Part shown: one piece after another, positions 1-64,000 of the stretch
How the letters are laid out: every line of letters starts with the position of its first letter
Numbering within the stretch: position 1 is the stretch's first letter
The notes under the pieces: model-generated
The model's input: the letters and a program-made list of their open reading frames with translations, nothing else
Databases searched by the model: none
What the model was told of the DNA's origin: nothing
Translations under genes and position numbers: made by a program
NCBI GenBank assembly: GCA_008632985.1
Contig: QPGO01000069.1
Span: 124,001 to 188,000, forward strand
Reading direction: 5' to 3'
DNA: 64,000 nucleotides
From: Psammoneis japonica
Taxonomy: Eukaryota

Positions 1-427
1 TTTTCTTTGACAGCAAAATGTTCTCACAGAAATCAACATGGCCAGCTTGGCATCTGGTTTGACTTGTTCTCAACATTCTGCTGTTCACATTGCATTGGCA
101 GCAATGGTCATCAAAAGGCTGCATGCACTGTTGTCATCCATTGCCCCTGGACTTGCCTCACCTTCTTCAAGATTTGTGGTGCTGCTTTCATGAACAAAGC
201 TTTGAAGGATGACTCCATTTTCATGTGGCAACATGATTGGGATGAAACACCATGGACATTGTGTGCAACTTGCAAATTGCAGTTAATTTGCCTGAGCACC
301 ACTCCACTGACCTCCTTGCAAAATGCCTTTTCAAGCAGTTGTGCCTGATTGTCGTCAAGCAAATTGCCTGTCTGTCTCATTCCTCAGAAGGTCATGTCCC
401 TGAAAGACAAATCTCTCTGTGTGCAAA

Positions 428-662
428 AGTTGAGATGCAGTCTGCAGCTTGGTGGGGTGGACAAGACCTTGGAGGTTGGCAGCAATGCATGATGGCAACA
501 GAGCAAACAGACGCTTTGATGAAAGTTGTTGTCCAAAAGTTGTGATGAGAAGTTTGTTGTCATTTTGAATCAATTTGTGGGCTTGGCCAAACAAGTTGCT
601 GAAAAGAGCTGAGTCTGGGATGCAGTCGTGACATGCAACCACAATGACATTGAGTCATGACT
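428..662 (-). repeat. 3' LTR of copia element 1
   Basis: Aligns to 7337-7572; preceded on the minus strand by the purine tract GAGAGGGAG. Confidence 0.93.
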
Positions 663-3600
663 CTCCCTCTCAACCAAGAGAGCTCACCAGCCCACAACAG
701 CCTTTCCAGCTGTGTGGAACACATCAGTCCGCAGTCCCTTCGTGAACTGATTGGCTGGTTGCTCCAGAGTGCTGATGGGTTGGATGTTGATCTCCAATTG
801 CTCAACTTTGGTCCTAAACCAGTGGTGTGGGATGCCGATGTGTTTGGTTCATGGAGACAACTTGGGCATGAATGCAAACTTGAGGCATGCAGAGTTGTCT
901 TTGCACACAACGGACGCAGGTGGGACATTCTGCTCAACAGGCAAGTCATCGGTGCCTTGGTTTGCAAGCTCAAAAGCCTTGGAGTGAGTCATGATGGGGT
1001 TTTGGTGGTCAGACTTTCCAAACGCATGGTGGTTGAGCTCCTTGAGAACTTCATGAATGGGGATGAGATCACGCACAGCTTGAGAAAGTGCAACATGTTC
1101 CACTTCCACAGTCGACAATGCTGCAAGAGTCTGCAGCTTGGACACCCAGATGAGCGGGCAGCCGGCACAGCAAATGAGGCGTCCAGTCCTGGACTTGACA
1201 GAAACTGGGTCTTGACCATCTTCCACACCAAACAACCCCACGAAGTCAGAATTGACGCAACAATCAACTCAACAATCTTGTGCAGGCTTGAGAATGAGAC
1301 CTTCAGCAGCAGCAGCAGCAGCAGCTTTGAGGTGTCAGAGCATCTGCTTCACTGCAGCAGTGTGGAACACTCAGGGTGCAAACAAGAGTCAAGCTGCTTG
1401 ATGCATGGCATCCTTTGCTGCCAAGTGCATCAACATTCCAACAACTGAGCGACAATCGCAGGGTTCATCAAAAGGTGGGCCGTCCGTGTCAGCACCGAGA
1501 GGTGCAGGTAGAGCTGGAGCAGATGCTCCATTGCAATCCTCCATCTGTGCGGTGCGCAGGACCTTGTCAATCAGACCTGGTTGAGTGAGTGGAAATCGAC
1601 CCTTGGAGAGCTTTTCAATCTTGATGCTGAGAAAGTTGCCGACTTCTCCTTTGTCTCTTAGTTCAAATGTGCGGCGATGCTTGTTGTCAGAGACTCCTAA
1701 TTTGCGAATCTCCTCCTCCAGAGCTTCAGCTGACGCACCAGCGAAGACCGTGTCGTCGATGTGCACAACACACATCATGCCTTCCTTGACGCACAGGCAT
1801 GGGTCAATGGCTGAAGGCACCCATCCGTGCTCCATCAACCCGTCTCTCAACTTCTCATGGAAACCCTTGGGAGACTGTTTTAGGCCGTGTGGTCCTTTCA
1901 AAAGCTTGAGGACCATGTTGAGTCCCGACCTTGGTGCAAAACCCTTTGGCGGTGTTGTGTGAACTTCCTCGGCAATGTCAGCTTGACAGAAGGCTGTTGT
2001 GCAGTCTGCCTGACGTGCAGTCCATCCCTCTTTCAACACAGTGGTGAGCATCAGTCGGGTGCTGGACCATTGCACAACTGGCGCGTGGGTCTCAAAACAA
2101 TCCATGCCCTCTTTCCATGAATCACTGTGGATGCAGTGTCGGGCCTCACACTTGAGAGGCGTTCCATCTGGTGGTCTCTTGAGTTTGAGTGCCCATGTTC
2201 CTAGAAGCACATTCATCTGCGGCTGACACTCGACTGCTTTCCAGGCTCGATGATGCATGAGTGCGTTGACTTTCATCGCCTCAATCCATTCTTTGGCGTC
2301 CGGTCCTTTCAAAGCATCATGTGATGAAGGTGTGTCAGGGTCCTTGGTCTTCTTGCCAGCTGTGCAGGCTCGTGGATCGTCGACATTGATGGCACCACTG
2401 TCCAAATCCATCTCAAGAGTTGCCAGATGAGCTGGCTGAGCTTCGTGTCTGATCGGCATTGGTGTTTCCTTGATGGAACTGAGACAAACCTCATCCATGA
2501 ACTTGGCAGAGTTGAGCTGTCCTTTGGTTGATTGTGAAGACCATCGCTGCCCTGATGCACCCTCTGGATTCATTGCAGGAGGTGTCTCAACTGGGGGAGG
2601 AGCTGTTGGTTCTGTTGGCACTTTGGGTGGTGGAAGTTCGTCACTGTCTTGAAGTTCGGGTGGCTGAATTGGCGCAGATTCTGTAGAGTCCACAGGAGGT
2701 TGAGTCATAGATGGGGCTGGTGGCATTGGCTCTTGAGTTGCAGGCAAGACTTGATCAGAGGCATTGTCACAAGAAACGGGTGGATCTGGCACAGCAATCG
2801 ATGGAGTTGGCTGAAAGTTGCTGCAAATGCGGTGCTCTCTTGTCAGTTCTCGTTCTTTGTGTTGACGCTCTAGAGGAGTGAGCCACTCATCGTCAAGTGG
2901 GCCAGTTGATCCTTCTCCAGAGGGATGCAAGTCGATTGGTTGAGACACAGTTGCTCCCAGTGGTCAGGTGGATCCGTCTCCCTCTCAATTGATGGCACGG
3001 CAGTGAAGAGATTGTCAAAGACCACATGATGCTGAGGAGCAATGCTTCCAGTTTGGAGATTGAGGACGAGTGAAACCTCACTGGAATGGATGGCACTGAG
3101 TGCCATGAACAAAGCGCAATGAGTCCGGGGTTCCCAATGCGGCAGTTTCTTCCCGGAGGCAATCTTTGGGTCAAGCATGCATGCTGGACATCCCCATGTG
3201 TGAATGTCTTGAAGGCGATGTCGAGGCACTGTCGAACCAGTGAAAATGTCCGCTGGGCAACATCCCTTGGAATTTGGGGTGACATTGTAGATGTGCGTAG
3301 CATGAGAAACAGCCATGGGCCACAGGGAGCTGTCAATTCCTCCCTTCCAGTGGATCGATGCATGAAGCAACATCGCTCTTGCCATGTTGGAGATGCTTCG
3401 GACACCCCATTCTGCAGTGCCGTTCTGATGGTGGGCGTTGGTTCCACAAAACCGGAGACGTTGTTCATGTTCTTGCACATGTTGTGCAAAAGCGTTGGCC
3501 TTGAAAGCGCCACTGTTGGCAAGAAATTCTTGGACGATCACACCATGGTCCAAAGCATGTTTCTCAAACAAGCATGTTTCTCAAATGCTTGCTTCACTCA

Positions 3601-6600
3601 AATCGTCTCGACAGTGGAGAAACCCAGTTGATGCTCAACCTGGATGCATCCAGAGGCGTGATCTACAAAGACACAACCGCCCTTGAATTGCTTGGACGTG
3701 GCTTTGCCACATGAGTTGAAGGTTCGACCCAAGAGGTGTGACTCAAAATGATCAACGCTGACAGCCTGACCCGGTCGGAGATGGTCAGCTTGAAGGGCCC
3801 CGTTGCGTTCAGGGACTGTCATCTTGTGGGCAGAACCGAGAGAGCGTCCGTGACCCTTGGCATGCTCGCGTGCCTTGCATCTTGGGTGGTCACACTTCAC
3901 CGCCAACTTGAAACAATTCAACAGGGACAGAACTGCGTGGAGAAGGGCTTGCACACAACCAAAGTTGAGATGACCAAAGCGGGAGTGCATTTCCAACAAA
4001 AGCTTCTGTCCCGCCGTGAGGTTCTGATTCTCCTTGTTGAGGACCTGCAGATTCACTTGGGGAGCTGCAGATGCACCCTTGGTCATCGACGAAATGGGCA
4101 AGTGGCTGGATTGGTGGCTTGGCATGACCAACTTGCCCACTCTGTCAATGCACAAGCAGAAAGTGTGCTCATTGCCCCTCACATTTCCCACGTGCACCTT
4201 TCTCTTCATCAAAGAGGCGTTGAGGTGATGGCAGGCATTGACGGGCTCCTGGGATGCAGCACGCCATGGCATTCAACTGAATGGCAGCACCACTTGGCAT
4301 CGTGAACACCCACACAACCGGACTGGTGCCCTGAATGGTGAGACCCTTGGCTGTCCCATTGACATGGAGGGGTTTCTTGGGAACAGTCACAGGCCCAGCA
4401 AAATCGTCTTCATGTGGAGTGACAGCTGACATGGCACCAGCATCCATGACAACCGTGAGTGCCTTGTCCGACAGACCGACGAGCACCTGCGTGTCAGATG
4501 CAAGAAGGTCAGCTTGGGATTGTCCGGTGAGCAGCTGGATGGTGGATGCATTGCAGACGACGGGTCTAACACGTGCTGCTTCCAACAATGCACAAGGATC
4601 TTGAAAATGAGTGGCATCCATGATGTGATGAGGGACGCAAAGCTCGTCGAACCGGATGAAATCAGGACTGAACTCCTCAAGAGCATCAAAGAAGTGTTTC
4701 TGCTTGACAAGAGGCTCCAAGTTCTCGCAAGTGTCAAAGAAGGCTGATTCGTCCATCGCATCAGACCGTTCAGCAACTTCTGGGGTCTTCCAGCAGGCCA
4801 TGAGACGAGTGCTCAGTGCACGCGATGGATGGCGCGAGACAAACTCGGCAAGCACTTGCGTGCCCTTGATCTTGTTACATTCGAACAGTGATCTGGCATC
4901 TGACACTGTCCTGTCATCTGGCTCTTCCACAATGTGGCAGACTTGAGAGCTGGTGGTCAAAAATTGGCTTGACCGGCGCAAACTGCTGACCATGCCACAA
5001 CTGCTGTGGATGGGACCATCCAGGAGGCTGGAAACCCGTGCAAGGTTGGGAGTTTGTGCCGGCAGCATGGAGCTTGAGAGGGATGTGTGGGATCGGAGCA
5101 AAGCACAGATGCAGTGCCATTTCCCAAAACATGGCGGCGAGCCAAAACATGCAAAGCTTGGCTCATCCCAAGATTGAGCAACGTAAAGAGGGCTCTTCTG
5201 GTCATCACATGCATCTTCAAAGCATGCTTTGTGTTCAAGAATGAGGTCTAACTTGGTGTCGTCTGACAGCATGTCCGTCAAAGTTCCGGGAGTGTCAAAG
5301 AACTCATCTGGATGCTTGACAGAGTGCAGCTTCGAGGCCAGAAATAACTCAACAGCCGGTGGTTCGTTTTCAAATGCAGACAAAGCGTTGGAGCATTCGC
5401 AGAAGTTGTTGGCATCTTCGGGAGTGACAGTCTCAACCACGATGGGAGACACGATTGGAAGCATGACTGAGGTGAGCACAGGTGGGCTTGTTTTGCTGCA
5501 ATTCACCACAGTGCTAATGACCGCATCGCTCTCCCTTTGGCTGAAGAAGCTGGAGCAACAATGACTGCAGTGGCAACAGGGTCAGAAAAGAAATCTGGGT
5601 CGGCAGTGGCGTCTGCAGCCGTGCACCACATGCCCATGAAAACCAACTCGTTCGGGTCAGACTCGTCTCCCTCTGGTTCCTTGGCAGTCTGAGCTGGCGG
5701 ACCCACAGGCACACTGCCATCCAGATCAGAGACTTGAGACAAATTGCCCACTGGAGTTTCCTGGGGGGGGGGGGGGGGGGGCGCTTGAAGTCATCCTTGT
5801 GTTCCGTGGCAGAGTGACGTTGGTGGACACCCGGTTTGTCAGATCCCTTCACCGTGCACGGTGCACACCACTTCCATTCCTTGCCATTCTCATCCTTTTT
5901 CGTTTCTCTGTCAAACTCAGTGCGCCATGCAGCAACAGGACGTTGTTTCTTCTTAAAAGGATCATCAGCAGGTGGTTGATTTGGAGGTGGATCGTCGTGG
6001 GGCGGTTTGGGGTTGCATTTTGGGCACGTCTTCTTGGTGTGCCCTTCAAGACCACAACCAAAGCAGTGCTTCGTCTTCCCAGGGTTATCTGCAGTCGAAA
6101 GGTTGCTCTTGGGTAGCTTGGCAACCAATGCAGGCCACTCGCCGTCCTTCACGAGCTGGTTGTGCTGCTCTTGAATCCACGCGATGATGCCGACCGGTCC
6201 GAGCATGTTGTGGTTGCTGTCGGACTTGATGTCGGTGGGATTCTTGAGGCGACACTTGTGCTCCATGTTCTTAATGTCATCAAGCTTGTTGTGGACTCTC
6301 TGATTGAAGCATTCAGAGGACGTCTTGGACATCTTGTGGAGCAGCTTGGAGCTTGTGTTTGCCGGAAGCGCGCAGTCGGTCTGCATGATCTTCACAATTC
6401 AAAGTGCTTCGGCAGCAAAGTCTGTGCAATCCTTGCCGGGAAAGTCAACCAAACTGAGGTCTTCCAGCTGCTTCTTGGCCGTCTCAACATCCGTTAGAGC
6501 ACTGGCATTGCAAGTGTCCAGAGCCATCATGAATGGAACAGACCCGGGGCAGTCTTGGAAGTCCTTGAGATGGTTGAACTTGGTCTCGATTTTCTCGCGA

Positions 6601-7323
6601 AAGGCATTGGAGATTCTAGAGTGAACCAGGAGCTGAGAGAGCCCGACATCGTCGAGCTTGATCTCGTCGCACTCGGCATCATCGGCAGCTGCGTTTCTGG
6701 TCTGGTGCTCGTTCACGAGATCAGTCACAGTGAACTCATGTAGATGGTCGAAAATGTGCAGAACCTTGTCGTCGCTGTTCTTGACATGGCAGAAAGTCTG
6801 CTGGCCGTGGGCTTCAACTAGATCTCGAGTGGTCTTCATGAAGTGGTCCTTGTCAAGCTCGTTGATGGGACTGTTTGAAATCTCAAGTCGACCGTTGAAC
6901 TTGGAAGTCATTGCGGAAGCTTGTTGATCTTGGAGGGATCGTTCTGTCAAGTCGAGAGCCTTGGGATGACGGCACTGAGAGGCAAACCGGTGTGTTCATT
7001 GTGAGGTTTGAGCACAGGTGTCATCTAGTTTGGAACCACCAATGTAGACCCCGTGGGTTTGGTGAGTTCCACCACGTGGCGGCTTGGTTGGAGGCAGAGG
7101 AACGGTTGCGGTGGCGTTTGCGGCCATGGCATTGGCAAATGCCTTCACCAGGACATCCGAATCGATGGCAGTCATGACAGAGAGTGTGGTGTGGGAGGTT
7201 CTTGACAGCATGAAGACGAGAGAAGCAAGCGAGTCTCAGCCAGTTCCCGGGTTTGCTTCAAAATCAAAACGGAAAGCGTCCGTGATGATGACTCGGTCAG
7301 GAGCTCTCATCAATGTGCAAGCT

Positions 7324-7336
7324 TGGGCTCACAACC
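7324..7336 (-). other. Primer-binding site complementary to the anticodon arm of initiator tRNA-Met (half-tRNA priming), with one T>C change
   Basis: Plus strand reads TGGGCTCACAACC versus the tRNAiMet arm TGGGCTCATAACC; abuts the 5' LTR. Confidence 0.75.
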
Positions 7337-7572
7337 AATCAAGACACAGTCCTGCAGCTTGGCAGGGTGGATGAGACATCGGAGGTTGGCAGCAACACGC
7401 AATGGCAACAGAGTGAACAGACACTTTGACGAAAGTCATTGTTCAAAAGTTGTGATGAGAAGTTCATTGTCGTTTTGAATCGATTTGTGGGCTCGGCCAA
7501 ACAAATCGCTGAAAAGAGCTGAGTCTGGGATGCAGTCATGACATGCGACCAGAATGACGTTGAGTCATGACT
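7337..7572 (-). repeat. 5' LTR of copia element 1
   Basis: Aligns to 428-662; followed on the minus strand by the PBS. Confidence 0.93.
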
Positions 7573-8804
7573 GCAAAGCTCTGCTTGATTGAAGCTCCTT
7601 GTGACAAAAGCAAAGGATGTGTTGCAGGTGCTGATGGAGAGGAGGTTCTGAGAAAGATGATCTCCAACTCCACCTTGTCACCACCCCACTGGCACTGCTT
7701 CTGCTCTGGTGTGTGAGCCAGCACCAAAACTGCTCAGCACCAACATGTTGTGCCTGCCAAGACCTGCATCACTCTGCTCCTCCCCACCATGCAGAAGCCA
7801 CAAAGTTCTGTCTTTGACCCCAAATCAAAGCTCTGGATGGAGCACTGGACATTGTCCCTTCTAAAATGGCAGCACAAGTGTCTTGCCAAAAAGCTCCAGT
7901 GCACACAAAATGGCAGACAAGAAACAGGCTTACAAGCATCCAGCACAGAGCCTCTTTGGCATGGTTGCCAGCTTTGCTGGTGACACGTTTCCAATGGAAG
8001 TTCATTCCAGCCCAGCAGCTCCAGACATTTCTGACACAAGAGATGTCATGTGCCTGCCAACTTGATTGCATTGACAAGCATCCACAGCAGAGGCTCCTCA
8101 CACACACCAGAGACTTCTCAAGAGATCACTGCAGCTCCTCTGCTTGCACACCAGATGCAAGCCCAGCACCTCTGGCCCCTGCCAACATTGGTGCTCACCA
8201 TCATTTTGGCATTGCTTTTACAAGCACAGGCCCTGTGGTCACAACGGGCTTGACACCACAAGATGTTCAAGGACCCCCTTTGCAACCTTTCTGCAAAGCT
8301 CTGGCAGCTGGCTCCTTGGCAAACCTGTGCATGCATCCTGACACATGCTTCTTTGTTTTGACTTCCAAGCAAGGCATCAAGAAACTGAAAACACTCCTCT
8401 GAAAAGCTCTTGTTCTGCTTGTTCTCATCTGTCCAGCAGGAGACAGACCTGCATTGTCAGAGCACACAAAAGCCTGGCTTTTTTGCCTGTGCACAAAGCT
8501 TTGGCCCTGCTCTTGCCTGCAGCAATCAAACCACAGCTTTGCCTGCAGATTGCATTTTTTGATGGGGCAAAGCCCAACCCTGTCAGAAGCCATGAAAGCA
8601 CAGCTGGCACACACAGCCAGCAGTGGCAAGTGGTGGCCACAAGCTGTGCAGCTTCAACCCCAAGGAGGCAGCTTCTACAAAGGGCAGTGAGCCAAATCTG
8701 CTTCTGTGGTGCTGATGCTGGCAGACAGTGGTGGTGTGCCAAGAGATGGTGGTGTGGCCCTCAGGCTCTCTGGGTTGCACTGAAGCATGCGCCGCCAGTG
8801 CAAT

Positions 8805-9127
8805 TGTTGAACCAACAAGTCAATGTTGCCAAAAGGGAATCCTCTGAGGTTTCCTTTGCCACTTGTTGCACTTGTCTTGAAGCTCTGAACACACTTCAAT
8901 CTCTCAGATTGTGACAGGCACCTGCTGACACCACAAAGCAATTTGTGAGCCAGCAGATGATTCACTTCAAAGAGTGAGATGATGAAGGAAAAGGTTGGTG
9001 AGATTGGTGATGAGTGCATGCTCATTTCTCAGGTGTCACCAGGCAGATCCACCAGGTCAGCACCAAAAACATCTTTTCTTCAATGATCTTGATTCTGGGT
9101 TTTTAAATTTCCTGCTCATTCTAGACA
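8805..9127. repeat. Diverged LTR-like direct repeat, copy A (solo LTR or distal LTR of copia 2)
   Basis: Starts TGTTGAAC; shares blocks with 15074-15401 such as ggttggtgagattggtga and tgcatgctcatttctcaggtgtcaccag. Confidence 0.7.
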
Positions 9128-9699
9128 AGCCATGTGCACTGGTGCAAAAATCACACAAAATTTTTATGTAGAAAAAAAGCACAAAAATCAGGGTTTGGGT
9201 TGATTTTTTTCTCTTGCATCTGCCATGCTTCTTGGCTCCACCGACACCTCAAGGAATCAATTTCCCCTGAAACCATTGACACTTTACATGATGACTTTTA
9301 AATGAGCAACATAATTCTGTGAATGAGCACTTCAAAATTCCATTTCCCAAAATTCGATCAGCACTTCACTGCGGTCCCACCACGGCAAACATTTTCGAAT
9401 GATGGAATTTTGCTGAACAGCAGGACATTGTCGTGTCTGTCATCAAAAAGCAAGTGCACAAAGTGCCAACCATTGTGACTGAAATCAATTCCTTGAGGTC
9501 GTGACCCATTTTTTACAAAGTGTGGGAAAAGGATGACAAACAAGACATTCTACGTGAATTTTTTGTGTGAGTTTTGCACAAGAAATTGGCCCAAACCCAG
9601 ACTTTTGGGACTCCTGATGCTCGCAACAATGTTCAAAACCACTCATGTGATTCCCGCTTCTTGGGATCCTTGTCACCTTGTGGCTCACCAGTCTGCTCA

Positions 9700-12100
9700 G
9701 GACTCTTGGCATGCCTGTTTCAGGACTCACAGTGTCGTCCTGTAAATTGCAGATGCACAGATGCATGTGCTTGCCACCATTGCTGCAACCAATTGAATCA
9801 TTGAATGCATGCACAACTCCATGGACACATTGTCTGCAAAGCACTCCAAAAAGGCACAGCAATGCTTTTCTCTTTCACATCACTCTTGTTGTCTCTTTTA
9901 AGTTGGTCCATTGCCGAACTGTTTGCAATTTCTGGAGTCAAATGCTGGAGCTCCACATTGGCACACAGCGCCACTTCTCAACTCAGTGTGGTCATTGAGT
10001 CTCTTGACTGAAGAAGGCTGCTCAGCTCCTGGCATCATGTGCAACTCCTTTGGCATCCATCATGTGCCCATGTCATTCTTGCTTCTTCACATGATCAAGA
10101 TCCTGCAGCTTCATGAGGGGTCCACAGATCCCGCTCATGTGCTTGCGCCACATGCAGGAAAGCTGACGTTTGACTCATGACATGCAACATGGGTTGTCAA
10201 TGTCAGTCTTGTCCAGGCAGAGCCGCTGCTCATTTTTTGCTGCTCTGACCCACCATTTGGGTGTCAAGAACACTGACGCCATCAATTTGACCAAGATCAT
10301 GTCAATGCTGGTTGAATTCACACACCACAGAATTGCTTGCCTGATGCCCATCATTGCCTGAATGCCCTTTGTTCAAACAAGATGCCTGCTCCAGAAGATC
10401 TTCTGGATGGATTTGCTTCCCAAGGCCTCAAGAATGATGCTGTTGCAACTCTCCATCATGAGATCATTCAGGATCTTGTTGCACTCCAAGCCAAGATGAC
10501 CAAAGATCTTGAGTGTGTTGGACCACTCACAGACAAGGCTCCTCTCTTTGTGGCGGCTCCTCCAGGGTCTCAGGTTCATCTGAAGAATCTCGCCAATCTT
10601 CAGAAGACTGTGATCAAAGCAATCTTGGAGAAGGTCATGACATCACAACAACACATGTTGGGACTGTTTGTCTCCATTTTGTCCTTGTTTTCAATCTTGT
10701 GATTGTTGGGATGATGTGTCTGACACTCCTTTCCCAGGTTCCTCTTCTGCTCCAAGTTCTTCACCTCTGCTGGCTGCCACTGCAGGTGCTGCTCCTGAAG
10801 ACCTTGCCAAGGCCTTGGCTGCTCATTTGTCTGGTCCAAAACAGTTTGAGCAAGCCACAGCCAACACGTTGAAGAGTGTTCATCCTCCTGCTGAAGACTC
10901 AAGCATGGCTGTGCCTCCGGCTGGTGTTCTGTGCACTGCCAATCCCAAAGGACTTCTTTTAAGAAGGATGTGCCAGCTTGTGGCCATCAGGATGCTTCTC
11001 CTTCCGGTGACAGTCATGGATGCAAGAAAGCTGCTGTGCTTTCTGCTGTGTCATCTGTGACCCATCCTTTGCATTCTCACAGATTTGAGACATCCAAGTT
11101 GGGCCCAGTCACTGGGTCTGCTGCATGCAACACTGATGCTGCTGTTGCATCTCATGTTGCAGATGCACTCACTGTGGACACTTGGATGGACCCTGCAGAT
11201 GCCAATTCCTTGAGAATCAAGTCTGCTGTGTCTCGTCATGGAATCTGCGGGCAAGCCATCTACAGACATTGATGCTGGATCCCTTGCAATTCCTGCCAAA
11301 TTGTTGGCACTTCCTGCCAAAGTCTGCTCCTGTCTGCAGTGCTTGAGACCCATGAGTTTTTTGTTTCTTGCCAGTCCATTGTTCCACACAAAGATGGCCA
11401 CATTCACCCCAGTTGTGGACTGTCCTCTCTGTTGTCAAGGTTGCACCCAAGTTGCTTGCCACCTGTGCGCCACCATGTCTGTTGCTCATGGATGCCGCCA
11501 GTGCTTTGTTGGTTGTCAAGTTGACTCAAATTGGATTTTTGGATTGGCTGTCATTGATTTTGAACATGCAATGCTGTCATTCCTTCTCTTGTCCAATCAA
11601 GACCAATGGAATGTGTCACCTCTTTCCTTCACTGTCAGGACTGTTGTGGTGTTGAACAGCATTTGTCCTGGTGCTCCTGACCTGTGGACCTCATCCCCGA
11701 TGATGACCCTGCATTTTTTGATCAGGGGAGGGATTCCTGTGGCACAGAGGGGGAGCATGTCAGGTTGTTGAGAATTCAACCTTCCACCAAGACACCTTGC
11801 TTGACGATCATGTTTTGAACACCATGCAATGCTCACCTCTGACATGTCACTGTTCTTCCAATGATGAGTGATTTTACAATGCATTTTGTTTGTCCAATGT
11901 GTTTTTCAGGGGTGGCACAAAATGTGGCAGAAGCACTGGTTTGTCAGGTGGGCTGCCATTGCTTCATTTTCACCATCGCTTGCCATGGTGGATCTTAATT
12001 TTTGCCCACATCTCTTCCGATGAACTTTGGCAACAGCATGACTTGCCACAGAATGTCCCAATGCGGTCAATCGTTCATGGATGGATGAAATCATTCTTTG
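9700..12100 (+). mobile_element. Heavily decayed, unidentified protein-coding repeat (homologous to ~37.5-40.3 kb on the minus strand); boundaries approximate
   Basis: Shared DNA block ttgtccaatgtgtttttcagggg; peptide ASHVADALTVDTWMDP matches ASQVEEAFVVDTWVDS. Confidence 0.5.
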
Positions 12101-12127
12101 GTGCATGACTCAACATGTTCAAAAGAT

Positions 12128-15050
12128 TCATTGGGAGCTGTGCACCTTTGATGTTTTTGTCAAAGACCAATGCAATGGCTGACTGCAGTTTGCAAATGAA
12201 GTCTTGGCCATTTCTTTTGGTCCTTTTTCTTTGTTCTGACATTCTGGTCCTCTCTTTTCATTCAGATCGTCTCTTTCTTTCTTGATGAGCACTGCAGACA
12301 TCCAAGATGGGGAGTGCACTCCCTTGTGTCAGACAGACTGGCACACATGGACAGCATGGAGAGATCCGATGATCTCTCCTTTGCTCACTTTCTTTCTCAT
12401 CTAGCACACGATTGTCATCCTTCCTGGAAATCTGCCAGATTGTCCCGATGCCAGCAGTTCATGAGAAATCCCTTCCTTTTGCATCAACATGACAGTGTTC
12501 TTGATCATGGCCAGCTTGCACATCAACTTCTTGGGCATTGTTTTGCATGGCAGGTGATGTGTTGTGGCTCCAACTTGCTGTTTGATGGTCTGTCTGAATG
12601 CTCCACTTGACTTCCAGAACATGGTCCAGGGCATTTGCAGATGCAAGTTCTAGATTCATGCTGTCTGTGGCTTCCACCCCAGCATGTCCTTGAACTTGGG
12701 ATCACACTCAATGAAGAGCCAAAATCTTGAACAGGGCCATGTCATGCTGTCAGAGAATCACACCCAAGGCTTTGTAAATGCGCACATGTTTCTTGGACTT
12801 CAGCCTGACACAATGTTGGTGCTTGCTTGTCTTGTCTGTTGAGTGCAGCGTCTGAATGCCACATGCTTCCACAGTGTCAATGCAGAGGGTCATGCCTTCT
12901 CTCTGTTTCTTGCGGATCTCAGGTGGCGGAATTGCAGCGACATCATTCCTCTCACAGGAATGGTGCACCAACTTGGTCTTGCCCTTTGGCACATCTGTCA
13001 GTGGACCCCATGAGGCCACCATTCTGCCCATGACCTCAGGGATGATGGGTGGATTCTTCACCTGATTGGATCATAAAAATGGCTTGAAATCCCTCACACT
13101 GGGTGTTCCAGTCTCATGGCATGGTCTGAGTGCTTCCTTGGCAATTGCTGCTGCCCTTCTTGCTCAGTGCAGAGCCTTTCACACTCTGCTTCACAGCTGG
13201 GAAAACAGTTCCCAATGCACTCCCGTGCTTCTTGTTGGTCTTCTTGACAACCTTCTTCTCCTTTGACAGCATGCTCAAATGCAACTCATTTTCATGGAGT
13301 TCTTTTGTGTGGTCAAGGAACTGCTGGCTTGGAGCAAATGTGTGCAGTCTGATGTTGTCAACTTTGAACACCAAAACCTGTTTGCCAGTTTTCTCATCTG
13401 ATGAACAGAGCTTGTCTCCCAATCTGTCATTGCGCATGATGCAGCACTTGTTTTTCACATCCTTGAGACTCAGGATGTCAGCTGTTGCATTCTGTGATCC
13501 ACGTTTCATGTTGCCCCATCCTGACACAGCACAGTCTCTGTCCAGAGAATCCAATCCCATGTTGGTGGATGGATCAACCTCCTTGATCCTTGCCAGCTGC
13601 ACATCATGCACCATTCTCTGCCTTGCTGCCATGCTGAGGGTGCAGCCATTGTCAAGGTTGACCTCATCTGACTTGATGCCAAGCAAAAAGCCAACACATC
13701 AGCTTGGCTCAAACTTGTCCCTGGCTTGTCTTTGCCCTGCTTGTCTGCTTGGAACCCATGCCAAGCAATGTTTCTCCTGCTCAGGCCTCTTGCTGGAGCT
13801 TGCTGATCAACTTGATCTGTGCGTGTTGATGCTGGCATTGTTGCTGCTCACTGATGAGTTGCCTTCTTTTCTTGTCTGCGTGTGACCCTGGTGTCCCCTG
13901 GTGTCTGGCTTCCCACCAGAGTTCTTGCACCAGCCCTTCTGCAGGATCTCATCCTTGCACTTGCAGTCTGGACACTGGTGGTTTGGCTTGCCACAACAGT
14001 GGCCCACTGCAGCACCCTGTTAGTTCCTCTGGGCATGACTTTGGCATTGTGGGTTCTTGTTCTTGTAGTTGCCTTTGTTTCTGTTCCTGTCCTTGGGACA
14101 TTTGTTGTGCTTTTTGTTTCATCAGTTGCATGGATCATCATCCTTTGGATTGTTCTGTGACACACCCATTGCCTTCTGGAGTGACTTTGGATGCAAATCT
14201 GTTCCCAGGCTGCAGTGTCTCACAAGGCTCTTCTTGAGACTCTTGCAGAAGCTGTCATCACTGTTCTTCATGGACAGGAATGTGGCCCATGTCTCAAATG
14301 CTGTGTCTTCCAGCACTTTCTGTTTTGCTTTTTTCTCTGCCACTCTGTGCTGGCACAGTCCTTGCACTCTTTGGCATTCTTGATTGATCCATCCAGCATC
14401 TTGCTGCCAAGACCATCACTTGCACAGCGTCTTGTTGACTCTCAAATCTTGACAGGCAGTCATGCGGTGACTTGTCTTTGAGTTGTTTCATTTCCAGCAT
14501 GTGCTTCAGAGACTTGGCAAGTGTGTGGAATGAATGTCAACCTCTCATCAAGTCAAACGTGATCTCCTGACAATTGACAGCTGGGGTTGGCTTGCAGCAC
14601 TCTTGGTTTCATCAGCTTGGTTCAGCAATCATCTGGGATCAATGCAAGTGCAGTTGTTTTGTTCTCTTCTCCAGCTTCTCTGTGGGACTTTCTCATTGCA
14701 GTTGCATGGCCAGGCCTTTTGTTCATGCTTGCATTGTTTTTTCTTGTGCCCTTTGGATTGATGTGCTCCAACAACTGGCGTTGTCTGAATCTGGGATCAC
14801 GCAGATGGCATCTGCAATGTCAGTTTCTTGGAGAAATCTTTGACGAAGGACAAAACTTCATTTTTGGCTTGGAGCTCCTCTGGGAGTCAGTGTCACAGAA
14901 AAACATCTGGCCTCTGCCACCCCTGCCTTGGTTGTGTGCTTGGCTCTCAGCGCCCATTCTCTGGCGCCTCCCTCTCTGCCACTCACAATGCAGGTCTTCT
15001 GTCTTGAATGATCAAATGGAGGTGCGTGTCTCATGCACCAAGAAACACAG
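12128..15050 (-). mobile_element. Degenerate, truncated copia (CoDi-like) element 2: gag, protease and integrase remnants
   Basis: Zinc knuckle HCCGKPNHQCPDC (~13960-14000), protease-like NLDNGCTLS, integrase remnants TLCIDT..GIQTLH and DHVLEVKWSIQT (cf. EHVPEVERSIRT). Confidence 0.75.
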
Positions 15051-15073
15051 TGCTTGTGACTTTTTGGAGTGAA

Positions 15074-15401
15074 TGTTGAACTGACAAGTCAACTTCACCA
15101 AAAGGGAGTCCTGTGAGGTTTTCTGTGCTGCTCATTGCACTTGTCCTGGCTGCACTTGTCGTGAAGCTTTGAATGAACTTCGATCTCATGATGCAACAGG
15201 TGCCTGCTGACAGCACAGTGCAATTTGTGCAAACCAGATGATTCACTCCAAAGAGTGAGATGAAAGAAGGTTGGTGAGATTGGTGACAAATGCATGCTCA
15301 TTTCTCAGGTGTCACCAGATCCACCACGTCAGCACATCCAAAACATCTTCTCTTGAACAATCTTGATTCTGGGCTCTTAAATTTCTCGCTCATTCTGGAT
15401 G
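15074..15401. repeat. LTR-like direct repeat, copy B (probable 5' LTR of copia 2)
   Basis: Homologous to 8805-9127; lies just upstream of the minus-strand gag remnant. Confidence 0.7.
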
Positions 15402-16205
15402 CTTCAACAGCCATGGCCAGCTGCAAAATCAGTGCTGATTAAGAAGGGGGCAATGGCAAAGAGCAACACAATGCTGCACTGGCAATTTCATGTTGGCAAG
15501 CACCTCACCCCTCTCCAGACACAAGCTTTTGCTTCTGAGAGGCCAAGAACCCTTCACTCCAGCTCTTGCCAAAACAAATGGCAATGCCATGAGTTTCGAC
15601 ACATTCTGGAGAAATTTCAACAATGTCTCCATGTCCAGAGGAATGTTGCAGGAAGTGAGCCAAGAAGCAATCCTTTGTGGTGAGTTCACTCTCAGGCAGG
15701 GAAAGTTGGATCCTGCCAATGGAAGGGCCTGCACAGGCAAAGATTTCATGGCAAATTGTGTGCAAAAGAATGACCAGCACCAATGGACAGGATCAATTAA
15801 AAGATCATTGGTCAACAACCAATGGACTGGTTTTGTGGGCTGATGAAGAAAAAGAAGTTTCACCGCATCAGGACATTGAGAGATCAACATGGACTGGTCA
15901 AGTGAGAAAATGTTTGTGTCCCGATCTGTGAGCGAAGAGCAACGTACAAACGAAAAGTTCCCTCAGAAAACAACTGATTACAGTTTTACAACTGACTGTA
16001 TCTGCCCAAGTTTTTGACGGCATCCGACGCACAGAGGCTGACAATGGCGGGAGCTTCCAACCATGCCAATGCCTTTCATGTCGTGGAAGCTGGACCCAGC
16101 TGAGCGCATCATTATTCTGGTGATCTCCCTACTGAAGGAACGAATTGCACACCAAAATTCTGATTGCATAGGACTATACCTCTCAAAGAAGTCTCCCAGT
16201 TCATT

Positions 16206-16952
16206 TTACCAACTAATTGGCTCTCCATTTCGAAAGAACCCGCCGGTAGGACCAGACTTGGGCAAGGTTGCAGCAAACACAACGGATTCCCCACCACGTT
16301 CAATGGGACCACCGCCACTCCCACCCATATCTGTGGCGATCCATCCCGGACATACGGCATTGACTCGAATACTTGGTAGATCGGCTGCGAGTTTGAGAGT
16401 AAGGGCATTCAAAGCGGCCTTGGAAACGCCGTATGCTGGTGTTGAGCCGCTCATACCGCCTTGCATTGCACCAGCGCCAGAACTGACATTGACAATACGT
16501 GGGTTTTCCGACGCTTCAAGAAGAGACAAAAATGCCATGGAACATCGCCACGGACCGTACAAATTCGTTTCCATGGTCTCTTTTACATTATCAAGATCTG
16601 CCGCACTCGTTCTTTGCCAGTCATCGTAATTGATACCCGCGTTATTGATCAGAACGTCCAACACCCCGAACGACTCCTTGATTTTTGACACGGCTGCATC
16701 CACCGATGCTTGATCCGTGACATCTAGTTGAATTGGTTGAATCTTCTCATCCAAGCCCAAGTCGCTGACGGCTTGCTGACCATTTTCCAGTGAACGCGAT
16801 CCCAGCAACACTTGATATCCTTTCAGCGCCAATTGACGACAAACTTCTTTTCCTATACCTCGATTGGCACCCTTCACGAGAGCAACTTGACTCATACTCA
16901 TGGTGTAGTTGCAAAGAAGTAGCAGTAGGAATGCAGCAATGACTTTGGCCAT
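16206..16952 (-). CDS. Short-chain dehydrogenase/reductase (carbonyl reductase-like)
   Basis: GANRGIG NAD(P) motif, LINNAG, NVSS, catalytic YGVSK, VNAVCPGWIATDMGG; intronless; start at 16952 or a downstream Met. Confidence 0.93.
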   Translation of the reverse strand: MAKVIAAFLLLLLCNYTMSMSQVALVKGANRGIGKEVCRQLALKGYQVLLGSRSLENGQQAVSDLGLDEKIQPIQLDVTDQASVDAAVSKIKESFGVLDVLINNAGINYDDWQRTSAADLDNVKETMETNLYGPWRCSMAFLSLLEASENPRIVNVSSGAGAMQGGMSGSTPAYGVSKAALNALTLKLAADLPSIRVNAVCPGWIATDMGGSGGGPIERGGESVVFAATLPKSGPTGGFFRNGEPISW

Positions 16953-17309
16953 GCTGCGAGTTTCGCTGTGATGCAATAATGAATCGCCTCTCACAGTAAG
17001 TCGCGAATAGAATAAGCGCGAAAAATTCCATGTTGCCAGTTTCGCGCGCACAACTGAAATAATGAAGCGTTATTCTGGTCCATTTATGACTGGTCATGAC
17101 TCGTGTGGTATGTTCTCTACGTGGGCCGCTACGCGGCCCACTTGCATTTCTGACTCACTGGAATAACGATTCTCTCCTAGTTGTGTACGCCGTGACACCG
17201 TAGGTAGAAAATAAGTAGGATGAGTACCGAACCGGAAACGGCCATCGGATCCGGAAAACACATCACAACAGTAGCACCATGAGCTCGTGGGGGGTTTTGG
17301 GAGGTGCTA

Positions 17310-18060
17310 TCTCAATGAATTTTCAACCGATTTTCTCACTTCTTGTTTTGTTTGACACGTCAATTTGACAGGTAATGTGAGAGTCTTGGTTTTACTCTTC
17401 GAAATTGGACTTATTACCGACAAAATATTTTTTGAAAGTTCACCCAATTGGATTTCTAGTTGATGGAGTTTGTCAACTGATGCAGCGGGCTTTCGTCGTC
17501 ATTTTTTGGTCAATCTTCCCGATTCTTGTTTCTGAACTCGTATATATTATGTGTGTGAGGTGATGAGAGTGTGAGAATTGCGAAACAAGCCATTCTAAGC
17601 TAAAGATGTGGACTTTGAACGAATGCAAAATTGATTCATTTGATTCAGATTGGACAACTGTAAGTGCTGCGTAGCAGTTTCTGTCTCATTTTTCAACCGA
17701 TTTTCTCACTTCTTGTTTTGTTTCGAATATTGATTCAACAAGGAATGTGAGATGCTTGGTTTTATTTTGTATCATTGGACTTATCATCGGAAAAACAGTT
17801 TTTGAGAGATCGCTCAAGTTTGAGTCGGCGGGGTGCGATACACGCCAAGTCGGAGGCTCCGGTGCTGTCTCATTTTTCAACCGATTTTCTCACTTCTTGT
17901 TTTGTTTCGAATATCAATTCAACAAAGAATATGAGATGCTTAGTTTTATTTTGTATTGTTGGACTTATCACCGGAAAAACAGTTTTTGAAAGATCGCTCA
18001 AGTTTGAGTCGGCGGCAAACGATGCAGGCCAAGTCGGAGGCTCCTGTGCCGTCGCTGTCT
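17310..18060. repeat. ~184-bp tandem repeat, about 4 units (2 near-identical, 2 diverged), downstream of the Crypton ORF
   Basis: tttcaaccgattttctcacttcttgttttgttt recurs at 17321, 17691 and 17875, with a degenerate unit near 17505. Confidence 0.9.
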
Positions 18061-18079
18061 CCCCCATGCCACTTGCCAT

Positions 18080-20593
18080 TCATATGTAGTTCTTATCCTT
18101 CAACACCTTGACAAAATTAGAAAGTTTTTGGTTTGCTTCAGCCTTGTAAATTGTGTTCATTTCTTCAATGATGACACTCGCCGTCTTCTGCGGGTTTGCG
18201 CTTCGTAGCGAGTCTATCGCTTTCACAATGCGCTTGACTCGAGAAAAGCACTGTGAGTCGGCTTTATCAAAGTCCTTCCGCACATGCATTTGTGGTCGCT
18301 TTCCATCTTTTCCAGCCCTCCAACCACAGGCTTGTCCTTGAACGTGCTCAAGCCATGCCACTGGTCGTAAATCGACTGAACGCTAGAGTGGTTTCGACGC
18401 GGTGGTTTGTAGCCAAATCCCTCTGGAGCTGCTGTTGTGATGCCAGTATCTGCAGTGTCAGTGCTGCTGCCGGGCCCCTCTTCCACCCTGGAGCTCCCTC
18501 CTGCACCAACTTGAGCGCTGCCGCCAGCTCTGGAGAGTCCTCTGCCATGAAGCAAGCTGCTGGCAGCCAGTGTGAGCTGTCCTGCTGCTGCCGACCGGGC
18601 TCCTTCATTGGCACGGTACTCGCCAACAAAGCCATCAAGCTTGCTCTCCAGACGCTTCTGACCAGCTTCCAACTGCTGCTGCCCGTGACCAAAGAGATGA
18701 GAGTCGCTCATGAACTCCTGGGAGGACAGCAGAGAGGCTTTTGTCTGCCGGAGAAGAGGCGCTTTGCAGGCTCTCCCGCATGGTTTGACGAAACTCCAGA
18801 AACAGTGGATGCTGAAACACCTCCATCTGAAAAAGCGGGTGCCTTGATCGCTCGGGATGGAGCTCTAGAATGGCTGCTGCATTGTGAAGAATCACTCGTC
18901 GAAGCTCCTTCAACAGCACCAAGAAGTTGATGGCGGTGTGATGAGCGGCATTGTTTTGCGCCATGGAAGTCACCACAGCATTGTGAGACTCTTCAACAAA
19001 TGGAAATATGGTCGCCTGGAGCTCTTCTGGCGGCTCAACCACTGTTCTGGGATTGAAATGCATGCCGTTGGCTTTGTGAAACCCACCTTTGGCTTGGATG
19101 GATGGCATGGGCAATTTTGTAGAGTAGAACTTCTCTTGTGTCTTTGGGTCCCAGTTTCCAAGGGTTCGAGTCTCTTCGCTGGGACGCTCTAGAAACTCCA
19201 TTTCAACAGCTCCGAGGACTCTCCCAAAATGGACGTAGTGGTTCATGGGAATGCCCACCTCCTTTCCAATTTTCTTCATGGCATCACCATAAGTCGCGTC
19301 AGAGATGTTCACGGTGTTGTCAGTGGTTCTGGAGTCCACCAGAAGCTTGATGTCGAACCACGACTTGTTGTCGGTAAAGTCGGGCGGCTGGTCCATTTCC
19401 CCAGTCAGGTAGAATCGATAGAGCAACATGAATCCAAGGCTTCCCACAGAGCAAAGGAGGGGATTCAGGTGCCTCATGCTGCGGCCATACAATTTCACAC
19501 CTTTGTTTGTCTTTCCCGTAGCTATCTGCATGATGAGAAGCGTCAAAGGGTGAGGGTCGGAATCTTTCTGTATTTTTATGCACAAGAGATCGGACAGCTC
19601 TGCTTTGTAGACTGACTCCCCACGTAGAATCCCTGAGAAAGTCTGTAAGAAGCAGTAACGGTTTCTTAAGCCACAGAAAGCCTGACGAGAGGTGTTGTAT
19701 CCACTCTTCCACAAGCACGATTCGATCGAGTCCAGCTCTTGAATGGCTGCATATGGTGCAAAATCGTGGTCAATCTTTTCTTTGTAATTTTTTTTGTTGA
19801 TTCTTTCCTTGCGATTGCTGACCATTTTCATCAGCCTTTCTGTGTCTTCCGTCCAAATAAATTCCCATGGAAGCGAGTTTGCATTCTGAGCGACCTGCCG
19901 CGTGTGAATGTGTTTGATAGCGTATTTGTACTGTGCCATCAAACTGTGGCCGACCGGGTTTTGCGGCTCCGGTATTTCACTCCTTGTTCCTTGAAGATAC
20001 TCTTGAAATATTTTTTGGTAGGTGTGGATAACTGTACGGAAATTGGAGGTATCAAAATTGCCGCCCGTCGGTTCCGATTCGCCACGCTTTCGTTTCCCAC
20101 CTTGTTTCTTCCTTTCTCGGAATGCCTGATAGAACATAAATTCGTGCACTTTTTCCTTTGTAACAAGGTATATGGTATCATCACCAACAGCGGCTTTTGA
20201 CTCACAATACGCCCTGAATTCATCCTTCTTTGGGTCGAACGCGAGACTGTTGTTGTCGACCGTATTCTGATCTGCGATGTTCAGTACTGTTTCAGACATC
20301 ATTCGCTGGTTGACACCAGAAAGCTGCTGTGGATGCACCAGAGGCCCCATAAGTTGTTGCTCAGTCCTCAGGCGGCTAGCATTATGCCTGGCACGCATGC
20401 CTCTGGCCCGTTGCTGGTTGGCAAGCGTCGTCATAGTCGTTCCGGGACCGCTCCGTGTGTGCATTCTGAAAGCAATCGCGAGAAAAATTAAAAAGGAAGG
20501 TGGCCACAGAAAAAAGTGCACACGAGAGCAATTTGAACCGGAGGCCTCTTGCAGCTTCCAGTATCGCTTTTCGTGAGGTTGAAAATGTCTCAT
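18080..20593 (-). mobile_element. Crypton-type DNA transposon: Ndc10-like tyrosine recombinase plus frameshifted GCR1_C-like C-terminal domain
   Basis: Catalytic set R (ILRGES), K (GKTN), HxxR (HFGR), W (LGNW), Y (FYSTKLP). C-terminal SVQSIYDQWHG..GGLEKME and FSRVKRIVKAI lie in shifted frames (18223-18711, 18080-18361). Confidence 0.85.
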
Positions 20594-20860
20594 GCTGACG
20601 TTTTTTATAATTGATCATGACGTCCCACAACCATAATAACGACAATTATTGCATGACCGAACCCCAAAATAATAAAATTATTATGCACATCAGTCATGAC
20701 TGAGAGCCTGACACGTCATCAAAATGTCGCCTCAGTCTGACTGGGGTCAACATAATGTGGCGCAAAAATTGAATCTGCGTTGATGCTACTTTGAATAGCA
20801 CCCGCTTCAGTAAGAAACTCTTGTGACCTCAATTGACACGAAGACGACAGTCACTATCTT

Positions 20861-22105
20861 ATGAGTAGCCCTACTAGTCATTCCGATAAAGTCCCGGCAC
20901 GAATTGTAGAGCACTGTAGACGCCTCTTGCGAAACGATGCCCTTCTCGTCAAACTCAACTTGTCTCATGTTCCCGTGTTGGACGCCGGTGGCATTGAACT
21001 GGGAAATGCCATTGGACACAACTCTGTTTTACGAGAATTGGTATTGAATGACAATATATTGTGCCGTGAGGGATCGGTAGCAATCTTTGAGGGCCTGGCT
21101 CGCAACGCGAGTCTTCAGAGCATGTTTTGGGGTGGTAACATGATGGGACGGGACGGTGCCGCTGCCTTGGCAAGGGCGCTTCGAATCAACGAGTCATTAC
21201 AAGTACTTTGGCTTGTCGAAGAAGACATGGGGGAGGGAGCCGTCACTCTATTTCAGGGTGGTCTCCGTCACAATATGGGTCTAGATACGCTTCACATAAT
21301 GGGCAATCTCGACTTGCAACGCGACTGCTGGGCAGCGTTGGGAGAAGCGCTCAAATACAATACGACATTGCGGGTACTTGATTTGGGTAAGAGTGACATT
21401 GGTGATGATGATGTGGTTGGAGTTGCCAATGGATTGAGAGTAAATGTTGGTTTGAAAATTCTGGATTTGCGACGAAACAACATTTCGGGTCGTGGTGGGG
21501 TAGCGCTGGGGTCCATGCTGGCTGCCAATCGGACCCTCGAACAACTCAACTTGTACGCCAACGAAGTTGACAATGACGGTGCCTCGGCTATTGGACAAGG
21601 ACTTCTGCGAAACAATTCGTTAGTCAAACTCGACCTTACGCTCAACCACATTGGTGACGAGGGTGCGGTGGCTTTTGCGGAATGTTTGAGCAACAACGCG
21701 CTAAAGGAGCTGTATCTCACAAGAAACCAAATTGGTGACAAAGGTGCGATAGCTATTGCTCAAGGACTTGTACATTGTACGAGCCTGAGGGAACTGTACC
21801 TGTCGAATAACTGCATTGCAACTGAGGGTATGAAGGCAATTTTGGAGGTGCTACAGCGCAAAAACAAGACTGTCCAATCACTCTTTGTGCACAACCAGGA
21901 GCGATCCACGGACGAGATGGCAAGTCTTGCCAAAGAAATCGACTTTTGTACGAGACTCAACGAGGCCGGCTTTCCATTCATTGGAGACGCGGCCATTCCT
22001 TTTTCGCTGTGGCCGCTCATTTTGGAACGCGCCAGTATCCAACCGGACGTCCTTTTTCGTTTTCTTTCGGCCAAACCCGAATTGATGAAGCGGCGCCAAA
22101 CATGA
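20861..22105 (+). CDS. RNI-like/NLRC3-like leucine-rich repeat protein
   Basis: ~28-aa repeats LxxLxLxxNxIGDxGAxA; C-terminal LWPLILER..PDVLFRFL typical of the expanded diatom family. Confidence 0.9.
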   Translation: MSSPTSHSDKVPARIVEHCRRLLRNDALLVKLNLSHVPVLDAGGIELGNAIGHNSVLRELVLNDNILCREGSVAIFEGLARNASLQSMFWGGNMMGRDGAAALARALRINESLQVLWLVEEDMGEGAVTLFQGGLRHNMGLDTLHIMGNLDLQRDCWAALGEALKYNTTLRVLDLGKSDIGDDDVVGVANGLRVNVGLKILDLRRNNISGRGGVALGSMLAANRTLEQLNLYANEVDNDGASAIGQGLLRNNSLVKLDLTLNHIGDEGAVAFAECLSNNALKELYLTRNQIGDKGAIAIAQGLVHCTSLRELYLSNNCIATEGMKAILEVLQRKNKTVQSLFVHNQERSTDEMASLAKEIDFCTRLNEAGFPFIGDAAIPFSLWPLILERASIQPDVLFRFLSAKPELMKRRQT

Positions 22106-22883
22106 ATTCCTACCAAGCCCACGCGAATATCCCAGTCTCACTAGAAAAGTTAAAAGCATCCTTACCAGCACAGGTTTCTTTTCTAGTTGAAGCGTTGGGA
22201 ATCGGCGCAAAGCCCCTACTTTCAAAGACGCTATTGTACGATAAACGGAGGAAACATCATGATTCAAGTAAACATTGTTTTTTGGAAATTTGATGGAATT
22301 GACAAGTTGGTGGCCCCAACCCGAGGTATCAGAGGAGCACTGCCATCCGCCCCCTTCTCTTTAGCTTCTCACGTTTAACGGATCATGACCTTACTCGACA
22401 GAGCTCTGGCTTCAATCCTGGAAAAAGCCCTTGTGGTACGGATTGCCATTTTGCAGAACGAAGCAAATCTTTCCCCTCATTTAACCGACCCGTTTCATAG
22501 GTTTGCGTACTCTCTAGCTAGGGCCAGTCATCATGACAGAACCGTTAAGTCAAGTTTTCGTCTCTTGACGAATCATCTGGTTTTCATGACATATTGTCTG
22601 GGGAGGATGGAAATACTCAGGTAGCCCTTCCTTGTCTCTTTCTTTGATCTAATAGTTAGGTGGCAACAAGGGAGTACACGTCTTCTTCGTCACCATGTTT
22701 TGGACTCCTACGCTCTACTTTGAGCTGCTATCTGGCTCTTGGCATTCATCACTCATACATCGTCCGCTTGTGCCCATCCCAATCTGGAACTGCTTTCTAT
22801 AGGAACGGTTCTGTATGGGTAGAACATCTATGGCATGTAACAAATGTCTAGAAGTAGCATACATACTGCAAACCAGTTTTCAT

Positions 22884-23666
22884 TTAATCCTCTACAGGAA
22901 TCGGGCCTTTCTCAGACACGTAGATACCGTCAAGGAATTTACGCAAATCCTTCTTGCGGACATTGGTGGCTTGTTGAATCTGAGCAGCAGAAAGAGAAAC
23001 AAGTGCAATGTCGTTACCAGAGAGTTCAATCTGGTCCTTCACATCCGCGGTACGGACGTAGTCGACTCCATCCATGAGTGTAACCTTGCGCACTCGCTTC
23101 TCTCCCAAAAAGTTACGAATTTCAACAGTTTTCCCGGCAAGCGTGACATTGATGGGAAAATGCGAATAGACAAAGCGCATCTTGTATCTGAATCCCTGAG
23201 TGACCCCGACAAACATGTTGTCAATGTGCGAGCAGACGGTACGGACACACGCGAGTTGTTTACGGGTGGCAAACCACAAGTCAACGCGGAGGTTCTTTGT
23301 GCCGACCTTTACCAAGTTGCAAGACACGTGCTTAAAGTCGCGCGTGAGAGTGCCACGGGGACCAGTGACAGTCACAACTCGTGACTTGACTTCAACTTCC
23401 ACTGTGTGAAGCAAAACGAGAGAGGCATGGAAGCAAAAGTGAGAGGGCGGGATTGTGAGATCAAAATTTCAAACAAGGAATCCGTGCGACACGGAATCTT
23501 GCTTTGTGTTTCACAGAGGCGTCGGCAGAAAAAAAGGCAATGGCGTCGTCTTTCTCGACTTCGACTGCAACCACATTCTCCATTCGTTTCAACACATATC
23601 ACCAGCACGATTATACGTACCACCATCGGGGATCTCAATCGTCCGGCTAGATAGAACGGTCTTCAT
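22884..23666 (-). CDS. RPL9: 60S ribosomal protein L9 (uL6); exons 23621-23666 and 22884-23401
   Basis: Spliced [32 protein letters not shown]...RNFLGEK...[16 protein letters not shown] intron 23402-23620. Confidence 0.97.
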
Positions 23667-24117
23667 TTTTTCCCAATAACAGAGACAACGAGTGGCGGGC
23701 CAGGGCGCGGGGGCTTGATGAATGAACTCTTGCGGTGTGAAGAGTTAGAGATTTTCTACGCGGCAATGCACATGTGTACAGATACGTACAACTTCTACAC
23801 AAGATCTTACCGGTTACTATTCGCGGTCTTGGGGTCAGTCATGGTCCGCGACCACCTTCATCAGGGTTTGCTTCTTGTGCTCTATGAAAAAATTGATATA
23901 ATGAGAAAAATGGGCCCGACTTTGCCACGTCATGTCGTATGTCGTTGAACAGCTCTACTCTTTTTGTTCTGTCAACACCGTCAACACTATCAACGCAACA
24001 CCCAGCCACACTCCATACATCGTGTAACTTGTGTTGCCATCGATTCTGATTTCCTACAACAGTGTTATTTTCATCGTTTCGTGTATTTTTGATTTAGCTT
24101 AAAAGGTTGTTGCTACG

Positions 24118-26479
24118 ATGGTTCACACAATTTCGAAGAAACGACAGCGACCGCTGAATTGGAAGCAGTCAAACGCTGTCGGAGCTAGCTTGATATCCAT
24201 GGTGTCCATGGCGTCCCTGACAATTTTATCTTCACAGAGCTTTGCCTCTGCCTACATTGCTACTCCAACACGTATTCGACACATGATTCCACGCAAATCA
24301 TCACTTGTAGAAACCATCGCAACATTATCAGAAGAGTCCCCAACACAAGAGGACGATGATTTGTGGTTTGCTGAACAACGCGACAACACAGATACGTTTG
24401 AGCTTCCTCCATGGCTCCAAAGGTTTCAAGAAAGAAGTGACGATTTATCCCGACGCCTTGAGTGGCTTGAATACGCTTTGATGGAACAAGACCTATCTTC
24501 CGGGGACGTCCGGGACATTATAGATTTGATGGAAACTGCTTCGGCGGGGGACACTGCCAAGTTTGTGGGGATGATTGAATTTTGCCACCTCTTGTTGTCG
24601 CTGGAGGAACCGTCAACGGATCAACACGTGTTTGTGACCAAAGAAGTCTTGTTGGCAAGCGTCTTGCATTATGGGGATTGTATAAGTGCTCGCGAAACTG
24701 GTGTGTATGAACTTGTGAAGCAAGCGTGTGAGCATCGTACTACCGTACCCGAAGGAGAATATCTCTTGTCGCCAGGTTGCGAAATCGATGAGGATGGCCC
24801 TCGTCAAGCACAGAGTGTATCCAGTGATGGCGTAATAGATGTAGATGAGTTGGAAAATTCCGCAGTGCGGGTGACTGGTGAACAAGTCAGTGAGTTGGTT
24901 AGGTCTGGACTGTCTAGCATGCTGGAGCCGGATGTGGAAGATGAAGTAATGAGAATTGCGGGTGGCGCAGCTCGAATAAAGCAAATTGAAATCCTGGCTC
25001 ATGCTGTACTTGGTGAGGGTCGGACGCCGTCTCCTGAGCAGGCTTCTCGGTTGCGATCAGTGTTGCTAAGTGTTACGGAAGACTGGAGAGGGTTAGCCAT
25101 TCGATCAGCAGCTTCTCTCTTTCGGTTGGAAGGTATTTTCAGTGCCAACCAAGGGTCAGCAGAATATCTAGAGAGAACACCGCAAGTGATTCAGACGGCT
25201 CGCGATGCTTTGCGAATCTATGCACCCCTTGCTCAGCGGTTGGGAATGCAGCGACTCAAATCGAAACTGGAAGGCTTGGCTTTTCGCATCCTGTATCGGA
25301 GACAATACGAAGCTGTTTCTGCTCTCTATAGACAAAACGGCGCGGCTTGGGGTGCCAGAGAAGCGATGCAATCCATCTCAACCTACCTTACAACACAAAT
25401 TACGCAAGCGCTACATTCCGATGAAAAACTCATGGCGGAACTGCAAGATGTAGATGTTACCGCTCGCGTCAAGGAGCCGTATTCCTTGTGGAAGAAGCTG
25501 CTCAAATCTCGATTGAAAAAGAAGAAGTCGACAGTAATGCCGCTTTTGAAAGGATCTTCTGGTAATTCTCTTCCCTCACAAGAAGACATTTCCGTTCTAG
25601 AAGTTCTTGATGCGATTGCGCTTCGAATTGTACTTAAAGCAAAGAAATGGACTCCAGAAGAGCCAGATGATGTGACACGAGATCGGGAGCGATTGCTGTG
25701 TTACTATGTACAGAAGAAGCTTCTCGAATACTGGCCCGCCGTCGATGAAAGTCGTATCAAGGATTACATTCAAACGCCAAAGCCTAACGGTTATCAAAGC
25801 CTTCACTACACATCTACAGTTGCCTGTTTCGGCGAAGAGTGGCCTTTTGAAGTGCAGGTGAGCACCCCTTGTCGGACAGCAGAGAGAAGTTTTTGTCAGT
25901 CTGACTCATTTGTTGATCCCTCGTTTTGCGCTCAATTAGGTGAGAAGCCAAGAGATGCATCGAGTTGCGGAGTACGGAGTCGCAGCGCATTGGGACTACA
26001 AAATGAAAGGAAACAAGAACCTTTTGCAGATTGCGCCTTCTCCAAGTAGTCATCCAAGCTACTCCACTTCATTTCTTCCATCTACGTTAGAAACGGACAC
26101 AGATACAGAGGTTTCGATTCTTTCCGAGGAAGACACGGTACCAGCTGTAGTCGATGATGAGAAAGACGATGAGTCACTTTCTTCTGCTCATGGGGCATCA
26201 ATAGACTCTTACATTGACGCGCTTGTGACGGCCCGAGAGAATCTGGTGGAGTCCAAGGTCTTTGTGTTCCTCGCGGGTCCGTCTGAAGCTCAGGAAAAGG
26301 GGCAGATCCTATCCCTTCCTGTTGGCGCCAAGGTAGTGGATGCGCTTACTCTCTTCGAAGCGCAAGAGGGAGAAGAAAACGCAGATGCTAATTACGATCC
26401 ACAAGTTTTTCGAAATGGACGACTAGCCCAACTTGATGAATATGTTCGAACAGGTGACTTACTACTCGTTAAACAATAG
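24118..26479 (+). CDS. RSH: RelA/SpoT homolog ((p)ppGpp synthase), probably plastid-targeted; intron 25858-25939
   Basis: YAPLAQRLG, RVKEPYSLWKK, KDYIQTPKPNGYQSLH, EVQ|VRS.EMH.VAEYGVAAHWDYK, TGS-like tail; N-terminal hydrophobic stretch plus ASAY. Confidence 0.93.
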
Positions 26480-26572
26480 CGATAGCTTTTTCAGTAATAG
26501 CTTTTTCAGTACCAGTGTAGCAAACGTGTAGTTATATGCACAGTAAGGAGCAGATGTGCTCGCGGGGTGGGT

Positions 26573-28077
26573 CTATTCTACAATATCCCAGTTGAGTGGG
26601 TATCCCTCAGCAAGTAGAGCATTCCTCAATCTCACGGCGTGCTCCTTTCCCTGCAGCTCCACAACGCACTTGACTTGCACCTGGTCCACACTTGTGTAAA
26701 GCCATGCTCTCTCATGATAAATATCTTTAATGGACGCACCTTGGTCAGACAAGAGCTTTGTCAGTTTGGAGATTCCACCCGGTCGATCCGATACGGTGGC
26801 AATAAAGTTACACAACCGATCGTCTGCACTCATACCTCTGTCCAAAACTCGGCCTAGAACGGTGGTATCAATGTTACCACCGCACAAGGGCACGACAATG
26901 TTCTTGCCCTTGAGTTCTGGTCGATCAAGCTTGCCACCAGGTAAGAGGGCAGCCAGACCAGCAGCTCCTCCTCCTTCTACAACCATCTTTTCATTTTCAA
27001 GCAGACGCAGCACGGCAAGAGCAATTTCCTTTTCGGTACACGAGACACATTCATCCACATAGTGTCGCGCAACCTCAAACGCATGAGGTCCAACCACTGG
27101 AACTGCCAAACCGTCCGCGAGGGTAGGGGTGGTTGGTGCCGGAACAGGTCTTCCAGCCTGGAGAGCCGCAGTGTACGATGCACAAAACTCAGGTTCAACG
27201 CCATAGACCTGATATAGAGTAGGGGGGAAAGCATAACGTCAGTTTAGATAGAAACGTAATCAGGATCAGTGTTATGGTTACTCACCTTTGTATTTGGTTT
27301 AAGAGTCTTCACGGCACAAGCGACACCCGCAATGAGTCCGGCACCACCGACAGGAACGACAACCGCGTCGACACAGGGAACGTCGTCCACAATTTCTACT
27401 CCGACAGTTCCTGCTCCAGCCACGATGGGGGGATCATCGTAGCCATTGACATATTCCAATCCTTCCTTTTCCACAAGAGTCTCGGCGAATTGCTTGGCCT
27501 CCAAAATGTGCGCTCCCTCCAGCATGATGCGAGCTCCAAACTTTCGGCACTTGTCCACCTTGGCAAGTGGTGCAATCGTGGGCATGACAACCGTCACGGG
27601 AACACCCAATTGCTGTCCATGGTAGGCTAGCGCCAAGGCATGGTTTCCAGCAGAAGCAGCAATGACACCCTTCAAATCGGATCCCTTTTCTCTCATGAGT
27701 GCAAGAATCGCATTGCGAGCTCCGCGCTCCTTGAAGGATCCAGTAAACTGCCGAAACTCTGACTTGAGAAAGATATTGGCGCCCACCAATTCAGAAAGAA
27801 AGTACGATTTCTCACAAGACGTCTTTTTGATACCATCACGGATCGCCACGTGAGCGCGAGAAATATCTGCAAACGAAACTGGCAAATCAGGTTCGGTCGT
27901 TACTTTGGCCCTTGGCTGGACAATTTCTGGTTTCTCGTCCTCGTCTTCTTCAAAGGAGTCCTCATCGTCGTCCTGGGTTGCAGAAGAAAAGGAAAAGATG
28001 GACGCCGTCTGACGAGGCATGGTGGTGCGACGCATCGCCACCCGAGACGCAGGAGAAGCCAACACACGAGATAGCAT
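26573..28077 (-). CDS. ilvA: PLP-dependent threonine dehydratase/deaminase with C-terminal ACT domain; intron 27209-27285
   Basis: TGSFKERGA (PLP lysine), ASAGNHA, PVGGAGL, K|VYGVEPE across the splice, CGGNID, DRPG ACT motif; Arg/Ser-rich mitochondrial-like N-terminus. Confidence 0.93.
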
Positions 28078-28701
28078 CGTCAATCAAGCAAAACGTTGAC
28101 AAAGATTCAAACGGAACTTTTTGTGTGTTCAAATCAACAGCAACAGCAACAGAAGAGTTCGGCTCGTGCGTGACGTGGTCACTCGAAGTTAGTTCTGAAG
28201 CTGATGTCATCATTACGTTTGTCGACGTCATCATTACGATATCTTTTCAGCAGCACACTGTCTAAATTCAATAAATGTTCAAGGCAACAGCCAATCAAAT
28301 CGCTTCATTTCAAGTTCTGTAGAGATAATACCAGATCCTACAGCAACAAAGTCATCGCGAGCAGCGAGGTTGCAGAGCCACGTAGATTCAGTACTGAGCT
28401 CTACGACTCCAACTCGGCGCGAGTGTGGCGGCAAATCAGCGAAAGCAAAAAGCAAGAGCGGCTGCCAAAGACGTGGTTTCAAAGACAGCGATCCTTGGCG
28501 TCCTTGGTTACACTTGAACTTATCAAGGCATTGGAACTGTGGGCCTTGGTGATTGCAGTCGTCTCGGTTGCATTTCACTGTGGCCCCGCCTTGCTCTGCT
28601 GCATACTACTACCACCCTCCCGTTTCTGTCGAACTCACGTAGAAGTCATACTGCAGTCCACGTAATTGTTTTTGAACACCTCCTGAAAAGCACTTGCAGC
28701 A

Positions 28702-31154
28702 ATGAGTTCGATACAACGTACCACCGCAACGACCCACCCCGAGCCTGCGACTCATAAGAAAAAGTTTGGTAAGAACCTAAACAAGCTAACAAAGCCTCCG
28801 GCGCCTCCGGTTGCCAACGCCGGTTCGAGGCAAAACACCTCTTCTCGGAACGGTCTGTTGTTGCTCTCTACAAAACGAACTGCTTCGGCGTCTGCTACTA
28901 CGGGAGGCTTGCTCTCGGGCAAGTCACGGACAACCGATGCAACGGGCGGTAGTACGTTGACCAATGATGCGTTACTCAGTGCCGCAATGGGAGCGTCACG
29001 GGGAGACGCTGCTACGCAAGGTGCGGCTTTACAACAACCGGATGCGTGGGGTGTAGCTGAGAAACAACATGCTGCTCCAGAAGCGCCACAGCTTGCACCG
29101 AAAGGAGGAGTATCATCAGGATATCATCAGAATGCTGCGAAAAATGAAGAAACAACACGTAATCGTCCTTCTGAAGCGGCAGCAACAGCAGCTGCTCCGC
29201 GTTATGAACAACGGAGATCTCGTTTCAATGATGGTGATTATCCACCAGAGTACGCCAGAGACAGGCAGCCTAGATCCGATATGGGCGGAGGAGGAGACGA
29301 TGAGCAACTCGCTTACATGTCACGTCTAGCACGCGAACGATCCGAGAGACGGCGAAACGAGGAAGATGCACGGATGCGAGAACAGAAAGACCGAGCAACG
29401 AAAAGGCTCAAGGAGCTAGAAGGGAAAATGTCAAACTCGGATGTAAACGACAGTAGAGCGGTCCATAATCCAGCTGGTGTTCCTCTTAGTATCGTGACTC
29501 CCAAGCCTCCGGTTGTTCTGGAACGTCTTGGCCGCACAAAGTCGGGTAAAGAGGCTGACGGACGCGTTCCTCCTGCTGGTGATCGGGGCATGGCTACTAG
29601 CACCACTACCACCAGAACCTTGTTTGATCCAAACCGCACCGACACGAACCGAACGTACAGCTCACTTGTTGGTGGAAACGCGGCACAAAATAACGATCGC
29701 CTCGGAGCCAGAGACGACAACTCCCCACGGCCAGAAACTACACCAGACCATCGCGGACTAGAAGGCTTGGAGAACCCCAACAATGAGGAGATTTTTCAGC
29801 TCTCGAGTTATGAAGATCGCGATCGTGGCGAACGTAACAATGCTGCTGGACCACGCATGTTGTTTGACCCAAAAAGCGGTTCCATGGTGGCTGTCAAATC
29901 CCGCGACGATGCAGCAACGGGCGGGCGACGAAAAGAACGAGGAAAAGCCAAGGGCCGCAACAACAGCAAGGAATCGCCTGGCAAACTAGCAAACGATGTA
30001 GCCGCCAAGCCATCCAGGAGAGCCAAGGGCCGTAAGGAAATGAAACGCGGCGATTCGGAAGTGTCGGATACTGTAAAGAGCAGTCGTAGAGGAAAGAACA
30101 AGCAGACGAAACGCCTCCCCCGCACTTGTGGTGTGCTCTATGTGCGAGATGAAAACGGTCGTTGCGTTTGTGCGGACGGATGTGATGGCGACGAAGGCTA
30201 TGGATCGCACAGTGTCCCGGGTGGTCGCCTTTTGAACCCTGAAGCTCACGCAAGGTTCTTGGAACAACGACAAGAGCATGCCATGTACGACGAAGCGGGC
30301 AACTACGGGTCGGCCATGAATTACCTCGAGGAGATGCAACCGTATGACGCTGGTATGGATACCATGGGTGGGTACAGCTCGGGTCCGTCTTTGGCTGACA
30401 CTCCCATGACGCCCCAAAAGGTGGATTGGGTCAAACCCAATGAAAAGATCGAGTTGGTGACTGGAGTTGATGATTCACCTACGCTACAGGCAACGGCGAA
30501 CCCGTGGGCTCCCAGCGAGGCTGCCCTCGCTGCAGCAAAGAAGTCGACCGAAAAGAAGAAACCCGTTGACGTTATGAAAAGTCCACCTCGGGATCCTCTT
30601 GAAGATCATGACGACGGCGACGATGATGGTCCGGTAAGCCTACGGATATGCAACATTATTGTGTTTTTGTAGAACTCGCAGTTTACTCACATCTTTTGTC
30701 TCTGTTATTCTAATAGGCTTTTATTGGCCTCGGATTCGACCCAACTGAGAACATGGATTCCGTCATGCGGTCGCCGACGAACGTTCACTCAAGATTGAAG
30801 AACTTTGATGACAAGTTCGACGATGTGGGTTTGACATCGCTTGCTCTCGACTCGGACGACGATGCTGCTGCCCGCAACATTTTTGCGTTTGGCGATTCCA
30901 CTTGGGGCTCCAGTGGTGCAGGGAGATTGTCGACGTGGACCGGTCTTGGGGAGAAGAAAGAAGACGCTTTTGGTACAGCTGCTGCTCAGGATGCAGACGA
31001 CAAAGAGAAAACGGGTGGAGGTACATCCTCGTTTTTGTCGCTTTCTTCCTTGTCTGTGAACCAGGAAAGCAGCACATGGGGTACAACCGGACTTAACGGG
31101 TTGGGGGGAGCGGCGTTGCCAAGCGCGCACGCGAGTGACCATGGCGCTGACTAG
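28702..31154 (+). CDS. Low-complexity protein, PRRC2/BAT2-like; intron 30634-30716
   Basis: N-terminal KKKFGKNLNKL..SRNGLLLLS, charged helix RERSERRRNEEDARMREQKDRATKRLKELEGK, PAM2-like LQATANPWAP; splicing joins the 30753-31154 ORF in frame. Confidence 0.7.
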
Positions 31155-31834
31155 AAAGTGCGATTTTGAGAGTATATCGATATGACCGTTGGTTATGTTG
31201 CATTTTGATTTCAGCTTGATATGACAAGCAACCTTGCGAATGTTTTTTGAAACATGAATTGAATTCGGATTCTTGCAGACTGATATCCAAATATGCATGA
31301 GAATATTCTCTCGAAATTCTTGAGGATTTGAACTGAACAAGAAAGTTGACATTGTTTCCTTCATAAAATGAAACGTAAGATCGGAATTGTCGGATTATCA
31401 GAGATGGGGACTTATGACCTTGCTGTTGCCGCCCAAATTTATGATTCTTGCACGCCTTTTGTGGTTGGAAATGAACGACAAGAGCAACAGAAGGTTGTAG
31501 GGTAAATGCTTAGCTTTTCAATTTGTTTCAGACTTGCTTTCTGTTCAATAAGAGCGTAACAACACATGATGTAATGTACAGTTTGGCCCATGCGGTCTGG
31601 CCGAGGTTTCAGATCAATCAATCTGAAATCGAAGGGCGCGCGTTCGTCATCGAGAAACTCGACTCCATGACCAAACTACAACGCTAAACGCTGCTGCCCT
31701 CTGAGCGCTGACGACACCGTAGTAGGCGCTGGATACCATCTCAGTAGCGGAACACTTCTCCTCTTTCCTTTGTTCATCAAGCTTCGAGGAACTTTTCTCT
31801 TGGTCGCTTTGGACGTTGCCGTTTTCTTTTGAAA

Positions 31835-32361
31835 ATGATGAAGCGCATCGTTTTTTCGATTGTCATGCTGCTGATGACAGCGCCAGCTCTAGTAGCCTTT
31901 GCTCCCTCGCCGGCCTATCGATCAAGACCTCACCTTAACATGGGCTTCTTTGACGGCATTGCTAAGGCTTTTGCCAATGAAGAAGTAAGTCACTGAGAGA
32001 GAGTCAGTTTCTTTCGTTGTCGAAAGTGTGCTCTTTCTCATATCCTTTTCAGTATTCCACTCCACCAGAAGGCATCAAAGCAACCGCTCGACACATTCTT
32101 GTCAAAAATAAGGACGACGTTGACGTTGTGATGGAGAAGCTAAAGGCAGGAGAAGGTTTTGCTAATGTCGCCCGTGAGTATTCTGCCTGCCCCTCTGGAG
32201 CGCAGGGTGGTTCGCTGGGGAGTTTTCGGCCAGGAACTATGGTCGCCGCGTTTGACAAGGTGATTTTTGATCCGGCAACCAATCTACAAGAAATCGTTGG
32301 ACCGGTAGAGACAGATTTTGGTTTTCATCTGATCGTAGTGGATAAGCGAACAGGTGTATAG
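31835..32361 (+). CDS. Parvulin (PpiC)-type peptidyl-prolyl isomerase, plastid-targeted; intron 31985-32052
   Basis: Signal peptide plus VAFAP cleavage motif; ARHILVK, YSACPSGAQGGSLG, FRPGTMVAAFD, TDFGFHLI. Confidence 0.93.
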
Positions 32362-32509
32362 CCAGTAGTTATTTCAGAGGGAAGAAGGAAGAATCACTCC
32401 ACATGTTACTTAAGTCAATTATTGCTACAGCATGTATGATGCGTAAGAGCTTCATGCCTTGCTGCAAAAGCAGGTCTAGACGCAGTGATTCGTTTCAGAA
32501 TCAAGACGA

Positions 32510-35134
32510 TTACGTCTCCTCCATGTGCGCAGAAGAGAGACTAAGAAGCCGTTGCACTTGTGACACGCCCCCATACCATTTGCCTTCTACCAGGGTCCAC
32601 ACATTTACTCCAACCTCGTCTGCTTTGTACTGCTCCCAGATCTTGCGGTAGCAGTCATAGAACTCATGTTTCGAGCACGTCGGTGGTGTGCCCTGTAATC
32701 GGTTTCGGTGTAGAAGTCTCTCCGCTACATCGTTTATATCCGCAACGAGAATCCACACTTGAACGACATAACCGAATCGATGCGCCTTCTGTTGCAACTC
32801 CCGTGCCTTCGTGCAATTATCGGTCAAGGGATAAATCAGGTTGGCTCCGTTCGCGAAAGCAACGTCTATCCCTTGTTCCTTCCACAAATCACGAGAGCGG
32901 CGAATGCCGTCAGAGCAGACCACCTCATCTCCCGGAGCTATCTCCCAAAAGTCGCGATACTGCTCGCAAAAGCACCCACCATCGATCACCTGCCATAAAC
33001 CAGCTGGCAATCCTGTTGGTGTGATCATGTGCCCCGCTTTGACATCAAAATCAACTGGTTCCCCAAAGAGCATCTTCCATTAAAATAGAGAACTTTTACC
33101 TACGCCAGGGGCTCCGCGAAGTATCACGCAAAGCTTCCTTTGCGACTCAACATGAACTCCTTCACCGGAAAGTCGCTTGTACAACACTTGCTCAAACTGC
33201 TGCGGATCACCCAATGAAGCATGCAGAAAGCGGCTGAGTGCTTCCGCCGCTTCCTTTGGAACGTCCCAGTTGACGGGCACAATCTCCATGTCTTCTCCTG
33301 CGCTACAGATGGGGATCTGCTCATTATTGTCTACCAACACCAGTTGGTCGAGCGCCGTAATGCTTCCTGTAGTCCCATTGTCGTTGTCGTCGCATAGAAG
33401 GCGAACGAGATTAAGATATCCACGTTTGTGTTTTTCACGGCAGGAAGGACCGGTGTCGCCTTGCCGCCCACGCAAAATGACCCGGTCACGGCAAATAGAC
33501 CACTGAGCAGCAATGACGTGCACATCGGTAGAGAAACAGAGGCTATAGTTGCCGACCTTATCTGCGTTGTTCACTTCCTCCGAGAGGATACTCGTTACTT
33601 CATGTACTGTCCCGTGATAGTTGCTCGTGGAGAAGATGATGTCAAGTCCAAGGCGCGCAGCCCAGCGAAACAGGGTAAGCTTGAACTTGAAACGCTGAGC
33701 CGGCGAGATAGAGCGGAAGTATTTAGAGCGAAAGAATTGCAACGCTTTCCCATCAAGCCAAACAACGGGCCTTCCACTCTCATTTCGGTGCTGCACGAGT
33801 TTTTCACCGTAGGTTGTCTTACCCGATCCTTTGCAGCCCACAACAAATGTGATGCTGCAACATTTCTCATCGCTATGCCGACGGCGGTCCAGTGTCCAGC
33901 CTTCAGGGAAACTGTGAGTGGATGTCCAGGCGTTTCGGATCAGCTTCATTGTGTCGGCGTATGGCCATGGAGTAAAAAGCTCTGTCAGTCCATAATACCG
34001 TGCCAGAGTATTGAGAAGTGTCTCGTTTCCGACAATCGAATCCTCTGGGAAGAATCGATCCGGGCTTGTCAGCAAAAGCTTTCCACTCTCTTGACTGAGG
34101 ATTGTTTCATCGTAGTAAGTGTGAGGGAGGGAGCGTGGTGTGGATCTTCGTCTAAGAAGTAAGGTAAGTTCTTGCAACTCGATTGACCGCTGCATGCAGC
34201 TCATACTCGGAACATAGCCATTGGCGTATACCTGAAGATGCAAGTGAAGATACTGCCCGCGATTGCTTCCAAAGCAGAACGAAGGGTTGCGAACCGCGGT
34301 TGTTGAATGGAAGCACAAATGACACGCATCCTCTGTAATCTGGTCGTCACTGAAATGAAAGACATCCTGAAGATACCCGAGAGTGTCTTTGCGCAACTGC
34401 TCCAACATGGAAATGTGACTAAGTTCGCAGTCCTGCCACGTACACAAGTACTTGGTGTTGTTGTCGAAAGCTTGCAGCTCAGAAACCTTCACAGCAAGAG
34501 ACGCATCGTACATTGGTTGTGATCCGAAGAAGGAACTGCCAAGTCTGCCGTTGCGCGCAGCCTTGCATAGTTCATGTAGAATGCTACTAGGTTCGACTTT
34601 TACCGCATAGGCTTTGATCAGATCAGGTTCTCTAGGGAAATACGGGCTGATCTCCTGTAGCACGGGGTGTACCCAAAAAACACACAGCCTAAATCCAGCA
34701 GGTTCTCTTTTGTTTATCTCCCAAGGATTCTCAGTAAAGCGTTTGTAGTCAAAGTACACGGGACTCGGAGCTATCAAAAAGTCACCCGAGACACGTTTGA
34801 GCGACGGATTCTGCGTGTAGGTGCGGGACTCGTCGTTGTCGGCCAGCCCGAGAAGGCCCATCATCCACATTGGCACGTAGGCATATTCTTGGATTGTTTC
34901 AGCTGAGTATGTCTCCGCAGATTCTTCGAACTTTCCAAATCCAAAGAAAAGTTCACATAGGCGTTCCTTCACGTCATTCTCGTACCGTGGGGCCTTCACA
35001 TTTTTCCGATGGAGGTGTTGTAGCATCGTTGAGAAAGACATGTCCGCGATAGCATCTTTACGTATCACTAGATCTGGTGTCTCCTGGTCAAATTGACACA
35101 AGCTTTTGGCCGATGCGACACTTGGAAGCGCCAT
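32510..35134 (-). pseudogene. HIT/DcpS-like domain plus two P-loop kinase-like domains, with one in-frame TAA at 33080-33082
   Basis: YLHLHLQ motif; Walker A motifs GCKGSGKT and GAPGVGKS; the frame continues directly F-*-W-K-M into ORF 32510-33073. Confidence 0.6.
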
Positions 35135-35396
35135 GGTTTACACCTTTTTCTTAGAATTTTTGTGCGAAAGTTGGTGACGTCAGGCATTGCGAAATTTTCA
35201 GAGCGATACGGGAAAGCTACTAACTGCGTGTCAAGCTTCTGCCGGTATATCAGCTGTTTTTCTTTTTGGTGAATTCTTCTCGCGCAAGTTTCTTTGTAAT
35301 TGGAGCATGCTCTGCAACTAATCATTTGAGCTGAAGGGGACACAATGCGAAATCTTCACATAAGTACAATATCCAATAATGCGGAAGGAAACTAGC

Positions 35397-35948
35397 TCAA
35401 GTTTCCTTTCTCTCTTTCTTCATGCAAGACTCTTCAAGCTCGCTTGAATTGATAGCTACAGTGGCGTGCTCCTCAAGTGATAATTCTCGATATCCCGTTA
35501 GGGGATCCATGGTTCGATTGAATGAAACGCCTTGGATTGTTCCCAGCACGATTTCCATGGTTGTAAAGACAGTTCCCGAGACCAAATGCCCTCCGTAAGT
35601 GACTCCCTTTGCATCAGAAATCGATATGTGTAAATGAAATTTTGCTGGATCGGCAGAAAAGGTTCCAACGAGGCTTACAACCTCAAATCTTTCATCCTTC
35701 CAGGAGCGAATATCGTTGGCATTGTCCTTCGTTTGTGCCTCGCTACGATTAGCATTTGCGAGACGAAGAGTCACAGCCGAAAGTGACCCTACTGCCGTCA
35801 TTACAAAGCATGATTTTGCCCCGGTCCCTTGGAAGACAGTCTTGACAGCATGCTGTAGAGAAGATACCAGATCGTTTCCTGGGTGGAGACGAAACGCGTG
35901 TGCCTGCATCGGTCCAGAAGCAACGCTGATTTGTTGTGCTTCCGACAT
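35397..35948 (-). CDS. DUF296 / PPC-domain protein
   Basis: FRLHPGNDL, TAVGSL, FEVVSLVGT, HLHISISD..G.TYGGHL, VFTTMEIV. Confidence 0.92.
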   Translation of the reverse strand: MSEAQQISVASGPMQAHAFRLHPGNDLVSSLQHAVKTVFQGTGAKSCFVMTAVGSLSAVTLRLANANRSEAQTKDNANDIRSWKDERFEVVSLVGTFSADPAKFHLHISISDAKGVTYGGHLVSGTVFTTMEIVLGTIQGVSFNRTMDPLTGYRELSLEEHATVAINSSELEESCMKKERKET

Positions 35949-37499
35949 GGATTGCTCGTGCTATTCTCAGAAATGAAACAGCTCCGTTTCACAAGAAGTG
36001 GAAACCACGCGAGCGAGTCTGAAATCTGAAATGCTCAGTGACAACGCACAAAGAACACTCTCAAACGGCAATGGGTGTATGGTATGGAGAAAAGCACCGT
36101 CTCTTGCTTCGCGACTGTTTGCAAGATGGGCCACGGGCCCCAAAGGTACCGTACGGTAGGTTTTGCGCTCAAAAAAGCGCTGAACTGGCTACGTGTGGGC
36201 TACGTAGAAGCAGCACTAATCGATGACGTCACAGGCACCATCCACAACATGCTGTAACACCAACCCCCGCCAACGAAAAAGTCCCTCAGCCAAGAAGGGT
36301 GTGGTGTTGCACCGATGCCGCTGTGCAGAAGCAAGAGGTTGCTTTCAACAGGGTTGAGGAGTGACTCGTCAATTTCTGGTGAGAGTCAGAGGTTGAGAAC
36401 AATGGACCAGAGACTTGGGCAGTGCTTCACAGCAAAAGATGGGTGAGGGGTTCTCACTGCAGCAGTGATGAAAAAAGCCATGGAACAGACGGCATGGCAG
36501 GCAGATGCAGATGCTTCCTGGAGCAAGCATCTCACCAAAAGAGCAGAGGGGTCTTCAAAGGAGGCAGGCAAACTTTGTGAAGTCTCAAATGACTTAAAGA
36601 AAAGCTTGTTGTGCACTTGGCAGTGTTGGCCCAAGTCTCAAGTGCGTCTGTGCTGGAATGTGTGCCCCCTCTCAGACGAGGAGGACTCTCCTGTTTGAAA
36701 ACTAAATGGCAAGTGTTGTCACTTCCTTTGGTGGCCAACAGCTGCAGGTGCATGTGTGTTGGTGCTGCTTTCCAATTGATTCCATTGCAGTTGCTCCACA
36801 GCGTCCCCCCTGGCACATTTCCACACCCTGGTGCATTTTTGCGCATTTGTCTCAAAATGAGCCCCAAAATCTCCAAAATGCACTCAGCGCATCTGGCCAG
36901 TCCTTTGGTTGCAAGCTGAATCTGGATCTAACTTTTTCTTTGCTCACACAGTTGCCACATTTAAATGAAATTTTCAACTGTGCAAAACGCGAAAATGAGT
37001 GCGCCAAAAATCTTCCATTTAAACAAATGTGCTGGTCTTTTTCTTGACCGCAACAGTTTTGTCTCATGGTGCCACAATTCCTTGGACACATTTTGAGCCT
37101 GCAGTTTGGACAACTGTGAAGAGATCCAAGCCCAACAGAAACACAGACAACATCTCATCTGAGTGCGCGCCAGGGCAACAGCGGGGAAAAGTGATGGACA
37201 GATGCGTGTGTGCTGGGAAGACATTGACAGAATGCCGATTGGCAAAAAGAGTGGCAATCCAGCAGACTTCCCAAGCACAAGGAATGATTTGATGACATGA
37301 TTGCTGGCAGCAAAAGAGAACGAGAGAAGCAGACCTCAGAGAGATCATCTGCTGCTTGCGCACCCAGGTCTGACCATCACCCATGCACTCCGTGCTGTGC
37401 TGGTGACACCCTCCCCTGATCTGCAGCGATGTCTTGCAAGACAATGCAGGTCACAAAGAAAGAAAAAAGCAACAGCAACCTTGACCTTGCCAATGGAAA

Positions 37500-40300
37500 A
37501 GCACTGCATCAAAATGGATGACACAAAAAATGGTCAAGAGCTCAACATGCAAAGAAACCACACAGGGCAATGATGTCTCCACAAAGTCTCCAACAGCAGC
37601 AGGGCACATGTGCTGATTTGTCACAAAGTCTTCAACAAAAAAGTCAATGGCAGATTCCAACAAATCTTGCTGATCAATCCAGTCTTGAGCCAAAGAGCAA
37701 TTCTGTCAATCAACAAAAGGGACACCCTGGTGAGTCATGATGTTGCTGAATCTCATCCAGCAAAATGGGACCGGATGGAAATTCACCATGGTGCATGATG
37801 TGGCAAAAAAGGAGCAGTGAAGCAGCCCACTGGACAAAACAGCAGCGCCTCTGCAACATTTTGATTTGCCCCTGAAAAACACATTGGACAAAGAAAATGT
37901 GTCACAAAAGCACTCAACATCAGAAGAGTGTGGGTGCATGAAAGGCAAGCATTGTGGAACTCTCAAATCTTGGTTGCCATGTGGGACATCCTGGCACAAT
38001 CTTGAGTGCTCAACAGCCTTGTGTGCTTCCTCTGTGCTGTGTTGATCCCTCCCCTGTCCAGGAAATGTGGGGTCATTGTGTCAGCAATGGTTGACAGGTT
38101 GGGAGCACCATGAAAAGTGAAACACAACACACCGGTGGTCTGGACAGAGGAGGGAAGAGGTTGTGTGACAGAAAGCAACAATGCTTGGTGGCCCTCTTTT
38201 TCAGGCACCTCACTTCTGCTAATCTTGTTTGGACAAAAGAAGGAATGATGGCAGCAGTGCATGTCTGAAATCAACAGTGTGTGACTTGACAACCAATGGA
38301 GCCATGGCGGCATCCACAAGCATCAAGTGATGGCATCACAGAGGCAGCAAGCATTTCATGGGTGACCTTGGCAACATGGTGCAATCCATCCAATGAATGA
38401 ACATGACCACCATTGCACTGGAAAACAGAGTTGCCATTGACAAACAACTTTGAGGTCAGGAGCATGCTGGTGGTTTTGCTAAAATCTGCAGAGACAAAGC
38501 CAGGGAATTGGCGCCAATCACTGCAGATGGCTTGCTCATGGGTGCCACAACAGATGTGGCAGACCTGACATCCAGCAAAGTGGCACTCACAGAATCAACC
38601 CAAGTGTCCACAACAAATGCTTCCTCAACTTGAGATGCACCAACAGCGGCTGGCATTGTAGCTGCTTGCAGCAGATGCAAGGGCCAAGGCCAATTTGGAT
38701 GCTGCAGACCTGGCAGAGCTCAAAGAAGATGCCACAGTTGAGGCAGAAAGCAAAGAAGCTTCAATGCATCCCTTGCAGGAACCAGCAGGTGAAGCATCCT
38801 GCTTGTGCCAATCCTTCTCATGAGGGAGGTTGTCCATGCCCTCAAAGAAGCAAGTGCACATGTTTGACAATCTTGATCCAAGAGGTCACAACATGTTGCC
38901 TTGGGACACTCTTGTTGACATCAGATGAACAACCACCAAGGAAAATGCCCTCCATGATGGAGTTGGGGTGCAACTTGGAGCAAAGCAACAGCAGCTGGGT
39001 TCTTGGACCCAAACACAACAACCAATTTCAATCTTCCCAGTGGCCCTTGGCAACAGGAGCTGCATCTTGATCCACAGACGTGACAGATGTGGCAGAGAAA
39101 ATCTGGAAGACAAGCTGGCAGCCACAGTGAGCAATGCAGGCCCCAACAAGGAACCACACATTGCCATGACAAGATTGTGAATGCTGTCCAAGGTGGGAGG
39201 TGCACTTGTCATTGGAGGGAGGCACAAGAGCTTGGCCATGCACATGTGGCACATGCTTGGATGCAACTTGCATGACAGCACCTCCAGGATGCATGCTTGC
39301 ACCTGCATTGAGCAGTGCAGTTGCTGAAAAGAAATTGTGCAGGGCCTTGAGGGATCATCTGCAACAATGAACAAGAGATTTGCAGCTGTTGTTGGAGGAG
39401 GTGGAGACTCTTGTTCAGGTCAACACTTGGATCCAACACACATGGGAGTGCCTCCACAATGCCTGACAGTTGTTGAACATGGCTGTGCAGCCCTCAATGC
39501 ATTGCCACATGAAGCCATGACAAAACAGTTCATGCAAGTCAATGATGGATGCATGTTTGGAGAGAGAAAACTCTTTCCAATCCATTCATTTGCACCTCAT
39601 GCCAGGGTCAAAGTGCAAATGCAAAGCCCCAACCCAAATGGTTGCTGTTGTTTTTTTGTGTCTCAAGGGTTTCTTGATTGCCACCTGAAGACACTTGGGA
39701 TTGAGACAAGTTGTGTGGGAGGCTCCTGGCATCTCTGCTCTTAGATCAGCTTGTCAATTGTCAAAGCAACAGAAAACACACCTGTGAGGTCCTTTGCATT
39801 GAGCAGAATGCCTTGGTGGATGATGCAACCTTGAAAGAGCTGAGAAAATCAGCCTTGGGCTTGTTGTGGTTTGGGGTTGGAATCATAAAAAAAGATCCAG
39901 ATCATGCATCATGTCTGAGCAAAGCTTGTTCAGTTGCCTGCAATGTGGACGCACAAGGAGACACATGTGTTCTTGAAATTTGCAGCAAATTGTGGCAAGA
40001 GCAATGATGGGGCCATCTTTGTTGTCTCGAGGTGCCATGGTGTTGCTTTCCAAAATGTTTTTGTCCATGCACACACAGAAACCTGGTGCTGCTCTGCAGG
40101 CCAGAAAAATGTCAGGCAATCATGAAAAAATCCTTTTGGGAACAAAAAATGATCTGCCTTGATCAGACAACAAAATGATGGAGTCAAAACAGAAAGTGTG
40201 GCACAGAGATCAGTGACACACACCCAGTGCAAGGCCATGACCTAACAGAATGCTGAAGGGCAAAGAGGACAGCCAGTGATTTGGCAGACTCTCTGATCAC
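37500..40300 (-). mobile_element. Second decayed copy of the unidentified repeat at ~9.7-12.1 kb; boundaries approximate
   Basis: Reverse-complement similarity clear at 37.8-38.7 kb versus 11.1-12.0 kb; weaker elsewhere. Confidence 0.5.
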
Positions 40301-41224
40301 TGGGCCTGTGATGACATGAGTGCCAACAGAAGAAGAGAATGAGTGAAGCAGATCTCTCACTCAGCATGCTGACAGGAACGTGTGTGGGTGCCATGGAAAA
40401 ATGACTTTTTGCAGCAAATTGTGGAGCCTTTGGTCCCATTCAAAGTTTTTCATTGTGCACTGGTGTTGTCTTCCAAGCTGTGCAGCATGCATCACTTCAA
40501 GAGTGGCTGTGTGAACTAAATGTCCAATTTTTTGGGAAAAACCCGGACATTTCGCACCAAATGCCAAATGCGCGCATTTGCAAAAATGAAATTTCAACAA
40601 TGGGCAATCAATGGGTTTGACTTTGTTGGTTTGTGAGACATCATGGAATGCATGGATGATGGTTGTCAACATGCCTGATGTTCAGCTTCTTGTCAACTGC
40701 AGATGTGTCTGCAGCACCAGTTGTTGGCATTTCCTGGAAAGTCATGGCTGCGGCAATCTTTCACAAGTGGCACAATTTTGGCAAAAGTTGGTGGCAATGT
40801 CAACCTGGCAACAGGGCATGGGCCAACAAGTGGTGCTTGAAACTTGGAACATGCAGCTCTTACAGCAGTCTAACAGCCCTGATGAGCAGGGTGTGTCAGT
40901 GCTGCCCAAAAAGTCACAGTCAAATGAACAGACTTTTTGCTGACTTTGACCACAAAGAGCCCCGACAAACAGTCAAAAGTCAGGTGGTCAGTGGAAGATG
41001 ACTGCAAGTCAATTGACAGCCACAGTCAGTCATTTTTCATGGTGTTTGGTTGGCAAACTGGCTGACATGCATCACTTGTCATGGTTGTCTGCAACTTGTT
41101 TCCACTCTTGACAAGAAGAAATCTGAGCAACAATTGCACAACTTCCACAGGTGTGGCAATTGTGCAAAAATTGACCCAGGTCATTGTTGTTGGTCAACTC
41201 TCTCCCTTGTTGTGGACAAAGCTC

Positions 41225-42480
41225 TCTGACTGCAATTGCTGGGTTGGTTGGTGCACTCATGGTGTTCTTTCACTGTGGAGTTGGGGGGTGTTCAAGTTTC
41301 ACACTTGGTGAGGTGTGAAGTCATGTGCAGCAACAACTGCACCAGGGTTGCCTTGCAATGCTCAACCACAGCTCCCAAAGCACCATCTGGGATCAACCAA
41401 ACACCTCCAATGCCCTTGGACTGCAGGTGCTGGGTTGGTTGGTGCACTCATGGTGTCCTTTCAGTGTGGTGTTGGGGTGTTCAAGTTTCGCCCTTGGTTG
41501 TGTGACGTGACTGGGGGCAACTCAACCGCAGTTCCCAAAGTGTTGCCTGGGGTCCTCCAAAGACCCTCACAGCACTGTGGCTGTTGTTGTTGGGTTGGTT
41601 GGTGTGCTTGTGGTGCCTTTTCAGTGTGGAGTTGGGGCACTCAAGTCGTCTCGTCATTCTTGCACAAGGACAAAGTGACACGGGGCTACAGCTGAGCCAG
41701 GGTGGCCTTGAAACTCTCAACCACAGTTCTTAAAGTGCCACCTGGGGTCCACCAATGACCCTCTGACTGCAATTGTTGGGTTGGTTGGTGTGCTCTTGGT
41801 GTCCTTTTGCTGTGAAGTTGGGGCGTTCAAGTCTCGCGCTTGGTGTGGTGGTGTGAAGAGACATGGGGCAACAACTGCACCAGGGTGGCCTTGCAACTGT
41901 CAACCACAGTTCTTAAAGTGAAGCCTGGGGTCCACCAAAGATCCCTGATGTGCTCTTGCTGCAGTGGGTTGGTTGGTGTGCTCTTGGTGTCCTTTCACTG
42001 TGGAGTTGGGGTGCTCAAGTCTCACCCTTGGTGTGATGTGAAGTGACCGGTTGCAGCAACTGTGCCAGGGCAGCCTTGCAACTCTCAGCCAGAGTTCTGG
42101 AAGCATTGTTGGAGGTCCACAAAAGACACCCAGTGTCCTCCAACTGCAGTTGTTGGGTTGGTTGGTGCCATCATGGTGCCCTTTCAGTGTGAAGTTGTGG
42201 CATTCAAGCCCCGTCATTCTTGCACAGATGAAGTGACATGGGGCCACAGCTGAGCCAGGGCAACCTTGCAACTCTCAACCACAGTTCTTCAAGTGCCACC
42301 TTGGGTCCACAAAAGACCCCCAGTGCCCTCTGACTGCAGTTGTTGGGTTGGCTGGTGTGTGCTCTTGGTGCCCTTTCACTGCAGAGTTGGGGTGTTCATG
42401 TCTCACCCTTGGTGAAGCAAAGTGACTGGCTGGGTTCAATGACTGTGCCAGAGTGACCTTGCAACTGACACAACTTTGAC
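41225..42480. repeat. Tandem array of ~7 diverged units, ~188 bp each
   Basis: Motif tgggttggttggtg..ctc(a/t)tggtgtcc..ttcactgtggagttgggg recurs at about 41240, 41431, 41591, 41777, 41965, 42154, 42344. Confidence 0.9.
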
Positions 42481-45400
42481 ATGTCCTGCACTCTGTCAAG
42501 TTTGCATTCTGGGATTTGCAGAAGTGTCAGAGCAGACTGACAACAGAAAAACTGAAACTCAATGAGAATGCTCACACCTCACCTTGTTCTACATCAGCCA
42601 TGGGCTCTCAGAGCTTGAGACACAACATTAAAGATGGCATGGTTTCACCACTGCCCAACAGTTTTCAAACAAAGAAATGACATTTCCAAGCAACCAAGAC
42701 ACAGCAAAGATGATGAGCAACTCTGAAACACAGGTCAGCAGAGCAACCAAGAAAAAAGAACAAATGACAATGAACATTGTTGCTCCAGGCAGAACAAGGA
42801 TGTCCAAATGGCCAAAGAACCCACCTGCTCACAAACCAGTCTGTTTGATCAAAAATCCAAGGGAGCCATCAGCATGGGCAGCCACCCTGCCACATTGGTT
42901 GCCCTTTGTCAGAGAAGGGCCAGCACTGGAGAAGCCAGAAACACCAACAGACTGCCAGTTGCTGCCCCTGGTGGAGACAACTCCACAACAACAAACAAAT
43001 CCATGCAGCTTGCAGTGCTGCATTGGCCCTCAATCTTGTCCACCCAGCCAACTCAAACCAACCACAGGTGAGCCATGTCACAGGTGGCATTGGCAAAGCA
43101 CCAGCCACAATTGCTTCCTTGGTCTTCTTCATTGCCAAAACTGTGAAGGCATTTTCAAAGCCCCAACACTTCAAAAGCATGCACCGGCCTTTGCCATTTG
43201 TGGCAATGTTGCTCTAACCAACCCCAGCTCCACCTGCCTGGGTGACCTCCTTGCCATTGAAGATGCTCTGACAGTGGTGGAACATGCCCACTTTGCCACT
43301 GCCCAGCACAAGCTTTGCAACAACACCAACAGCTTCCAGCTGGTTGCTCCAGCCTGGACAGAGCTGAGGAAGTCACAAGGCATTTTAGCTGCTGCAGAAG
43401 AGGGCCCCTCCTCTGGCAGCTCTGCCTGCAACCCAACCGCTGGTGAAGATGATGAGGTTTCCAACAACTCTGTCATGATGACAAGCTTGCCTGCAGCATG
43501 AGCCACTCCTCCTCCAACTGCACCAAACCCAAGTGGAGCTGACCGACTGCCTTTGAATCTTCCACCACTGTCACAGCTTCTTCCAAATGCAAGCACTGAC
43601 GTGCCTTTTGTCAACTTGTCCGTGTTGTTCATTCTCCATGTTGCACCCTCCCAGTTGCCCCAGCTGCCATGAGGGCCTCTTCTCAAACTCCTTGCTGCAA
43701 GTGTTGGGTCCACTGTGCAGCAATTGCATGCAGCCAACTTTCCATTTGCCACACCCAAAGAAATTTCACACAAAAGCTTCCACAGTGGCAGCTGCACGCA
43801 TTTTTCATCATCTCTCTCCTGCAACCTCTTTTGCCCTTGCACTGGACTCACATTGCACAATCCCATGCACCCACCCATCTTTCTACCTCTCACACAGGCA
43901 ACCACCAGCTCAGCAATCTTGATGCTGCAAAGCTGCAAATTGCACCCACCCACACCACACATGCCACAAAGCTGTCAGAGCCACCCTTCCATCTGCAGCT
44001 GCTGACCAGCCACACCAGCACAGCATGGGTGCAACCCCAGCTGCCATGACATCAGCCTTGCCTCCAGCCTGCCTCACTCTGCCCCTGCTGTTTCCATCTG
44101 TTTTGGGCCCATGGTCAGCATCCCCCCCCAAGGGCTTGTTCTTTGGCTTTGTTCTTTGTCAACAGCGTGGGTGACAGGGAGAAGAGCATGGCCACTGCCC
44201 TGGCTTGTTTGGCTGCTCATCACAGCACCAGGCAAAAATTTTCTCAACAAGGTTTGGTGACAGCTCAACTTGGCAATTGGTGCCCAACATGTGAAGAAGT
44301 TGTTTGTCACAAAAGCATCACATGGTTTGCACAGCATGTTGCTGCAATCTGCAAGCTCCTCCACAGTGTTGGCAATCTTGTTGCCAACAGCTGTGATTTG
44401 CCACCACCAGGACAAGACTGTTTCTGCCAGAATTGCAAAAGAATGAGCTGAGTTGAGCAAATGATGAGTTGAGGTCAATGCTGGCATTCATTTGCAATGA
44501 AGTGGGGCAGGTTTAGAGAGCAAACGACAATGCAGGTGCAGTGCAGCAGAACAACCACTTGACTGACTCTGTGTGGCAGGGCATGTGCTGGCAATTCAAG
44601 CTGGCATTTGAGGGAGCAGCAATGATCTGAGATGTGCACACCAACATGGTCATGCAAGAAATTCTCTCCATCTGGGTTCAGCTGCATGTCAAAGCAGATC
44701 TTTGCGGTGTTGTGAGCAATCACTTTGTGCCTGCATGGACAAAAAATGTGCTCCTCCCAATTTTGATGGGCATTTTTGTGCCAGCAAGTGAAGATGTGAG
44801 GTGCCAATCTGCTCCCATGTGAGTTGTGCTGTTGTCCTGAAAGAAAACAAAGCCTGTGGTTGCAAGTGCTGCTGCCTTCTTGGCCTGCCCCAGTCTCCAA
44901 GTCAACCCGCCCCAGTCTCCAAGTCAACCCCCACACCCTCAGTGTGCCAAAGTGCAGCAAGAACAGGCAGGGCCAGACAATGTTGGGAGAAGAGAGAAAA
45001 AAGGGGGCATGGTTTTGGGCTTGTGTGTGTGAGCCAGATGACACTGTTCTTCTTGTGATGAAATGCACACCTTTGTGATTTTTGGAGACATGCACTCTCC
45101 ACCATGATTGTGCACCATCATCAAAGTGCTCAATGTTTGCCAAAAGCCCAGCCACTTTGCAGCTCACAGCACCTCATTGAAAGGAGCTGAGACCATGGTG
45201 GATGATGATGGCACAGCAGCAGAGTGCAGTGTTGGCAGTGGCAGCTGCAGAGCAAGATCGCTGACAAAGCCAAGTCCAGCATTTTTTGTCTGGGGGCTCT
45301 CCAGTTTGTTGCTGCACCCCCCCCCCCCCCCCTCCAAGCCTGGCTGCAGTGCCCCCACCCAAAGGGAGTTGCAAAATGCCTGCTCAGTTTTCATGGAGAA

Positions 45401-45857
45401 TGTGCTTCATTTTTTTTGCTGATGACAAATGATGGAAAAACTGACAGAGTTCCAAGCCACCGCCACACTCTGATCTAAGAAACATTTGGAGGCAAAACTG
45501 CAATGCCCCCAACTGCCTGTGTGCATTTCCATCCTGACAGCGCAGCTCAGATGACATGATGGAGTCAAGTCAAGAATGCATTTCACAATGTGCGCGTGGA
45601 CGCTGATGGCAATGTGGTTCACCAAATGCATGAAGCAAGGTCTTGCTTTTTTTCCGTCTGCCCATGCCGTGTGTCTTTGCTTCTGCCGGTGCCCCCACAG
45701 CGCGGAGTCTCAAAAATGACCTGGTGTCACACAAAGATCATCTTGAATCTTCTCACCAATTCAGTTCAATTCTTAAAAATTACACAGCCAATTAGTGGCT
45801 GCTGCCTGGGGCTTAGATTCGCCTGAGAGTCCTTTCAATCCACAACTGTGGATGGGT

Positions 45858-48800
45858 TCAGAGCGTCGATGCACAACAAAACATGTGCAACACCGCATTT
45901 GCAGTTGTGGGCGGCAATCGGCAACTCAGCTCCGTGGAGCCTGGGAGGTTGTCGATGAAGATGCAGAAGCATGTCGTTGTTTTCGCACCCGGACTGCTTC
46001 GATCCAGTTGCGCTTGAAGTCTGTGGTTTCTGCCTGGACTTCCTCCATGGATTGGGTGAACCACCTTGTGAGGTGGGGGGGAGGTGTTGGTTGAATTAAA
46101 GCAGGAGGCAAATTCCGCCTTGATCTTGTCATCCAGAAGGCTGTTGATTCTGATTTGTGTTGCCGAGTTGTCATGAGCAGTGGCGTGCATGCGTTGTTGC
46201 CACATGTCCCAAGAGACTTTCCACAACTGTTGAATCACTCCTGAGAGCCAGCGAAGGCCGGTGTTCTTCCTGTCTAAAAATTTGCAATGTGCCTGTTGAG
46301 CTGCAGCCCAGTCTTCGGCCATGAAGCCACGAGAGAGAGCCTGGCCGCCCAGTGCATCCTGGGCGAACAATGCCATGTCCGCAAGCTCGTTGTCCGTGAA
46401 CCTTGGTCCTTGTGGCAATTCATCATGCCACTCTTGAAGAAGCTGCAGAAGTCCTCGTTTGACGTTGGGTTGCGTGTGATTTTTGTTGAGCCAGTCTTCC
46501 AAGTCACCAAGTCATTCTTGCCATGGTTCAAGTGCTTCGTACGATTTGCAACGGAGTGCGTGGTCGACTCCTTTCTCCGGTTCTCCGCAGCGTGGACATG
46601 CGTCACTTTCGATGCGTCTCCACTCGTGCAGTTTATAATTCGTTCTCACCTGGTCTGCGGACCATTTCGGCTGCCATAGACGGCAAAGGTGGGGCACCGT
46701 TGCATCGCCTTGCCCAAGGCCTTCCAGTCAATCGTGGCATGTCCTGGCTCAGTGCCAAGTTTCTTCTCCCAATGTTGCTCTGCAGGTGGGCCGCAGATGT
46801 GATCCATGATGGTGTCTTTGTCCCACGTTGTGAGAAGCCTGCTGTTCAGCTTGACGTTCCAAATTTGTTGTTCTGTCTGGAATGGAGCGAGGTCGTCATT
46901 GGCCTTGAGAGCTTCCCAGCATGCCTTTGCAAGCAGGTCCATTTCTACATTGAGAACCTCCAGGTGGCCAAGTTCACCAAGGGGCACATGTTGATCTTTG
47001 TGCCCTGTGATTTCAGCCGGAACGACAGCGATCGGAATCAGTTGAATCATTTGTCGAATTGGGTGAATGAGATTGTAGTTGGTCTGTTTCGGGTCGTTGC
47101 AGCTGTTGTGGAAACATGTGGTGATGGCCAAATTGCAATCACAACCCAAGACAATCTGGCCTTGCGTGATTCTGTGTGCTCTGCACATTTGGAGGATGCG
47201 TTCGAGCAGCCCATGGATCCCCCCCAGTTCGCCTCGACATGCCGTGAGATCACTGATGGCGCCCGGCATTTGGTTTGCCCCGCGGCAACGTAATGAATGG
47301 CCTTCTTCCGGCACTAGAATCATGGCTGCTGTGGCAAGATCATCTTTGTAGGACCCGTCTGTAACACCAATGGCTGTGCCTTGACGGATTCCTGTCACGA
47401 GCGCATCGTCTGGCGGTTGAAGGCTGCAGTGAATAAATGCCCACGAATCTGGCATCTCATCCTCTGCAATGATGTCACAGTCGGCAGTGCCAGTTGGGAG
47501 CACTCTGTTCCCCACACGTTGAATCTGAGTTGGTTTGGCGTCTTCGGGAAGCTCAGCAGCGTAGCTCATTAAATGGCAGAGCAGTCGTCTTTTCCTTCTG
47601 CTGTTTGGCGATCTTGAGTGGACTTCGATGCCGTCTTCTCCTGTGCAGAACAACCTGTCGTCATGCTCCGAGAAGCTCCAAGAAGTTGCCGGTTTGCGGG
47701 ACCATTTCCCAAGTCGTCGGCGCAGTTTCAGGTGTTGGTTTCTGCTGATTGCTGGACAGCACGACGCTGGCGCCTCTTGCCACACGTTCCAGCATGTGTT
47801 GGAGGGGTGCCCGGCACGCGGCCATTTACAATGTGATTGGCACTGTGCTTCTCCTTTCCAATGGGCTGGGAGGATTCTGGTTCCGTCGCCGGAGGCGATG
47901 TCCGAGATTGTGGCAGCCTGAATCCACATTCGGCAAATGTTCAGTTTCCTGAGTTTTTCACCTTTGTAGCTGTGGCTTGCAAAGATGCTCACAAGGAACG
48001 CATCTCCTGCACGGTGTGGTGCGAGTGGCGTTGTTGGCGAGAGCAATTCAGTGTCGCACCTGGAGCAAAATTCCCAAAGCAATTTTATCCAGGATTTTGT
48101 GGCCAGCAGCCCGAATTGTTTGAAGTTCTTAAGGAATGGTTGGCCATCCTGTCCGAGCTCTAGCAAGGTGAGTTCGTAGATGAGCTGCATTTCTCTGTCT
48201 GTCATTGATGGAGAATCCATCTGCTGAAGGAATGCTTCTAGCTTCGCCAACCCTTGTTCCACGTGCAGTTCGGGAATCCCCAGCCCGTTGAACTTCAACG
48301 GAGTGTGAAGAATGTCTTTCGGGAACGTTCTTGGGTGGCCTGGAGCTGGGAGAGCAACGTTGAACAGTGGCATTTCGACTTGTGAGCATTCCTTTTTAGA
48401 CAAGGATGCAGCCGCCAACGGGTGTTCAATTCCTCTCATGATGCCGCCTCGTAGAGAGAGCCACAATTCCGTTCTGTTGAGATGCCCGCTTCAGATCTGA
48501 TCTGCCCATTTGTTGACCTTGTCAGACAGTGCTCGAACCTGAGCCTCTGAATTGCCGTCTAATGCTGACCACACACCTGGGGTCTCCCTTGCTTCTGTTG
48601 CTTCGAGCCTCTTGATGGTGACACGCTTCCCTTCGTGGTCGAGCAGTGACACATCCCCCGGCGTTTCTGCGACAGTTTGGCATCTCCACTTGTCTCTTTC
48701 CCACACAAACAAGGCAAGGGACCAGAAGCTTTTTTCTGGGACCAACGCGCCGCCTGTCGCTCGAATGCCTCCTTCCCAGCAGTCTGTCATGTCCTGCATC

Positions 48801-51800
48801 CCTGTGACAATCGTTTTGTAGGTGGCATCCCCATTGGTGGACATGCAAGGTAGATCCGTGTCGTCCACAAAAGCACAGCAGACACAATGGAAGGTCTTTC
48901 TTGTAATCGGTGTTATCGCACGGATGCCGAAGCCTTCCTTGCGCAGCATTTCAATGATCTGGCTGCTGACTAAAAGCCAGATACCCGGTGCTGCTCCATG
49001 ACCTTGAAAAATCCCTTGAAACAGGATTTCGAGAGCTGTGTGAGGGGTCTCTGAGTCACCGCATGCTGTTCTAATGCAGTGCTGCACTTGTTGAAGGGTG
49101 CCAAGCATCGTGAAGGTTTCGTCCTCGCCTGCGCCATGTTTCCTCATGCAGAGGGAGGCAACAGAATGTGGGATCCTGTCACAACATGATTTGGCATCGG
49201 TGCTGTTGATTGCGCCGGGAGTGTGGAGCATGTGCATCATGTCGTTCGTTAGAACCTTGTTGAGAGCGCAGTGCATTGCTCTGTGCCGTTTCCTGCTGCT
49301 GCATGCTTCCCAAGGAATGGCCTTGTGAGTTTCAGCATGGTTGATGAGATTGCGCATGTAGCACTTGTTGACCTGATTGTGCATTGCATCGAAGAGGACA
49401 ATGATCCGGAGCTTCTTCACGTGCGAAGAGTCACTCTCATTCGGGATCATCACATCGACTGCTTTGGTCCAGCATTTGGGTGCATGACCGTGCTTTGCTG
49501 GGATGGCCGCCATGCAGGAGTCGAATTCCGATGCGACTTCATCTTGCACTCCTGCTTTGTAATCCGCAAAGGAAGGCCAAAGGGACTGCTGGACGTGTGT
49601 GCCCTCATCTTCCTCCATCCGTCCATGTGCTCCTTCGTGCTGCAGTCCAGTTCCAGAGGTGGGATGCGGGTGTCGACTTGTTTCAATTGTTCGATGAACT
49701 TCGCCGCGCAGGCGTCTGCGCCTGCTGGAATCTTGCATGTGCCGTCAAGGACCTGTTTTGCTGCTCTTGTGTCGGACAAGTGCCCAAAGGCATCCACCAG
49801 TGGTTTCTGCATGAATGGAACATTCGATCCTTTGGAGAAGGTTTGGCTAAAACGTTCAGTTCCTTCTCGTCCGCAGACGCGCTCCATGCCGTTCTTGGCA
49901 GAGAAGTCCTTTTCCTGCCCGTCGCGTCCTGTCGCTTGAACTGTTTGCAAGGCCAGCTGTGCTTTCCCTGCAACCTGTTTGATTCGTCTGAATGCTTTGG
50001 TTTGTTGGCAGCTGTGGCTGATGAGTTTCTCTTCGTGCTCTGGAGTTGTGTCATTTTCTTCAGCTCTTTTTGCGCACCGTGTTTTAAATTCATTCTGGCG
50101 GTGTTTGGCAGCGTCCTTTTTTAGCCTGTAGCACCTTTTCATCGCTTGTTTGTGTTCCTGCTGAGTGTGGTTCGAGGCAATGTACAGAGCATCCATTCAA
50201 CCAGCACATTTCATGCGGCAACGCATTGTTGACATGCTGACGCGACGCCTTTGTCGGAGCTTGTAAATTGGGTGCCACAGGTGGATTTCCTTTCTAGCTT
50301 TATTGATTTTGTTGGAAGATTCCACCTCGTTCATGTGCAGCTTGTGGCACTTGGTTTTAGAGTGTTGGCGCAGTTTATGATTTTTTTCGAAGATTTCTTC
50401 GTAGGCTTGTTGTAAGGGCGGTGGGAAATCCTCGGCATTCTCAAGATCAATCGCTCGATGTAACATGCCGTCCTGACGAATCTGGGTTGCTGCTGATTTG
50501 TTGTATTTTTTTGTCACTTTAGGCTCTTTCAGTTGGCCAGCCAGTCTGTCGGGGTTGACATCGGCAAGCTTCGGTGGAGTGCAACCCAGTGCGCTTGACT
50601 TGATGATGTCGATCCAAACAATGCGGTGGTCCGAGGTGCAGTCGAAGTCACCAAAGCCAGACATTCCTGCTCGGCTGACTTCCAGTGAGGGTGAAATAAG
50701 AACGGCATCGATTTGAATTTCCGATTGGTTTTTGTCGCAAGCAGCCACTGGTTCAAGTGTCGGGTGTGCTGTTTCGAGTGCGTCAATCATGTTCAGGGAG
50801 CGCATCCATGATCTAAAGGGGGCTGAGTGAACGTTTTCATTGAAATCCCCTCCTGGGACAATCAGATCGCCTTCCGTCTGCCACTTCTTGATTTCCTTGC
50901 CAAGGTCCAAGAGCAGTGCGTCTCGTGGGCACCGATCATCGCCTTTGGAGCTGAAGTGTGTCTCCTGTTGAGAGTGGACTCTTCCTGGGTTTCCTCCTTC
51001 ACCTTGGACGGGGCGGTGCGTCGACATGATCCTCGCATGAGTGCCTGCTTTACCTCGCAGCCTAACCCATGTCCAGCGGCCTGGCCCTGTTGGATCTGTT
51101 CCTTTGACAGTCAAATGGTGGCTGACATCACGTGTCAAGAGCTGTCCGACGCCTCCATGTTGTCTTTTGTTCTCTGTGGAGCAGTGCTTGTTTGCAGCGA
51201 CAATGGAGCTTCCACCTTTCAGGTTCCTCCATCTGTCTTTCCATTGTTCGTGTTTTGGGATTCTGGAGAAGTTGAGGTTCACTTCGCTGAGCCCCATGAG
51301 ATCAGCTTGATTGTCAGAGATCCACTCGAGAATGCCTTTGTGTTTGTCTGCCCTGCCAAGGTTGACGGGGAGGCATCCCACATTGTGAAAGGTGATCCGG
51401 ATGTTGTTTTTCTTCTTCAGCAGCGTGGAGTCCCCCCACCTCTCATTGGTTTGTCGACTCAGTGTTCCTTGTTTAACGTCCTCCTCAGGCAGGCGTTGAC
51501 GGGCCTGCCGAGGATGGCACAGACTGTTCGTGTCGTCCAGCCTCCGTGGCCATGAGGCTGGTTTCGGCTTGTGCACCACCTTCATCGCTGGGGTGGTGTG
51601 CCACGCCGTTTTCGTTGCACACTTCCTCTGGCTGCTGGCGCAACTCCTCCACTTCAATTGAGAGTTCATCGTTGACTTCAAGGGACTTTTGAAGCTTTGC
51701 ATGGGTGGATTCGGTGGTCTTGATGGACGTGTCATCCCTCTCACACTCGTGGAGTTCTTCCAGGTTCTCGTTGTCGAAGAGAACCGTCTTGTTGGCTTTG

Positions 51801-53872
51801 GAGTGTTGAGTGTCGTCGCTCTTGTCCCGAAGCATTCCTGTTGATCCAATGTCATCAGCTTGTGCGAGGCGTTCTGCTGCCTCTTTTGCTGGAGAGGGTG
51901 CCTTCTTGGATGGTGAGGCTGGCAGTTTCTTGGGCGACGTGACTTTGGACGTGTTCCTTTTTTCTTTGGCGTTCAGTCCGCCCTTTGCCTTCTTTTGTGC
52001 TTGCCAGTCATCCTCCATGCCCCAGGGGTCATCTTCGACAATCTCTTTGATCTTGTTGCTCTGGGTCGAAGTGGTGGTTCCTGTTTCCGGGTTGCAGATG
52101 GTGTTTTCGTAAACCGAGATGCCAAGTGACATGAACCAGAAGGCTGCATCCGGTCCAAAGTGGTGAAGGACCTCGGGGATGAGATTGTTGATGGTGCTCA
52201 TCGCTTTCTTGAAATTCTTCTTAGGGAAGGCAATGGTGCATTCGTTTTCCCTGTTCCACTTGTGGTCGATGTGATGAAACAATGGAATCATCTTGGGGAC
52301 ATCAGATGTGGGATCTTGAACACGTTTCCTCATAAGAAATGCTCGCAGGGTCGTGGGAGGATTCTTGGATTTCCGGATCATGTCGAGATTGGCAATGAAG
52401 TTGAAGTCTGTTTGGCTCAACACATTGTTGCAGAAGTGGTGTTGGCACTGTGCGAGCTCATCAACAAATTCGCGGATGTCATCTGGAGCATTCCACATGG
52501 TTGGCGAGGAGCAGCAAGGGACACAACGAAGCTGCAGGCCGAGGATGCGTTTGGGTGCTCCAACCCGCCACAACTTCTCAGCGGCCACTTCAACTTGGTG
52601 GGCGTAATTGACGTTGACGACAAGGTGAAGAGCCTCGGGGTTTTTCTTTGGATCTTTCTTGTCAAAGGTGGGGCGGCATCTGGTTGGCAGGGCGATGGCT
52701 CGCCATTAGAGTCCCAAGCAGTCACGCTTGAATTCCAGACCGAGATGCTTCCGAATGGTGCAGTGAAGCGTCTTCTCGTTCATCGTCTTGGTGCTCATGT
52801 AGAGCCATCCAATGCATTCCAATCAGGTGGACTGACACGGAAGGGGGTTGCAGCCAACGTTGAATTGACCTTCTTCGATGTCTTCAAAAGCTCCGAGTGG
52901 CCTTTCTCCGCATTTCCTTTCGGCTGCAGTGTCGCAGTCGATTTCGCCGTCGTTGGGGTCGCGCACCGCAATGAAGCGGATTTGAGCGCATGTTTCATGC
53001 TCTTGATTGGCTTGTGGTGTGAGACAGTTGACGCCAATGAAAGAGCTGATGGTCTCCCTGTCTTGCGCTTTGCCCGCTGGTGCGTCATCGCCGTCTCGCC
53101 AGGTGCCGAAGGCATCCTCGAGTTCCGGATCCCATGTGCCGATCATCACTTTGTCTCCGAGAACGTCTCCAATGATGTCGACAGCTTTGCGGATCACAGT
53201 GGAGATCGTTTTGAGAGGTTTTTTGGAGGGTGGGATGGCAATGAAGGCGTTGTAGCGGACATCCGTGTAATGAAAACCGCTTTGCATGTCTTCGTCCAGA
53301 GCTTCTTCGTCTTCCTCGACATCTTCCATCGATTGATCTTCTTCAGCGGCTTCTGACTTGGTGCCGAAGAGGTTTTTTGTGGTGTCGTCGAGGTTGCCAT
53401 CATCTTCATTGGAATTGTCAACGTGGTTCCGGCTCGTGAGACCAAGGTTGTCCGTTGCGTCAGTCAGTTTTGTCGTTTCTTGCAATTCTGGGTCGGGATG
53501 ATCTGGGAGAAACATGCTCTGATCTTCTTCTTCAGTCGGTTCTTGCATGTGATCTTTCTCATTAATGACTTCTTCATTTGGGGTGATCTTGTTTTCTGCT
53601 TCGGTAAGTCCTTGACTCCTGGTGTTAGGGCGACCGTCGGCGTTTTTCGGAGTCGCGTAAGGTGGCGCCTTCTTGCGTGAGTTTTGTGTGGAATTTGCAC
53701 TGGACAGCGGTGGGCATTGGATGGAACAGTCATCGTCCTTTTTCTTGGGATTGTCGATGAGGTTCGTTGCCGCTGCTTGGCCATCTTGTCCTTTACCCTG
53801 TTTCTTTTTCATGCCTTTCCTTGGTGAAGCGTTGCTCTTCACCGCAGAGTTGGTTCGTTTCTTAGGTGCCAT
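45858..53872 (-). mobile_element. Non-LTR retrotransposon (LINE; Ambal-like architecture): ORF1 plus ORF2 APE-RT-RNaseH-zinc knuckle, frameshifted
   Basis: APE ITFHNV, GLSEVN, GGDFNE, SDHR (50197-51855). RT KLRIIVLFDA, DAKSCCDRIPH, FQGHGAAP, AFVDDTDL (48491-50196). RNase H TDGSYK, RGELGG, GCDC, ITGHKD, LNVEMD (46646-48466). CPRC..DHALRC knuckle. ORF1 pieces at 51485-53872. Confidence 0.92.
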
Positions 53873-54078
53873 GGTGCTATTTTTTTAGCTTGTACAGTAT
53901 GCGCGTTTGTTCGTGTTATTCTTGAATCTTCTCACCAGCAAGTAAAGAGGTGCGCGGGTTACGGATGATCTGAGACGTGTCACAACAACGAGACACCACC
54001 ACCACACCTCCAGTGTCCTTCTTGCCATTGCGACTCACTCCAATCCAAACAAGCCAGCAACAAAAGAGCCACGGAAAA

Positions 54079-55536
54079 ATGTCGTCCGCAGCAAAATCCG
54101 CTCCCATGCTAGGCGTTTTGCAAGCCTTGGTCGAGAATGATTTTCTCGTGCACGTCCGGATTGTTGTGCATGGCCGCACTGCCATGCAAGTCGATGACGA
54201 GGATGACGACGTCTTGACCTTGTTTTTGGCACCAGACACGACCGTGACGGAGCTCAAATTCATGATCCAACAACGTCTGGACATGGACCCGGCGGAACAA
54301 TGTTGGAGCATCGTTGCCGAAAACGGAGCTACGACACCCATCTTTTATGGCTCAATCGTGCACTGTCTTGGTAACACTGACAACCCCAGACAACTTGTCA
54401 TTCATTTGCAAGAACGCCCATTGGACCCACGTCTCGTAGCGCTTTATGAAATTACTGGCTACAACGATGGCATTCATGCGGAAGCAAATAATGATGCTAC
54501 AGCTGAAGCCATGCCCGGTTGGCAAGAACGCGACAAGATTTCTCAACTCATGATGCAGTCACGCCTAGCCCAACAATGTTGGGCTGGCCACGAGCTGACC
54601 GACGTGTCAAAGTACTGGAAACACTTGCAGGAAGAAACCAAAGACGCCTCTGTCACAAATACCAAATGCCCTCCTTGTGTTCAATGTGGCTTCTGCTACA
54701 AGGCCACCTCTTCGTCGTCGGTCAGTTATGGACAAGGCCCCCTGATTCGACAAGTTCCCATGGCTTGTGCGCATGGAGCGCACTGTCGAGAGGAGCAGCC
54801 ACCATCGCAATTTGCCGTGGTACCCTGTTCAACCTTTGTGTTGTGTCAACCGTGTTATCAACGAGATCAAGGACGGCCTTCGGAAATTTTTGGTGTCGGC
54901 CAACAGGGCAATGGCGGAGACCAAAACCCTCCACAAGACTTGCACCAGCCCGTGGCTCAAATTTCCAATCGAATCATGCAAGACTTGTCGCGCTATGCTT
55001 GTGGCTTCGGTGGCCAGGGACACCTGTGTGGATACAGAATGATTCAATTGCCACATACCCATGCCGAGTATAGTTGTCACCGTTTGAAGCAACCCGATCC
55101 GCGTGATGCGCAACAAGGTCGTCGTTCCAATTGCCGCCGCCGTGGCATTCCAGGTTTGCCCACGACGGCCGTTTTTCCGGCCGGCATTTGCCTCACGGTG
55201 CGTTTTGATGATGACGTTCGAGCCGTCTTGCAAGCGGCAGGAAAGTTGCCTCAATTGGAACAGCTCGAAATGACCGACCAAGTCCTTTTGGATGACGACG
55301 GCAAGAATCCACGCCACGTGTATTGCAGAGACATTATGAACTACCGGGACAGTCTCGAACGAGACAAGGACTTGTGGCCCCTTATTGTAACAGAATGGCG
55401 CAATCGCTTTCCCTTTTACAGTACCTATGACGGCGGACCGTGTACGCCCTATGTCACAATTTGCTTTCGTGGCCCTGTCACTATGGAACGAGCCGAAATG
55501 TTGGTTCGTGTGCACATGTCGGATGGAGATTACTAA
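54079..55536 (+). CDS. Hypothetical protein with ubiquitin-like N-terminus and Cys-rich (ZZ-like) zinc-binding region
   Basis: Intact ORF with normal Tyr usage; LTLFLAPDTTVTELKFMIQQRL..D..EQ; CVQC..CAHGAHC..LCQPCY. Confidence 0.7.
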   Translation: MSSAAKSAPMLGVLQALVENDFLVHVRIVVHGRTAMQVDDEDDDVLTLFLAPDTTVTELKFMIQQRLDMDPAEQCWSIVAENGATTPIFYGSIVHCLGNTDNPRQLVIHLQERPLDPRLVALYEITGYNDGIHAEANNDATAEAMPGWQERDKISQLMMQSRLAQQCWAGHELTDVSKYWKHLQEETKDASVTNTKCPPCVQCGFCYKATSSSSVSYGQGPLIRQVPMACAHGAHCREEQPPSQFAVVPCSTFVLCQPCYQRDQGRPSEIFGVGQQGNGGDQNPPQDLHQPVAQISNRIMQDLSRYACGFGGQGHLCGYRMIQLPHTHAEYSCHRLKQPDPRDAQQGRRSNCRRRGIPGLPTTAVFPAGICLTVRFDDDVRAVLQAAGKLPQLEQLEMTDQVLLDDDGKNPRHVYCRDIMNYRDSLERDKDLWPLIVTEWRNRFPFYSTYDGGPCTPYVTICFRGPVTMERAEMLVRVHMSDGDY

Positions 55537-57280
55537 GAAACATAAATATCGTATCCCTGTTACTTAAAATGATTGCCTCGCATGATTTCGTTGGTACTTC
55601 CTCTCTCTCGATTAGAGTCCCTGCTGGAGCTGATCCCAGTCAACATCTACGCATTCCAATCTCCTTGTCAACGACCACCAACTGACACCCAAGACGTCCT
55701 TTTGCTGTAGCGTGAAGCGTGACAGAACTTATGGCGACGAAGCGCACGCAGACGATAATGGAACTCGTATGTAGGAGGCATGTTCAAGAGGCTGCTGCAT
55801 TCAATGTTTGTGCGTGAGAGGGACCATTTTCACACAATCATTGTACTGGAGAGAGACTGCGGCTATTCTAGGATCGCCGATTCACAAACAAAGACAGAAA
55901 TCTCTGCTCGCGGCAATCGTTCAGATTTTCATCCACTTCCGATTCGCCGGTTTGGCAGACACTTCCCCCAAACATTGGTCTCTTTGGGATGTGCCACCCA
56001 ATCTTCAACCCCAGACCCACAAGCCCAGGTGTGGTGGTCATGAAAGGACAGCAGGGTGGCACAAAATGAGCATTTTTGGAAAGCTGTTTGAGCTCATGGC
56101 CAGTGGCATTCACACCAAAGTTGGCTGTCCTCCTGCAACAAGGGAGCAAGATCAAGAGCAGATGGCTCAGGAGATGAGCCAAACAAAGCATTGCAGGCCT
56201 GTCCAGCAGCAACTCAAAAGAAAGGCCTTTGTCAAAAATGTCAAACAACACACTGCAGGTGCTGCTCCAAAGCCAAGGAAAGCTGCAAATGCCCTGGCCC
56301 TTGCCCACAGATTGGGTCTGCACATTGTTGTGAGAGCTCATCTTGAGCAACAATCCTGGCTTTCTTGCACAAAGCCACCAACACCAAGCAAGGCAAAAAG
56401 TGCACACACAATTTTTGATTTAGCTGGCAACCTTTGGGTGCATTCCCAAACTTTTCCTGAAAAGAAAAGCAGCCTCTGGAACATTCCAGTCAAAGCAAGA
56501 GAGGACATTGTTGTCATTTGTGAGCACTTGGTGGGGTTTCCTCATTGCTCTGGAAATGCTGGGCACAAGTTCTTCCAAAGCCACAGGCCACAAACACCAG
56601 GACAGAGCAACAAGGTGGAGGTGTTCCTTGTGATCAGACAACAAGTGCTCCTTGACACCGCAGACAAGCTGAAGGTCTGCCTCACAAGTGCAGATGATGT
56701 GGAGATGGCGGAGCTTGCCATTGCCTGGCTCCTTGAAAACCATGACATTGACAATGTCATGCCAGCAGCCACAGAAGCAACCCCACTTCAACACACAGTT
56801 GACAAGATTGTGGCTCAAGTCTGGCCAAGAGTTTTTGATCACTGGGGGGCAGCAGAGGAGAGGTCATGGCATTGGGGGTGGCTGCGGGCCAAAAACATGC
56901 AGGTTTGTGCAGAGGCTGCCAGTGCGTTGCTGCACAGAAAGGCAACAATGATGCCAATGTCAAAAGTGCAGGTGTGGTCCCTCATTGCCATGTGTTCCTT
57001 GTGCCTGGGCAGCTGAAGCTCAAGAATTGCAGGGTGCTCAAGTGTCCTCCCACATGGCAATGCAGCCATTGTTGTTTTTTGCTCTTCTGCTGTTCTGCCA
57101 ACAGTCTTGCCAATCTGGCCTGCTTTTGTCATGGCTGCAGCCATGTGCCAACTGTGATGCCATTGCTTGAATTTCTTTTCAGCTCAAACTAAAAAGGGAG
57201 GAGAGGTGCCACCCACCACATTGCAAGAGTGATCAAAAACCACAATCCCCAGCCATGACAAAAAAAAGCACAGTTTTGAA

Positions 57281-57668
57281 TGTGGGCGAAGATTGGTCGA
57301 GACAAACTGCTTTTTAAAGAGGTCACATGCCTGGCGGGGCCTTTGTGAAGCGACTCATTTAGTCCACTTCACACAGCAAGCACCCCCAAGGTTGACAGAA
57401 ATTGAAGGCAAATGGCAAGAATTCAAACAAGAACTCCTCACTGCTGTCTAAATGGCAGATGAGTCTCCGCTCAGAGACCGTCACAGGAGCCGAAAGACAT
57501 GCAAGTCGGTGTGATCGGGCTGCTGTTGTCATTCTTGTGAGCCTTGTGGCTCGAAAGCAAACTACATTGCGCGCGAATGCATGGAACTAAAGCACACAAA
57601 ACTGTGCGCAGCAAACTAAACAGTGCGCGACATTTCGCGCGCACCCAAATCCTGTTCAAATCCTGTCA
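57281..57668 (-). repeat. Probable 3' LTR of copia 3 (left boundary uncertain)
   Basis: Minus strand starts TGACAGG directly after the PPT; a TG at 57281 gives TG...CA ends, but the partner LTR is not in the window. Confidence 0.55.
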
Positions 57669-60600
57669 CTCCCCAGTTTGCTTGAGGAGCCACAGAAACA
57701 GATTCGACTTCAGATGGAATGAAGTTCCAGAACATGAGGGGGCGGAGAAGGTCCCAGACTTGGGAGTGACCCCAATGCTTGCTGAGAATGTCAGCAGGGT
57801 TGCGGGAGCCTTCGATGAAGTGGAGCTCAAGGCAACCAGAGGCAATTGCCTCACGCACACGGTGGAACAACAGTGCGGTGTGTCGCTTGTGTAACTTGGA
57901 GTGCGGGATGGTGGCACTGTCTACAACCGACTTGTTGTCACCGAACATGTGACTGATGTCACGGATCGGGACGCCAAGGCAGCGCAGGGTGATGCGCAGG
58001 TCGACAATCTGCTCGACACAAGTCCTTGCGGCAACAAATTCAGACCCGCAGGTTGCAGTCTCCACGGTGGCTTGCTTCTCAGAGAACCAATCAGCCGGGA
58101 ATTTGTTGAGGAAGTGGAGCATTCCCATGACAGAGCGTCCGGTGAGCATGCAATGGTGCAAGTTTGCATCGACGCAGTGGGTGGCAGTGACGAACTTGCC
58201 AAGGGGCGGTGGAGCGTCCTTCGGGATCATCTCTTCTGCTTCGCCGCACACGGAATGCATCCATCCACAGGCCAGAGCAGGGAGATCCGAATGGTCAGGC
58301 TCTTCCGTGCGAACGCGGAGAGCGCCGTGTCGCATCTTGGAGAGGCACCCACAGACGCATTTGGCACGATCCAAGTGGCCTTGACGGGGCGCAGCTCGGA
58401 AGCTAGAGAGTGACATGACGGCCGTGGCAATGTCAATTCGACCAAGGGACACTGCCCATTGGAGTGAACCAACAAGAGACTGGAACTTGTGAATGCCATC
58501 GGGCCCCAGCAGTTCGGAAGTGTCCAGTTCGGGGTGGTCACCCTTCTCCAGAGGTGACAGGGCATTGGCGGCAGGTTTCTCCCCAAACAGTCGGGTGCAG
58601 CTGTCGACCATGCACTCAATGCACTTGCGCGGAGACAGGCACAAGGTGCCATCGGGGTCCCGGGAAAAGTCGCAGCCCAGATGGAACTCAATCGGTCCCG
58701 CACCCTTGAGCTTGAACTTGTGCTTTTCCGTGAGAGTGTCGACGAAAGATTGAGGGTCCTTCATGGCAATGGCGAGGTCATCCACACAAACGGCAATGTG
58801 TTTGCAGTGGTCGCCGTTCCTGCGCATCCAAATGTCGGGTTCGGCACGGCAGGGGAAGAAACCTTCAGCTCGCAGGCAGTTGGCGAAGCACTCGTGCCAG
58901 CGGAGGCCGGAGCTGCGCAGTCCATGCAGGGCCTTGTGGATGACAAGGATGTGGCCTTCGAGTTTGCCAAATTCAGGTCCGGCTGCAATGTAGAGCTTCT
59001 CCTTGGTGGTGGCTTCAAGGCAGGCATTGCCAATGTTGGTGGCCCATGTCTCCAACTCGTTGAGTTCGGCTGGGAAAATCATCAGCCGAAGGCCATGGAG
59101 GGAGACCACTCTGGAGCAGACACTGTCGATGGGTGCGTCCGTGAGGTGCCCATCGGCTGCGAGTCGTGCCTTGTGGCGACCATCGTGTTTCACGTCGTAC
59201 ACTGGTTGCACTCGGATCTTCTTGTGTCCCGCAGGAGGAGTGGAAGACTTGGAGGGCCCGCAGTCATGGAAGACTTCGCATTCCTCGAGTTGGTCCATCT
59301 CGAGATTAGTTGCGTCTCCCCATTTGCGGTTGCCATTGCGTTCGTCTAGTGACATGGCATGTTTGCAGTTCCGGGGAACTTCGCATCCGCACTTGTGGCG
59401 AGGTGCAGTGCAGAAGGAGCGAAGCTTGGCTTGGTTGGCCATGTGGAACAGCTTCTTCTGGTGCCTCGCGATGGTGCGGAACCGCTTCCAGCCATCAGTG
59501 TCGAGAAGTCCGTTCTCTCGTGCATGGATGGCGCAGGTGACAGGGTCGTCCTTGGCGATGATGGCAAGAGGCTCGGACATGATCTCCCCACTTTCCCATT
59601 CAAGCACAATGTTGTAGCTTGAGCCTTTCCAGGTTGGGTCATGAGGCTTCAGAGGTCCTTCGTGTGACACAATGCGTCGAAATTTCCAAACAGCAGTGTC
59701 TTCGTCTTCTTGCTCAATGTGATTCATGATGTCGTTGCAGGCCAGGACTTCCTCTTGTTCGTCGTTGTTGACAGAGCAGACAAACTTGGTGAGCTCGGGA
59801 TTGCCGTTCACTTTCCATTCGTGGTCTTCGACGGCCTTGACGATGCGAGCTCTGTGGCGTTGTCCGTCCTCTTGTGGCTGCATGAGGAAGGTGCATCCGA
59901 TGATGTCTTGCGGATCGAAAACTGGCATCTTGGGTGTCCTGATCTCCCCATCAGGTGAATCGACGGGGTTGTCGTCATGGCGAGATTTGATGATGGGTTC
60001 AGGTGGCTCCCCCCATCAGGAGGATCAAGACACAGGTTTCGAATGGCATGATCGGTGGCAGCGGATCGTACGTTAGACCGGCAGAGGATCTTCTGAGTCT
60101 CGTCAGAGAGAATCTTGAAGGTCATCTGGTGGCCGACATGCTCAGCAATGCCAACAAAGCGTCCACGCAACTCACGGGATTCGGACGGCCAATCGGAGTC
60201 ATCGAGGTGGAAGCACATGGGTTCCCACCAGTGAAAGCGAAGCAATGGGCTGATGTCCGGGGTGGAGCCAGTGAGAGTCTCGAGGGGCGTGCGCCAGTGG
60301 AGACGTGGGGACGCTGCATGGTTGAGTGTGAAGCACACGCACATGAGCGCCAGCAGCCATGTGTGGGCAGGCGAACCGAAATGATCCATGACAGTGTTCG
60401 CCATGCGCTTCACAGTCTGGCATCGACGTTTGGCAAAGTTTTGGTGTTGCTGGTGAGGCTCACTTTGCCAGCTGGAGATGAAGAGGGCTCGTAGGATCCC
60501 GAGCACCTTGTTGCTGATCTCAACTTGAGCACGGTCGCCAATGAGTTTGGATGGAGCACCACGCTCACGGATCTGATCCTTGAGTTTGTTGACAAACTCT

Positions 60601-62814
60601 TTGTCCGTTTTGGTGCCGCAGACGTCAGTGACGGTAGACTTGGTGCCAACAAACAGTTGGGCGCTGGTGCAACCAGAGTCGATGGCCGGGGTGTTGGCAC
60701 AAACGGCGTCAGTGGCGACAGGCTCGTTGCGGCGGTGCACATTAAGGGCGGGGTTGGGCGATTTGCAGGCCTTCCTGAGGTGTGTGCCGGCGGGCATGCG
60801 GGCGCACTGCGTGGTGCAGTCGAAAGTACGACGAACCGCATTGGCAGGTTGGAAGCCAAAGCAAGGCCGAAGAGACTCGAAGGGGGGGTCCTTGGGCTGC
60901 ACAGTGCGCTCCAGGGGCGGAACGTCATCATCCTTGGGGTCAATCGCGTGCAGATGACACTCGCAGAACACGTCGTCATTCGGAATGAGATGGTCATCGA
61001 GGGCGGACGCGTGATCAGCAGACAAGGAGGCGGACATGATGGTCTTGTTGACAACGACACGATGACGGCAGTTGCCACATTCGTCAAATGGGTTGGCAGT
61101 GGGATCATCCTGTGGGTCAGAGATCGCGTCGCACCACTGATCGTTGTCAGTGACAGAGTGATCGAGGACGGAAGGATCCCATGTGTCATCACCGGTGAGG
61201 ATGACATGGGGCAGGGTGTCCCATTCGGCGTCAGTGCAAGGTCGCATGGCAACACAGGGCAGGCCGCCCTTGATGTCAATTGGGATGACACAGCCATCAG
61301 GGGTGGCAACGCGTTGCAAGCCGTTGGGCACCTTGACAGAGCGATCGTTGACATCCTGTTTGCACCATCCGAGCTGGCTGCAGGAATGAATGGTCTTGCC
61401 CTTGCCCGTGCATGCGTGCTGATGGAGGATGGCGATGACGGGACCACGCTGGGTCTCAATGACGGCACCAGCGGTGACAACAGGGATGTCCACCAATTGA
61501 TGGTCGTCAATGCCCTGAACGTCGACTTGGCGAGAGGTTGCGTGCAATGACGCAAACGTCGTCGCCAGCAATGCCGCCGTTGGCCCCACGATCGACCAGA
61601 GCACCAGTGCGTGTGGAGGGATGAGCAGAGGCAGAGCAAATGACATTGTGGTTGTCAACGCGGCGGCAAGTGCGGCCATCAAGTTCTGTGTCATCGGCAG
61701 GAGCTGGCGGAGTAGAGGGAGCGGCGGATGGCCCCGGTCGACTGGCGTTGGGGGCTTGGTCAGGAGACAACAGACATTGCAGATCACCGGGTGGCAGTGG
61801 CTTGCGCTTGGTGAGGTGCGCCAGGATGGGATTGTCCGAAGTGGCACCCACATTTGGAGCGGGGTCACCAGAGTCAGCAGGAGTCGTGTTGGACAAGTTG
61901 ACATCACCGTCACTCCCAAGGCGTTGGTCGTGAAGGTTGGCCGTAACGGACTCATGGCAGTTGCTGGCTCGCGGGTTGCGGGGAGGTGGACGAGAATGCT
62001 CAAGGATGATTGCCTTGGAGGAATGGGGCAACGAATCCCAAATCTGTTGGTGGTCGGGAGGGAGACGTTTCCATTGGTCACCGGTGAGGCTGGGACCGCG
62101 GGTGCAGGCAGCATTGGCCTGAAGGATGTCAACATCGCTGTCGATGTCATGGAACACATCATTGGACGGTTCCTCAGAGTGGACATCGTGTGCGTGTGTG
62201 GCACGTCGGGGAGCTCGAGGTGTCGTCTTGGGTTGAAATGCACTGTCGCATTGAGCCGCCGCGGAGAGGAGCAAGCCACAACGTTGATCACATGTGAGGC
62301 TCTTGCCACTCTGCGTGCGATGCTGATCAGCTTGGTTCTTGACAGCACGGAGTTCCTTGACAGGATGTGCGGCATTCTCGAGCATGACGCGCTTCTGTCC
62401 TTCAGAGAAGTGGTCACTGGCCGGGATGAGTGCCTCATGCTTGCGCAACTGATCTTGCCAATGAAGGATGAACCCGTGGGTCGGACCTTTCCAAGCACCA
62501 TCACCAAGACGTGCGGTGGCAAGGTGCATGAGCAAGGTGGAGGACTCGATGGATGCACGGGTGGAGGCGAGCGCATGCTCGGACAAGGCGCGGTGGACGG
62601 TCTGGGTGTCAGAAGACCCCACATTTTTGCAAATGAGAGCCTTGCCCTTGTCGGTGAGAAGGATGCGTTCGAAGATGGCGAACATGCACTTTTGCTGTTC
62701 AGCAAAGAGCAGTTTGTCTTCGGGGCTGGTCGGTTTGTACGACGAGTCGAGAGTGCACTCGACGTCTTGGGCACGGGCTTGTGCCACAAGTGAGGTGTGC
62801 CAAGTGTGCCACTG

Positions 62815-63202
62815 ACGGGCTCCAGTCCCAGGTGGGACTCCGTGTGACATTTGGCCCGCAGAATTCTGCGTGCGAGCTCCGTAGTGCGAGAATTCTGTTG
62901 ATGGATGTGTTCATCTTCAACATCAAATAAACGGCCAAGTTTGTGGTGCAATTGTGCCTCTTGCCACTCGACTTTTTTGCAAATGCACCTGCCCCACACG
63001 ATTCTTAAGACATTGTAGAATCGCGCTGTAACAAAAAATGTCAAAAGTTGTTGGACGGATCGCTCAATGAGTGCACCGTAAAATGACAAAAAATGTCGAA
63101 AAAATCATGTAGAAATCTACGTGCGCGACATACGACGTGATCCAAAAAACTGTCGATGTCACAGTTCAGCAGTGCGAGGTCCCACCCAGACCTAGAATGC
63201 GT
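62815..63202. mobile_element. 388-bp non-autonomous element (MITE-like) inserted in copia 3 gag
   Basis: 6-bp TSD CCACTG (62809-62814 and 63203-63208); imperfect ~26-bp TIRs (ACG...GGTGGGAC); removing it restores gag KSDKQW-HTWHTSLVAQARAQ. Confidence 0.85.
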
Positions 63203-64000
63203 CCACTGCTTGTCAGATTTGAGAGCCGTGAAAGTGGTGGGGTCACGCTTGATGCCTCGCTTGAAGTCTCATGCCGGGTCGTGTGCCTTGGTCGGGTTGG
63301 TGACATGCGGAGGTGCGAGGGGCAAGCTGCCGACGGACACAGAAGACATGCAGTCGGGGCTGAGGCAGCAGGCAAGGAACTCCTCATGCATGAACAACAA
63401 GGAGTCATTGGCAACATCAAGACCTTCGTGTGCTTTGACAATGTGCAGACTGGTCAGAGCTGCTAACATGTTCTTACAACCGCGGGGCAAAGGGATCACA
63501 TTGGTGCCATCATCGCACTCAAGCGAGTCGATTTGTGACGGCATGAACATGAACAGTTCTTGGCGCGAGTCCGTGCCGTCGTGGGTCAAAGCCAAACAAA
63601 GAGGGCTCCCAGCACCTTGGGCAAGCACAGTTCCAACAACGTGCTCAAAACCATCGGTTTGTTGCTGACGAGTGAGAACCATGGCAGACAAAAGTGGTGT
63701 CAGGACAAGCGATTCTTGTTGGGACGCGAAGGCAGACTTGAAACTTGGGTGAGAATGGACTTAACTTGAAGTGGACTTGACTTGAAATCTTGAACTACCT
63801 TAAAATCAGAAGTCGCCAGGCTGTGCTGTCCCGATCATTGTCAAGTGCTAAACTTCCCATCCGGTCCGTAGAGTTGTGCCGGCACGTGCGAACCCACAGC
63901 CAGCGGCGCTTTGGGTTGCTTGCAAGCGGAGTAGCGGGTTGTAAACCCCTGCAGGCAAGCTGACTGGAGGTGGACAAGACCCCCGAACCGTTCTCATTTT

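Follow-up and report, generated by a model that had tools for sequence, protein, structure and literature searches.

TpA Depletion in Transposon DNA of the Diatom Psammoneis japonica Points to Probable TpA-to-TpG/CpA Hypermutation

Results

TpA Depletion in Transposon Blocks

We analyzed a window of 64,000 nucleotides from Psammoneis japonica (GenBank assembly GCA_008632985.1, contig QPGO01000069.1, positions 124,001 to 188,000 of the forward strand), and its transposable element (TE) DNA is probably near-saturated by TpA transitions that occurred on integrated double-stranded DNA, along with a slower decay of CpG. We give a probability of about 0.8 to this reading, in which the process is of the type described in Bigelowiella natans (Mettrop et al., bioRxiv 10.64898/2026.01.13.699255). 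The 40,480 bp of TE blocks contained 180 TA dinucleotides, when mononucleotide shuffles (n = 200) gave 2,409 ± 33, with a minimum of 2,339, and the TA density of the host DNA predicted 1,477. The observed/expected ratio (o/e) of TA was about 0.03–0.15 in these blocks and 0.46–0.56 in genes, i.e., TpA was depleted about 10-fold, and CpA was enriched. This is opposite in direction to fungal RIP, as the earlier note on this DNA had stated, and RIP, which would be a change of CpA to TpA, was rejected on these grounds. Both TG and CA showed raised o/e values in the TE blocks, from about 1.3 to 2.02. The sum of TA, CG, TG, and CA represented 23.7–24.8% of the dinucleotides in all the blocks, including those of the host, and this constant YpR total indicated that the TA and CG that were lost had turned into TG and CA. 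Outside TA, A and T were retained, with o/e values of 0.64–1.15 for AT and 0.86–1.48 for AA in the TE windows, underlining that the loss is one of TA context rather than of A:T pairs in general, as previously proposed. In the open reading frames (ORFs), Tyr represented 2.47% of the residues in host genes and 0.38% in TEs, whereas the figures were 1.86% and 4.47% for His, and 1.69% and 3.81% for Cys.

The depletion affected several unrelated element types: two Copia elements, one LINE-like region, and one tandem array. The Ty1/Copia assignment was based on RVT_2 in elements A and C, and on the direct repeats flanking A. At the left edge of the window, a TA-free and CpG-free repeat relic (1–437; o/e of 0.03 for TA, 0.05 for CG, 2.02 for TG, and 1.87 for CA) was followed by the minus-strand Copia-type LTR retrotransposon A (438–7572; RVT_2, E 9e-26), with a TA o/e of 0.068 (28 TA) and a CG o/e of 0.54. 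The earlier count by hand, about 29 TA over the first 7.6 kb, turned out to be exact (1 + 28). The putative LTRs of Copia A are direct repeats at 438–662 and 7347–7572 (86.7% over 226 bp), and its reverse transcriptase (RT) ORF is at 1389–2948 on the minus strand. A second TA-free, CpG-free relic (7573–8866; TA o/e 0.053, CG 0.047), for which Pfam gave no match, separated Copia A from a putative old LTR element, B (8867–15396; TA o/e 0.050, CG 0.165). The latter is bounded by direct repeats at 8867–9122 and 15151–15396 (81.9% over 259 bp, 83% in the aligned core), and its interior was beyond recognition, with no match in Pfam. The TA-poor flank at 15397–15945 (2 TA in 549 bp, o/e 0.053) stopped about 260 bp short of the stop codon of a host SDR gene, and TA density was normal from 15,945.

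The host gene island (15946–36255; TA o/e 0.49–0.56, CG 0.98) was recognized by Pfam matches, and includes genes for the SDR, an LRR protein, RPL9, a RelA/SpoT homologue (RSH), a PALP+ACT enzyme, a parvulin, an AAA protein, and a PCC-domain protein, along with an NDC10-like repeat ORF. The homology of RPL9 and RSH identifies the host as a diatom. The TA o/e was 0.49 at 15946–18446 and 0.56 at 20615–36255, in line with the normal TA content claimed for the genes at 16–36 kb. The NDC10_II-domain ORF (18635–20614, minus strand) is multi-copy, with a summed contig depth of 185–430 over its region versus 46–86 next to it, and has a TA-poor 3′ part at 18447–19007 (TA o/e 0.11, CG 0.50). Its copies elsewhere differed from the window at TA sites, and among the variants between copies listed for 17.3–20 kb, 9 of 21 were exchanges of TA with CA or TG. 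This repeat is multi-copy yet mostly TA-normal, which argues that copy number alone is not the trigger.

To the right of the island, block D (36256–45500) was the most decayed repeat DNA, with o/e values of 0.041 for TA, 0.11 for CG, 1.94 for TG, and 1.78 for CA, and it contained a tandem array with a unit of about 190 bp (approximately 41221–42414, found with TRF), whose copies disagreed as TG versus CA at identical columns. The LINE-like non-LTR retrotransposon region (45501–53560, minus strand; TA o/e 0.15, CG 0.73) has an endonuclease ORF at 50200–51972 (minus strand; Exo_endo_phos, E 1.6e-10) and a weak RT match, below the Pfam cut-off, in the minus-strand ORF at 48494–49744 (RVT_1, E 0.0028). 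A TA-normal island (53561–55870, plus strand; TA o/e 0.46, CG 0.98) lies between depleted blocks, and its 519-aa ORF (53977–55536) matched nothing in Pfam, NCBIfam, or PDB. It was followed by block E, a TA-free and CpG-poor relic (55871–57500; TA o/e 0.049, CG 0.19), and by the Copia-type element C (57501–63100, minus strand; RVT_2, E 1.6e-21), with a TA o/e of 0.099 and CpG nearly intact (CG o/e 0.83). The RT ORF of Copia C is at 57616–59928 (minus strand); no LTRs of this element were detected within the window, and Pfam detected neither integrase nor gag in the Copia elements. The right edge (63101–64000; TA o/e 0.27, CG 0.79) was partly depleted.

The borders of the depletion were sharp, at about 15,945, 36,255, 53,560, and 55,870, and at most about 300 bp from host genes, in agreement with the claim that the loss is restricted to transposon DNA. 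The intervals that the earlier note described as nearly devoid of TA had o/e values of about 0.03–0.10 up to 63.1 kb, and were mostly right; the LINE-like region at 45.5–53.6 kb has to be added to them (o/e 0.15), and the interval given as 55.9–64 kb held to 63.1 kb, with only partial depletion from there to 64.0 kb (o/e 0.27).

Direction of Change in Conserved Tyrosine Codons

Next, the direction of change was read from the RT proteins. When compared with 57 homologues, Copia A kept none of the 12 Tyr-consensus columns, where it had six His (CAY), four Cys (TGY), one Phe, and one Trp, and it kept 176 of the 250 other consensus columns. Similar results were obtained with 150 representative homologues (Tyr columns, 0/4 kept; other columns, 86/106 kept), and Copia C kept one of six Tyr columns. 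Several of the motifs previously cited were confirmed: in Copia A, YVDD is HIDD (CAC at 1761–1763) and DCFETH is found, and in Copia C, YVDD is CVDD (TGT at 58786–58788), accompanied by ALHGL, NACL, and TCGSE. With conserved Tyr changed to CAY or TGY in 10 of 12 columns and kept in none, the proposal that TA>TG and TA>CA transitions cause the deficit gained support from Copia A.

This state could be due to an inherited TA-poor composition or to selection, such as avoidance of UA in transcripts or a horizontal origin of the elements, to which we give very little credence. The 519 aa of Copia A contained no Tyr, and all 69 of its closest database homologues had a normal content of 2.1–5.1%. Moreover, the TA o/e was at least 0.43 in 77 of 80 environmental loci of the Copia A lineage, which indicates that lack of TA is not inherent to this Copia family. 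Copia A has lost the catalytic Tyr of YVDD and every other conserved Tyr, the state is common to unrelated element classes and non-coding repeats, and the LTRs are 14.5–17% diverged, all of which speaks against inheritance. One environmental locus, L039, had a TA o/e of 0.14, yet contained 10 Tyr and an intact YVDD, so selection can overlay the pressure, and some elements may survive under TA loss.

The same signature was found in 2 of the 80 environmental Copia loci, and three of the 150 database homologues were Tyr-poor and had these Tyr columns occupied by His or Cys, often with the opposite outcome to that in Copia A. These different outcomes at shared columns point to independent hits. 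Logan contigs from runs X1 and X2 matched the TA-free sequence, with four differences along a 1,104-bp contig (13,832–14,935) and none in a 401-bp contig; these runs are probably the assembly's own sample and do not represent independent support. A sequencing, polishing, or assembly artefact, in favour of which nothing was found, is almost certainly not the explanation: these short contigs were separately assembled and reproduced the TA-free sequence, the signature recurred in the unrelated environmental contigs and database proteins, the depletion was limited to TE blocks that end sharply beside normal genes, and the changes were coherent at the codon level.

Changes on Both Strands, Probably of Integrated DNA

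The RT ORF of Copia A contained six sense T>C and four sense A>G changes, and the order of TG and CA was random along every element (runs-test z from −0.4 to +2.2), with no strand-coordinated clustering. The presence of both His and Cys outcomes in one ORF, with no strand runs, bore out the view that both DNA strands are hit. The putative LTR pairs have diverged by 14.5–17% since insertion, mainly at YpR sites. In the pair of Copia A, 29 of 34 differing columns were at YpR, including nine discordances of TG versus CA; no CG was conserved, and 11 columns had CG in one copy versus TG or CA in the other. Both TA and CG fit as the ancestor of the TG-versus-CA discordances, with TA and CG loss near saturation there.

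The elements could also have arrived already mutated, by ADAR-like A-to-I editing at UA of retroelement RNA fixed by reverse transcription, which we consider very unlikely. ADAR-type enzymes prefer a 5′ U (Discussion of 10.64898/2026.01.13.699255), and editing before integration would also place borders at element ends. In addition, the plus strand of the LINE-like region had a CA o/e of 1.55, above the TG o/e of 1.33, which implies that TA>TG was more frequent on the coding strand. However, sense T>C was as common as sense A>G in the Copia A ORF, the Copia elements showed symmetric and unclustered TG and CA, the LTRs diverged after insertion, mostly at YpR, and the tandem array and unrecognizable relics were depleted equally. 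To our knowledge, ADARs are known only from animals. The B. natans mutations, moreover, appear in resident single-copy DNA (10.64898/2026.01.13.699255). Editing fixed by retrotransposition was thus rejected, on the counts of six versus four, the lack of clustering, and the diverged LTRs, and transitions on integrated DNA are the reading that we retain.

CpG Decay and Flanking-Base Preference

CpG loss was uncoupled from TA loss, as Copia C had o/e values of 0.83 for CG and 0.10 for TA, and block D, 0.11 and 0.04. Over the TE blocks, the CG o/e spanned from about 0.05 to 0.83, versus 0.98 in genes, and by block, TA loss was generally more complete than CpG loss, the relic at 7573–8866 having nearly equal values. 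CpG decay runs alongside TA loss as a slower process of its own. Deamination of 5mC at CpG as the sole cause was rejected, since TA is also gone and Copia C lost it while keeping most CpG; the earlier distinction between the pattern and 5mC deamination therefore stood.

The TA remaining in TE blocks relative to host density, which is used here as a proxy for ancestral TE composition, depended on the flanking bases, from 0% for ATAT to 70% for TTAA; the TE/host ratio ranged from 0 to 0.70 for TA and only from 0.41 to 0.71 for CpG. A strand-resolved flank model was borne out only partly: the predicted product class was favoured about 2.6:1, assuming an even split of CpG products, and three of six Tyr>His codons were preceded by a pyrimidine, where the model expects a purine. 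First-position A>G replacements had a preceding T in 6 of 12 cases versus 18 of 73 in the control, which is suggestive only.

TpA and CpG, which are both palindromic YpR steps, might be removed by one enzyme with specificity for both A and C, and this we find unlikely. Both dinucleotides become TG or CA with the YpR total conserved, and the ADAT2 enzymes known from amphioxus and Trypanosoma accept A as well as C for deamination (cited in 10.64898/2026.01.13.699255). Against this, the CG o/e varied widely across elements while that of TA stayed low, and CpG loss was nearly flank-independent when compared with TA loss. Among diatoms, P. tricornutum carries its CpG methylation chiefly on transposons, and such methylation would alone account for CpG decay. 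A passage of PMC6604790 documents CpG methylation in this species.

Discussion

In the preferred reading, TA>TG and TA>CA transitions would strike integrated double-stranded chromosomal TE copies almost to saturation; the target would be selfish or repeated DNA, and the action would cease a few hundred bases from host genes. The elements would be destroyed by conversion of Tyr codons to His or Cys codons, with TAA and TAG stops removed as well. The agent may be an enzyme that modifies bases at the T:A pair of TpA, presumably with the best activity where the step is flanked as RTA/TAY, and might be recruited by the silencing machinery. As for the chemistry, we tentatively favour adenine deamination to hypoxanthine by an ADAT2/TadA-like enzyme, short of an even chance; thymine oxidation of the TET/JBP type, via 5hmU or 5fU, is rather doubtful, and some other chemistry is somewhat more probable than the latter. 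Whatever the candidate enzyme, it must reproduce the flank hierarchy, with ATAT the most and TTAA the least affected.

The signature in a diatom-like genome means that the process is neither a one-species curiosity nor confined to viral insertions, and it provides a second lineage for the phylogenetic profiling of candidate enzymes. TpA hypermutation may be widespread in marine protists, given the 2/80 environmental loci and 3/150 database homologues. It is conceivable, though we would not presume it, that a silencing-mark-guided editor of TpA in double-stranded DNA, acting best on RTA/TAY, is a SAR-wide conserved defence arm, present in diatoms and chlorarachniophytes and mirroring RIP. If true, it would kill transposons and integrated viruses through the loss of Tyr codons, and the stops left in relics would be almost all TGA. 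An enzyme that edits A:T pairs of double-stranded DNA at a defined dinucleotide is also of interest for base editing. Relics retain few TAA and TAG stops, so that spurious long ORFs run along both strands, and relic proteins drop below family-detection thresholds, a hazard for annotation.

Before 2026, essentially the only known cases in which point mutation was targeted to the selfish DNA of cellular genomes were fungal RIP and animal APOBEC/ADAR editing. RIP converts CpA to TpA, enriches TA, lowers GC, and is set off by duplication. Like the pattern found here, it alters repeated or selfish DNA irreversibly and in place, by point mutations specific to a dinucleotide, stops sharply at single-copy genes, and leaves the elements dead. 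In contrast, TA is erased and GC goes up in the window, and the multi-copy NDC10-like repeat was largely spared. ADAR and APOBEC target a single strand, of RNA or cDNA, and leave strand-asymmetric, clustered changes; they share with our case the hypermutation of selfish elements, driven there by deaminases, and ADAR the preference for a 5′ U, but the changes here were symmetric and unclustered. The deamination of 5mC in transposons similarly leads to CG loss in TE blocks, with TG and CA as products, but it cannot remove TA, and is slower, uncoupled, and little dependent on flanks. Oxidised thymines can mispair with G, and this is the basis for linking 5hmU to T>C mutation. In dinoflagellates, the modified thymine 5-hydroxymethyluracil is enriched on repeats and silences TEs, and earlier work found T to be preferentially replaced in TA and TC dinucleotides (both in passages of PMC11572971). 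The likeness is a thymine-based mark concentrated on repeats, whereas these passages report no TA>CA mutation signature.

The closest system is that of B. natans, in which integrated viral DNA is hypermutated de novo from TpA to TpG or CpA; among 231 new mutations recorded in two such integrated regions, 230 were A>G or T>C, all on TpA (10.64898/2026.01.13.699255). This preprint updates the earlier note, which knew of no description of the pattern. As in B. natans, the window showed A:T>G:C transitions at TpA on both strands of selfish DNA with host genes spared, TA changed only to TG or CA, and CpA and TpG were enriched; RT coding sequences are in the depleted set here, and RT and DDE domains are over-represented among the TpA-depleted coding sequences of B. 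natans (10.64898/2026.01.13.699255). The hosts differ, a diatom (Stramenopila) versus a chlorarachniophyte (Rhizaria), and so do the targets, retrotransposons and repeat relics here versus NCLDV or virophage insertions. The depletion is near saturation here (o/e 0.04–0.15) versus a Rho of 0.45 in the B. natans NCLDV region, and events measured de novo there are deduced from standing sequence here. A flank hierarchy was found in the window, and the main text of the preprint describes none. Collectively, this window adds to TpA hypermutation a second lineage, saturated retrotransposon targets, and a flanking-base preference.

TA Depletion across the Window

The dinucleotide profile showed that several blocks of the window were almost devoid of TA. 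The observed/expected ratios (o/e) of TA and CG were 0.49-0.56 and 0.98 in the host gene stretches, and 0.46 and 0.98 in an island at 53561-55870. The corresponding values were 0.03 and 0.047 in the edge block (1-437), 0.068 and 0.54 in the Copia-type LTR retrotransposon Copia A (438-7572), 0.053 and 0.047 between this element and the next (7573-8866), 0.050 and 0.165 in element B, a putative old LTR element (8867-15396), and 0.053 and 0.167 in its flank (15397-15945). Further along, they were 0.041 and 0.11 in the decayed repeat block D (36256-45500), 0.152 and 0.73 in a LINE-like region (45501-53560), 0.049 and 0.19 in a second decayed block, E (55871-57500), and 0.099 and 0.83 in Copia C, another Copia-type element (57501-63100). 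Combined, these transposon (TE) blocks contained 180 TA in 40,480 bp, against 2,409 ± 33 expected from 200 mononucleotide shuffles and 1,477 expected from the host density. The near-absence of TA proposed in the earlier note was thus confirmed, and its count for the first 7.6 kb (29 TA) was exact; its main depleted blocks also stood, but the depletion at 45.5-53.6 kb had been overlooked, and 63.1-64 kb is depleted only in part.

The borders were sharp: dense TA starts at ~15,945, 260 bp past the SDR stop, and ends at ~36,255, 300 bp upstream of the PCC-domain gene, and the island is flanked by similar borders at ~53,560 and ~55,870. In the TE blocks, the o/e of TG and CA rose to 1.3-2.0, and TA, CG, TG, and CA together made up 23.7-24.8% of the dinucleotides in each block, host included. 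Since this total is constant, the lost TA and CG are now TG and CA. AT and AA had ordinary o/e in the TE windows, indicating no loss of A/T beyond TpA.

Separate assemblies of X1 and X2, two sequencing runs of one public sample, yielded contigs that reproduced the TA-free sequence; a contig of 1,104 bp over 13,832-14,935 had 4 differences from the window, and one of 401 bp had none. These contigs excluded a polishing artefact, with the qualification that the X1-X3 sample is probably the source of the assembly, and the agreement is therefore not independent.

Elements and Reading Frames in the Depleted Blocks

Pfam searches placed RVT_2 (Copia-type reverse transcriptase) ORFs at 1389-2948 and 57616-59928, both on the minus strand. 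An Exo_endo_phos endonuclease with a weak, sub-threshold RVT_1 match was found at 48.5-52 kb, also on the minus strand, and represents a LINE-like element. Direct repeats at 438-662/7347-7572 and 8867-9122/15151-15396 formed the putative LTR pairs A and B, and block D held a tandem array (41221-42414) of about 7 units of ~190 bp, 72% alike. The remaining long ORFs of the TE blocks had no Pfam family match. In these blocks, numerous long ORFs on the two strands overlap one another because TAA and TAG stops have been lost (~1-3 per kb versus 7-8 in host DNA), with TGA kept at ~20-27 per kb. Very long overlapping ORFs of up to 1,098 aa, on both strands at 59811-63104 and 60413-62910, had no family match either; their simplest explanation is the TAA/TAG loss in TA-free DNA, and gene finders would over-call stop-depleted ORFs such as 59811-63104. 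The LINE-like region 45501-53560 was alone among the blocks in its visible strand bias: on the plus strand, the o/e of CA (1.55) exceeded that of TG (1.33), equivalent to an excess of TA>TG on the coding strand.

Direction of Change at Tyrosine Codons

For the Copia A reverse transcriptase ORF, the 57 nearest homologues in the database were mapped onto the query, giving 262 columns with at least half of them agreeing. None of the 12 Tyr columns was kept in Copia A, where they are now 6 His (CAT/CAC), 4 Cys (TGT/TGC), 1 Phe, and 1 Trp, versus 176 of the 250 non-Tyr consensus columns. At the 30% rate of change of the other columns, the probability of 12 changes out of 12 is ~0.3^12, roughly 5e-7. 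With 150 representative homologues and a 60% threshold, Copia A kept 0/4 Tyr columns and 86/106 others; for Copia C, the figures were 1/6 and 66/143. Tyr amounted to 2.1-5.1% in all 69 closer homologues and was absent from the 519 residues of the Copia A query. Moreover, eight TE ORFs contained 0.38% Tyr, 4.47% His, 3.81% Cys, and 2.05% Trp, versus 2.47%, 1.86%, 1.69%, and 1.12% in six host ORFs. In place of the catalytic YVDD, Copia A has HIDD and Copia C has CVDD, as had been noticed, and both copies are dead. These results, with 10 of the 12 Tyr columns of Copia A now His or Cys, supported the mutational reading, TA>TG/CA.

Both Strands Are Hit after Insertion

One Copia A ORF holds both T>C changes (to His) and A>G changes (to Cys) on its sense strand, and this bore out the claim that both DNA strands are hit. 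In three Tyr-poor database homologues (P0147, P0184, and P0266), His or Cys occupied the Tyr columns of the query, often with the opposite outcome, suggesting that TA>CA and TA>TG arose independently at homologous codons. Editing of a single strand by a processive single-strand deaminase would leave strand-coordinated clusters of TG or CA. The order of TG and CA was random along each element, with like neighbours at 0.47-0.52 versus 0.50-0.52 expected; runs-test z values were -0.4 to +2.2 in the elements and -2.8 in the larger host stretch. The runs test thus detected no strand-coordinated clustering along the elements, a signal that saturation and pre-existing TG/CA would dilute, and single-strand editing was set aside.

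The putative LTR pairs were 85.5% (A) and 82.9% (B) identical. YpR steps (TA, CG, TG, or CA) faced each other in 29 of the 34 differing columns of pair A, with 9 TG-versus-CA discordances, and in 21 of the 50 of pair B, with 10. This showed that the LTR copies were hit independently after insertion. The discordances were discarded as proof of post-insertion hits on TA itself because a CG ancestor is also possible, both dinucleotides being saturated, with 0 conserved CG in the LTRs. TG and CA alternatives also occurred at the same columns between units of the block D array, where, as in the LTR pairs, a TA or a CG ancestor would account for them.

TA Loss Is Separate from CpG Decay and Depends on the Flanking Bases

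Deamination of 5-methylcytosine would remove CpG and also generate TG and CA. In the TE blocks, CG o/e varied widely (0.05-0.83) and TA o/e was uniformly low (0.04-0.15), in agreement with the earlier note's separation of the two processes. Relative to the host, Copia C has lost ~15% of its CpG and ~80% of its TA, indicating that TA loss is several-fold faster than CpG loss and independent of it. In the diatom Phaeodactylum tricornutum, a mutation-accumulation study mentions CpG methylation and reports a GC>AT bias with CG as the most mutable dinucleotide; the word 'transposable' is absent from the accessible text of that paper (PMC6604790).

With host composition as a proxy for the ancestral state, the TE/host density ratio of NTAN was 0 for ATAT, 0.01 for ATAC/GTAT, 0.013 for ATAG/CTAT, 0.05 for GTAC, 0.08 for ATAA/TTAT, 0.11 for GTAA/TTAC, 0.14 for CTAC/GTAG, 0.20 for CTAG, 0.50 for CTAA/TTAG, and 0.70 for TTAA. 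By class, it was 0.019 for RTAY, 0.097 for RTAR/YTAY, and 0.43 for YTAR. Unlike TA loss, CpG loss was nearly flank-independent, with TE/host ratios of 0.41-0.71 across flanks. A roughly additive per-strand model fitted the data, with T-A-N rates in the order T > C > G > A or, in the equivalent form, N-T-A rates in the order A > G > C > T, and tests of its strand-resolved predictions were weakly positive.

Host Genes and an NDC10-like Repeat

The host genes at 16-36 kb have few introns. The RPL9 ORF (22884-23468, minus strand) had 76-85% identity to its best matches and no identical match; the organism-named matches were all diatoms (Ditylum, Discostella, Eucampia, Cyclotella, Thalassiosira, and Skeletonema), except for one fused plant protein. 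The RelA/SpoT homologue gave the same picture at lower identity, and both genes point to a host of the diatom lineage and not Bigelowiella natans. The RelA/SpoT homologue (24103-26479; HD_4 and RelA_SpoT) continues in a second frame from 25940 to 26479, so that a short intron or else a frameshift lies near its 3' end. Another gene (26573-28083, minus strand) encodes a threonine dehydratase-like enzyme, a PALP protein that ends in an ACT domain; it occupies two adjoining frames, 27244-28083 and 26573-27238, probably because of an intron. At 32510-35137 (minus strand), two ORFs with weak domain matches lie side by side, one of 685 aa (AAA_16/AAA_22) and one of 189 aa (Zeta_toxin-like kinase, sub-threshold in Pfam at E 9e-4). 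Searches of Pfam, NCBIfam, and PDB gave no hit for the ORF of the TA-normal island (53977-55536).

An NDC10_II-domain ORF at 18635-20614 (652 aa, E 1e-32), adjoined by a 184-bp tandem duplication (17681-18053), lies in a stretch (17303-20614) with a summed contig depth 3-6x that of its neighbours and is a multi-copy element, possibly Crypton-like. Its 3' 560 bp were TA-poor (o/e 0.11) and the remainder near normal. Among the window-versus-contig differences listed (40 of 115), 9 of 21 at 17.3-20 kb were TA<->CA/TG exchanges, unpolarised. The repeat is possibly an unsaturated case, and its merely local TA depletion indicates that copy number alone does not lead to saturation.

The Signature in Environmental Sequences

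We surveyed 80 metagenome loci encoding relatives of the Copia A reverse transcriptase. TA o/e was 0.43-0.91 in 77 of them and 0.37 in one, and the remaining two, neither with a DNA-level match to the window, showed the full signature. In L030, the o/e was 0.04 for TA, 0.20 for CG, 1.64 for TG, and 1.69 for CA, and its reverse transcriptase reads CVDD, with 2 Tyr per 335 residues. In L039 (TA 0.14, CG 0.10), the Copia reverse transcriptase (545-1570) retained 10 Tyr and an intact YVDD, and 13 of the 16 residual TA lay in NTAC/NTAT, the contexts given by Tyr codons. Selection thus appears to have preserved this element against the same mutation pressure.

Possible Mechanism and Comparison with Known Systems

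Collectively, the TE blocks carry TpA transitions on both strands of integrated DNA; these stop at sharp borders and vary with the flanking bases. We infer a defence function and an enzyme, which would modify the T:A pair of the double-stranded TpA step and would be recruited to silenced or selfish DNA. TpA is self-complementary, so A>G and T>C on opposite strands are one event with the same flanks, and sequence alone therefore cannot separate adenine deamination from thymine oxidation. We give deamination of adenine to hypoxanthine by a deaminase a probability of about 0.4. In every known tRNA substrate of ADAT2/TadA, U33 precedes A34, a context that would fit the TpA preference. Some other chemistry is possible and only slightly behind. 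Oxidation of thymine by an oxidase is the least likely of the three. In the telomere repeats of kinetoplastids, base J takes the place of a T that precedes A, and 5-formyluracil forms mispairs with G. In dinoflagellates, transposons are marked and silenced by 5hmU, and older work cited there found that 5hmU replaces T preferentially in TA and TC (PMC11572971).

The earlier note knew of no previous description of this pattern, a statement now overtaken by one 2026 preprint on B. natans (bioRxiv 10.64898/2026.01.13.699255); our full-text literature search turned up no account of TA>TG/CA hypermutation outside this species, diatoms included. According to the available text of the preprint, 231 of the 302 nuclear single-nucleotide mutations in mutation-accumulation lines fell within two integrated viral regions, and 230 of these 231 were A>G or T>C, all on TpA (10.64898/2026.01.13.699255). 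Rates there were ~1000-fold over background, only some lines were affected, and an ADAT2 homologue was proposed as a candidate. The preprint also describes a subgroup of 324 coding sequences depleted in TpA, in which reverse transcriptase and DDE domains are enriched; its main text, as available, makes no mention of flanks, which the supplementary mutation list may hold. To the B. natans system, the window adds a distant second lineage in which the targets are retrotransposons and are saturated, a TA loss that is independent of CpG decay and follows a hierarchy of flanking bases, and environmental sequences that hint at the same signature.

Follow-up and report, generated by a model that had tools for sequence, protein, structure and literature searches.

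Loss of TpA and CpG dinucleotides from repeat blocks in a diatom and divergence of the LTRs of a Copia element

Results

We analysed a stretch of 64,000 nucleotides of diatom nuclear DNA (Psammoneis japonica, contig QPGO01000069.1, positions 124,001 to 188,000 of the forward strand; hereafter the window). Positions 428-7572 are occupied by one Ty1/Copia insertion on the minus strand, here named Copia1. As expected of a Ty1/Copia element, it is bordered by an intact 5-bp target-site duplication, GCAAA, read off the sequence at 423-427 and again at 7573-7577, and by direct LTRs identical in 201 of 236 aligned columns. Since the duplication stands on both sides, both LTRs derive from one insertion, and since it is intact, the differences between them post-date that insertion. 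The LTR at 7337-7572 is the 5' one in element orientation (0 TA, 9 CG) and that at 428-662 the 3' one (0 TA, 2 CG), both on the minus strand. The internal region (663-7336, minus strand) holds broken open reading frames (ORFs), with a TA observed/expected ratio (o/e) of about 0.06 and a CG o/e of about 0.5. An RVT_2 domain was found in the ORF at 1389-2948 (E 8.8e-26), matches to 60 diatom Copia polyproteins used as tblastn queries are spread over about 800-7000 on the minus strand, and the polyprotein has 170 longer homologues, the named ones belonging to a diatom and to plants.

Copia1 lies in a TA- and CG-poor repeat block (1-15800; TpA/ApT 0.06, (CpA+TpG)/(ApC+GpT) 1.89) whose end is no more than about 200 bp away from the first gene. 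The same block contains a second, older LTR element (8805-15416), whose LTRs (8805-9146 and 15074-15416) differ by 8 TG/CA swaps, 2 sites with CG against TG/CA, 1 with TA against TG, 23 transversions and 33 columns with gaps, and share a single TA, in the context TTAA. It is followed by a block of genes (16200-36200) that served as internal control, with TA o/e 0.5-0.6 and CG about 1.0, non-ORF DNA included (0.59 and 0.98 in the non-ORF part). Next comes a saturated repeat block (36400-46000; TA o/e 0.04-0.12, CG 0.05-0.37) with a 190-bp tandem array at 41318-42420. A LINE-like non-LTR retrotransposon on the minus strand (45900-53800) is partially depleted of TA (o/e 0.17-0.19; CG 0.7-0.9); it carries Exo_endo_phos in the ORF at 50200-51972 and, under the Pfam cut-off, a weak RVT_1 in the ORF at 48494-49744. 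The last feature is a second Copia element, Copia3 (57619-63104, minus strand), with RVT_2, ORFs of 799 and 1098 aa, TA o/e 0.06-0.09 and CG o/e 0.80-0.86.

Among the 16 dinucleotides, only TA and CG are depleted. In the saturated blocks the gain of TG+CA (1556) balances the losses of TA (649) and CG (938), and in the CG-poor repeat blocks CG o/e is 0.05-0.5 with TG and CA in excess, as CpG decay would leave them. The loss of TA and CG is limited to repeat blocks, and the transition at their edges takes no more than about 200 bp. Survival of TA depends on its neighbours, being 0.011 in RTAY, 0.065 in mixed contexts and 0.206 in YTAR; for single words it is 0 in ATAT, 0.24 in TTAA and 0.17 in CTAG, with ATAT and ATAC the most depleted.

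We then compared the two Copia1 LTRs by a global alignment of 428-662 with 7337-7572, which contains 34 mismatches and 1 gap. The first-pass annotation had listed nine sites reading TG in one LTR and CA in the other, and all nine (431/7340, 436/7345, 453/7363, 462/7372, 486/7396, 490/7400, 504/7414, 527/7437 and 555/7465) are exact in the alignment. Its approximate tallies of 11 CG-versus-TG/CA sites and 6 remaining differences agree with the 11 sites and the 5 other substitutions (2 AG/AA, 1 CC/TC and 2 transversions) plus 1 gap found here, and its reading that TA is absent from both LTRs is borne out by counts of zero in each. At the 11 sites, CG is kept in the left LTR at 2 and in the right LTR at 9; at no site is CG common to both. 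Nine of the ten adjacent double differences are TG/CA, which exceeds chance. The differences are concentrated at self-complementary pyrimidine-purine (YR) dinucleotides: divergence is 26% at the 118 YR columns and 2.6% at the 117 non-YR columns, with a raw value of 14.5% over all columns. The corresponding K2P distances are 0.169 for all columns and 0.026 for non-YR columns, a roughly 6.5-fold excess that confirms the earlier warning that dating by LTR divergence would overestimate the age. For swap sites 486 and 490 the alignment is less sure, because they fall within a brief stretch of alternating pyrimidines and purines in which other copies have indels.

A TG/CA pair may descend from either TA or CG, a caveat already raised in the first-pass annotation that stands, and a model with CpG decay alone fits the LTR counts. 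With independent decay in each LTR, such a model expects 1.0 shared CG where 0 are observed (P=0.37), and it can explain all nine swaps; the LTR pair by itself leaves a TA origin of any swap unshown. The model needs about 30 ancestral CpG per 235-bp LTR (about 12.8 per 100 bp). In 19 related Copia LTR fragments, which are partial, come from other species and include 2 that are CG-rich and TA-poor, CpG averages about 4.6 per 100 bp with a maximum of 10.7; the value of 12.8 agrees with their summed CG+TA, about 9-13.8. Under both models tried, CpG deamination is estimated to account for at least half of the nine swaps. If the TA process acts after integration on chromosomal double-stranded DNA, about one third to one half of the nine would be TA-derived.

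That a TA process exists is seen from coding sequence, not from the LTRs. The test was confined to codons where Tyr is found in at least 70% of homologues. At such codons, Tyr is kept at 1 of 32 in Copia1 (14 His, 10 Cys), at 3 of 47 in Copia3 (25 Cys, 13 His) and at 0 of 6 in the LINE-like element (4 Cys, 2 His); pooled, Tyr has become Cys (TGY) or His (CAY) in 66 of 85. In 11 environmental Copia loci used as controls, Tyr is kept at 92 of 111 codons and replaced by His or Cys at 6 of 111 (Fisher p = 3e-17 and 2e-20). The Cys:His ratio in the two Copia elements is 35:27 (p=0.37), without clustering into strand runs, so both strands were hit. Conserved Arg codons report on CpG in the same way. 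Copia1 keeps 23 of 48, with 11 now TGN and 11 CAN; of its conserved CGN codons, 22 of 38 have become TGN or CAN, and six conserved Arg codons are now TGA stops. Arg is kept at 51 of 64 codons in Copia3 (49 CGN, 7 TGY, 4 CAY) and at 14 of 17 in the LINE-like element. In Copia3, therefore, 94% of Tyr codons (TA) are lost against 18% of CGN codons (CpG), which makes the loss of TA independent of CpG decay and faster.

Conserved I/M/T/N/K codons, all beginning with A, gave a further test. In Copia1, 0 of 56 kept A's are preceded by T, against 11 of the 14 A-to-G changes; in Copia3, the counts are 2 of 148 and 8 of 14. TA-to-TG/CA conversion in repeat elements is proven by these comparisons, and the data demonstrate that the process is specific to TpA, strikes both strands alike, is limited to repeat blocks and outpaces CpG decay.

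The direction of TA conversion depends on the flanks at most weakly, and not significantly (21/11 versus 13/15, p=0.19), and the per-flank tally against genic frequencies is too noisy for individual contexts. A strongly directional flank model, in which T-A-Y mutates far more than T-A-R, was rejected: the Tyr outcomes are 21 of 32 against 83% expected (p=0.016). Before it was dropped, that model had put the TA-derived swaps at only about 2 of 9.

Other copies of the element were sought in contig pieces of run X1, which is probably the same sample as the assembly and hence not independent support. Comparison with 300-7700 at 80% likeness gave 1495 pieces and 982 variable places. At the best 40 of these 982 places, about 15 have CG in other copies where the window has TG/CA, and no reliable TA was found in other copies, the one at 7396 being a single contig at an alignment edge. 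None of the 40 gave a usable reading of the nine swap sites. Judged from these best 40 places, the other copies, some 20-100 copy-equivalents, are thus likewise TA-free, as they would be if the source copy had lacked TA or if conversion had preceded integration. The run X1 copies have 740 transition-variable places in 7.4 kb, for which CpG-derived sites alone could suffice; this is a hint that the copies differ little at TA-derived sites. Runs X2 and X3 gave no pieces, which is no evidence of absence. A scan of metagenome contigs for the LTR pattern gave 0 matches, and no LTR pair belonging to Copia3, which is rich in CG and TA-free, was found within the window. Of 80 environmental Copia loci searched for hypermutated LTR pairs, 66 have a TA o/e of at least 0.55; the two environmental Copia contigs poorest in TA are short, and their Tyr codons are kept.

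Discussion

We consider it probable that CpG deamination and a separate TpA hypermutation have both acted on the repeat blocks, with the Copia1 LTRs diverging after insertion. The LTRs would then have diverged almost wholly by transitions at two self-complementary pyrimidine-purine dinucleotides. One process would be the deamination of methylated CpG, with TG or CA as the product according to which strand is hit; it would cover the 11 CG-versus-TG/CA sites. The other is a much faster TpA-specific A:T-to-G:C hypermutation, which turns TA into TG or CA, strikes either strand, favours RTAY, mostly spares YTAR, is restricted to the same repeat blocks and yields no in-frame stop codons. The first-pass annotation had placed the mutation after insertion and in genomic DNA; the differences did arise once the LTRs were separate copies, and that the TpA process works on chromosomal double-stranded DNA after integration is what we infer. 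Its argument against editing of RNA or cDNA before integration is upheld for RNA and for single-stranded cDNA, whose editing is made improbable by the codons, where Cys (TGY) and His (CAY) both arise. The agent could be a DNA-acting TadA/ADAT-like adenine deaminase or, alternatively, an activity that oxidises thymine at TpA to a base mispairing with G; both are proposals from general background. More broadly, we lean slightly towards a genome-defence hypermutation in this diatom lineage, a mirror of repeat-induced point mutation (RIP) with opposite chemistry that would act at RTAY on chromosomal double-stranded DNA, be targeted to repeats or heterochromatin and use a putative adenine deaminase or thymine oxidiser for which no such action is known so far. 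Such a RIP-like defence, if true, would erase all Tyr codons and any TATA-type signals yet leave long ORFs.

A different account attributes all nine swaps and nearly all LTR differences to methyl-CpG deamination on opposite strands, TA having been lost before integration, either in double-stranded cDNA not yet integrated or through a TA-free source copy that was mobilised in trans; the LTRs would then have been free of TA when inserted. We regard it as rather unlikely, although the CpG-only model matches the LTR counts, other copies have CG, but no reliable TA, at places with TG/CA in the window (best 40 of 982), Copia3 is 94% TA-converted almost without CpG decay, as in a burst, and the three proven cases are all retroelements. 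It calls for an ancestral LTR that lacked TA and had about 12.8 CpG per 100 bp, unlike 17 of the 19 related fragments; if the LTR had once contained TA too, its ancestral TG+CA would come to 6-8.5 per 100 bp, less than in any of the 19 (minimum 10.6). The 35:27 strand symmetry rules out editing confined to sense RNA or minus-strand cDNA. Once 24 of 32 conserved Tyr are replaced, no copy can be autonomous. The integration of LINE-like elements involves no free double-stranded intermediate, yet the one in the window is converted too, and the DNA-amplified tandem array and inter-element DNA are as TA-free as the elements.

Three further explanations were weighed. The poverty in TA and CG might be an adapted composition of active elements, through selection or codon usage, and the environmental Copia contigs L024 and L020 show that such a composition occurs (TA o/e 0.14-0.18, CG 0.10), keeping conserved Tyr at 6 of 8 and 6 of 9 codons and encoding Arg by AGR. 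For the copies in the window it is refuted by the replacement of Tyr with Cys or His in 24/32, 38/47 and 6/6 codons of Copia1, Copia3 and the LINE-like element, and the six TGA stops at conserved Arg codons of Copia1 also speak against it; we give it almost no weight. A sequencing or assembly artefact, with modified bases in repeats consistently miscalled, is hardly credible either: a strand-random TG/CA outcome does resemble consensus errors at a symmetrically modified site, but the changes are codon-coherent, the block edges coincide with genes, and 158 contig pieces of run X1 match at 99% or better, some exactly at a word depth of about 46, which requires accurate reads (exact k-mer contigs reproduce the window, as in a 358-nt record with 0 differences). 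The high raw divergence of 14.5% could suggest that the LTRs come from different insertions joined by recombination of two copies, with a divergence older than the locus; given the identical GCAAA on either side and the low divergence at non-YR columns, this is highly improbable.

The combined pattern was compared with known systems. It resembles methyl-CpG decay in that CG becomes TG or CA on either strand, in repeats only, with TG/CA excess and inflated LTR divergence; it is unlike such decay in that TA, beyond its reach, is removed, to a far greater extent than CG in Copia3, and GC is about 50%. Transposable elements of diatoms are reported to be CpG-methylated, and diatoms carry DNMT4, a relative of RID, the RIP factor of fungi, with which it clusters (Hoguin et al. 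2023, PMC9998398). Ascomycete RIP shares with our case dinucleotide-context transitions on either strand, limited to repeats with sharp edges, and dead transposon genes. RIP converts CpA/TpG to TpA, raising AT content, creating stop codons and giving TpA/ApT of at least 0.89. Here the direction is reversed, TpA to CpA/TpG; AT content is not raised, and no in-frame stop codons are added by the conversion. TpA/ApT is 0.06-0.09, (CpA+TpG)/(ApC+GpT) 1.5-2.0 and GC 0.50-0.57.

ADAR A-to-I hyperediting also reads as A-to-G with a favoured 5' U/T neighbour, but sense T-to-C is here about as frequent, and a 3' pyrimidine is preferred. Sense-only RNA hyperediting of this type was rejected on the 35 TGY against 27 CAY at conserved Tyr; to our knowledge, ADARs are confined to animals. 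APOBEC3 editing of cDNA is likewise a host-driven hypermutation that kills LTR elements and is fixed in the genome, but it makes C-to-U changes on minus-strand cDNA before integration, seen as G-to-A on one strand. Strand-biased editing of this type outside CpG was rejected, only TA and CG being depleted and non-YR LTR columns differing by 2.6%. The very-short-patch repair bias of enterobacteria, a T-to-C over-repair tied to cytosine methylation, depletes CTAG; it also loses TA-containing words, but here CTAG survives comparatively well (0.17) and the heaviest losses fall on ATAT and ATAC. In dinoflagellates, a thymine modification, 5-hydroxymethyluracil, is reported to be enriched on repeats and transposable elements (Marinov et al. 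2024, PMC11071213). Older work gave it a preference for TA and TC, which was not recovered in that study, and the available part of PMC11071213 reports no mutational consequence; being from another lineage, it is a mechanistic lead only.

No description of TA-to-TG/CA mutation of repeats was found in the literature searched, which covered neither supplements nor any genome paper for the species, and the process is apparently undescribed so far. If confirmed, it would be a second kind of repeat-directed point mutation, non-fungal and with the reverse base change, and silenced diatom DNA would carry a signature of TA-free, Tyr-free, long but dead ORFs, from which gene callers would predict long false proteins. 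Confirmation would also point to a natural A:T-to-G:C activity on double-stranded DNA at a defined motif, of interest for base editing, and make it testable whether diatom DNMT4/RID-like or other enzymes mark repeats for mutation. At the locus studied here, dating by LTR divergence is inflated about 6-fold.

Base composition of the repeat blocks

The central 20 kb (16.2-36.2 kb) contain compact genes on both strands, encoding a short-chain dehydrogenase, a PALP enzyme, an LRR protein, a RelA/SpoT homologue and an NDC10_II-domain protein, and outside this gene block the window consists of repeats. Because the named relatives of the RelA/SpoT ORF (top identity 57%) are all diatom proteins, we treated the window as diatom nuclear DNA. 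Dinucleotide profiles divide it sharply: the observed/expected (o/e) ratios of TA, CG, and TG and CA are 0.5-0.6, about 1.0 and about 1.2 in the gene block (TA 0.59 in its non-ORF DNA), versus 0.03-0.19, 0.05-0.9 and 1.5-2.0 in the repeat blocks, where GC is near 50% and the boundaries are sharp to within about 200 bp. Depletion affects TA and CG and none of the other 14 dinucleotides. In saturated blocks the gain of 1556 TG+CA sites balances the loss of 649 TA and 938 CG. An assembly artefact was ruled out, since the window is reproduced by exact k-mer contigs (word depth about 46) of the sequencing run X1, probably the assembly's own sample.

LTR pairs and the origin of their differences

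Copia1 (428-7572) is a Ty1/Copia element whose Copia-type reverse transcriptase is encoded by the minus strand; it has many diatom Copia polyproteins as relatives and is bordered on both sides by the 5-bp target duplication GCAAA (423-427 and 7573-7577). Given this duplication and the element type, it is a single insertion whose LTR differences postdate the separation of the LTRs (428-662 and 7337-7572), as the first-pass annotation had proposed by placing the mutations after insertion. In a global alignment of 236 columns, 201 are identical. The observation on the LTRs is confirmed: nine swaps, with TG in one LTR and CA in the other, were recovered at exactly the positions reported (431/7340, 436/7345, 453/7363, 462/7372, 486/7396, 490/7400, 504/7414, 527/7437 and 555/7465), together with eleven CG versus TG/CA sites (about 11 reported; CG kept in the left LTR at 2 and in the right at 9), five other substitutions and one gap (about six reported), and, as described, no TA in either LTR. 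No CG is common to both, and 9/10 adjacent double differences are TG/CA. LTR dating does overestimate age, by about 6.5-fold, with a K2P of 0.169 over all columns versus 0.026 over the 117 columns outside pyrimidine-purine dinucleotides. A short alternating pyrimidine-purine run (486-502 and 7396-7412), containing two of the nine swap sites, shows small indels among family copies.

The first-pass interpretation is supported in part: what the Copia1 LTR pair by itself does not demonstrate is a TA origin of the swaps. A CpG-only model, with CpG as the starting state of every variable site and independent decay in the two LTRs, fits, as 1.0 shared CG is expected and 0 observed (P=0.37, from 2 left-only CG, 9 right-only CG and 9 swaps). 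This model requires the 235 bp to have started with about 30 CpG (both-decayed sites 11-29, 95% range), or 12.8 CpG per 100 bp; in 19 related Copia LTR fragments, partial and from other species, the means are about 4.6 CG and 6.0 TA per 100 bp, the CG maximum is 10.7 and CG+TA is about 9-13.8. The second, older LTR element (8805-15416) is equally ambiguous, its LTRs (8805-9146 and 15074-15416) showing 8 swaps, 2 sites of CG type and 1 TA/TG site and sharing one TA.

TA conversion in coding sequence

That TA is converted in these repeats is settled by the coding sequence rather than by the LTRs. Homologous polyproteins, normal in Tyr content, were aligned to the window by tblastn, and codons with at least 70% homologue agreement were scored. 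Conserved Tyr was kept at 1/32 positions in Copia1 (14 His, 10 Cys), at 3/47 (13 His, 25 Cys) in Copia3, a second Copia at 57.6-63.1 kb with homologues 58-68% identical, and at 0/6 (2 His, 4 Cys) in a LINE-like element (45900-53800, minus strand; APE and weak RVT_1), versus 92/111 in 11 environmental Copia control loci, where His and Cys together accounted for 6/111 (Fisher p: 3e-17 for Copia1, 2e-20 for Copia3). Non-Tyr residues of Copia1 were about 80-95% kept. Conserved I/M/T/N/K codons, all A-initial, provided a second, independent test: after T, 0/56 retained A's and 11/14 A-to-G changes were found in Copia1, and 2/148 and 8/14 in Copia3. The A-to-G change is therefore specific to A after T and, on the other strand, the T-to-C change to T before A.

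Under the genetic code, conversion turns TAY into TGY or CAY, and TAA and TAG either remain stops or change to sense, hence no new in-frame stop arises. Copia3 (57619-63104, minus strand) is dead, yet has open frames of 799 aa and 1098 aa with 0.2-0.4% Tyr, versus 2-4% in genes, because the conversion cannot create stops and removes TAA and TAG; long false proteins are to be expected there from gene callers.

Both strands are affected (Cys:His 35:27, p=0.37), and no strand runs were found among the Cys/His outcomes. Losses of conserved Tyr codons versus CGN Arg codons were 97% versus 58% in Copia1 and 94% versus 11/60 in Copia3; the TA process is faster than CpG decay and independent of it, and the CpG part is ordinary. 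Survival of TA, relative to the NTAN frequencies of 408 kb from 66 normal Copia loci with reverse complements pooled, depends on context: ATAT 0, ATAC and ATAG 0.005, ATAA 0.027, GTAC 0.04, GTAA 0.09, CTAC 0.15, CTAG 0.17, CTAA 0.20 and TTAA 0.24. Grouped by class, RTAY survives at 0.011, mixed contexts at 0.065 and YTAR at 0.206, the half-sites acting close to multiplicatively. The LINE-like element, which is partly converted, follows the same ranking. The sole TA common to both LTRs of the older element (9104/15378) lies in TTTAAATT, in the best-surviving TTAA context.

The process is limited to repeat blocks. Its sharp bounding is shown by a 2-kb island (53900-55900) of near-normal TA (TpA/ApT 0.46) and CG between two TA-free repeat blocks; its 520-aa ORF (53974-55533, plus strand; Tyr 3.1%) had no match in Pfam. 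Tandem units of about 180 bp (17303-18053; 75-91% identical) in the non-coding part of the gene block have normal TA, so local repetition is insufficient to trigger TA loss. The 659-aa NDC10_II ORF (18635-20614, minus strand; E 1.3e-32) has normal TA and Tyr (2.9%). This domain is frequent in Crypton-like or other tyrosine-recombinase elements; if the ORF belongs to a mobile element, that element lies outside the targets of the process.

Timing and possible mechanism

The first-pass annotation argued against editing of RNA or cDNA before integration; editing of RNA or single-stranded cDNA is indeed unlikely, as sense RNA or minus-strand cDNA alone would give one outcome and both Cys and His are seen. 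Together with the conversion of inter-element DNA, of the LINE-like element and of a 190-bp tandem array (41318-42420) amplified as DNA, this favours a process that would act on chromosomal double-stranded DNA inside silenced repeat domains. We consider conversion in situ, after integration, the probable course. The CG and TA densities of the 19 related LTR fragments support it indirectly, and conversion before insertion would imply an ancestral LTR with lower TG+CA density than any of them; against this, the fragments are partial and from other species. The Copia1 LTR pattern had no match across metagenome contigs, and the family was compared in 1495 X1 contig pieces. In the best 40 of 982 variable places, about 15 had CG in other copies versus TG/CA in the window, three the reverse, three were swaps and one had TA in the window versus CA in 17 contigs; TA in other copies where the window has TG/CA was not reliably seen in these 40. 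That other copies appear to be TA-free as well, and that CpG-derived sites alone could fill the number of variable places among them, argues against action in situ. If conversion in situ holds, TA is expected to be the source of about one third to one half of the nine swaps.

A TadA/ADAT-like enzyme is one candidate, its natural substrate being an A with U on the 5' side; thymine oxidation, whose product 5-formyluracil mispairs with G, is another. Dinoflagellate repeats are enriched in 5-hmU, with a TA and TC context preference reported in older work (PMC11071213), and diatom DNMT4, of unknown function, clusters with the fungal RIP factor RID (PMC9998398).

Relation to RIP and distribution

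Like RIP, the process stays within repeats, makes transitions only, is specific to a dinucleotide and kills transposon genes; unlike RIP, whose defining signature is missed in the opposite direction, it leaves TpA/ApT at 0.06-0.09 without AT enrichment. The conversion is real, striking and apparently undescribed: a full-text literature search found no description of TA to TG/CA mutation of repeats, and one may exist in papers beyond those searched or in the species' own genome paper. TA loss does not extend to diatom Copia elements in general: 66/80 environmental loci have a TA o/e of at least 0.55. This holds for strongly CpG-decayed loci too, such as L041 (CG 0.11, TA 0.50). A 919-aa Copia protein in a public record (P0191, on a 47-kb contig; Tyr 0.8%) carries the same Tyr-to-Cys/His signature, with 6 Cys, 3 His and 1 kept among 11 conserved Tyr and Arg kept at 11/16. 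Two short environmental Copia contigs, L024 and L020 (TA o/e 0.14-0.18, CG 0.10), keep conserved Tyr at 6/8 and 6/9 and encode Arg by AGR; they look less like hypermutated remains than like elements whose composition has adapted to a pressure against both dinucleotides.

Follow-up and report, generated by a model that had tools for sequence, protein, structure and literature searches.

A TA-specific mutation process in a copia-type retrotransposon and neighbouring transposon DNA of a diatom-like genome

Fungal RIP changes C to T mainly at CpA and enriches TpA, and we know of no eukaryotic genome defence that had been found to mutate A:T pairs before 2026. A TA-directed mutation process has so far been described once, in the unrelated alga B. 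natans, in a preprint by Mettrop et al. (bioRxiv 10.64898/2026.01.13.699255). According to the text of that preprint, mutation-accumulation lines gained 231 new mutations in two viral regions integrated in the genome, and 230 of them were A>G or T>C; these 230 lay without exception at TpA and arose at ~1000 times the background rate, and the TpA-poor coding sequences of the alga were enriched in RT and DDE domains (10.64898/2026.01.13.699255). As presented there, the report covers one chlorarachniophyte strain and two viral insertions (10.64898/2026.01.13.699255). A search of the literature returned no report of TpA hypermutation in diatoms.

We analysed a 64-kb stretch of DNA (the window) containing a copia-type retrotransposon body, copia 3 (57393..62807, minus strand), with 21 TA (observed/expected ratio, o/e, 0.08), 355 CG (o/e 0.82), CA at 1.64 and TG at 1.36. 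Over 57616-62800 (5185 nt) the TA count was exactly 18, as a preliminary description had estimated (~18 in 5.2 kb); base composition predicts 235 (o/e 0.08), 2000 mononucleotide shuffles gave a mean of 235.8 (sd 11.8, minimum 197), and stretches of 5185 nt in the gene block at 16-36 kb contain 160-210. The same interval has 345 CG (o/e 0.83), in agreement with the earlier view of the element as CpG-rich yet almost TA-free, and CA (o/e 1.66) and TG (o/e 1.34) are both in excess. The locus resembles the products of fungal RIP in its dinucleotide-specific transitions in repeats, its missense-riddled transposons, the sparing of genes and the proposed role in genome defence, but the direction is opposite, with TA at 0.08, CA at 1.66 and TG at 1.34; RIP was rejected for copia 3, as TpA is destroyed and CpA/TpG enriched. 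RIP further depends on duplicated sequence, a premeiotic stage and a RID-type cytosine methyltransferase; the copia 3 family is high-copy, but other TA-free relics of the window occur at single-copy depth. In the six frames of the copia 3 region TAA and TAG together occur only 20 times, against 202 TGA, and stop-free frames of 166-467 aa are found on both strands because TAA and TAG were lost.

The RT/RNase H frame (57616..60015, minus strand), originally given as 770 aa, extends over 799 aa from stop to stop and matches Pfam RVT_2 (E 1.6e-21; 77.5 bits, cut-off 31.6); its length, taken as a sign of intactness, is misleading where TAA and TAG have been lost. Public data hold 1229 relatives of this frame, the best at ~63-66% identity. 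By this predicted domain alone copia 3 is classed as Ty1/copia-type, and the one pointer to the CoDi lineage is that the host genes are diatom-like. A further ~570 residues of pol, upstream of RT, match intact relatives: tblastn with P0036, P0040 and P0032 placed residues ~43-609 of these proteins in frame -3 (60012..61586, minus strand) and their RT part in frame -2. A Pfam search of this upstream part, where copia-type pol has its integrase, found no family and no rve, and the same held for that part of P0036 and P0040. The frame changes at 60009..60010, where about half of the family depth in run X1 is without 2 letters at 60009, and again at ~61530-61590, where a 1-letter omission at 61538 affects some family copies in each of the four runs; both changes match 2-nt and 1-nt indel polymorphisms among family copies. 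A putative upstream frame of 467 aa from stop to stop (61507..62910, minus strand), for which a Pfam search gave no match, is possibly gag. The statement that copia 3 is little decayed otherwise was overstated, as pol runs over three frames with two frameshifts and many CpG losses are private; in 24 of the 40 best-supported differences from family copies, the others carry CG and copia 3 carries CA or TG.

The left edge of copia 3 lies at ~57393, where loose contig ends occur in runs X2-X4, and summed contig depth jumps roughly 1000-fold past 57335. No direct repeat between the element ends, as expected of an LTR pair, was found within the 64-kb window, even in a purine/pyrimidine alphabet, and the 5' LTR may be located past base 64000. 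Within the element, a segment of 394 nt (62808..63203) keeps TA (10 TA, o/e 0.37; CG o/e 1.06) and is flanked on both sides by CCACTG; in each of the four runs a small number of contigs omit exactly this segment. A TA-poor stretch (63204..63760; 2 TA, o/e 0.07) lies upstream of the element body and has no LTR match to the other element end, and the TA-poor domain ends at ~63760, the remaining 63761-64000 having 7 TA (o/e 0.53).

Conserved columns of the RT frame were defined by the same residue in at least 80% of 117 intact relatives. In this frame none of 20 conserved Tyr was retained (14 C, 4 H, 1 W, 1 F), versus 326 of 355 other conserved residues; the upstream pol part (60012..61586) retained 0/3 Tyr and 103/115 of the remainder, giving pooled values of 0/23 and 429/470. 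The 49 changes at conserved RT columns comprise 24 single-step TA>CA/TG changes, 12 CpG>CpA/TpG changes and 13 others. Tyr makes up 3 of 800 positions in the RT frame, against a median of 4.2% among 120 matches. The 12 peptides in which Tyr had been proposed to be lost, together with IFPAEL and RLAADG, all align to Y, L or V in the consensus of 20 relatives (GYKKI, SVYS, NAYL, LYGL, YEYVAVYVDD, KYIE, PDYS, HYVDANL, TYGSE, LRYLG, SYMFG, WGY, FLAEL and RLVADG), and the Leu>Pro and Val>Ala replacements are those expected at TA (L315P, CTA>CCA; V286A, GTA>GCA). Both strands were targeted, as seen from Tyr>Cys (24), Tyr>His (9) and the CTA>CCA and GTA>GCA changes.

Comparison in a codon alignment with L001, the intact relative nearest to copia 3 (nucleotide identity 68.2%), gave the same result. 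Copia 3 retained 6 of 99 TA sites of L001, compared with 38-65% for the other 15 dinucleotides, including 73 of 179 CG (41%); non-TA sites are far less diverged than TA sites. In two intact-versus-intact controls of similar divergence, TA was retained at 32/98 and 35/96 sites (33-36%) and CG at 33% and 31%. Where L001 has TA, copia 3 has CA at 26 sites and TG at 27, and the reverse (TA in copia 3, CA or TG in L001) occurs once, a direction of 53:1. TA loss in copia 3 is TA-specific and mutational (TA>CA/TG), because conserved Tyr was retained at 0/20 columns against 326/355 for other residues and L001 TA at 6/99 sites against 33-36% in the controls, and it is much faster than CpG decay. The retention of 6/99 TA against 41% of CG and the 53:1 direction uphold the earlier proposal that TA is lost much faster than background and not as a by-product of cytosine methylation; A:T>G:C changes cannot arise by deamination of 5-methylcytosine, although the targeting, as distinct from the chemistry, may depend on methylated chromatin. 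The TA poverty is not the native make-up of the copia family, as TA o/e spans 0.32-1.08 in 80 related metagenomic RT regions, against 0.07 in the RT of copia 3, and other family copies in the source sample still have TA at sites that are CA in copia 3. An unrelated metagenome protein, P0120, carries the same signature: of the 31 Tyr of its intact relative L042, 6 are kept in P0120, 14 are replaced by His, 10 by Cys and 1 by Phe.

TA loss covers all transposon-derived blocks of the window and spares the 20-kb host gene block. The latter, which served as internal control (16000..36250), has 712 TA (o/e 0.53), CG at 0.95 and CA and TG both at 1.18, and it encodes adh_short, NDC10_II, LRR, RelA_SpoT+HD_4 and PALP domains; the six matches of its RelA/SpoT gene that came with an organism name (6/6; 36-39% identity) are all to what we take to be diatoms. 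Every transposon block has TA at o/e 0.04-0.16, while CG ranges from 0.05 to 0.82 and CA/TG from 1.3 to 2.0. A second copia-type LTR element (438..7572, minus strand; LTRs 438-662 and 7347-7572; TA o/e 0.07, CG 0.54) matches RVT_2 in frame 1389-2963 (E 8.9e-26), a frame with no Tyr in 525 residues. An old LTR element (8805..15399; LTRs 8805-9125 and 15074-15399, 78% identity) has TA at 0.05 and CG at 0.16, and a LINE-like non-LTR retroelement (46401..53200, minus strand; Exo_endo_phos E 1.6e-10, weak RVT_1), partly hypermutated with TA at 0.16 and CG at 0.74, has 3/592, 3/418 and 6/615 Tyr in its frames. An old repeat relic block (36300..46400; TA o/e 0.05, CG 0.15, CA 1.78, TG 1.91) includes a tandem array at 41.2-42.5 kb, with self-matches within 41217-42470, and shows weak inverted similarity to 11.0-12.0 kb. 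Another old relic adjoins copia 3 (55870..57392; 4 TA, o/e 0.04; 16 CG, o/e 0.17) and begins at a sharp domain edge, the last dense TA being at 55869 and the next at 56421. TA-free relics sit at single-copy depth; an X1 contig of 3553 nt (depth 60.8, single-copy) is identical to 56000-57418 with 0 differences and spans ~1.4 kb of this TA-free relic and the first bases of copia 3. The LTR pairs of two neighbouring elements differ mainly by CA-versus-TG double mismatches, numbering 7 and 10 where column shuffling expects 0.4 and 0.6; such mismatches are compatible with either ancestral CG or ancestral TA, and CpG decay alone fits LTR pair 1. In the old relics TA and CG are both nearly gone and CA/TG stands at 1.7-2.0. 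Methyl-CpG decay is similar in that it yields CA and TG and affects the same transposon domains; it differs in its source dinucleotide and chemistry (C>T rather than A>G), and the extents of TA and CG loss are uncoupled.

The TA that remain are not a random sample. In 39.6 kb of transposon DNA, 8 lie in RTAY, 78 in mixed and 85 in YTAR contexts, versus 210, 407 and 95 in 20.25 kb of genic DNA (chi-square p = 2e-28), and the pattern is the same in each block. RTAY is almost erased, with 8 left where genic density predicts ~410, and about half of YTAR is kept. To our knowledge ADAR is confined to animals. APOBEC3, which converts C to U in cDNA, and ADAR, which converts A to I in dsRNA, act on RNA or cDNA, on one strand and far from saturation, whereas both strands are affected here and RTAY is almost fully converted. 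The process has in common with them that transitions of the deaminase type cluster in retroelements and depend on the neighbouring base, ADAR preferring a 5' U (10.64898/2026.01.13.699255). The resemblance to B. natans, as far as its preprint text describes the case, lies in A>G/T>C changes at TpA only, giving TpG/CpA, in TpA depletion accompanied by enrichment of CpA and TpG, and in the confinement to foreign or mobile DNA with sharp boundaries. The host here is diatom-like (stramenopile) and not a rhizarian chlorarachniophyte, and heavy CpG decay to the same products accompanies TA loss, unlike in B. natans. Relative to what the preprint text gives, the targets are LTR and LINE retroelements instead of NCLDV and virophage, depletion is near saturation (o/e 0.04-0.16) compared with a Rho of 0.45 in the NCLDV region, the RTAY >> YTAR flank rule has no mention there, and the signature is read from sequence where the B. 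natans mutations were seen de novo.

The copia 3 family is very high-copy, judging from contig depth in the four runs (X1-X4); all four derive from one sample and may be the data from which the assembly was made. Its copies carry differing alleles (TA, CA, TG) at one site, and conversion varies between TA sites, being complete at some, whereas most copies retain others; at 58080, 58622, 58787 and 62995, TA accounts for 83-92% of family depth and copia 3 has CA. Neither this uneven TA conversion nor the TA-keeping 394-nt segment is what a simple regional process would predict.

We consider it rather probable that a process converting TpA to CpA/TpG ran this dead copia copy near saturation and that it is of the same kind as the TpA-only hypermutation of B. 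natans known from the preprint text. The target of such a process would be the A of 5'-TA-3' in both strands, with A:T replaced by G:C; the process would be chemically distinct from methyl-CpG decay and would act roughly tenfold faster per site. Erasure of Tyr codons, TAA and TAG would have killed the element, because all Tyr codons, including that of the RT YVDD Tyr, were removed together with TAA/TAG. The specificity, the direction, the confinement to transposon domains and the flank rule are shown by the data; we infer that already integrated DNA was mutated, by a targeted genome defence, and that the chemistry was adenine deamination. The wider proposal, which we hold at even chances, is that diatoms, or at least this one, have a RIP-like defence of opposite polarity, a TpA activity on integrated transposons in silent chromatin. 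Its agent would probably be a DNA adenine deaminase preferring T-A-Y, and old repeats would be driven towards a CA- and TG-rich state devoid of TA and CG.

Alternatively, A in the UA/TA context of element RNA and/or single-stranded cDNA might be deaminated during retrotransposition by an adenine counterpart of APOBEC3/ADAR, so that copies arrive hypermutated and dead. We regard such editing as unlikely, though it keeps some weight because every identified hypermutated element is a retroelement (two LTR elements and the LINE). The 24:9 ratio of Tyr>Cys to Tyr>His indicates more sense-strand A>G, as genomic-RNA editing would produce; P0120, however, has no sense bias (14 H : 10 C), and sense-strand T>C is common in copia 3 (9 Tyr>His, CTA>CCA, GTA>GCA), so that editing of RNA cannot by itself explain the pattern and would have to be joined by a second activity on the minus-strand cDNA. 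Editing would also suit the copies of one family differing in allele (TA, CA, TG) per site, the coincidence of domain edges with element edges where visible, and the internal segment of normal TA content, which is simpler under a non-regional process. Against it stands the deficit of RTAY (8 versus ~410), found in every block including the old single-copy relics; single rounds of APOBEC3 or ADAR editing reach levels far below such near-complete erasure. The direct case in B. natans, as its preprint text presents it, also concerned integrated DNA viruses during clonal growth.

Still less probable is a process that has the same DNA-level, domain-targeted action but modifies or oxidises thymine at TpA, which would then mispair with G and give T>C, for example through 5-hydroxymethyl- or 5-formyl-uracil made by a TET/JBP-type enzyme. 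As TA is its own reverse complement, T>C at TpA leaves the same product as A>G, and the sequence data here do not separate the two. Dinoflagellate DNA has 5-hydroxymethyluracil with a preference for TpA and TpC sites, and 5-formyluracil forms mispairs with G. On the other side, the Tyr codons suggest that T-A-Y is preferred, which is similar to U-A-C, the context in the natural substrate of TadA. The B. natans authors, in their preprint text, favour adenine deamination, with an ADAT2-like protein as candidate put forward without a test. Explanations that involve no host mutation process, namely a natively TA-poor family, selection against TA/UA, or a base-calling or assembly artefact at modified TpA, are already largely refuted, and we give them very little credence. 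In their favour, the gene block too has a moderate shortage of TA (o/e 0.53), no more than 0.49 of the 31-mers sampled from the region occur in the best run, and at some positions no run contig carries the letter of the assembly. The 80 relatives at TA o/e 0.32-1.08 and the Tyr>His/Cys pattern in P0120 argue against all of this, and the contig at single-copy depth reproduces 56000-57418 without a difference. Every conserved Tyr is replaced, including that of YVDD, and two frameshifts are present; copia 3 therefore cannot be under functional selection.

TA-free dead transposons have long frames on both strands, which gene callers may report as proteins. Since one pool of CA/TG is supplied by two processes, dating by LTR divergence is distorted, as are methylation proxies that rely on CpG. 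The flank rule, with RTAY erased and YTAR spared, offers a fingerprint by which the enzyme can be tested, and genetically tractable diatom species exist in which the mechanism would be testable by knock-out. The same signature at saturation in retrotransposons of a diatom-like genome would extend TpA hypermutation from chlorarachniophytes and viral insertions to another major lineage and another class of target. If the wider proposal is true, it and the chlorarachniophyte case would jointly mark TpA hypermutation as an immune mechanism, either ancient or recurrent, of the SAR supergroup, and it could partly explain the general TpA deficit of SAR genomes.

We examined the dinucleotide content of copia 3, a Ty1/copia-type retrotransposon copy with its body at 57393..62807 on the minus strand. 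The region from 57616 to 62800 (5185 nt) contains 18 TA where 235 are expected from base composition (observed/expected ratio, o/e, 0.08), and 2000 shuffles of this region gave 235.8 ± 11.8 TA with a lowest value of 197. Windows of 5185 nt within the window's own gene block hold 160–210 TA each. CG is present 345 times (o/e 0.83), and CA and TG reach o/e values of 1.66 and 1.34. The TA loss of copia 3 is real and striking, and the preliminary description, which had called the element CG-rich and almost TA-free with about 18 TA, is correct in its main point, the TA count being exactly 18.

The RT frame, taken from stop to stop (57616–60015, minus strand), is 799 aa long and matches Pfam RVT_2, and frames of 166–467 aa are open on both strands. 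Across the six frames of 57616–62800, TAA and TAG together number 20 versus 202 TGA; because these two stops are so scarce, long frames in copia 3 are no sign of health, and gene callers may report long open frames in TA-free repeats as proteins. The pol region is split over three frames (-2, -3, -2 across 61650–57650), and at both frame changes the family is polymorphic for an indel, of 2 nt at 60009 and of 1 nt at 61538. The proposal that the element is little decayed otherwise is overstated, given many private CpG losses, two frameshifts and the uninformative long frames. Pfam searches of the copia 3 frames tried and of the intact relatives gave no match to a gag, protease or integrase family. 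No LTRs of copia 3 were detected within the window by repeat search, blastn or a purine/pyrimidine diagonal scan, and direct alignment at the offset to which one contig joint pointed gave none either.

The specificity of the loss was assessed by comparison with relatives. Public protein data contain 1229 relatives of the RT frame (best identity about 63–66%), and tblastn found no close relatives of copia 3 among the window's other elements. Tyr accounts for 3 of 800 residues in the frame, compared with a median of 4.2% among the 120 matches listed, and His (5.4% versus 3.6%) and Cys (4.1% versus 1.1%) are raised relative to the same matches. Conserved columns were defined as those with the same residue in at least 80% of 117 relatives (375 columns), leaving out P0120, P0092 and P0067, public proteins that are Tyr-poor themselves. 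None of the 20 conserved Tyr is kept in copia 3 (14 Cys, 4 His, 1 Trp and 1 Phe instead), including that of the YVDD motif, which reads AVCVDD, whereas 326 of 355 conserved non-Tyr residues are kept; in the upstream part of pol (54 relatives) the corresponding counts are 0/3 and 103/115. Among the 49 changes in conserved RT columns, 24 correspond to one TA>CA or TA>TG step, 12 to one CpG>CpA/TpG step and 13 to neither kind. The peptides cited in the preliminary description for loss of Tyr, Leu or Val each face Y, L or V in a consensus of 20 relatives. In a codon alignment with L001, a metagenome locus that is the closest intact relative found (69% amino acid and 68.2% nucleotide identity), only 6 of 99 L001 TA sites are still TA in copia 3, whereas retention of the remaining 15 dinucleotides is 38–65% (CG 73/179, 41%). 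Non-TA sites are therefore less diverged than TA sites; equal divergence would have spoken against a TA-specific process. Two intact-versus-intact controls of like divergence kept TA at 32/98 and 35/96 sites, with CG at 33% and 31%. At the L001 TA sites copia 3 reads CA in 26 cases and TG in 27; the reverse direction was seen once.

Four sequencing runs contain the stretch, all as contigs from one sample of one study; no RNA run containing it was present among the matches listed. One 3553-nt contig (depth 60.8) is identical to 56000–57418, of which about 1.4 kb is TA-free relic. The summed contig depth is 5e4–3e5 from about 57335 up to the window end, indicating that the copia 3 family is very high-copy, and loose contig ends place the left edge of the element at 57393. 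In one run (X1), transitions account for 380 of the 428 differing positions. Within the best 40 of 439 difference rows, the other copies have CG where copia 3 has CA or TG in 24 and TA where copia 3 has CA or TG in 8; the window has CG versus TG/CA elsewhere in 3, and the rest are 3 other transitions and 2 transversions. TA is found in 83–92% of the depth at 58080, 58622, 58787 and 62995, so the family is not TA-free as a whole and copia 3 lost its TAs individually. At 57950/1, TA, CA and TG alleles occur side by side among family copies. A 394-nt segment (62808–63203) inside the hypermutated element contains 10 TA (o/e 0.37) and is bordered by CCACTG on both sides; across all four runs, a few contigs skip it. 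A later insertion, gene conversion or protection of this stretch could account for it.

TA loss is common to every transposon block of the window. A second copia-type element (438–7572) has TA and CG o/e values of 0.07 and 0.54, an old LTR element (8805–15399) 0.05 and 0.16, a relic block with a tandem array (36.3–46.4 kb) 0.05 and 0.15, a LINE-like element (46.4–53.2 kb) 0.16 and 0.74, and a further relic (55870–57392) 0.04 and 0.17, with the gene block (16.0–36.25 kb) at 0.53 and 0.95. Tyr is absent from the RT frame of the second copia-type element (0/525) and rare in the LINE frames (3/592, 3/418 and 6/615). Block edges are sharp; for instance, dense TA stops at 55869 and no further TA occurs before 56421. 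TA depletion is saturated whatever the CG state, which is the proper sense in which TA loss, as proposed earlier, is uncoupled from CpG decay; from losses of about 90% of TA and 20–30% of CG, the per-site rate ratio of TA to CG in copia 3 would be roughly 7–10. In the old relics (36300–46400 and 55870–57392) TA and CG are both lost (o/e 0.04–0.17) and CA/TG stand at 1.7–1.9; here two different processes converge on CA/TG. Within the relic block that is free of TA and CG, the tandem array occupies 41217–42470 (shifts of about 190 nt, 70–74% identity). Beyond recognizable LTR ends, 15400–15944 and 7573–8804 are TA-free and CG-poor like the elements, and are debris of greater age or else show that the process has spread past element ends.

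The window contains several uninterrupted ORFs longer than 600 aa. Its RelA/SpoT gene has six organism-labelled matches at 36–39% identity, all of which we take to be from diatoms, and its best other match reaches 57%. On these grounds the host resembles a diatom and not Bigelowiella. Within the gene block, direct repeats of about 185 nt (17303–18053, 75–91% identity) have a normal TA content, and a local dip at 18501–19000 (2 TA, o/e 0.08; CG o/e 0.55) falls where an ORF with an NDC10_II domain (18635–20593, minus strand) has its C-terminal end, which may reflect partial hypermutation of a transposon-derived gene.

Survival of TA depends on its flanking bases (R, purine; Y, pyrimidine). Transposon DNA (1–15900, 36300–53200 and 56000–62807; 39.6 kb) retains 8 RTAY, 78 mixed and 85 YTAR sites, compared with 210, 407 and 95 in genic DNA (16000–36250; 20.25 kb; chi-square p = 2e-28), and the pattern is present in each block. 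Relative to genic density, about 2% of RTAY, 10% of mixed and 46% of YTAR sites survive; among tetranucleotides, survival is 0–1% for ATAT, ATAC and ATAG, 71% for TTAA and 56% for CTAA, making TTAA and CTAA/TTAG the best-surviving contexts. If each strand offered one good target, mixed sites would survive at the square root of the RTAY fraction (0.14), which is close to the observed 0.10. A deciding role of the base 3' of A was not adopted: the Tyr codons speak for it (24 Cys versus 9 His), but only 3 of 8 family-informative sites do; we report the flank dependence as a symmetric RTAY/YTAR rule only. Between 57616 and 61586, Tyr>Cys changes outnumber Tyr>His by 24 to 9, i.e. sense-strand A>G is in excess, with ratios of 15:5 after a pyrimidine and 9:4 after a purine. 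P0120, a metagenome copia RT, lacks this sense bias (Cys:His 10:14), and when all sites are counted against relatives CA is no rarer than TG, a comparison confounded by synonymous T/C differences.

The process is specific to TA, turns A:T into G:C on both strands, affects transposon domains alone, outpaces CpG decay and is flank-dependent. That such a composition is native, selected or artefactual is very improbable: the RT regions of 80 related metagenome elements have TA o/e values of 0.32–1.08, compared with 0.07 for copia 3, and copia 3, with its conserved Tyr all gone and pol in three frames, cannot be functional, so selection for TA avoidance is no explanation. We consider a targeted hypermutation at the DNA level the probable cause. 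The mutation would act on integrated DNA, as suggested by the almost complete loss of RTAY from every block, old single-copy relics included, by the graded state of the least CpG-decayed LINE, and by the precedent of Bigelowiella natans. Editing before integration would fit the observations that every target in the window is a retroelement and that the 394-nt internal segment keeps its TAs, both of which count against action on integrated DNA; weighed against the erasure in old relics, it seems unlikely. LTR pairs of two neighboring elements show 7 and 10 CA/TG double mismatches versus 0.4 and 0.6 by chance, and differ mainly by such doubles and by CG versus CA or TG. We rejected these pairs as proof of in situ TA mutation, as the doubles fit an ancestral TA or CG alike and pair 1 is compatible with a model of CpG decay alone. 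Under DNA-level hypermutation, adenine would be the base attacked; the same process with a thymine-based chemistry appears distinctly improbable.

The signature in copia 3 is the same as that of TpA hypermutation in B. natans. There, A>G and T>C changes, always at TpA, made up 230 of 231 new mutations in integrated NCLDV and virophage DNA of mutation-accumulation lines, at about 1000 times the background rate in viral regions and in some lines only; TpA-poor coding sequences were enriched in RT and DDE domains, and the authors named an ADAT2-like deaminase as a candidate yet to be tested (10.64898/2026.01.13.699255). No report of TpA hypermutation in diatoms was found in the open-access literature searched, and term look-ups in four diatom papers (PMC6604790, PMC9998398, PMC2806351 and PMC8147415) returned none. 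The kind of system was first described in 2026; new here are the host lineage, the target class (retroelements) and the flank rule. Compared with the intact metagenome locus L042:3640-6087 (76% identity), P0120 has 14 His, 10 Cys, 6 Tyr and 1 Phe in place of 31 Tyr, a pattern like that of copia 3, indicating that the process is not confined to the Psammoneis japonica assembly.
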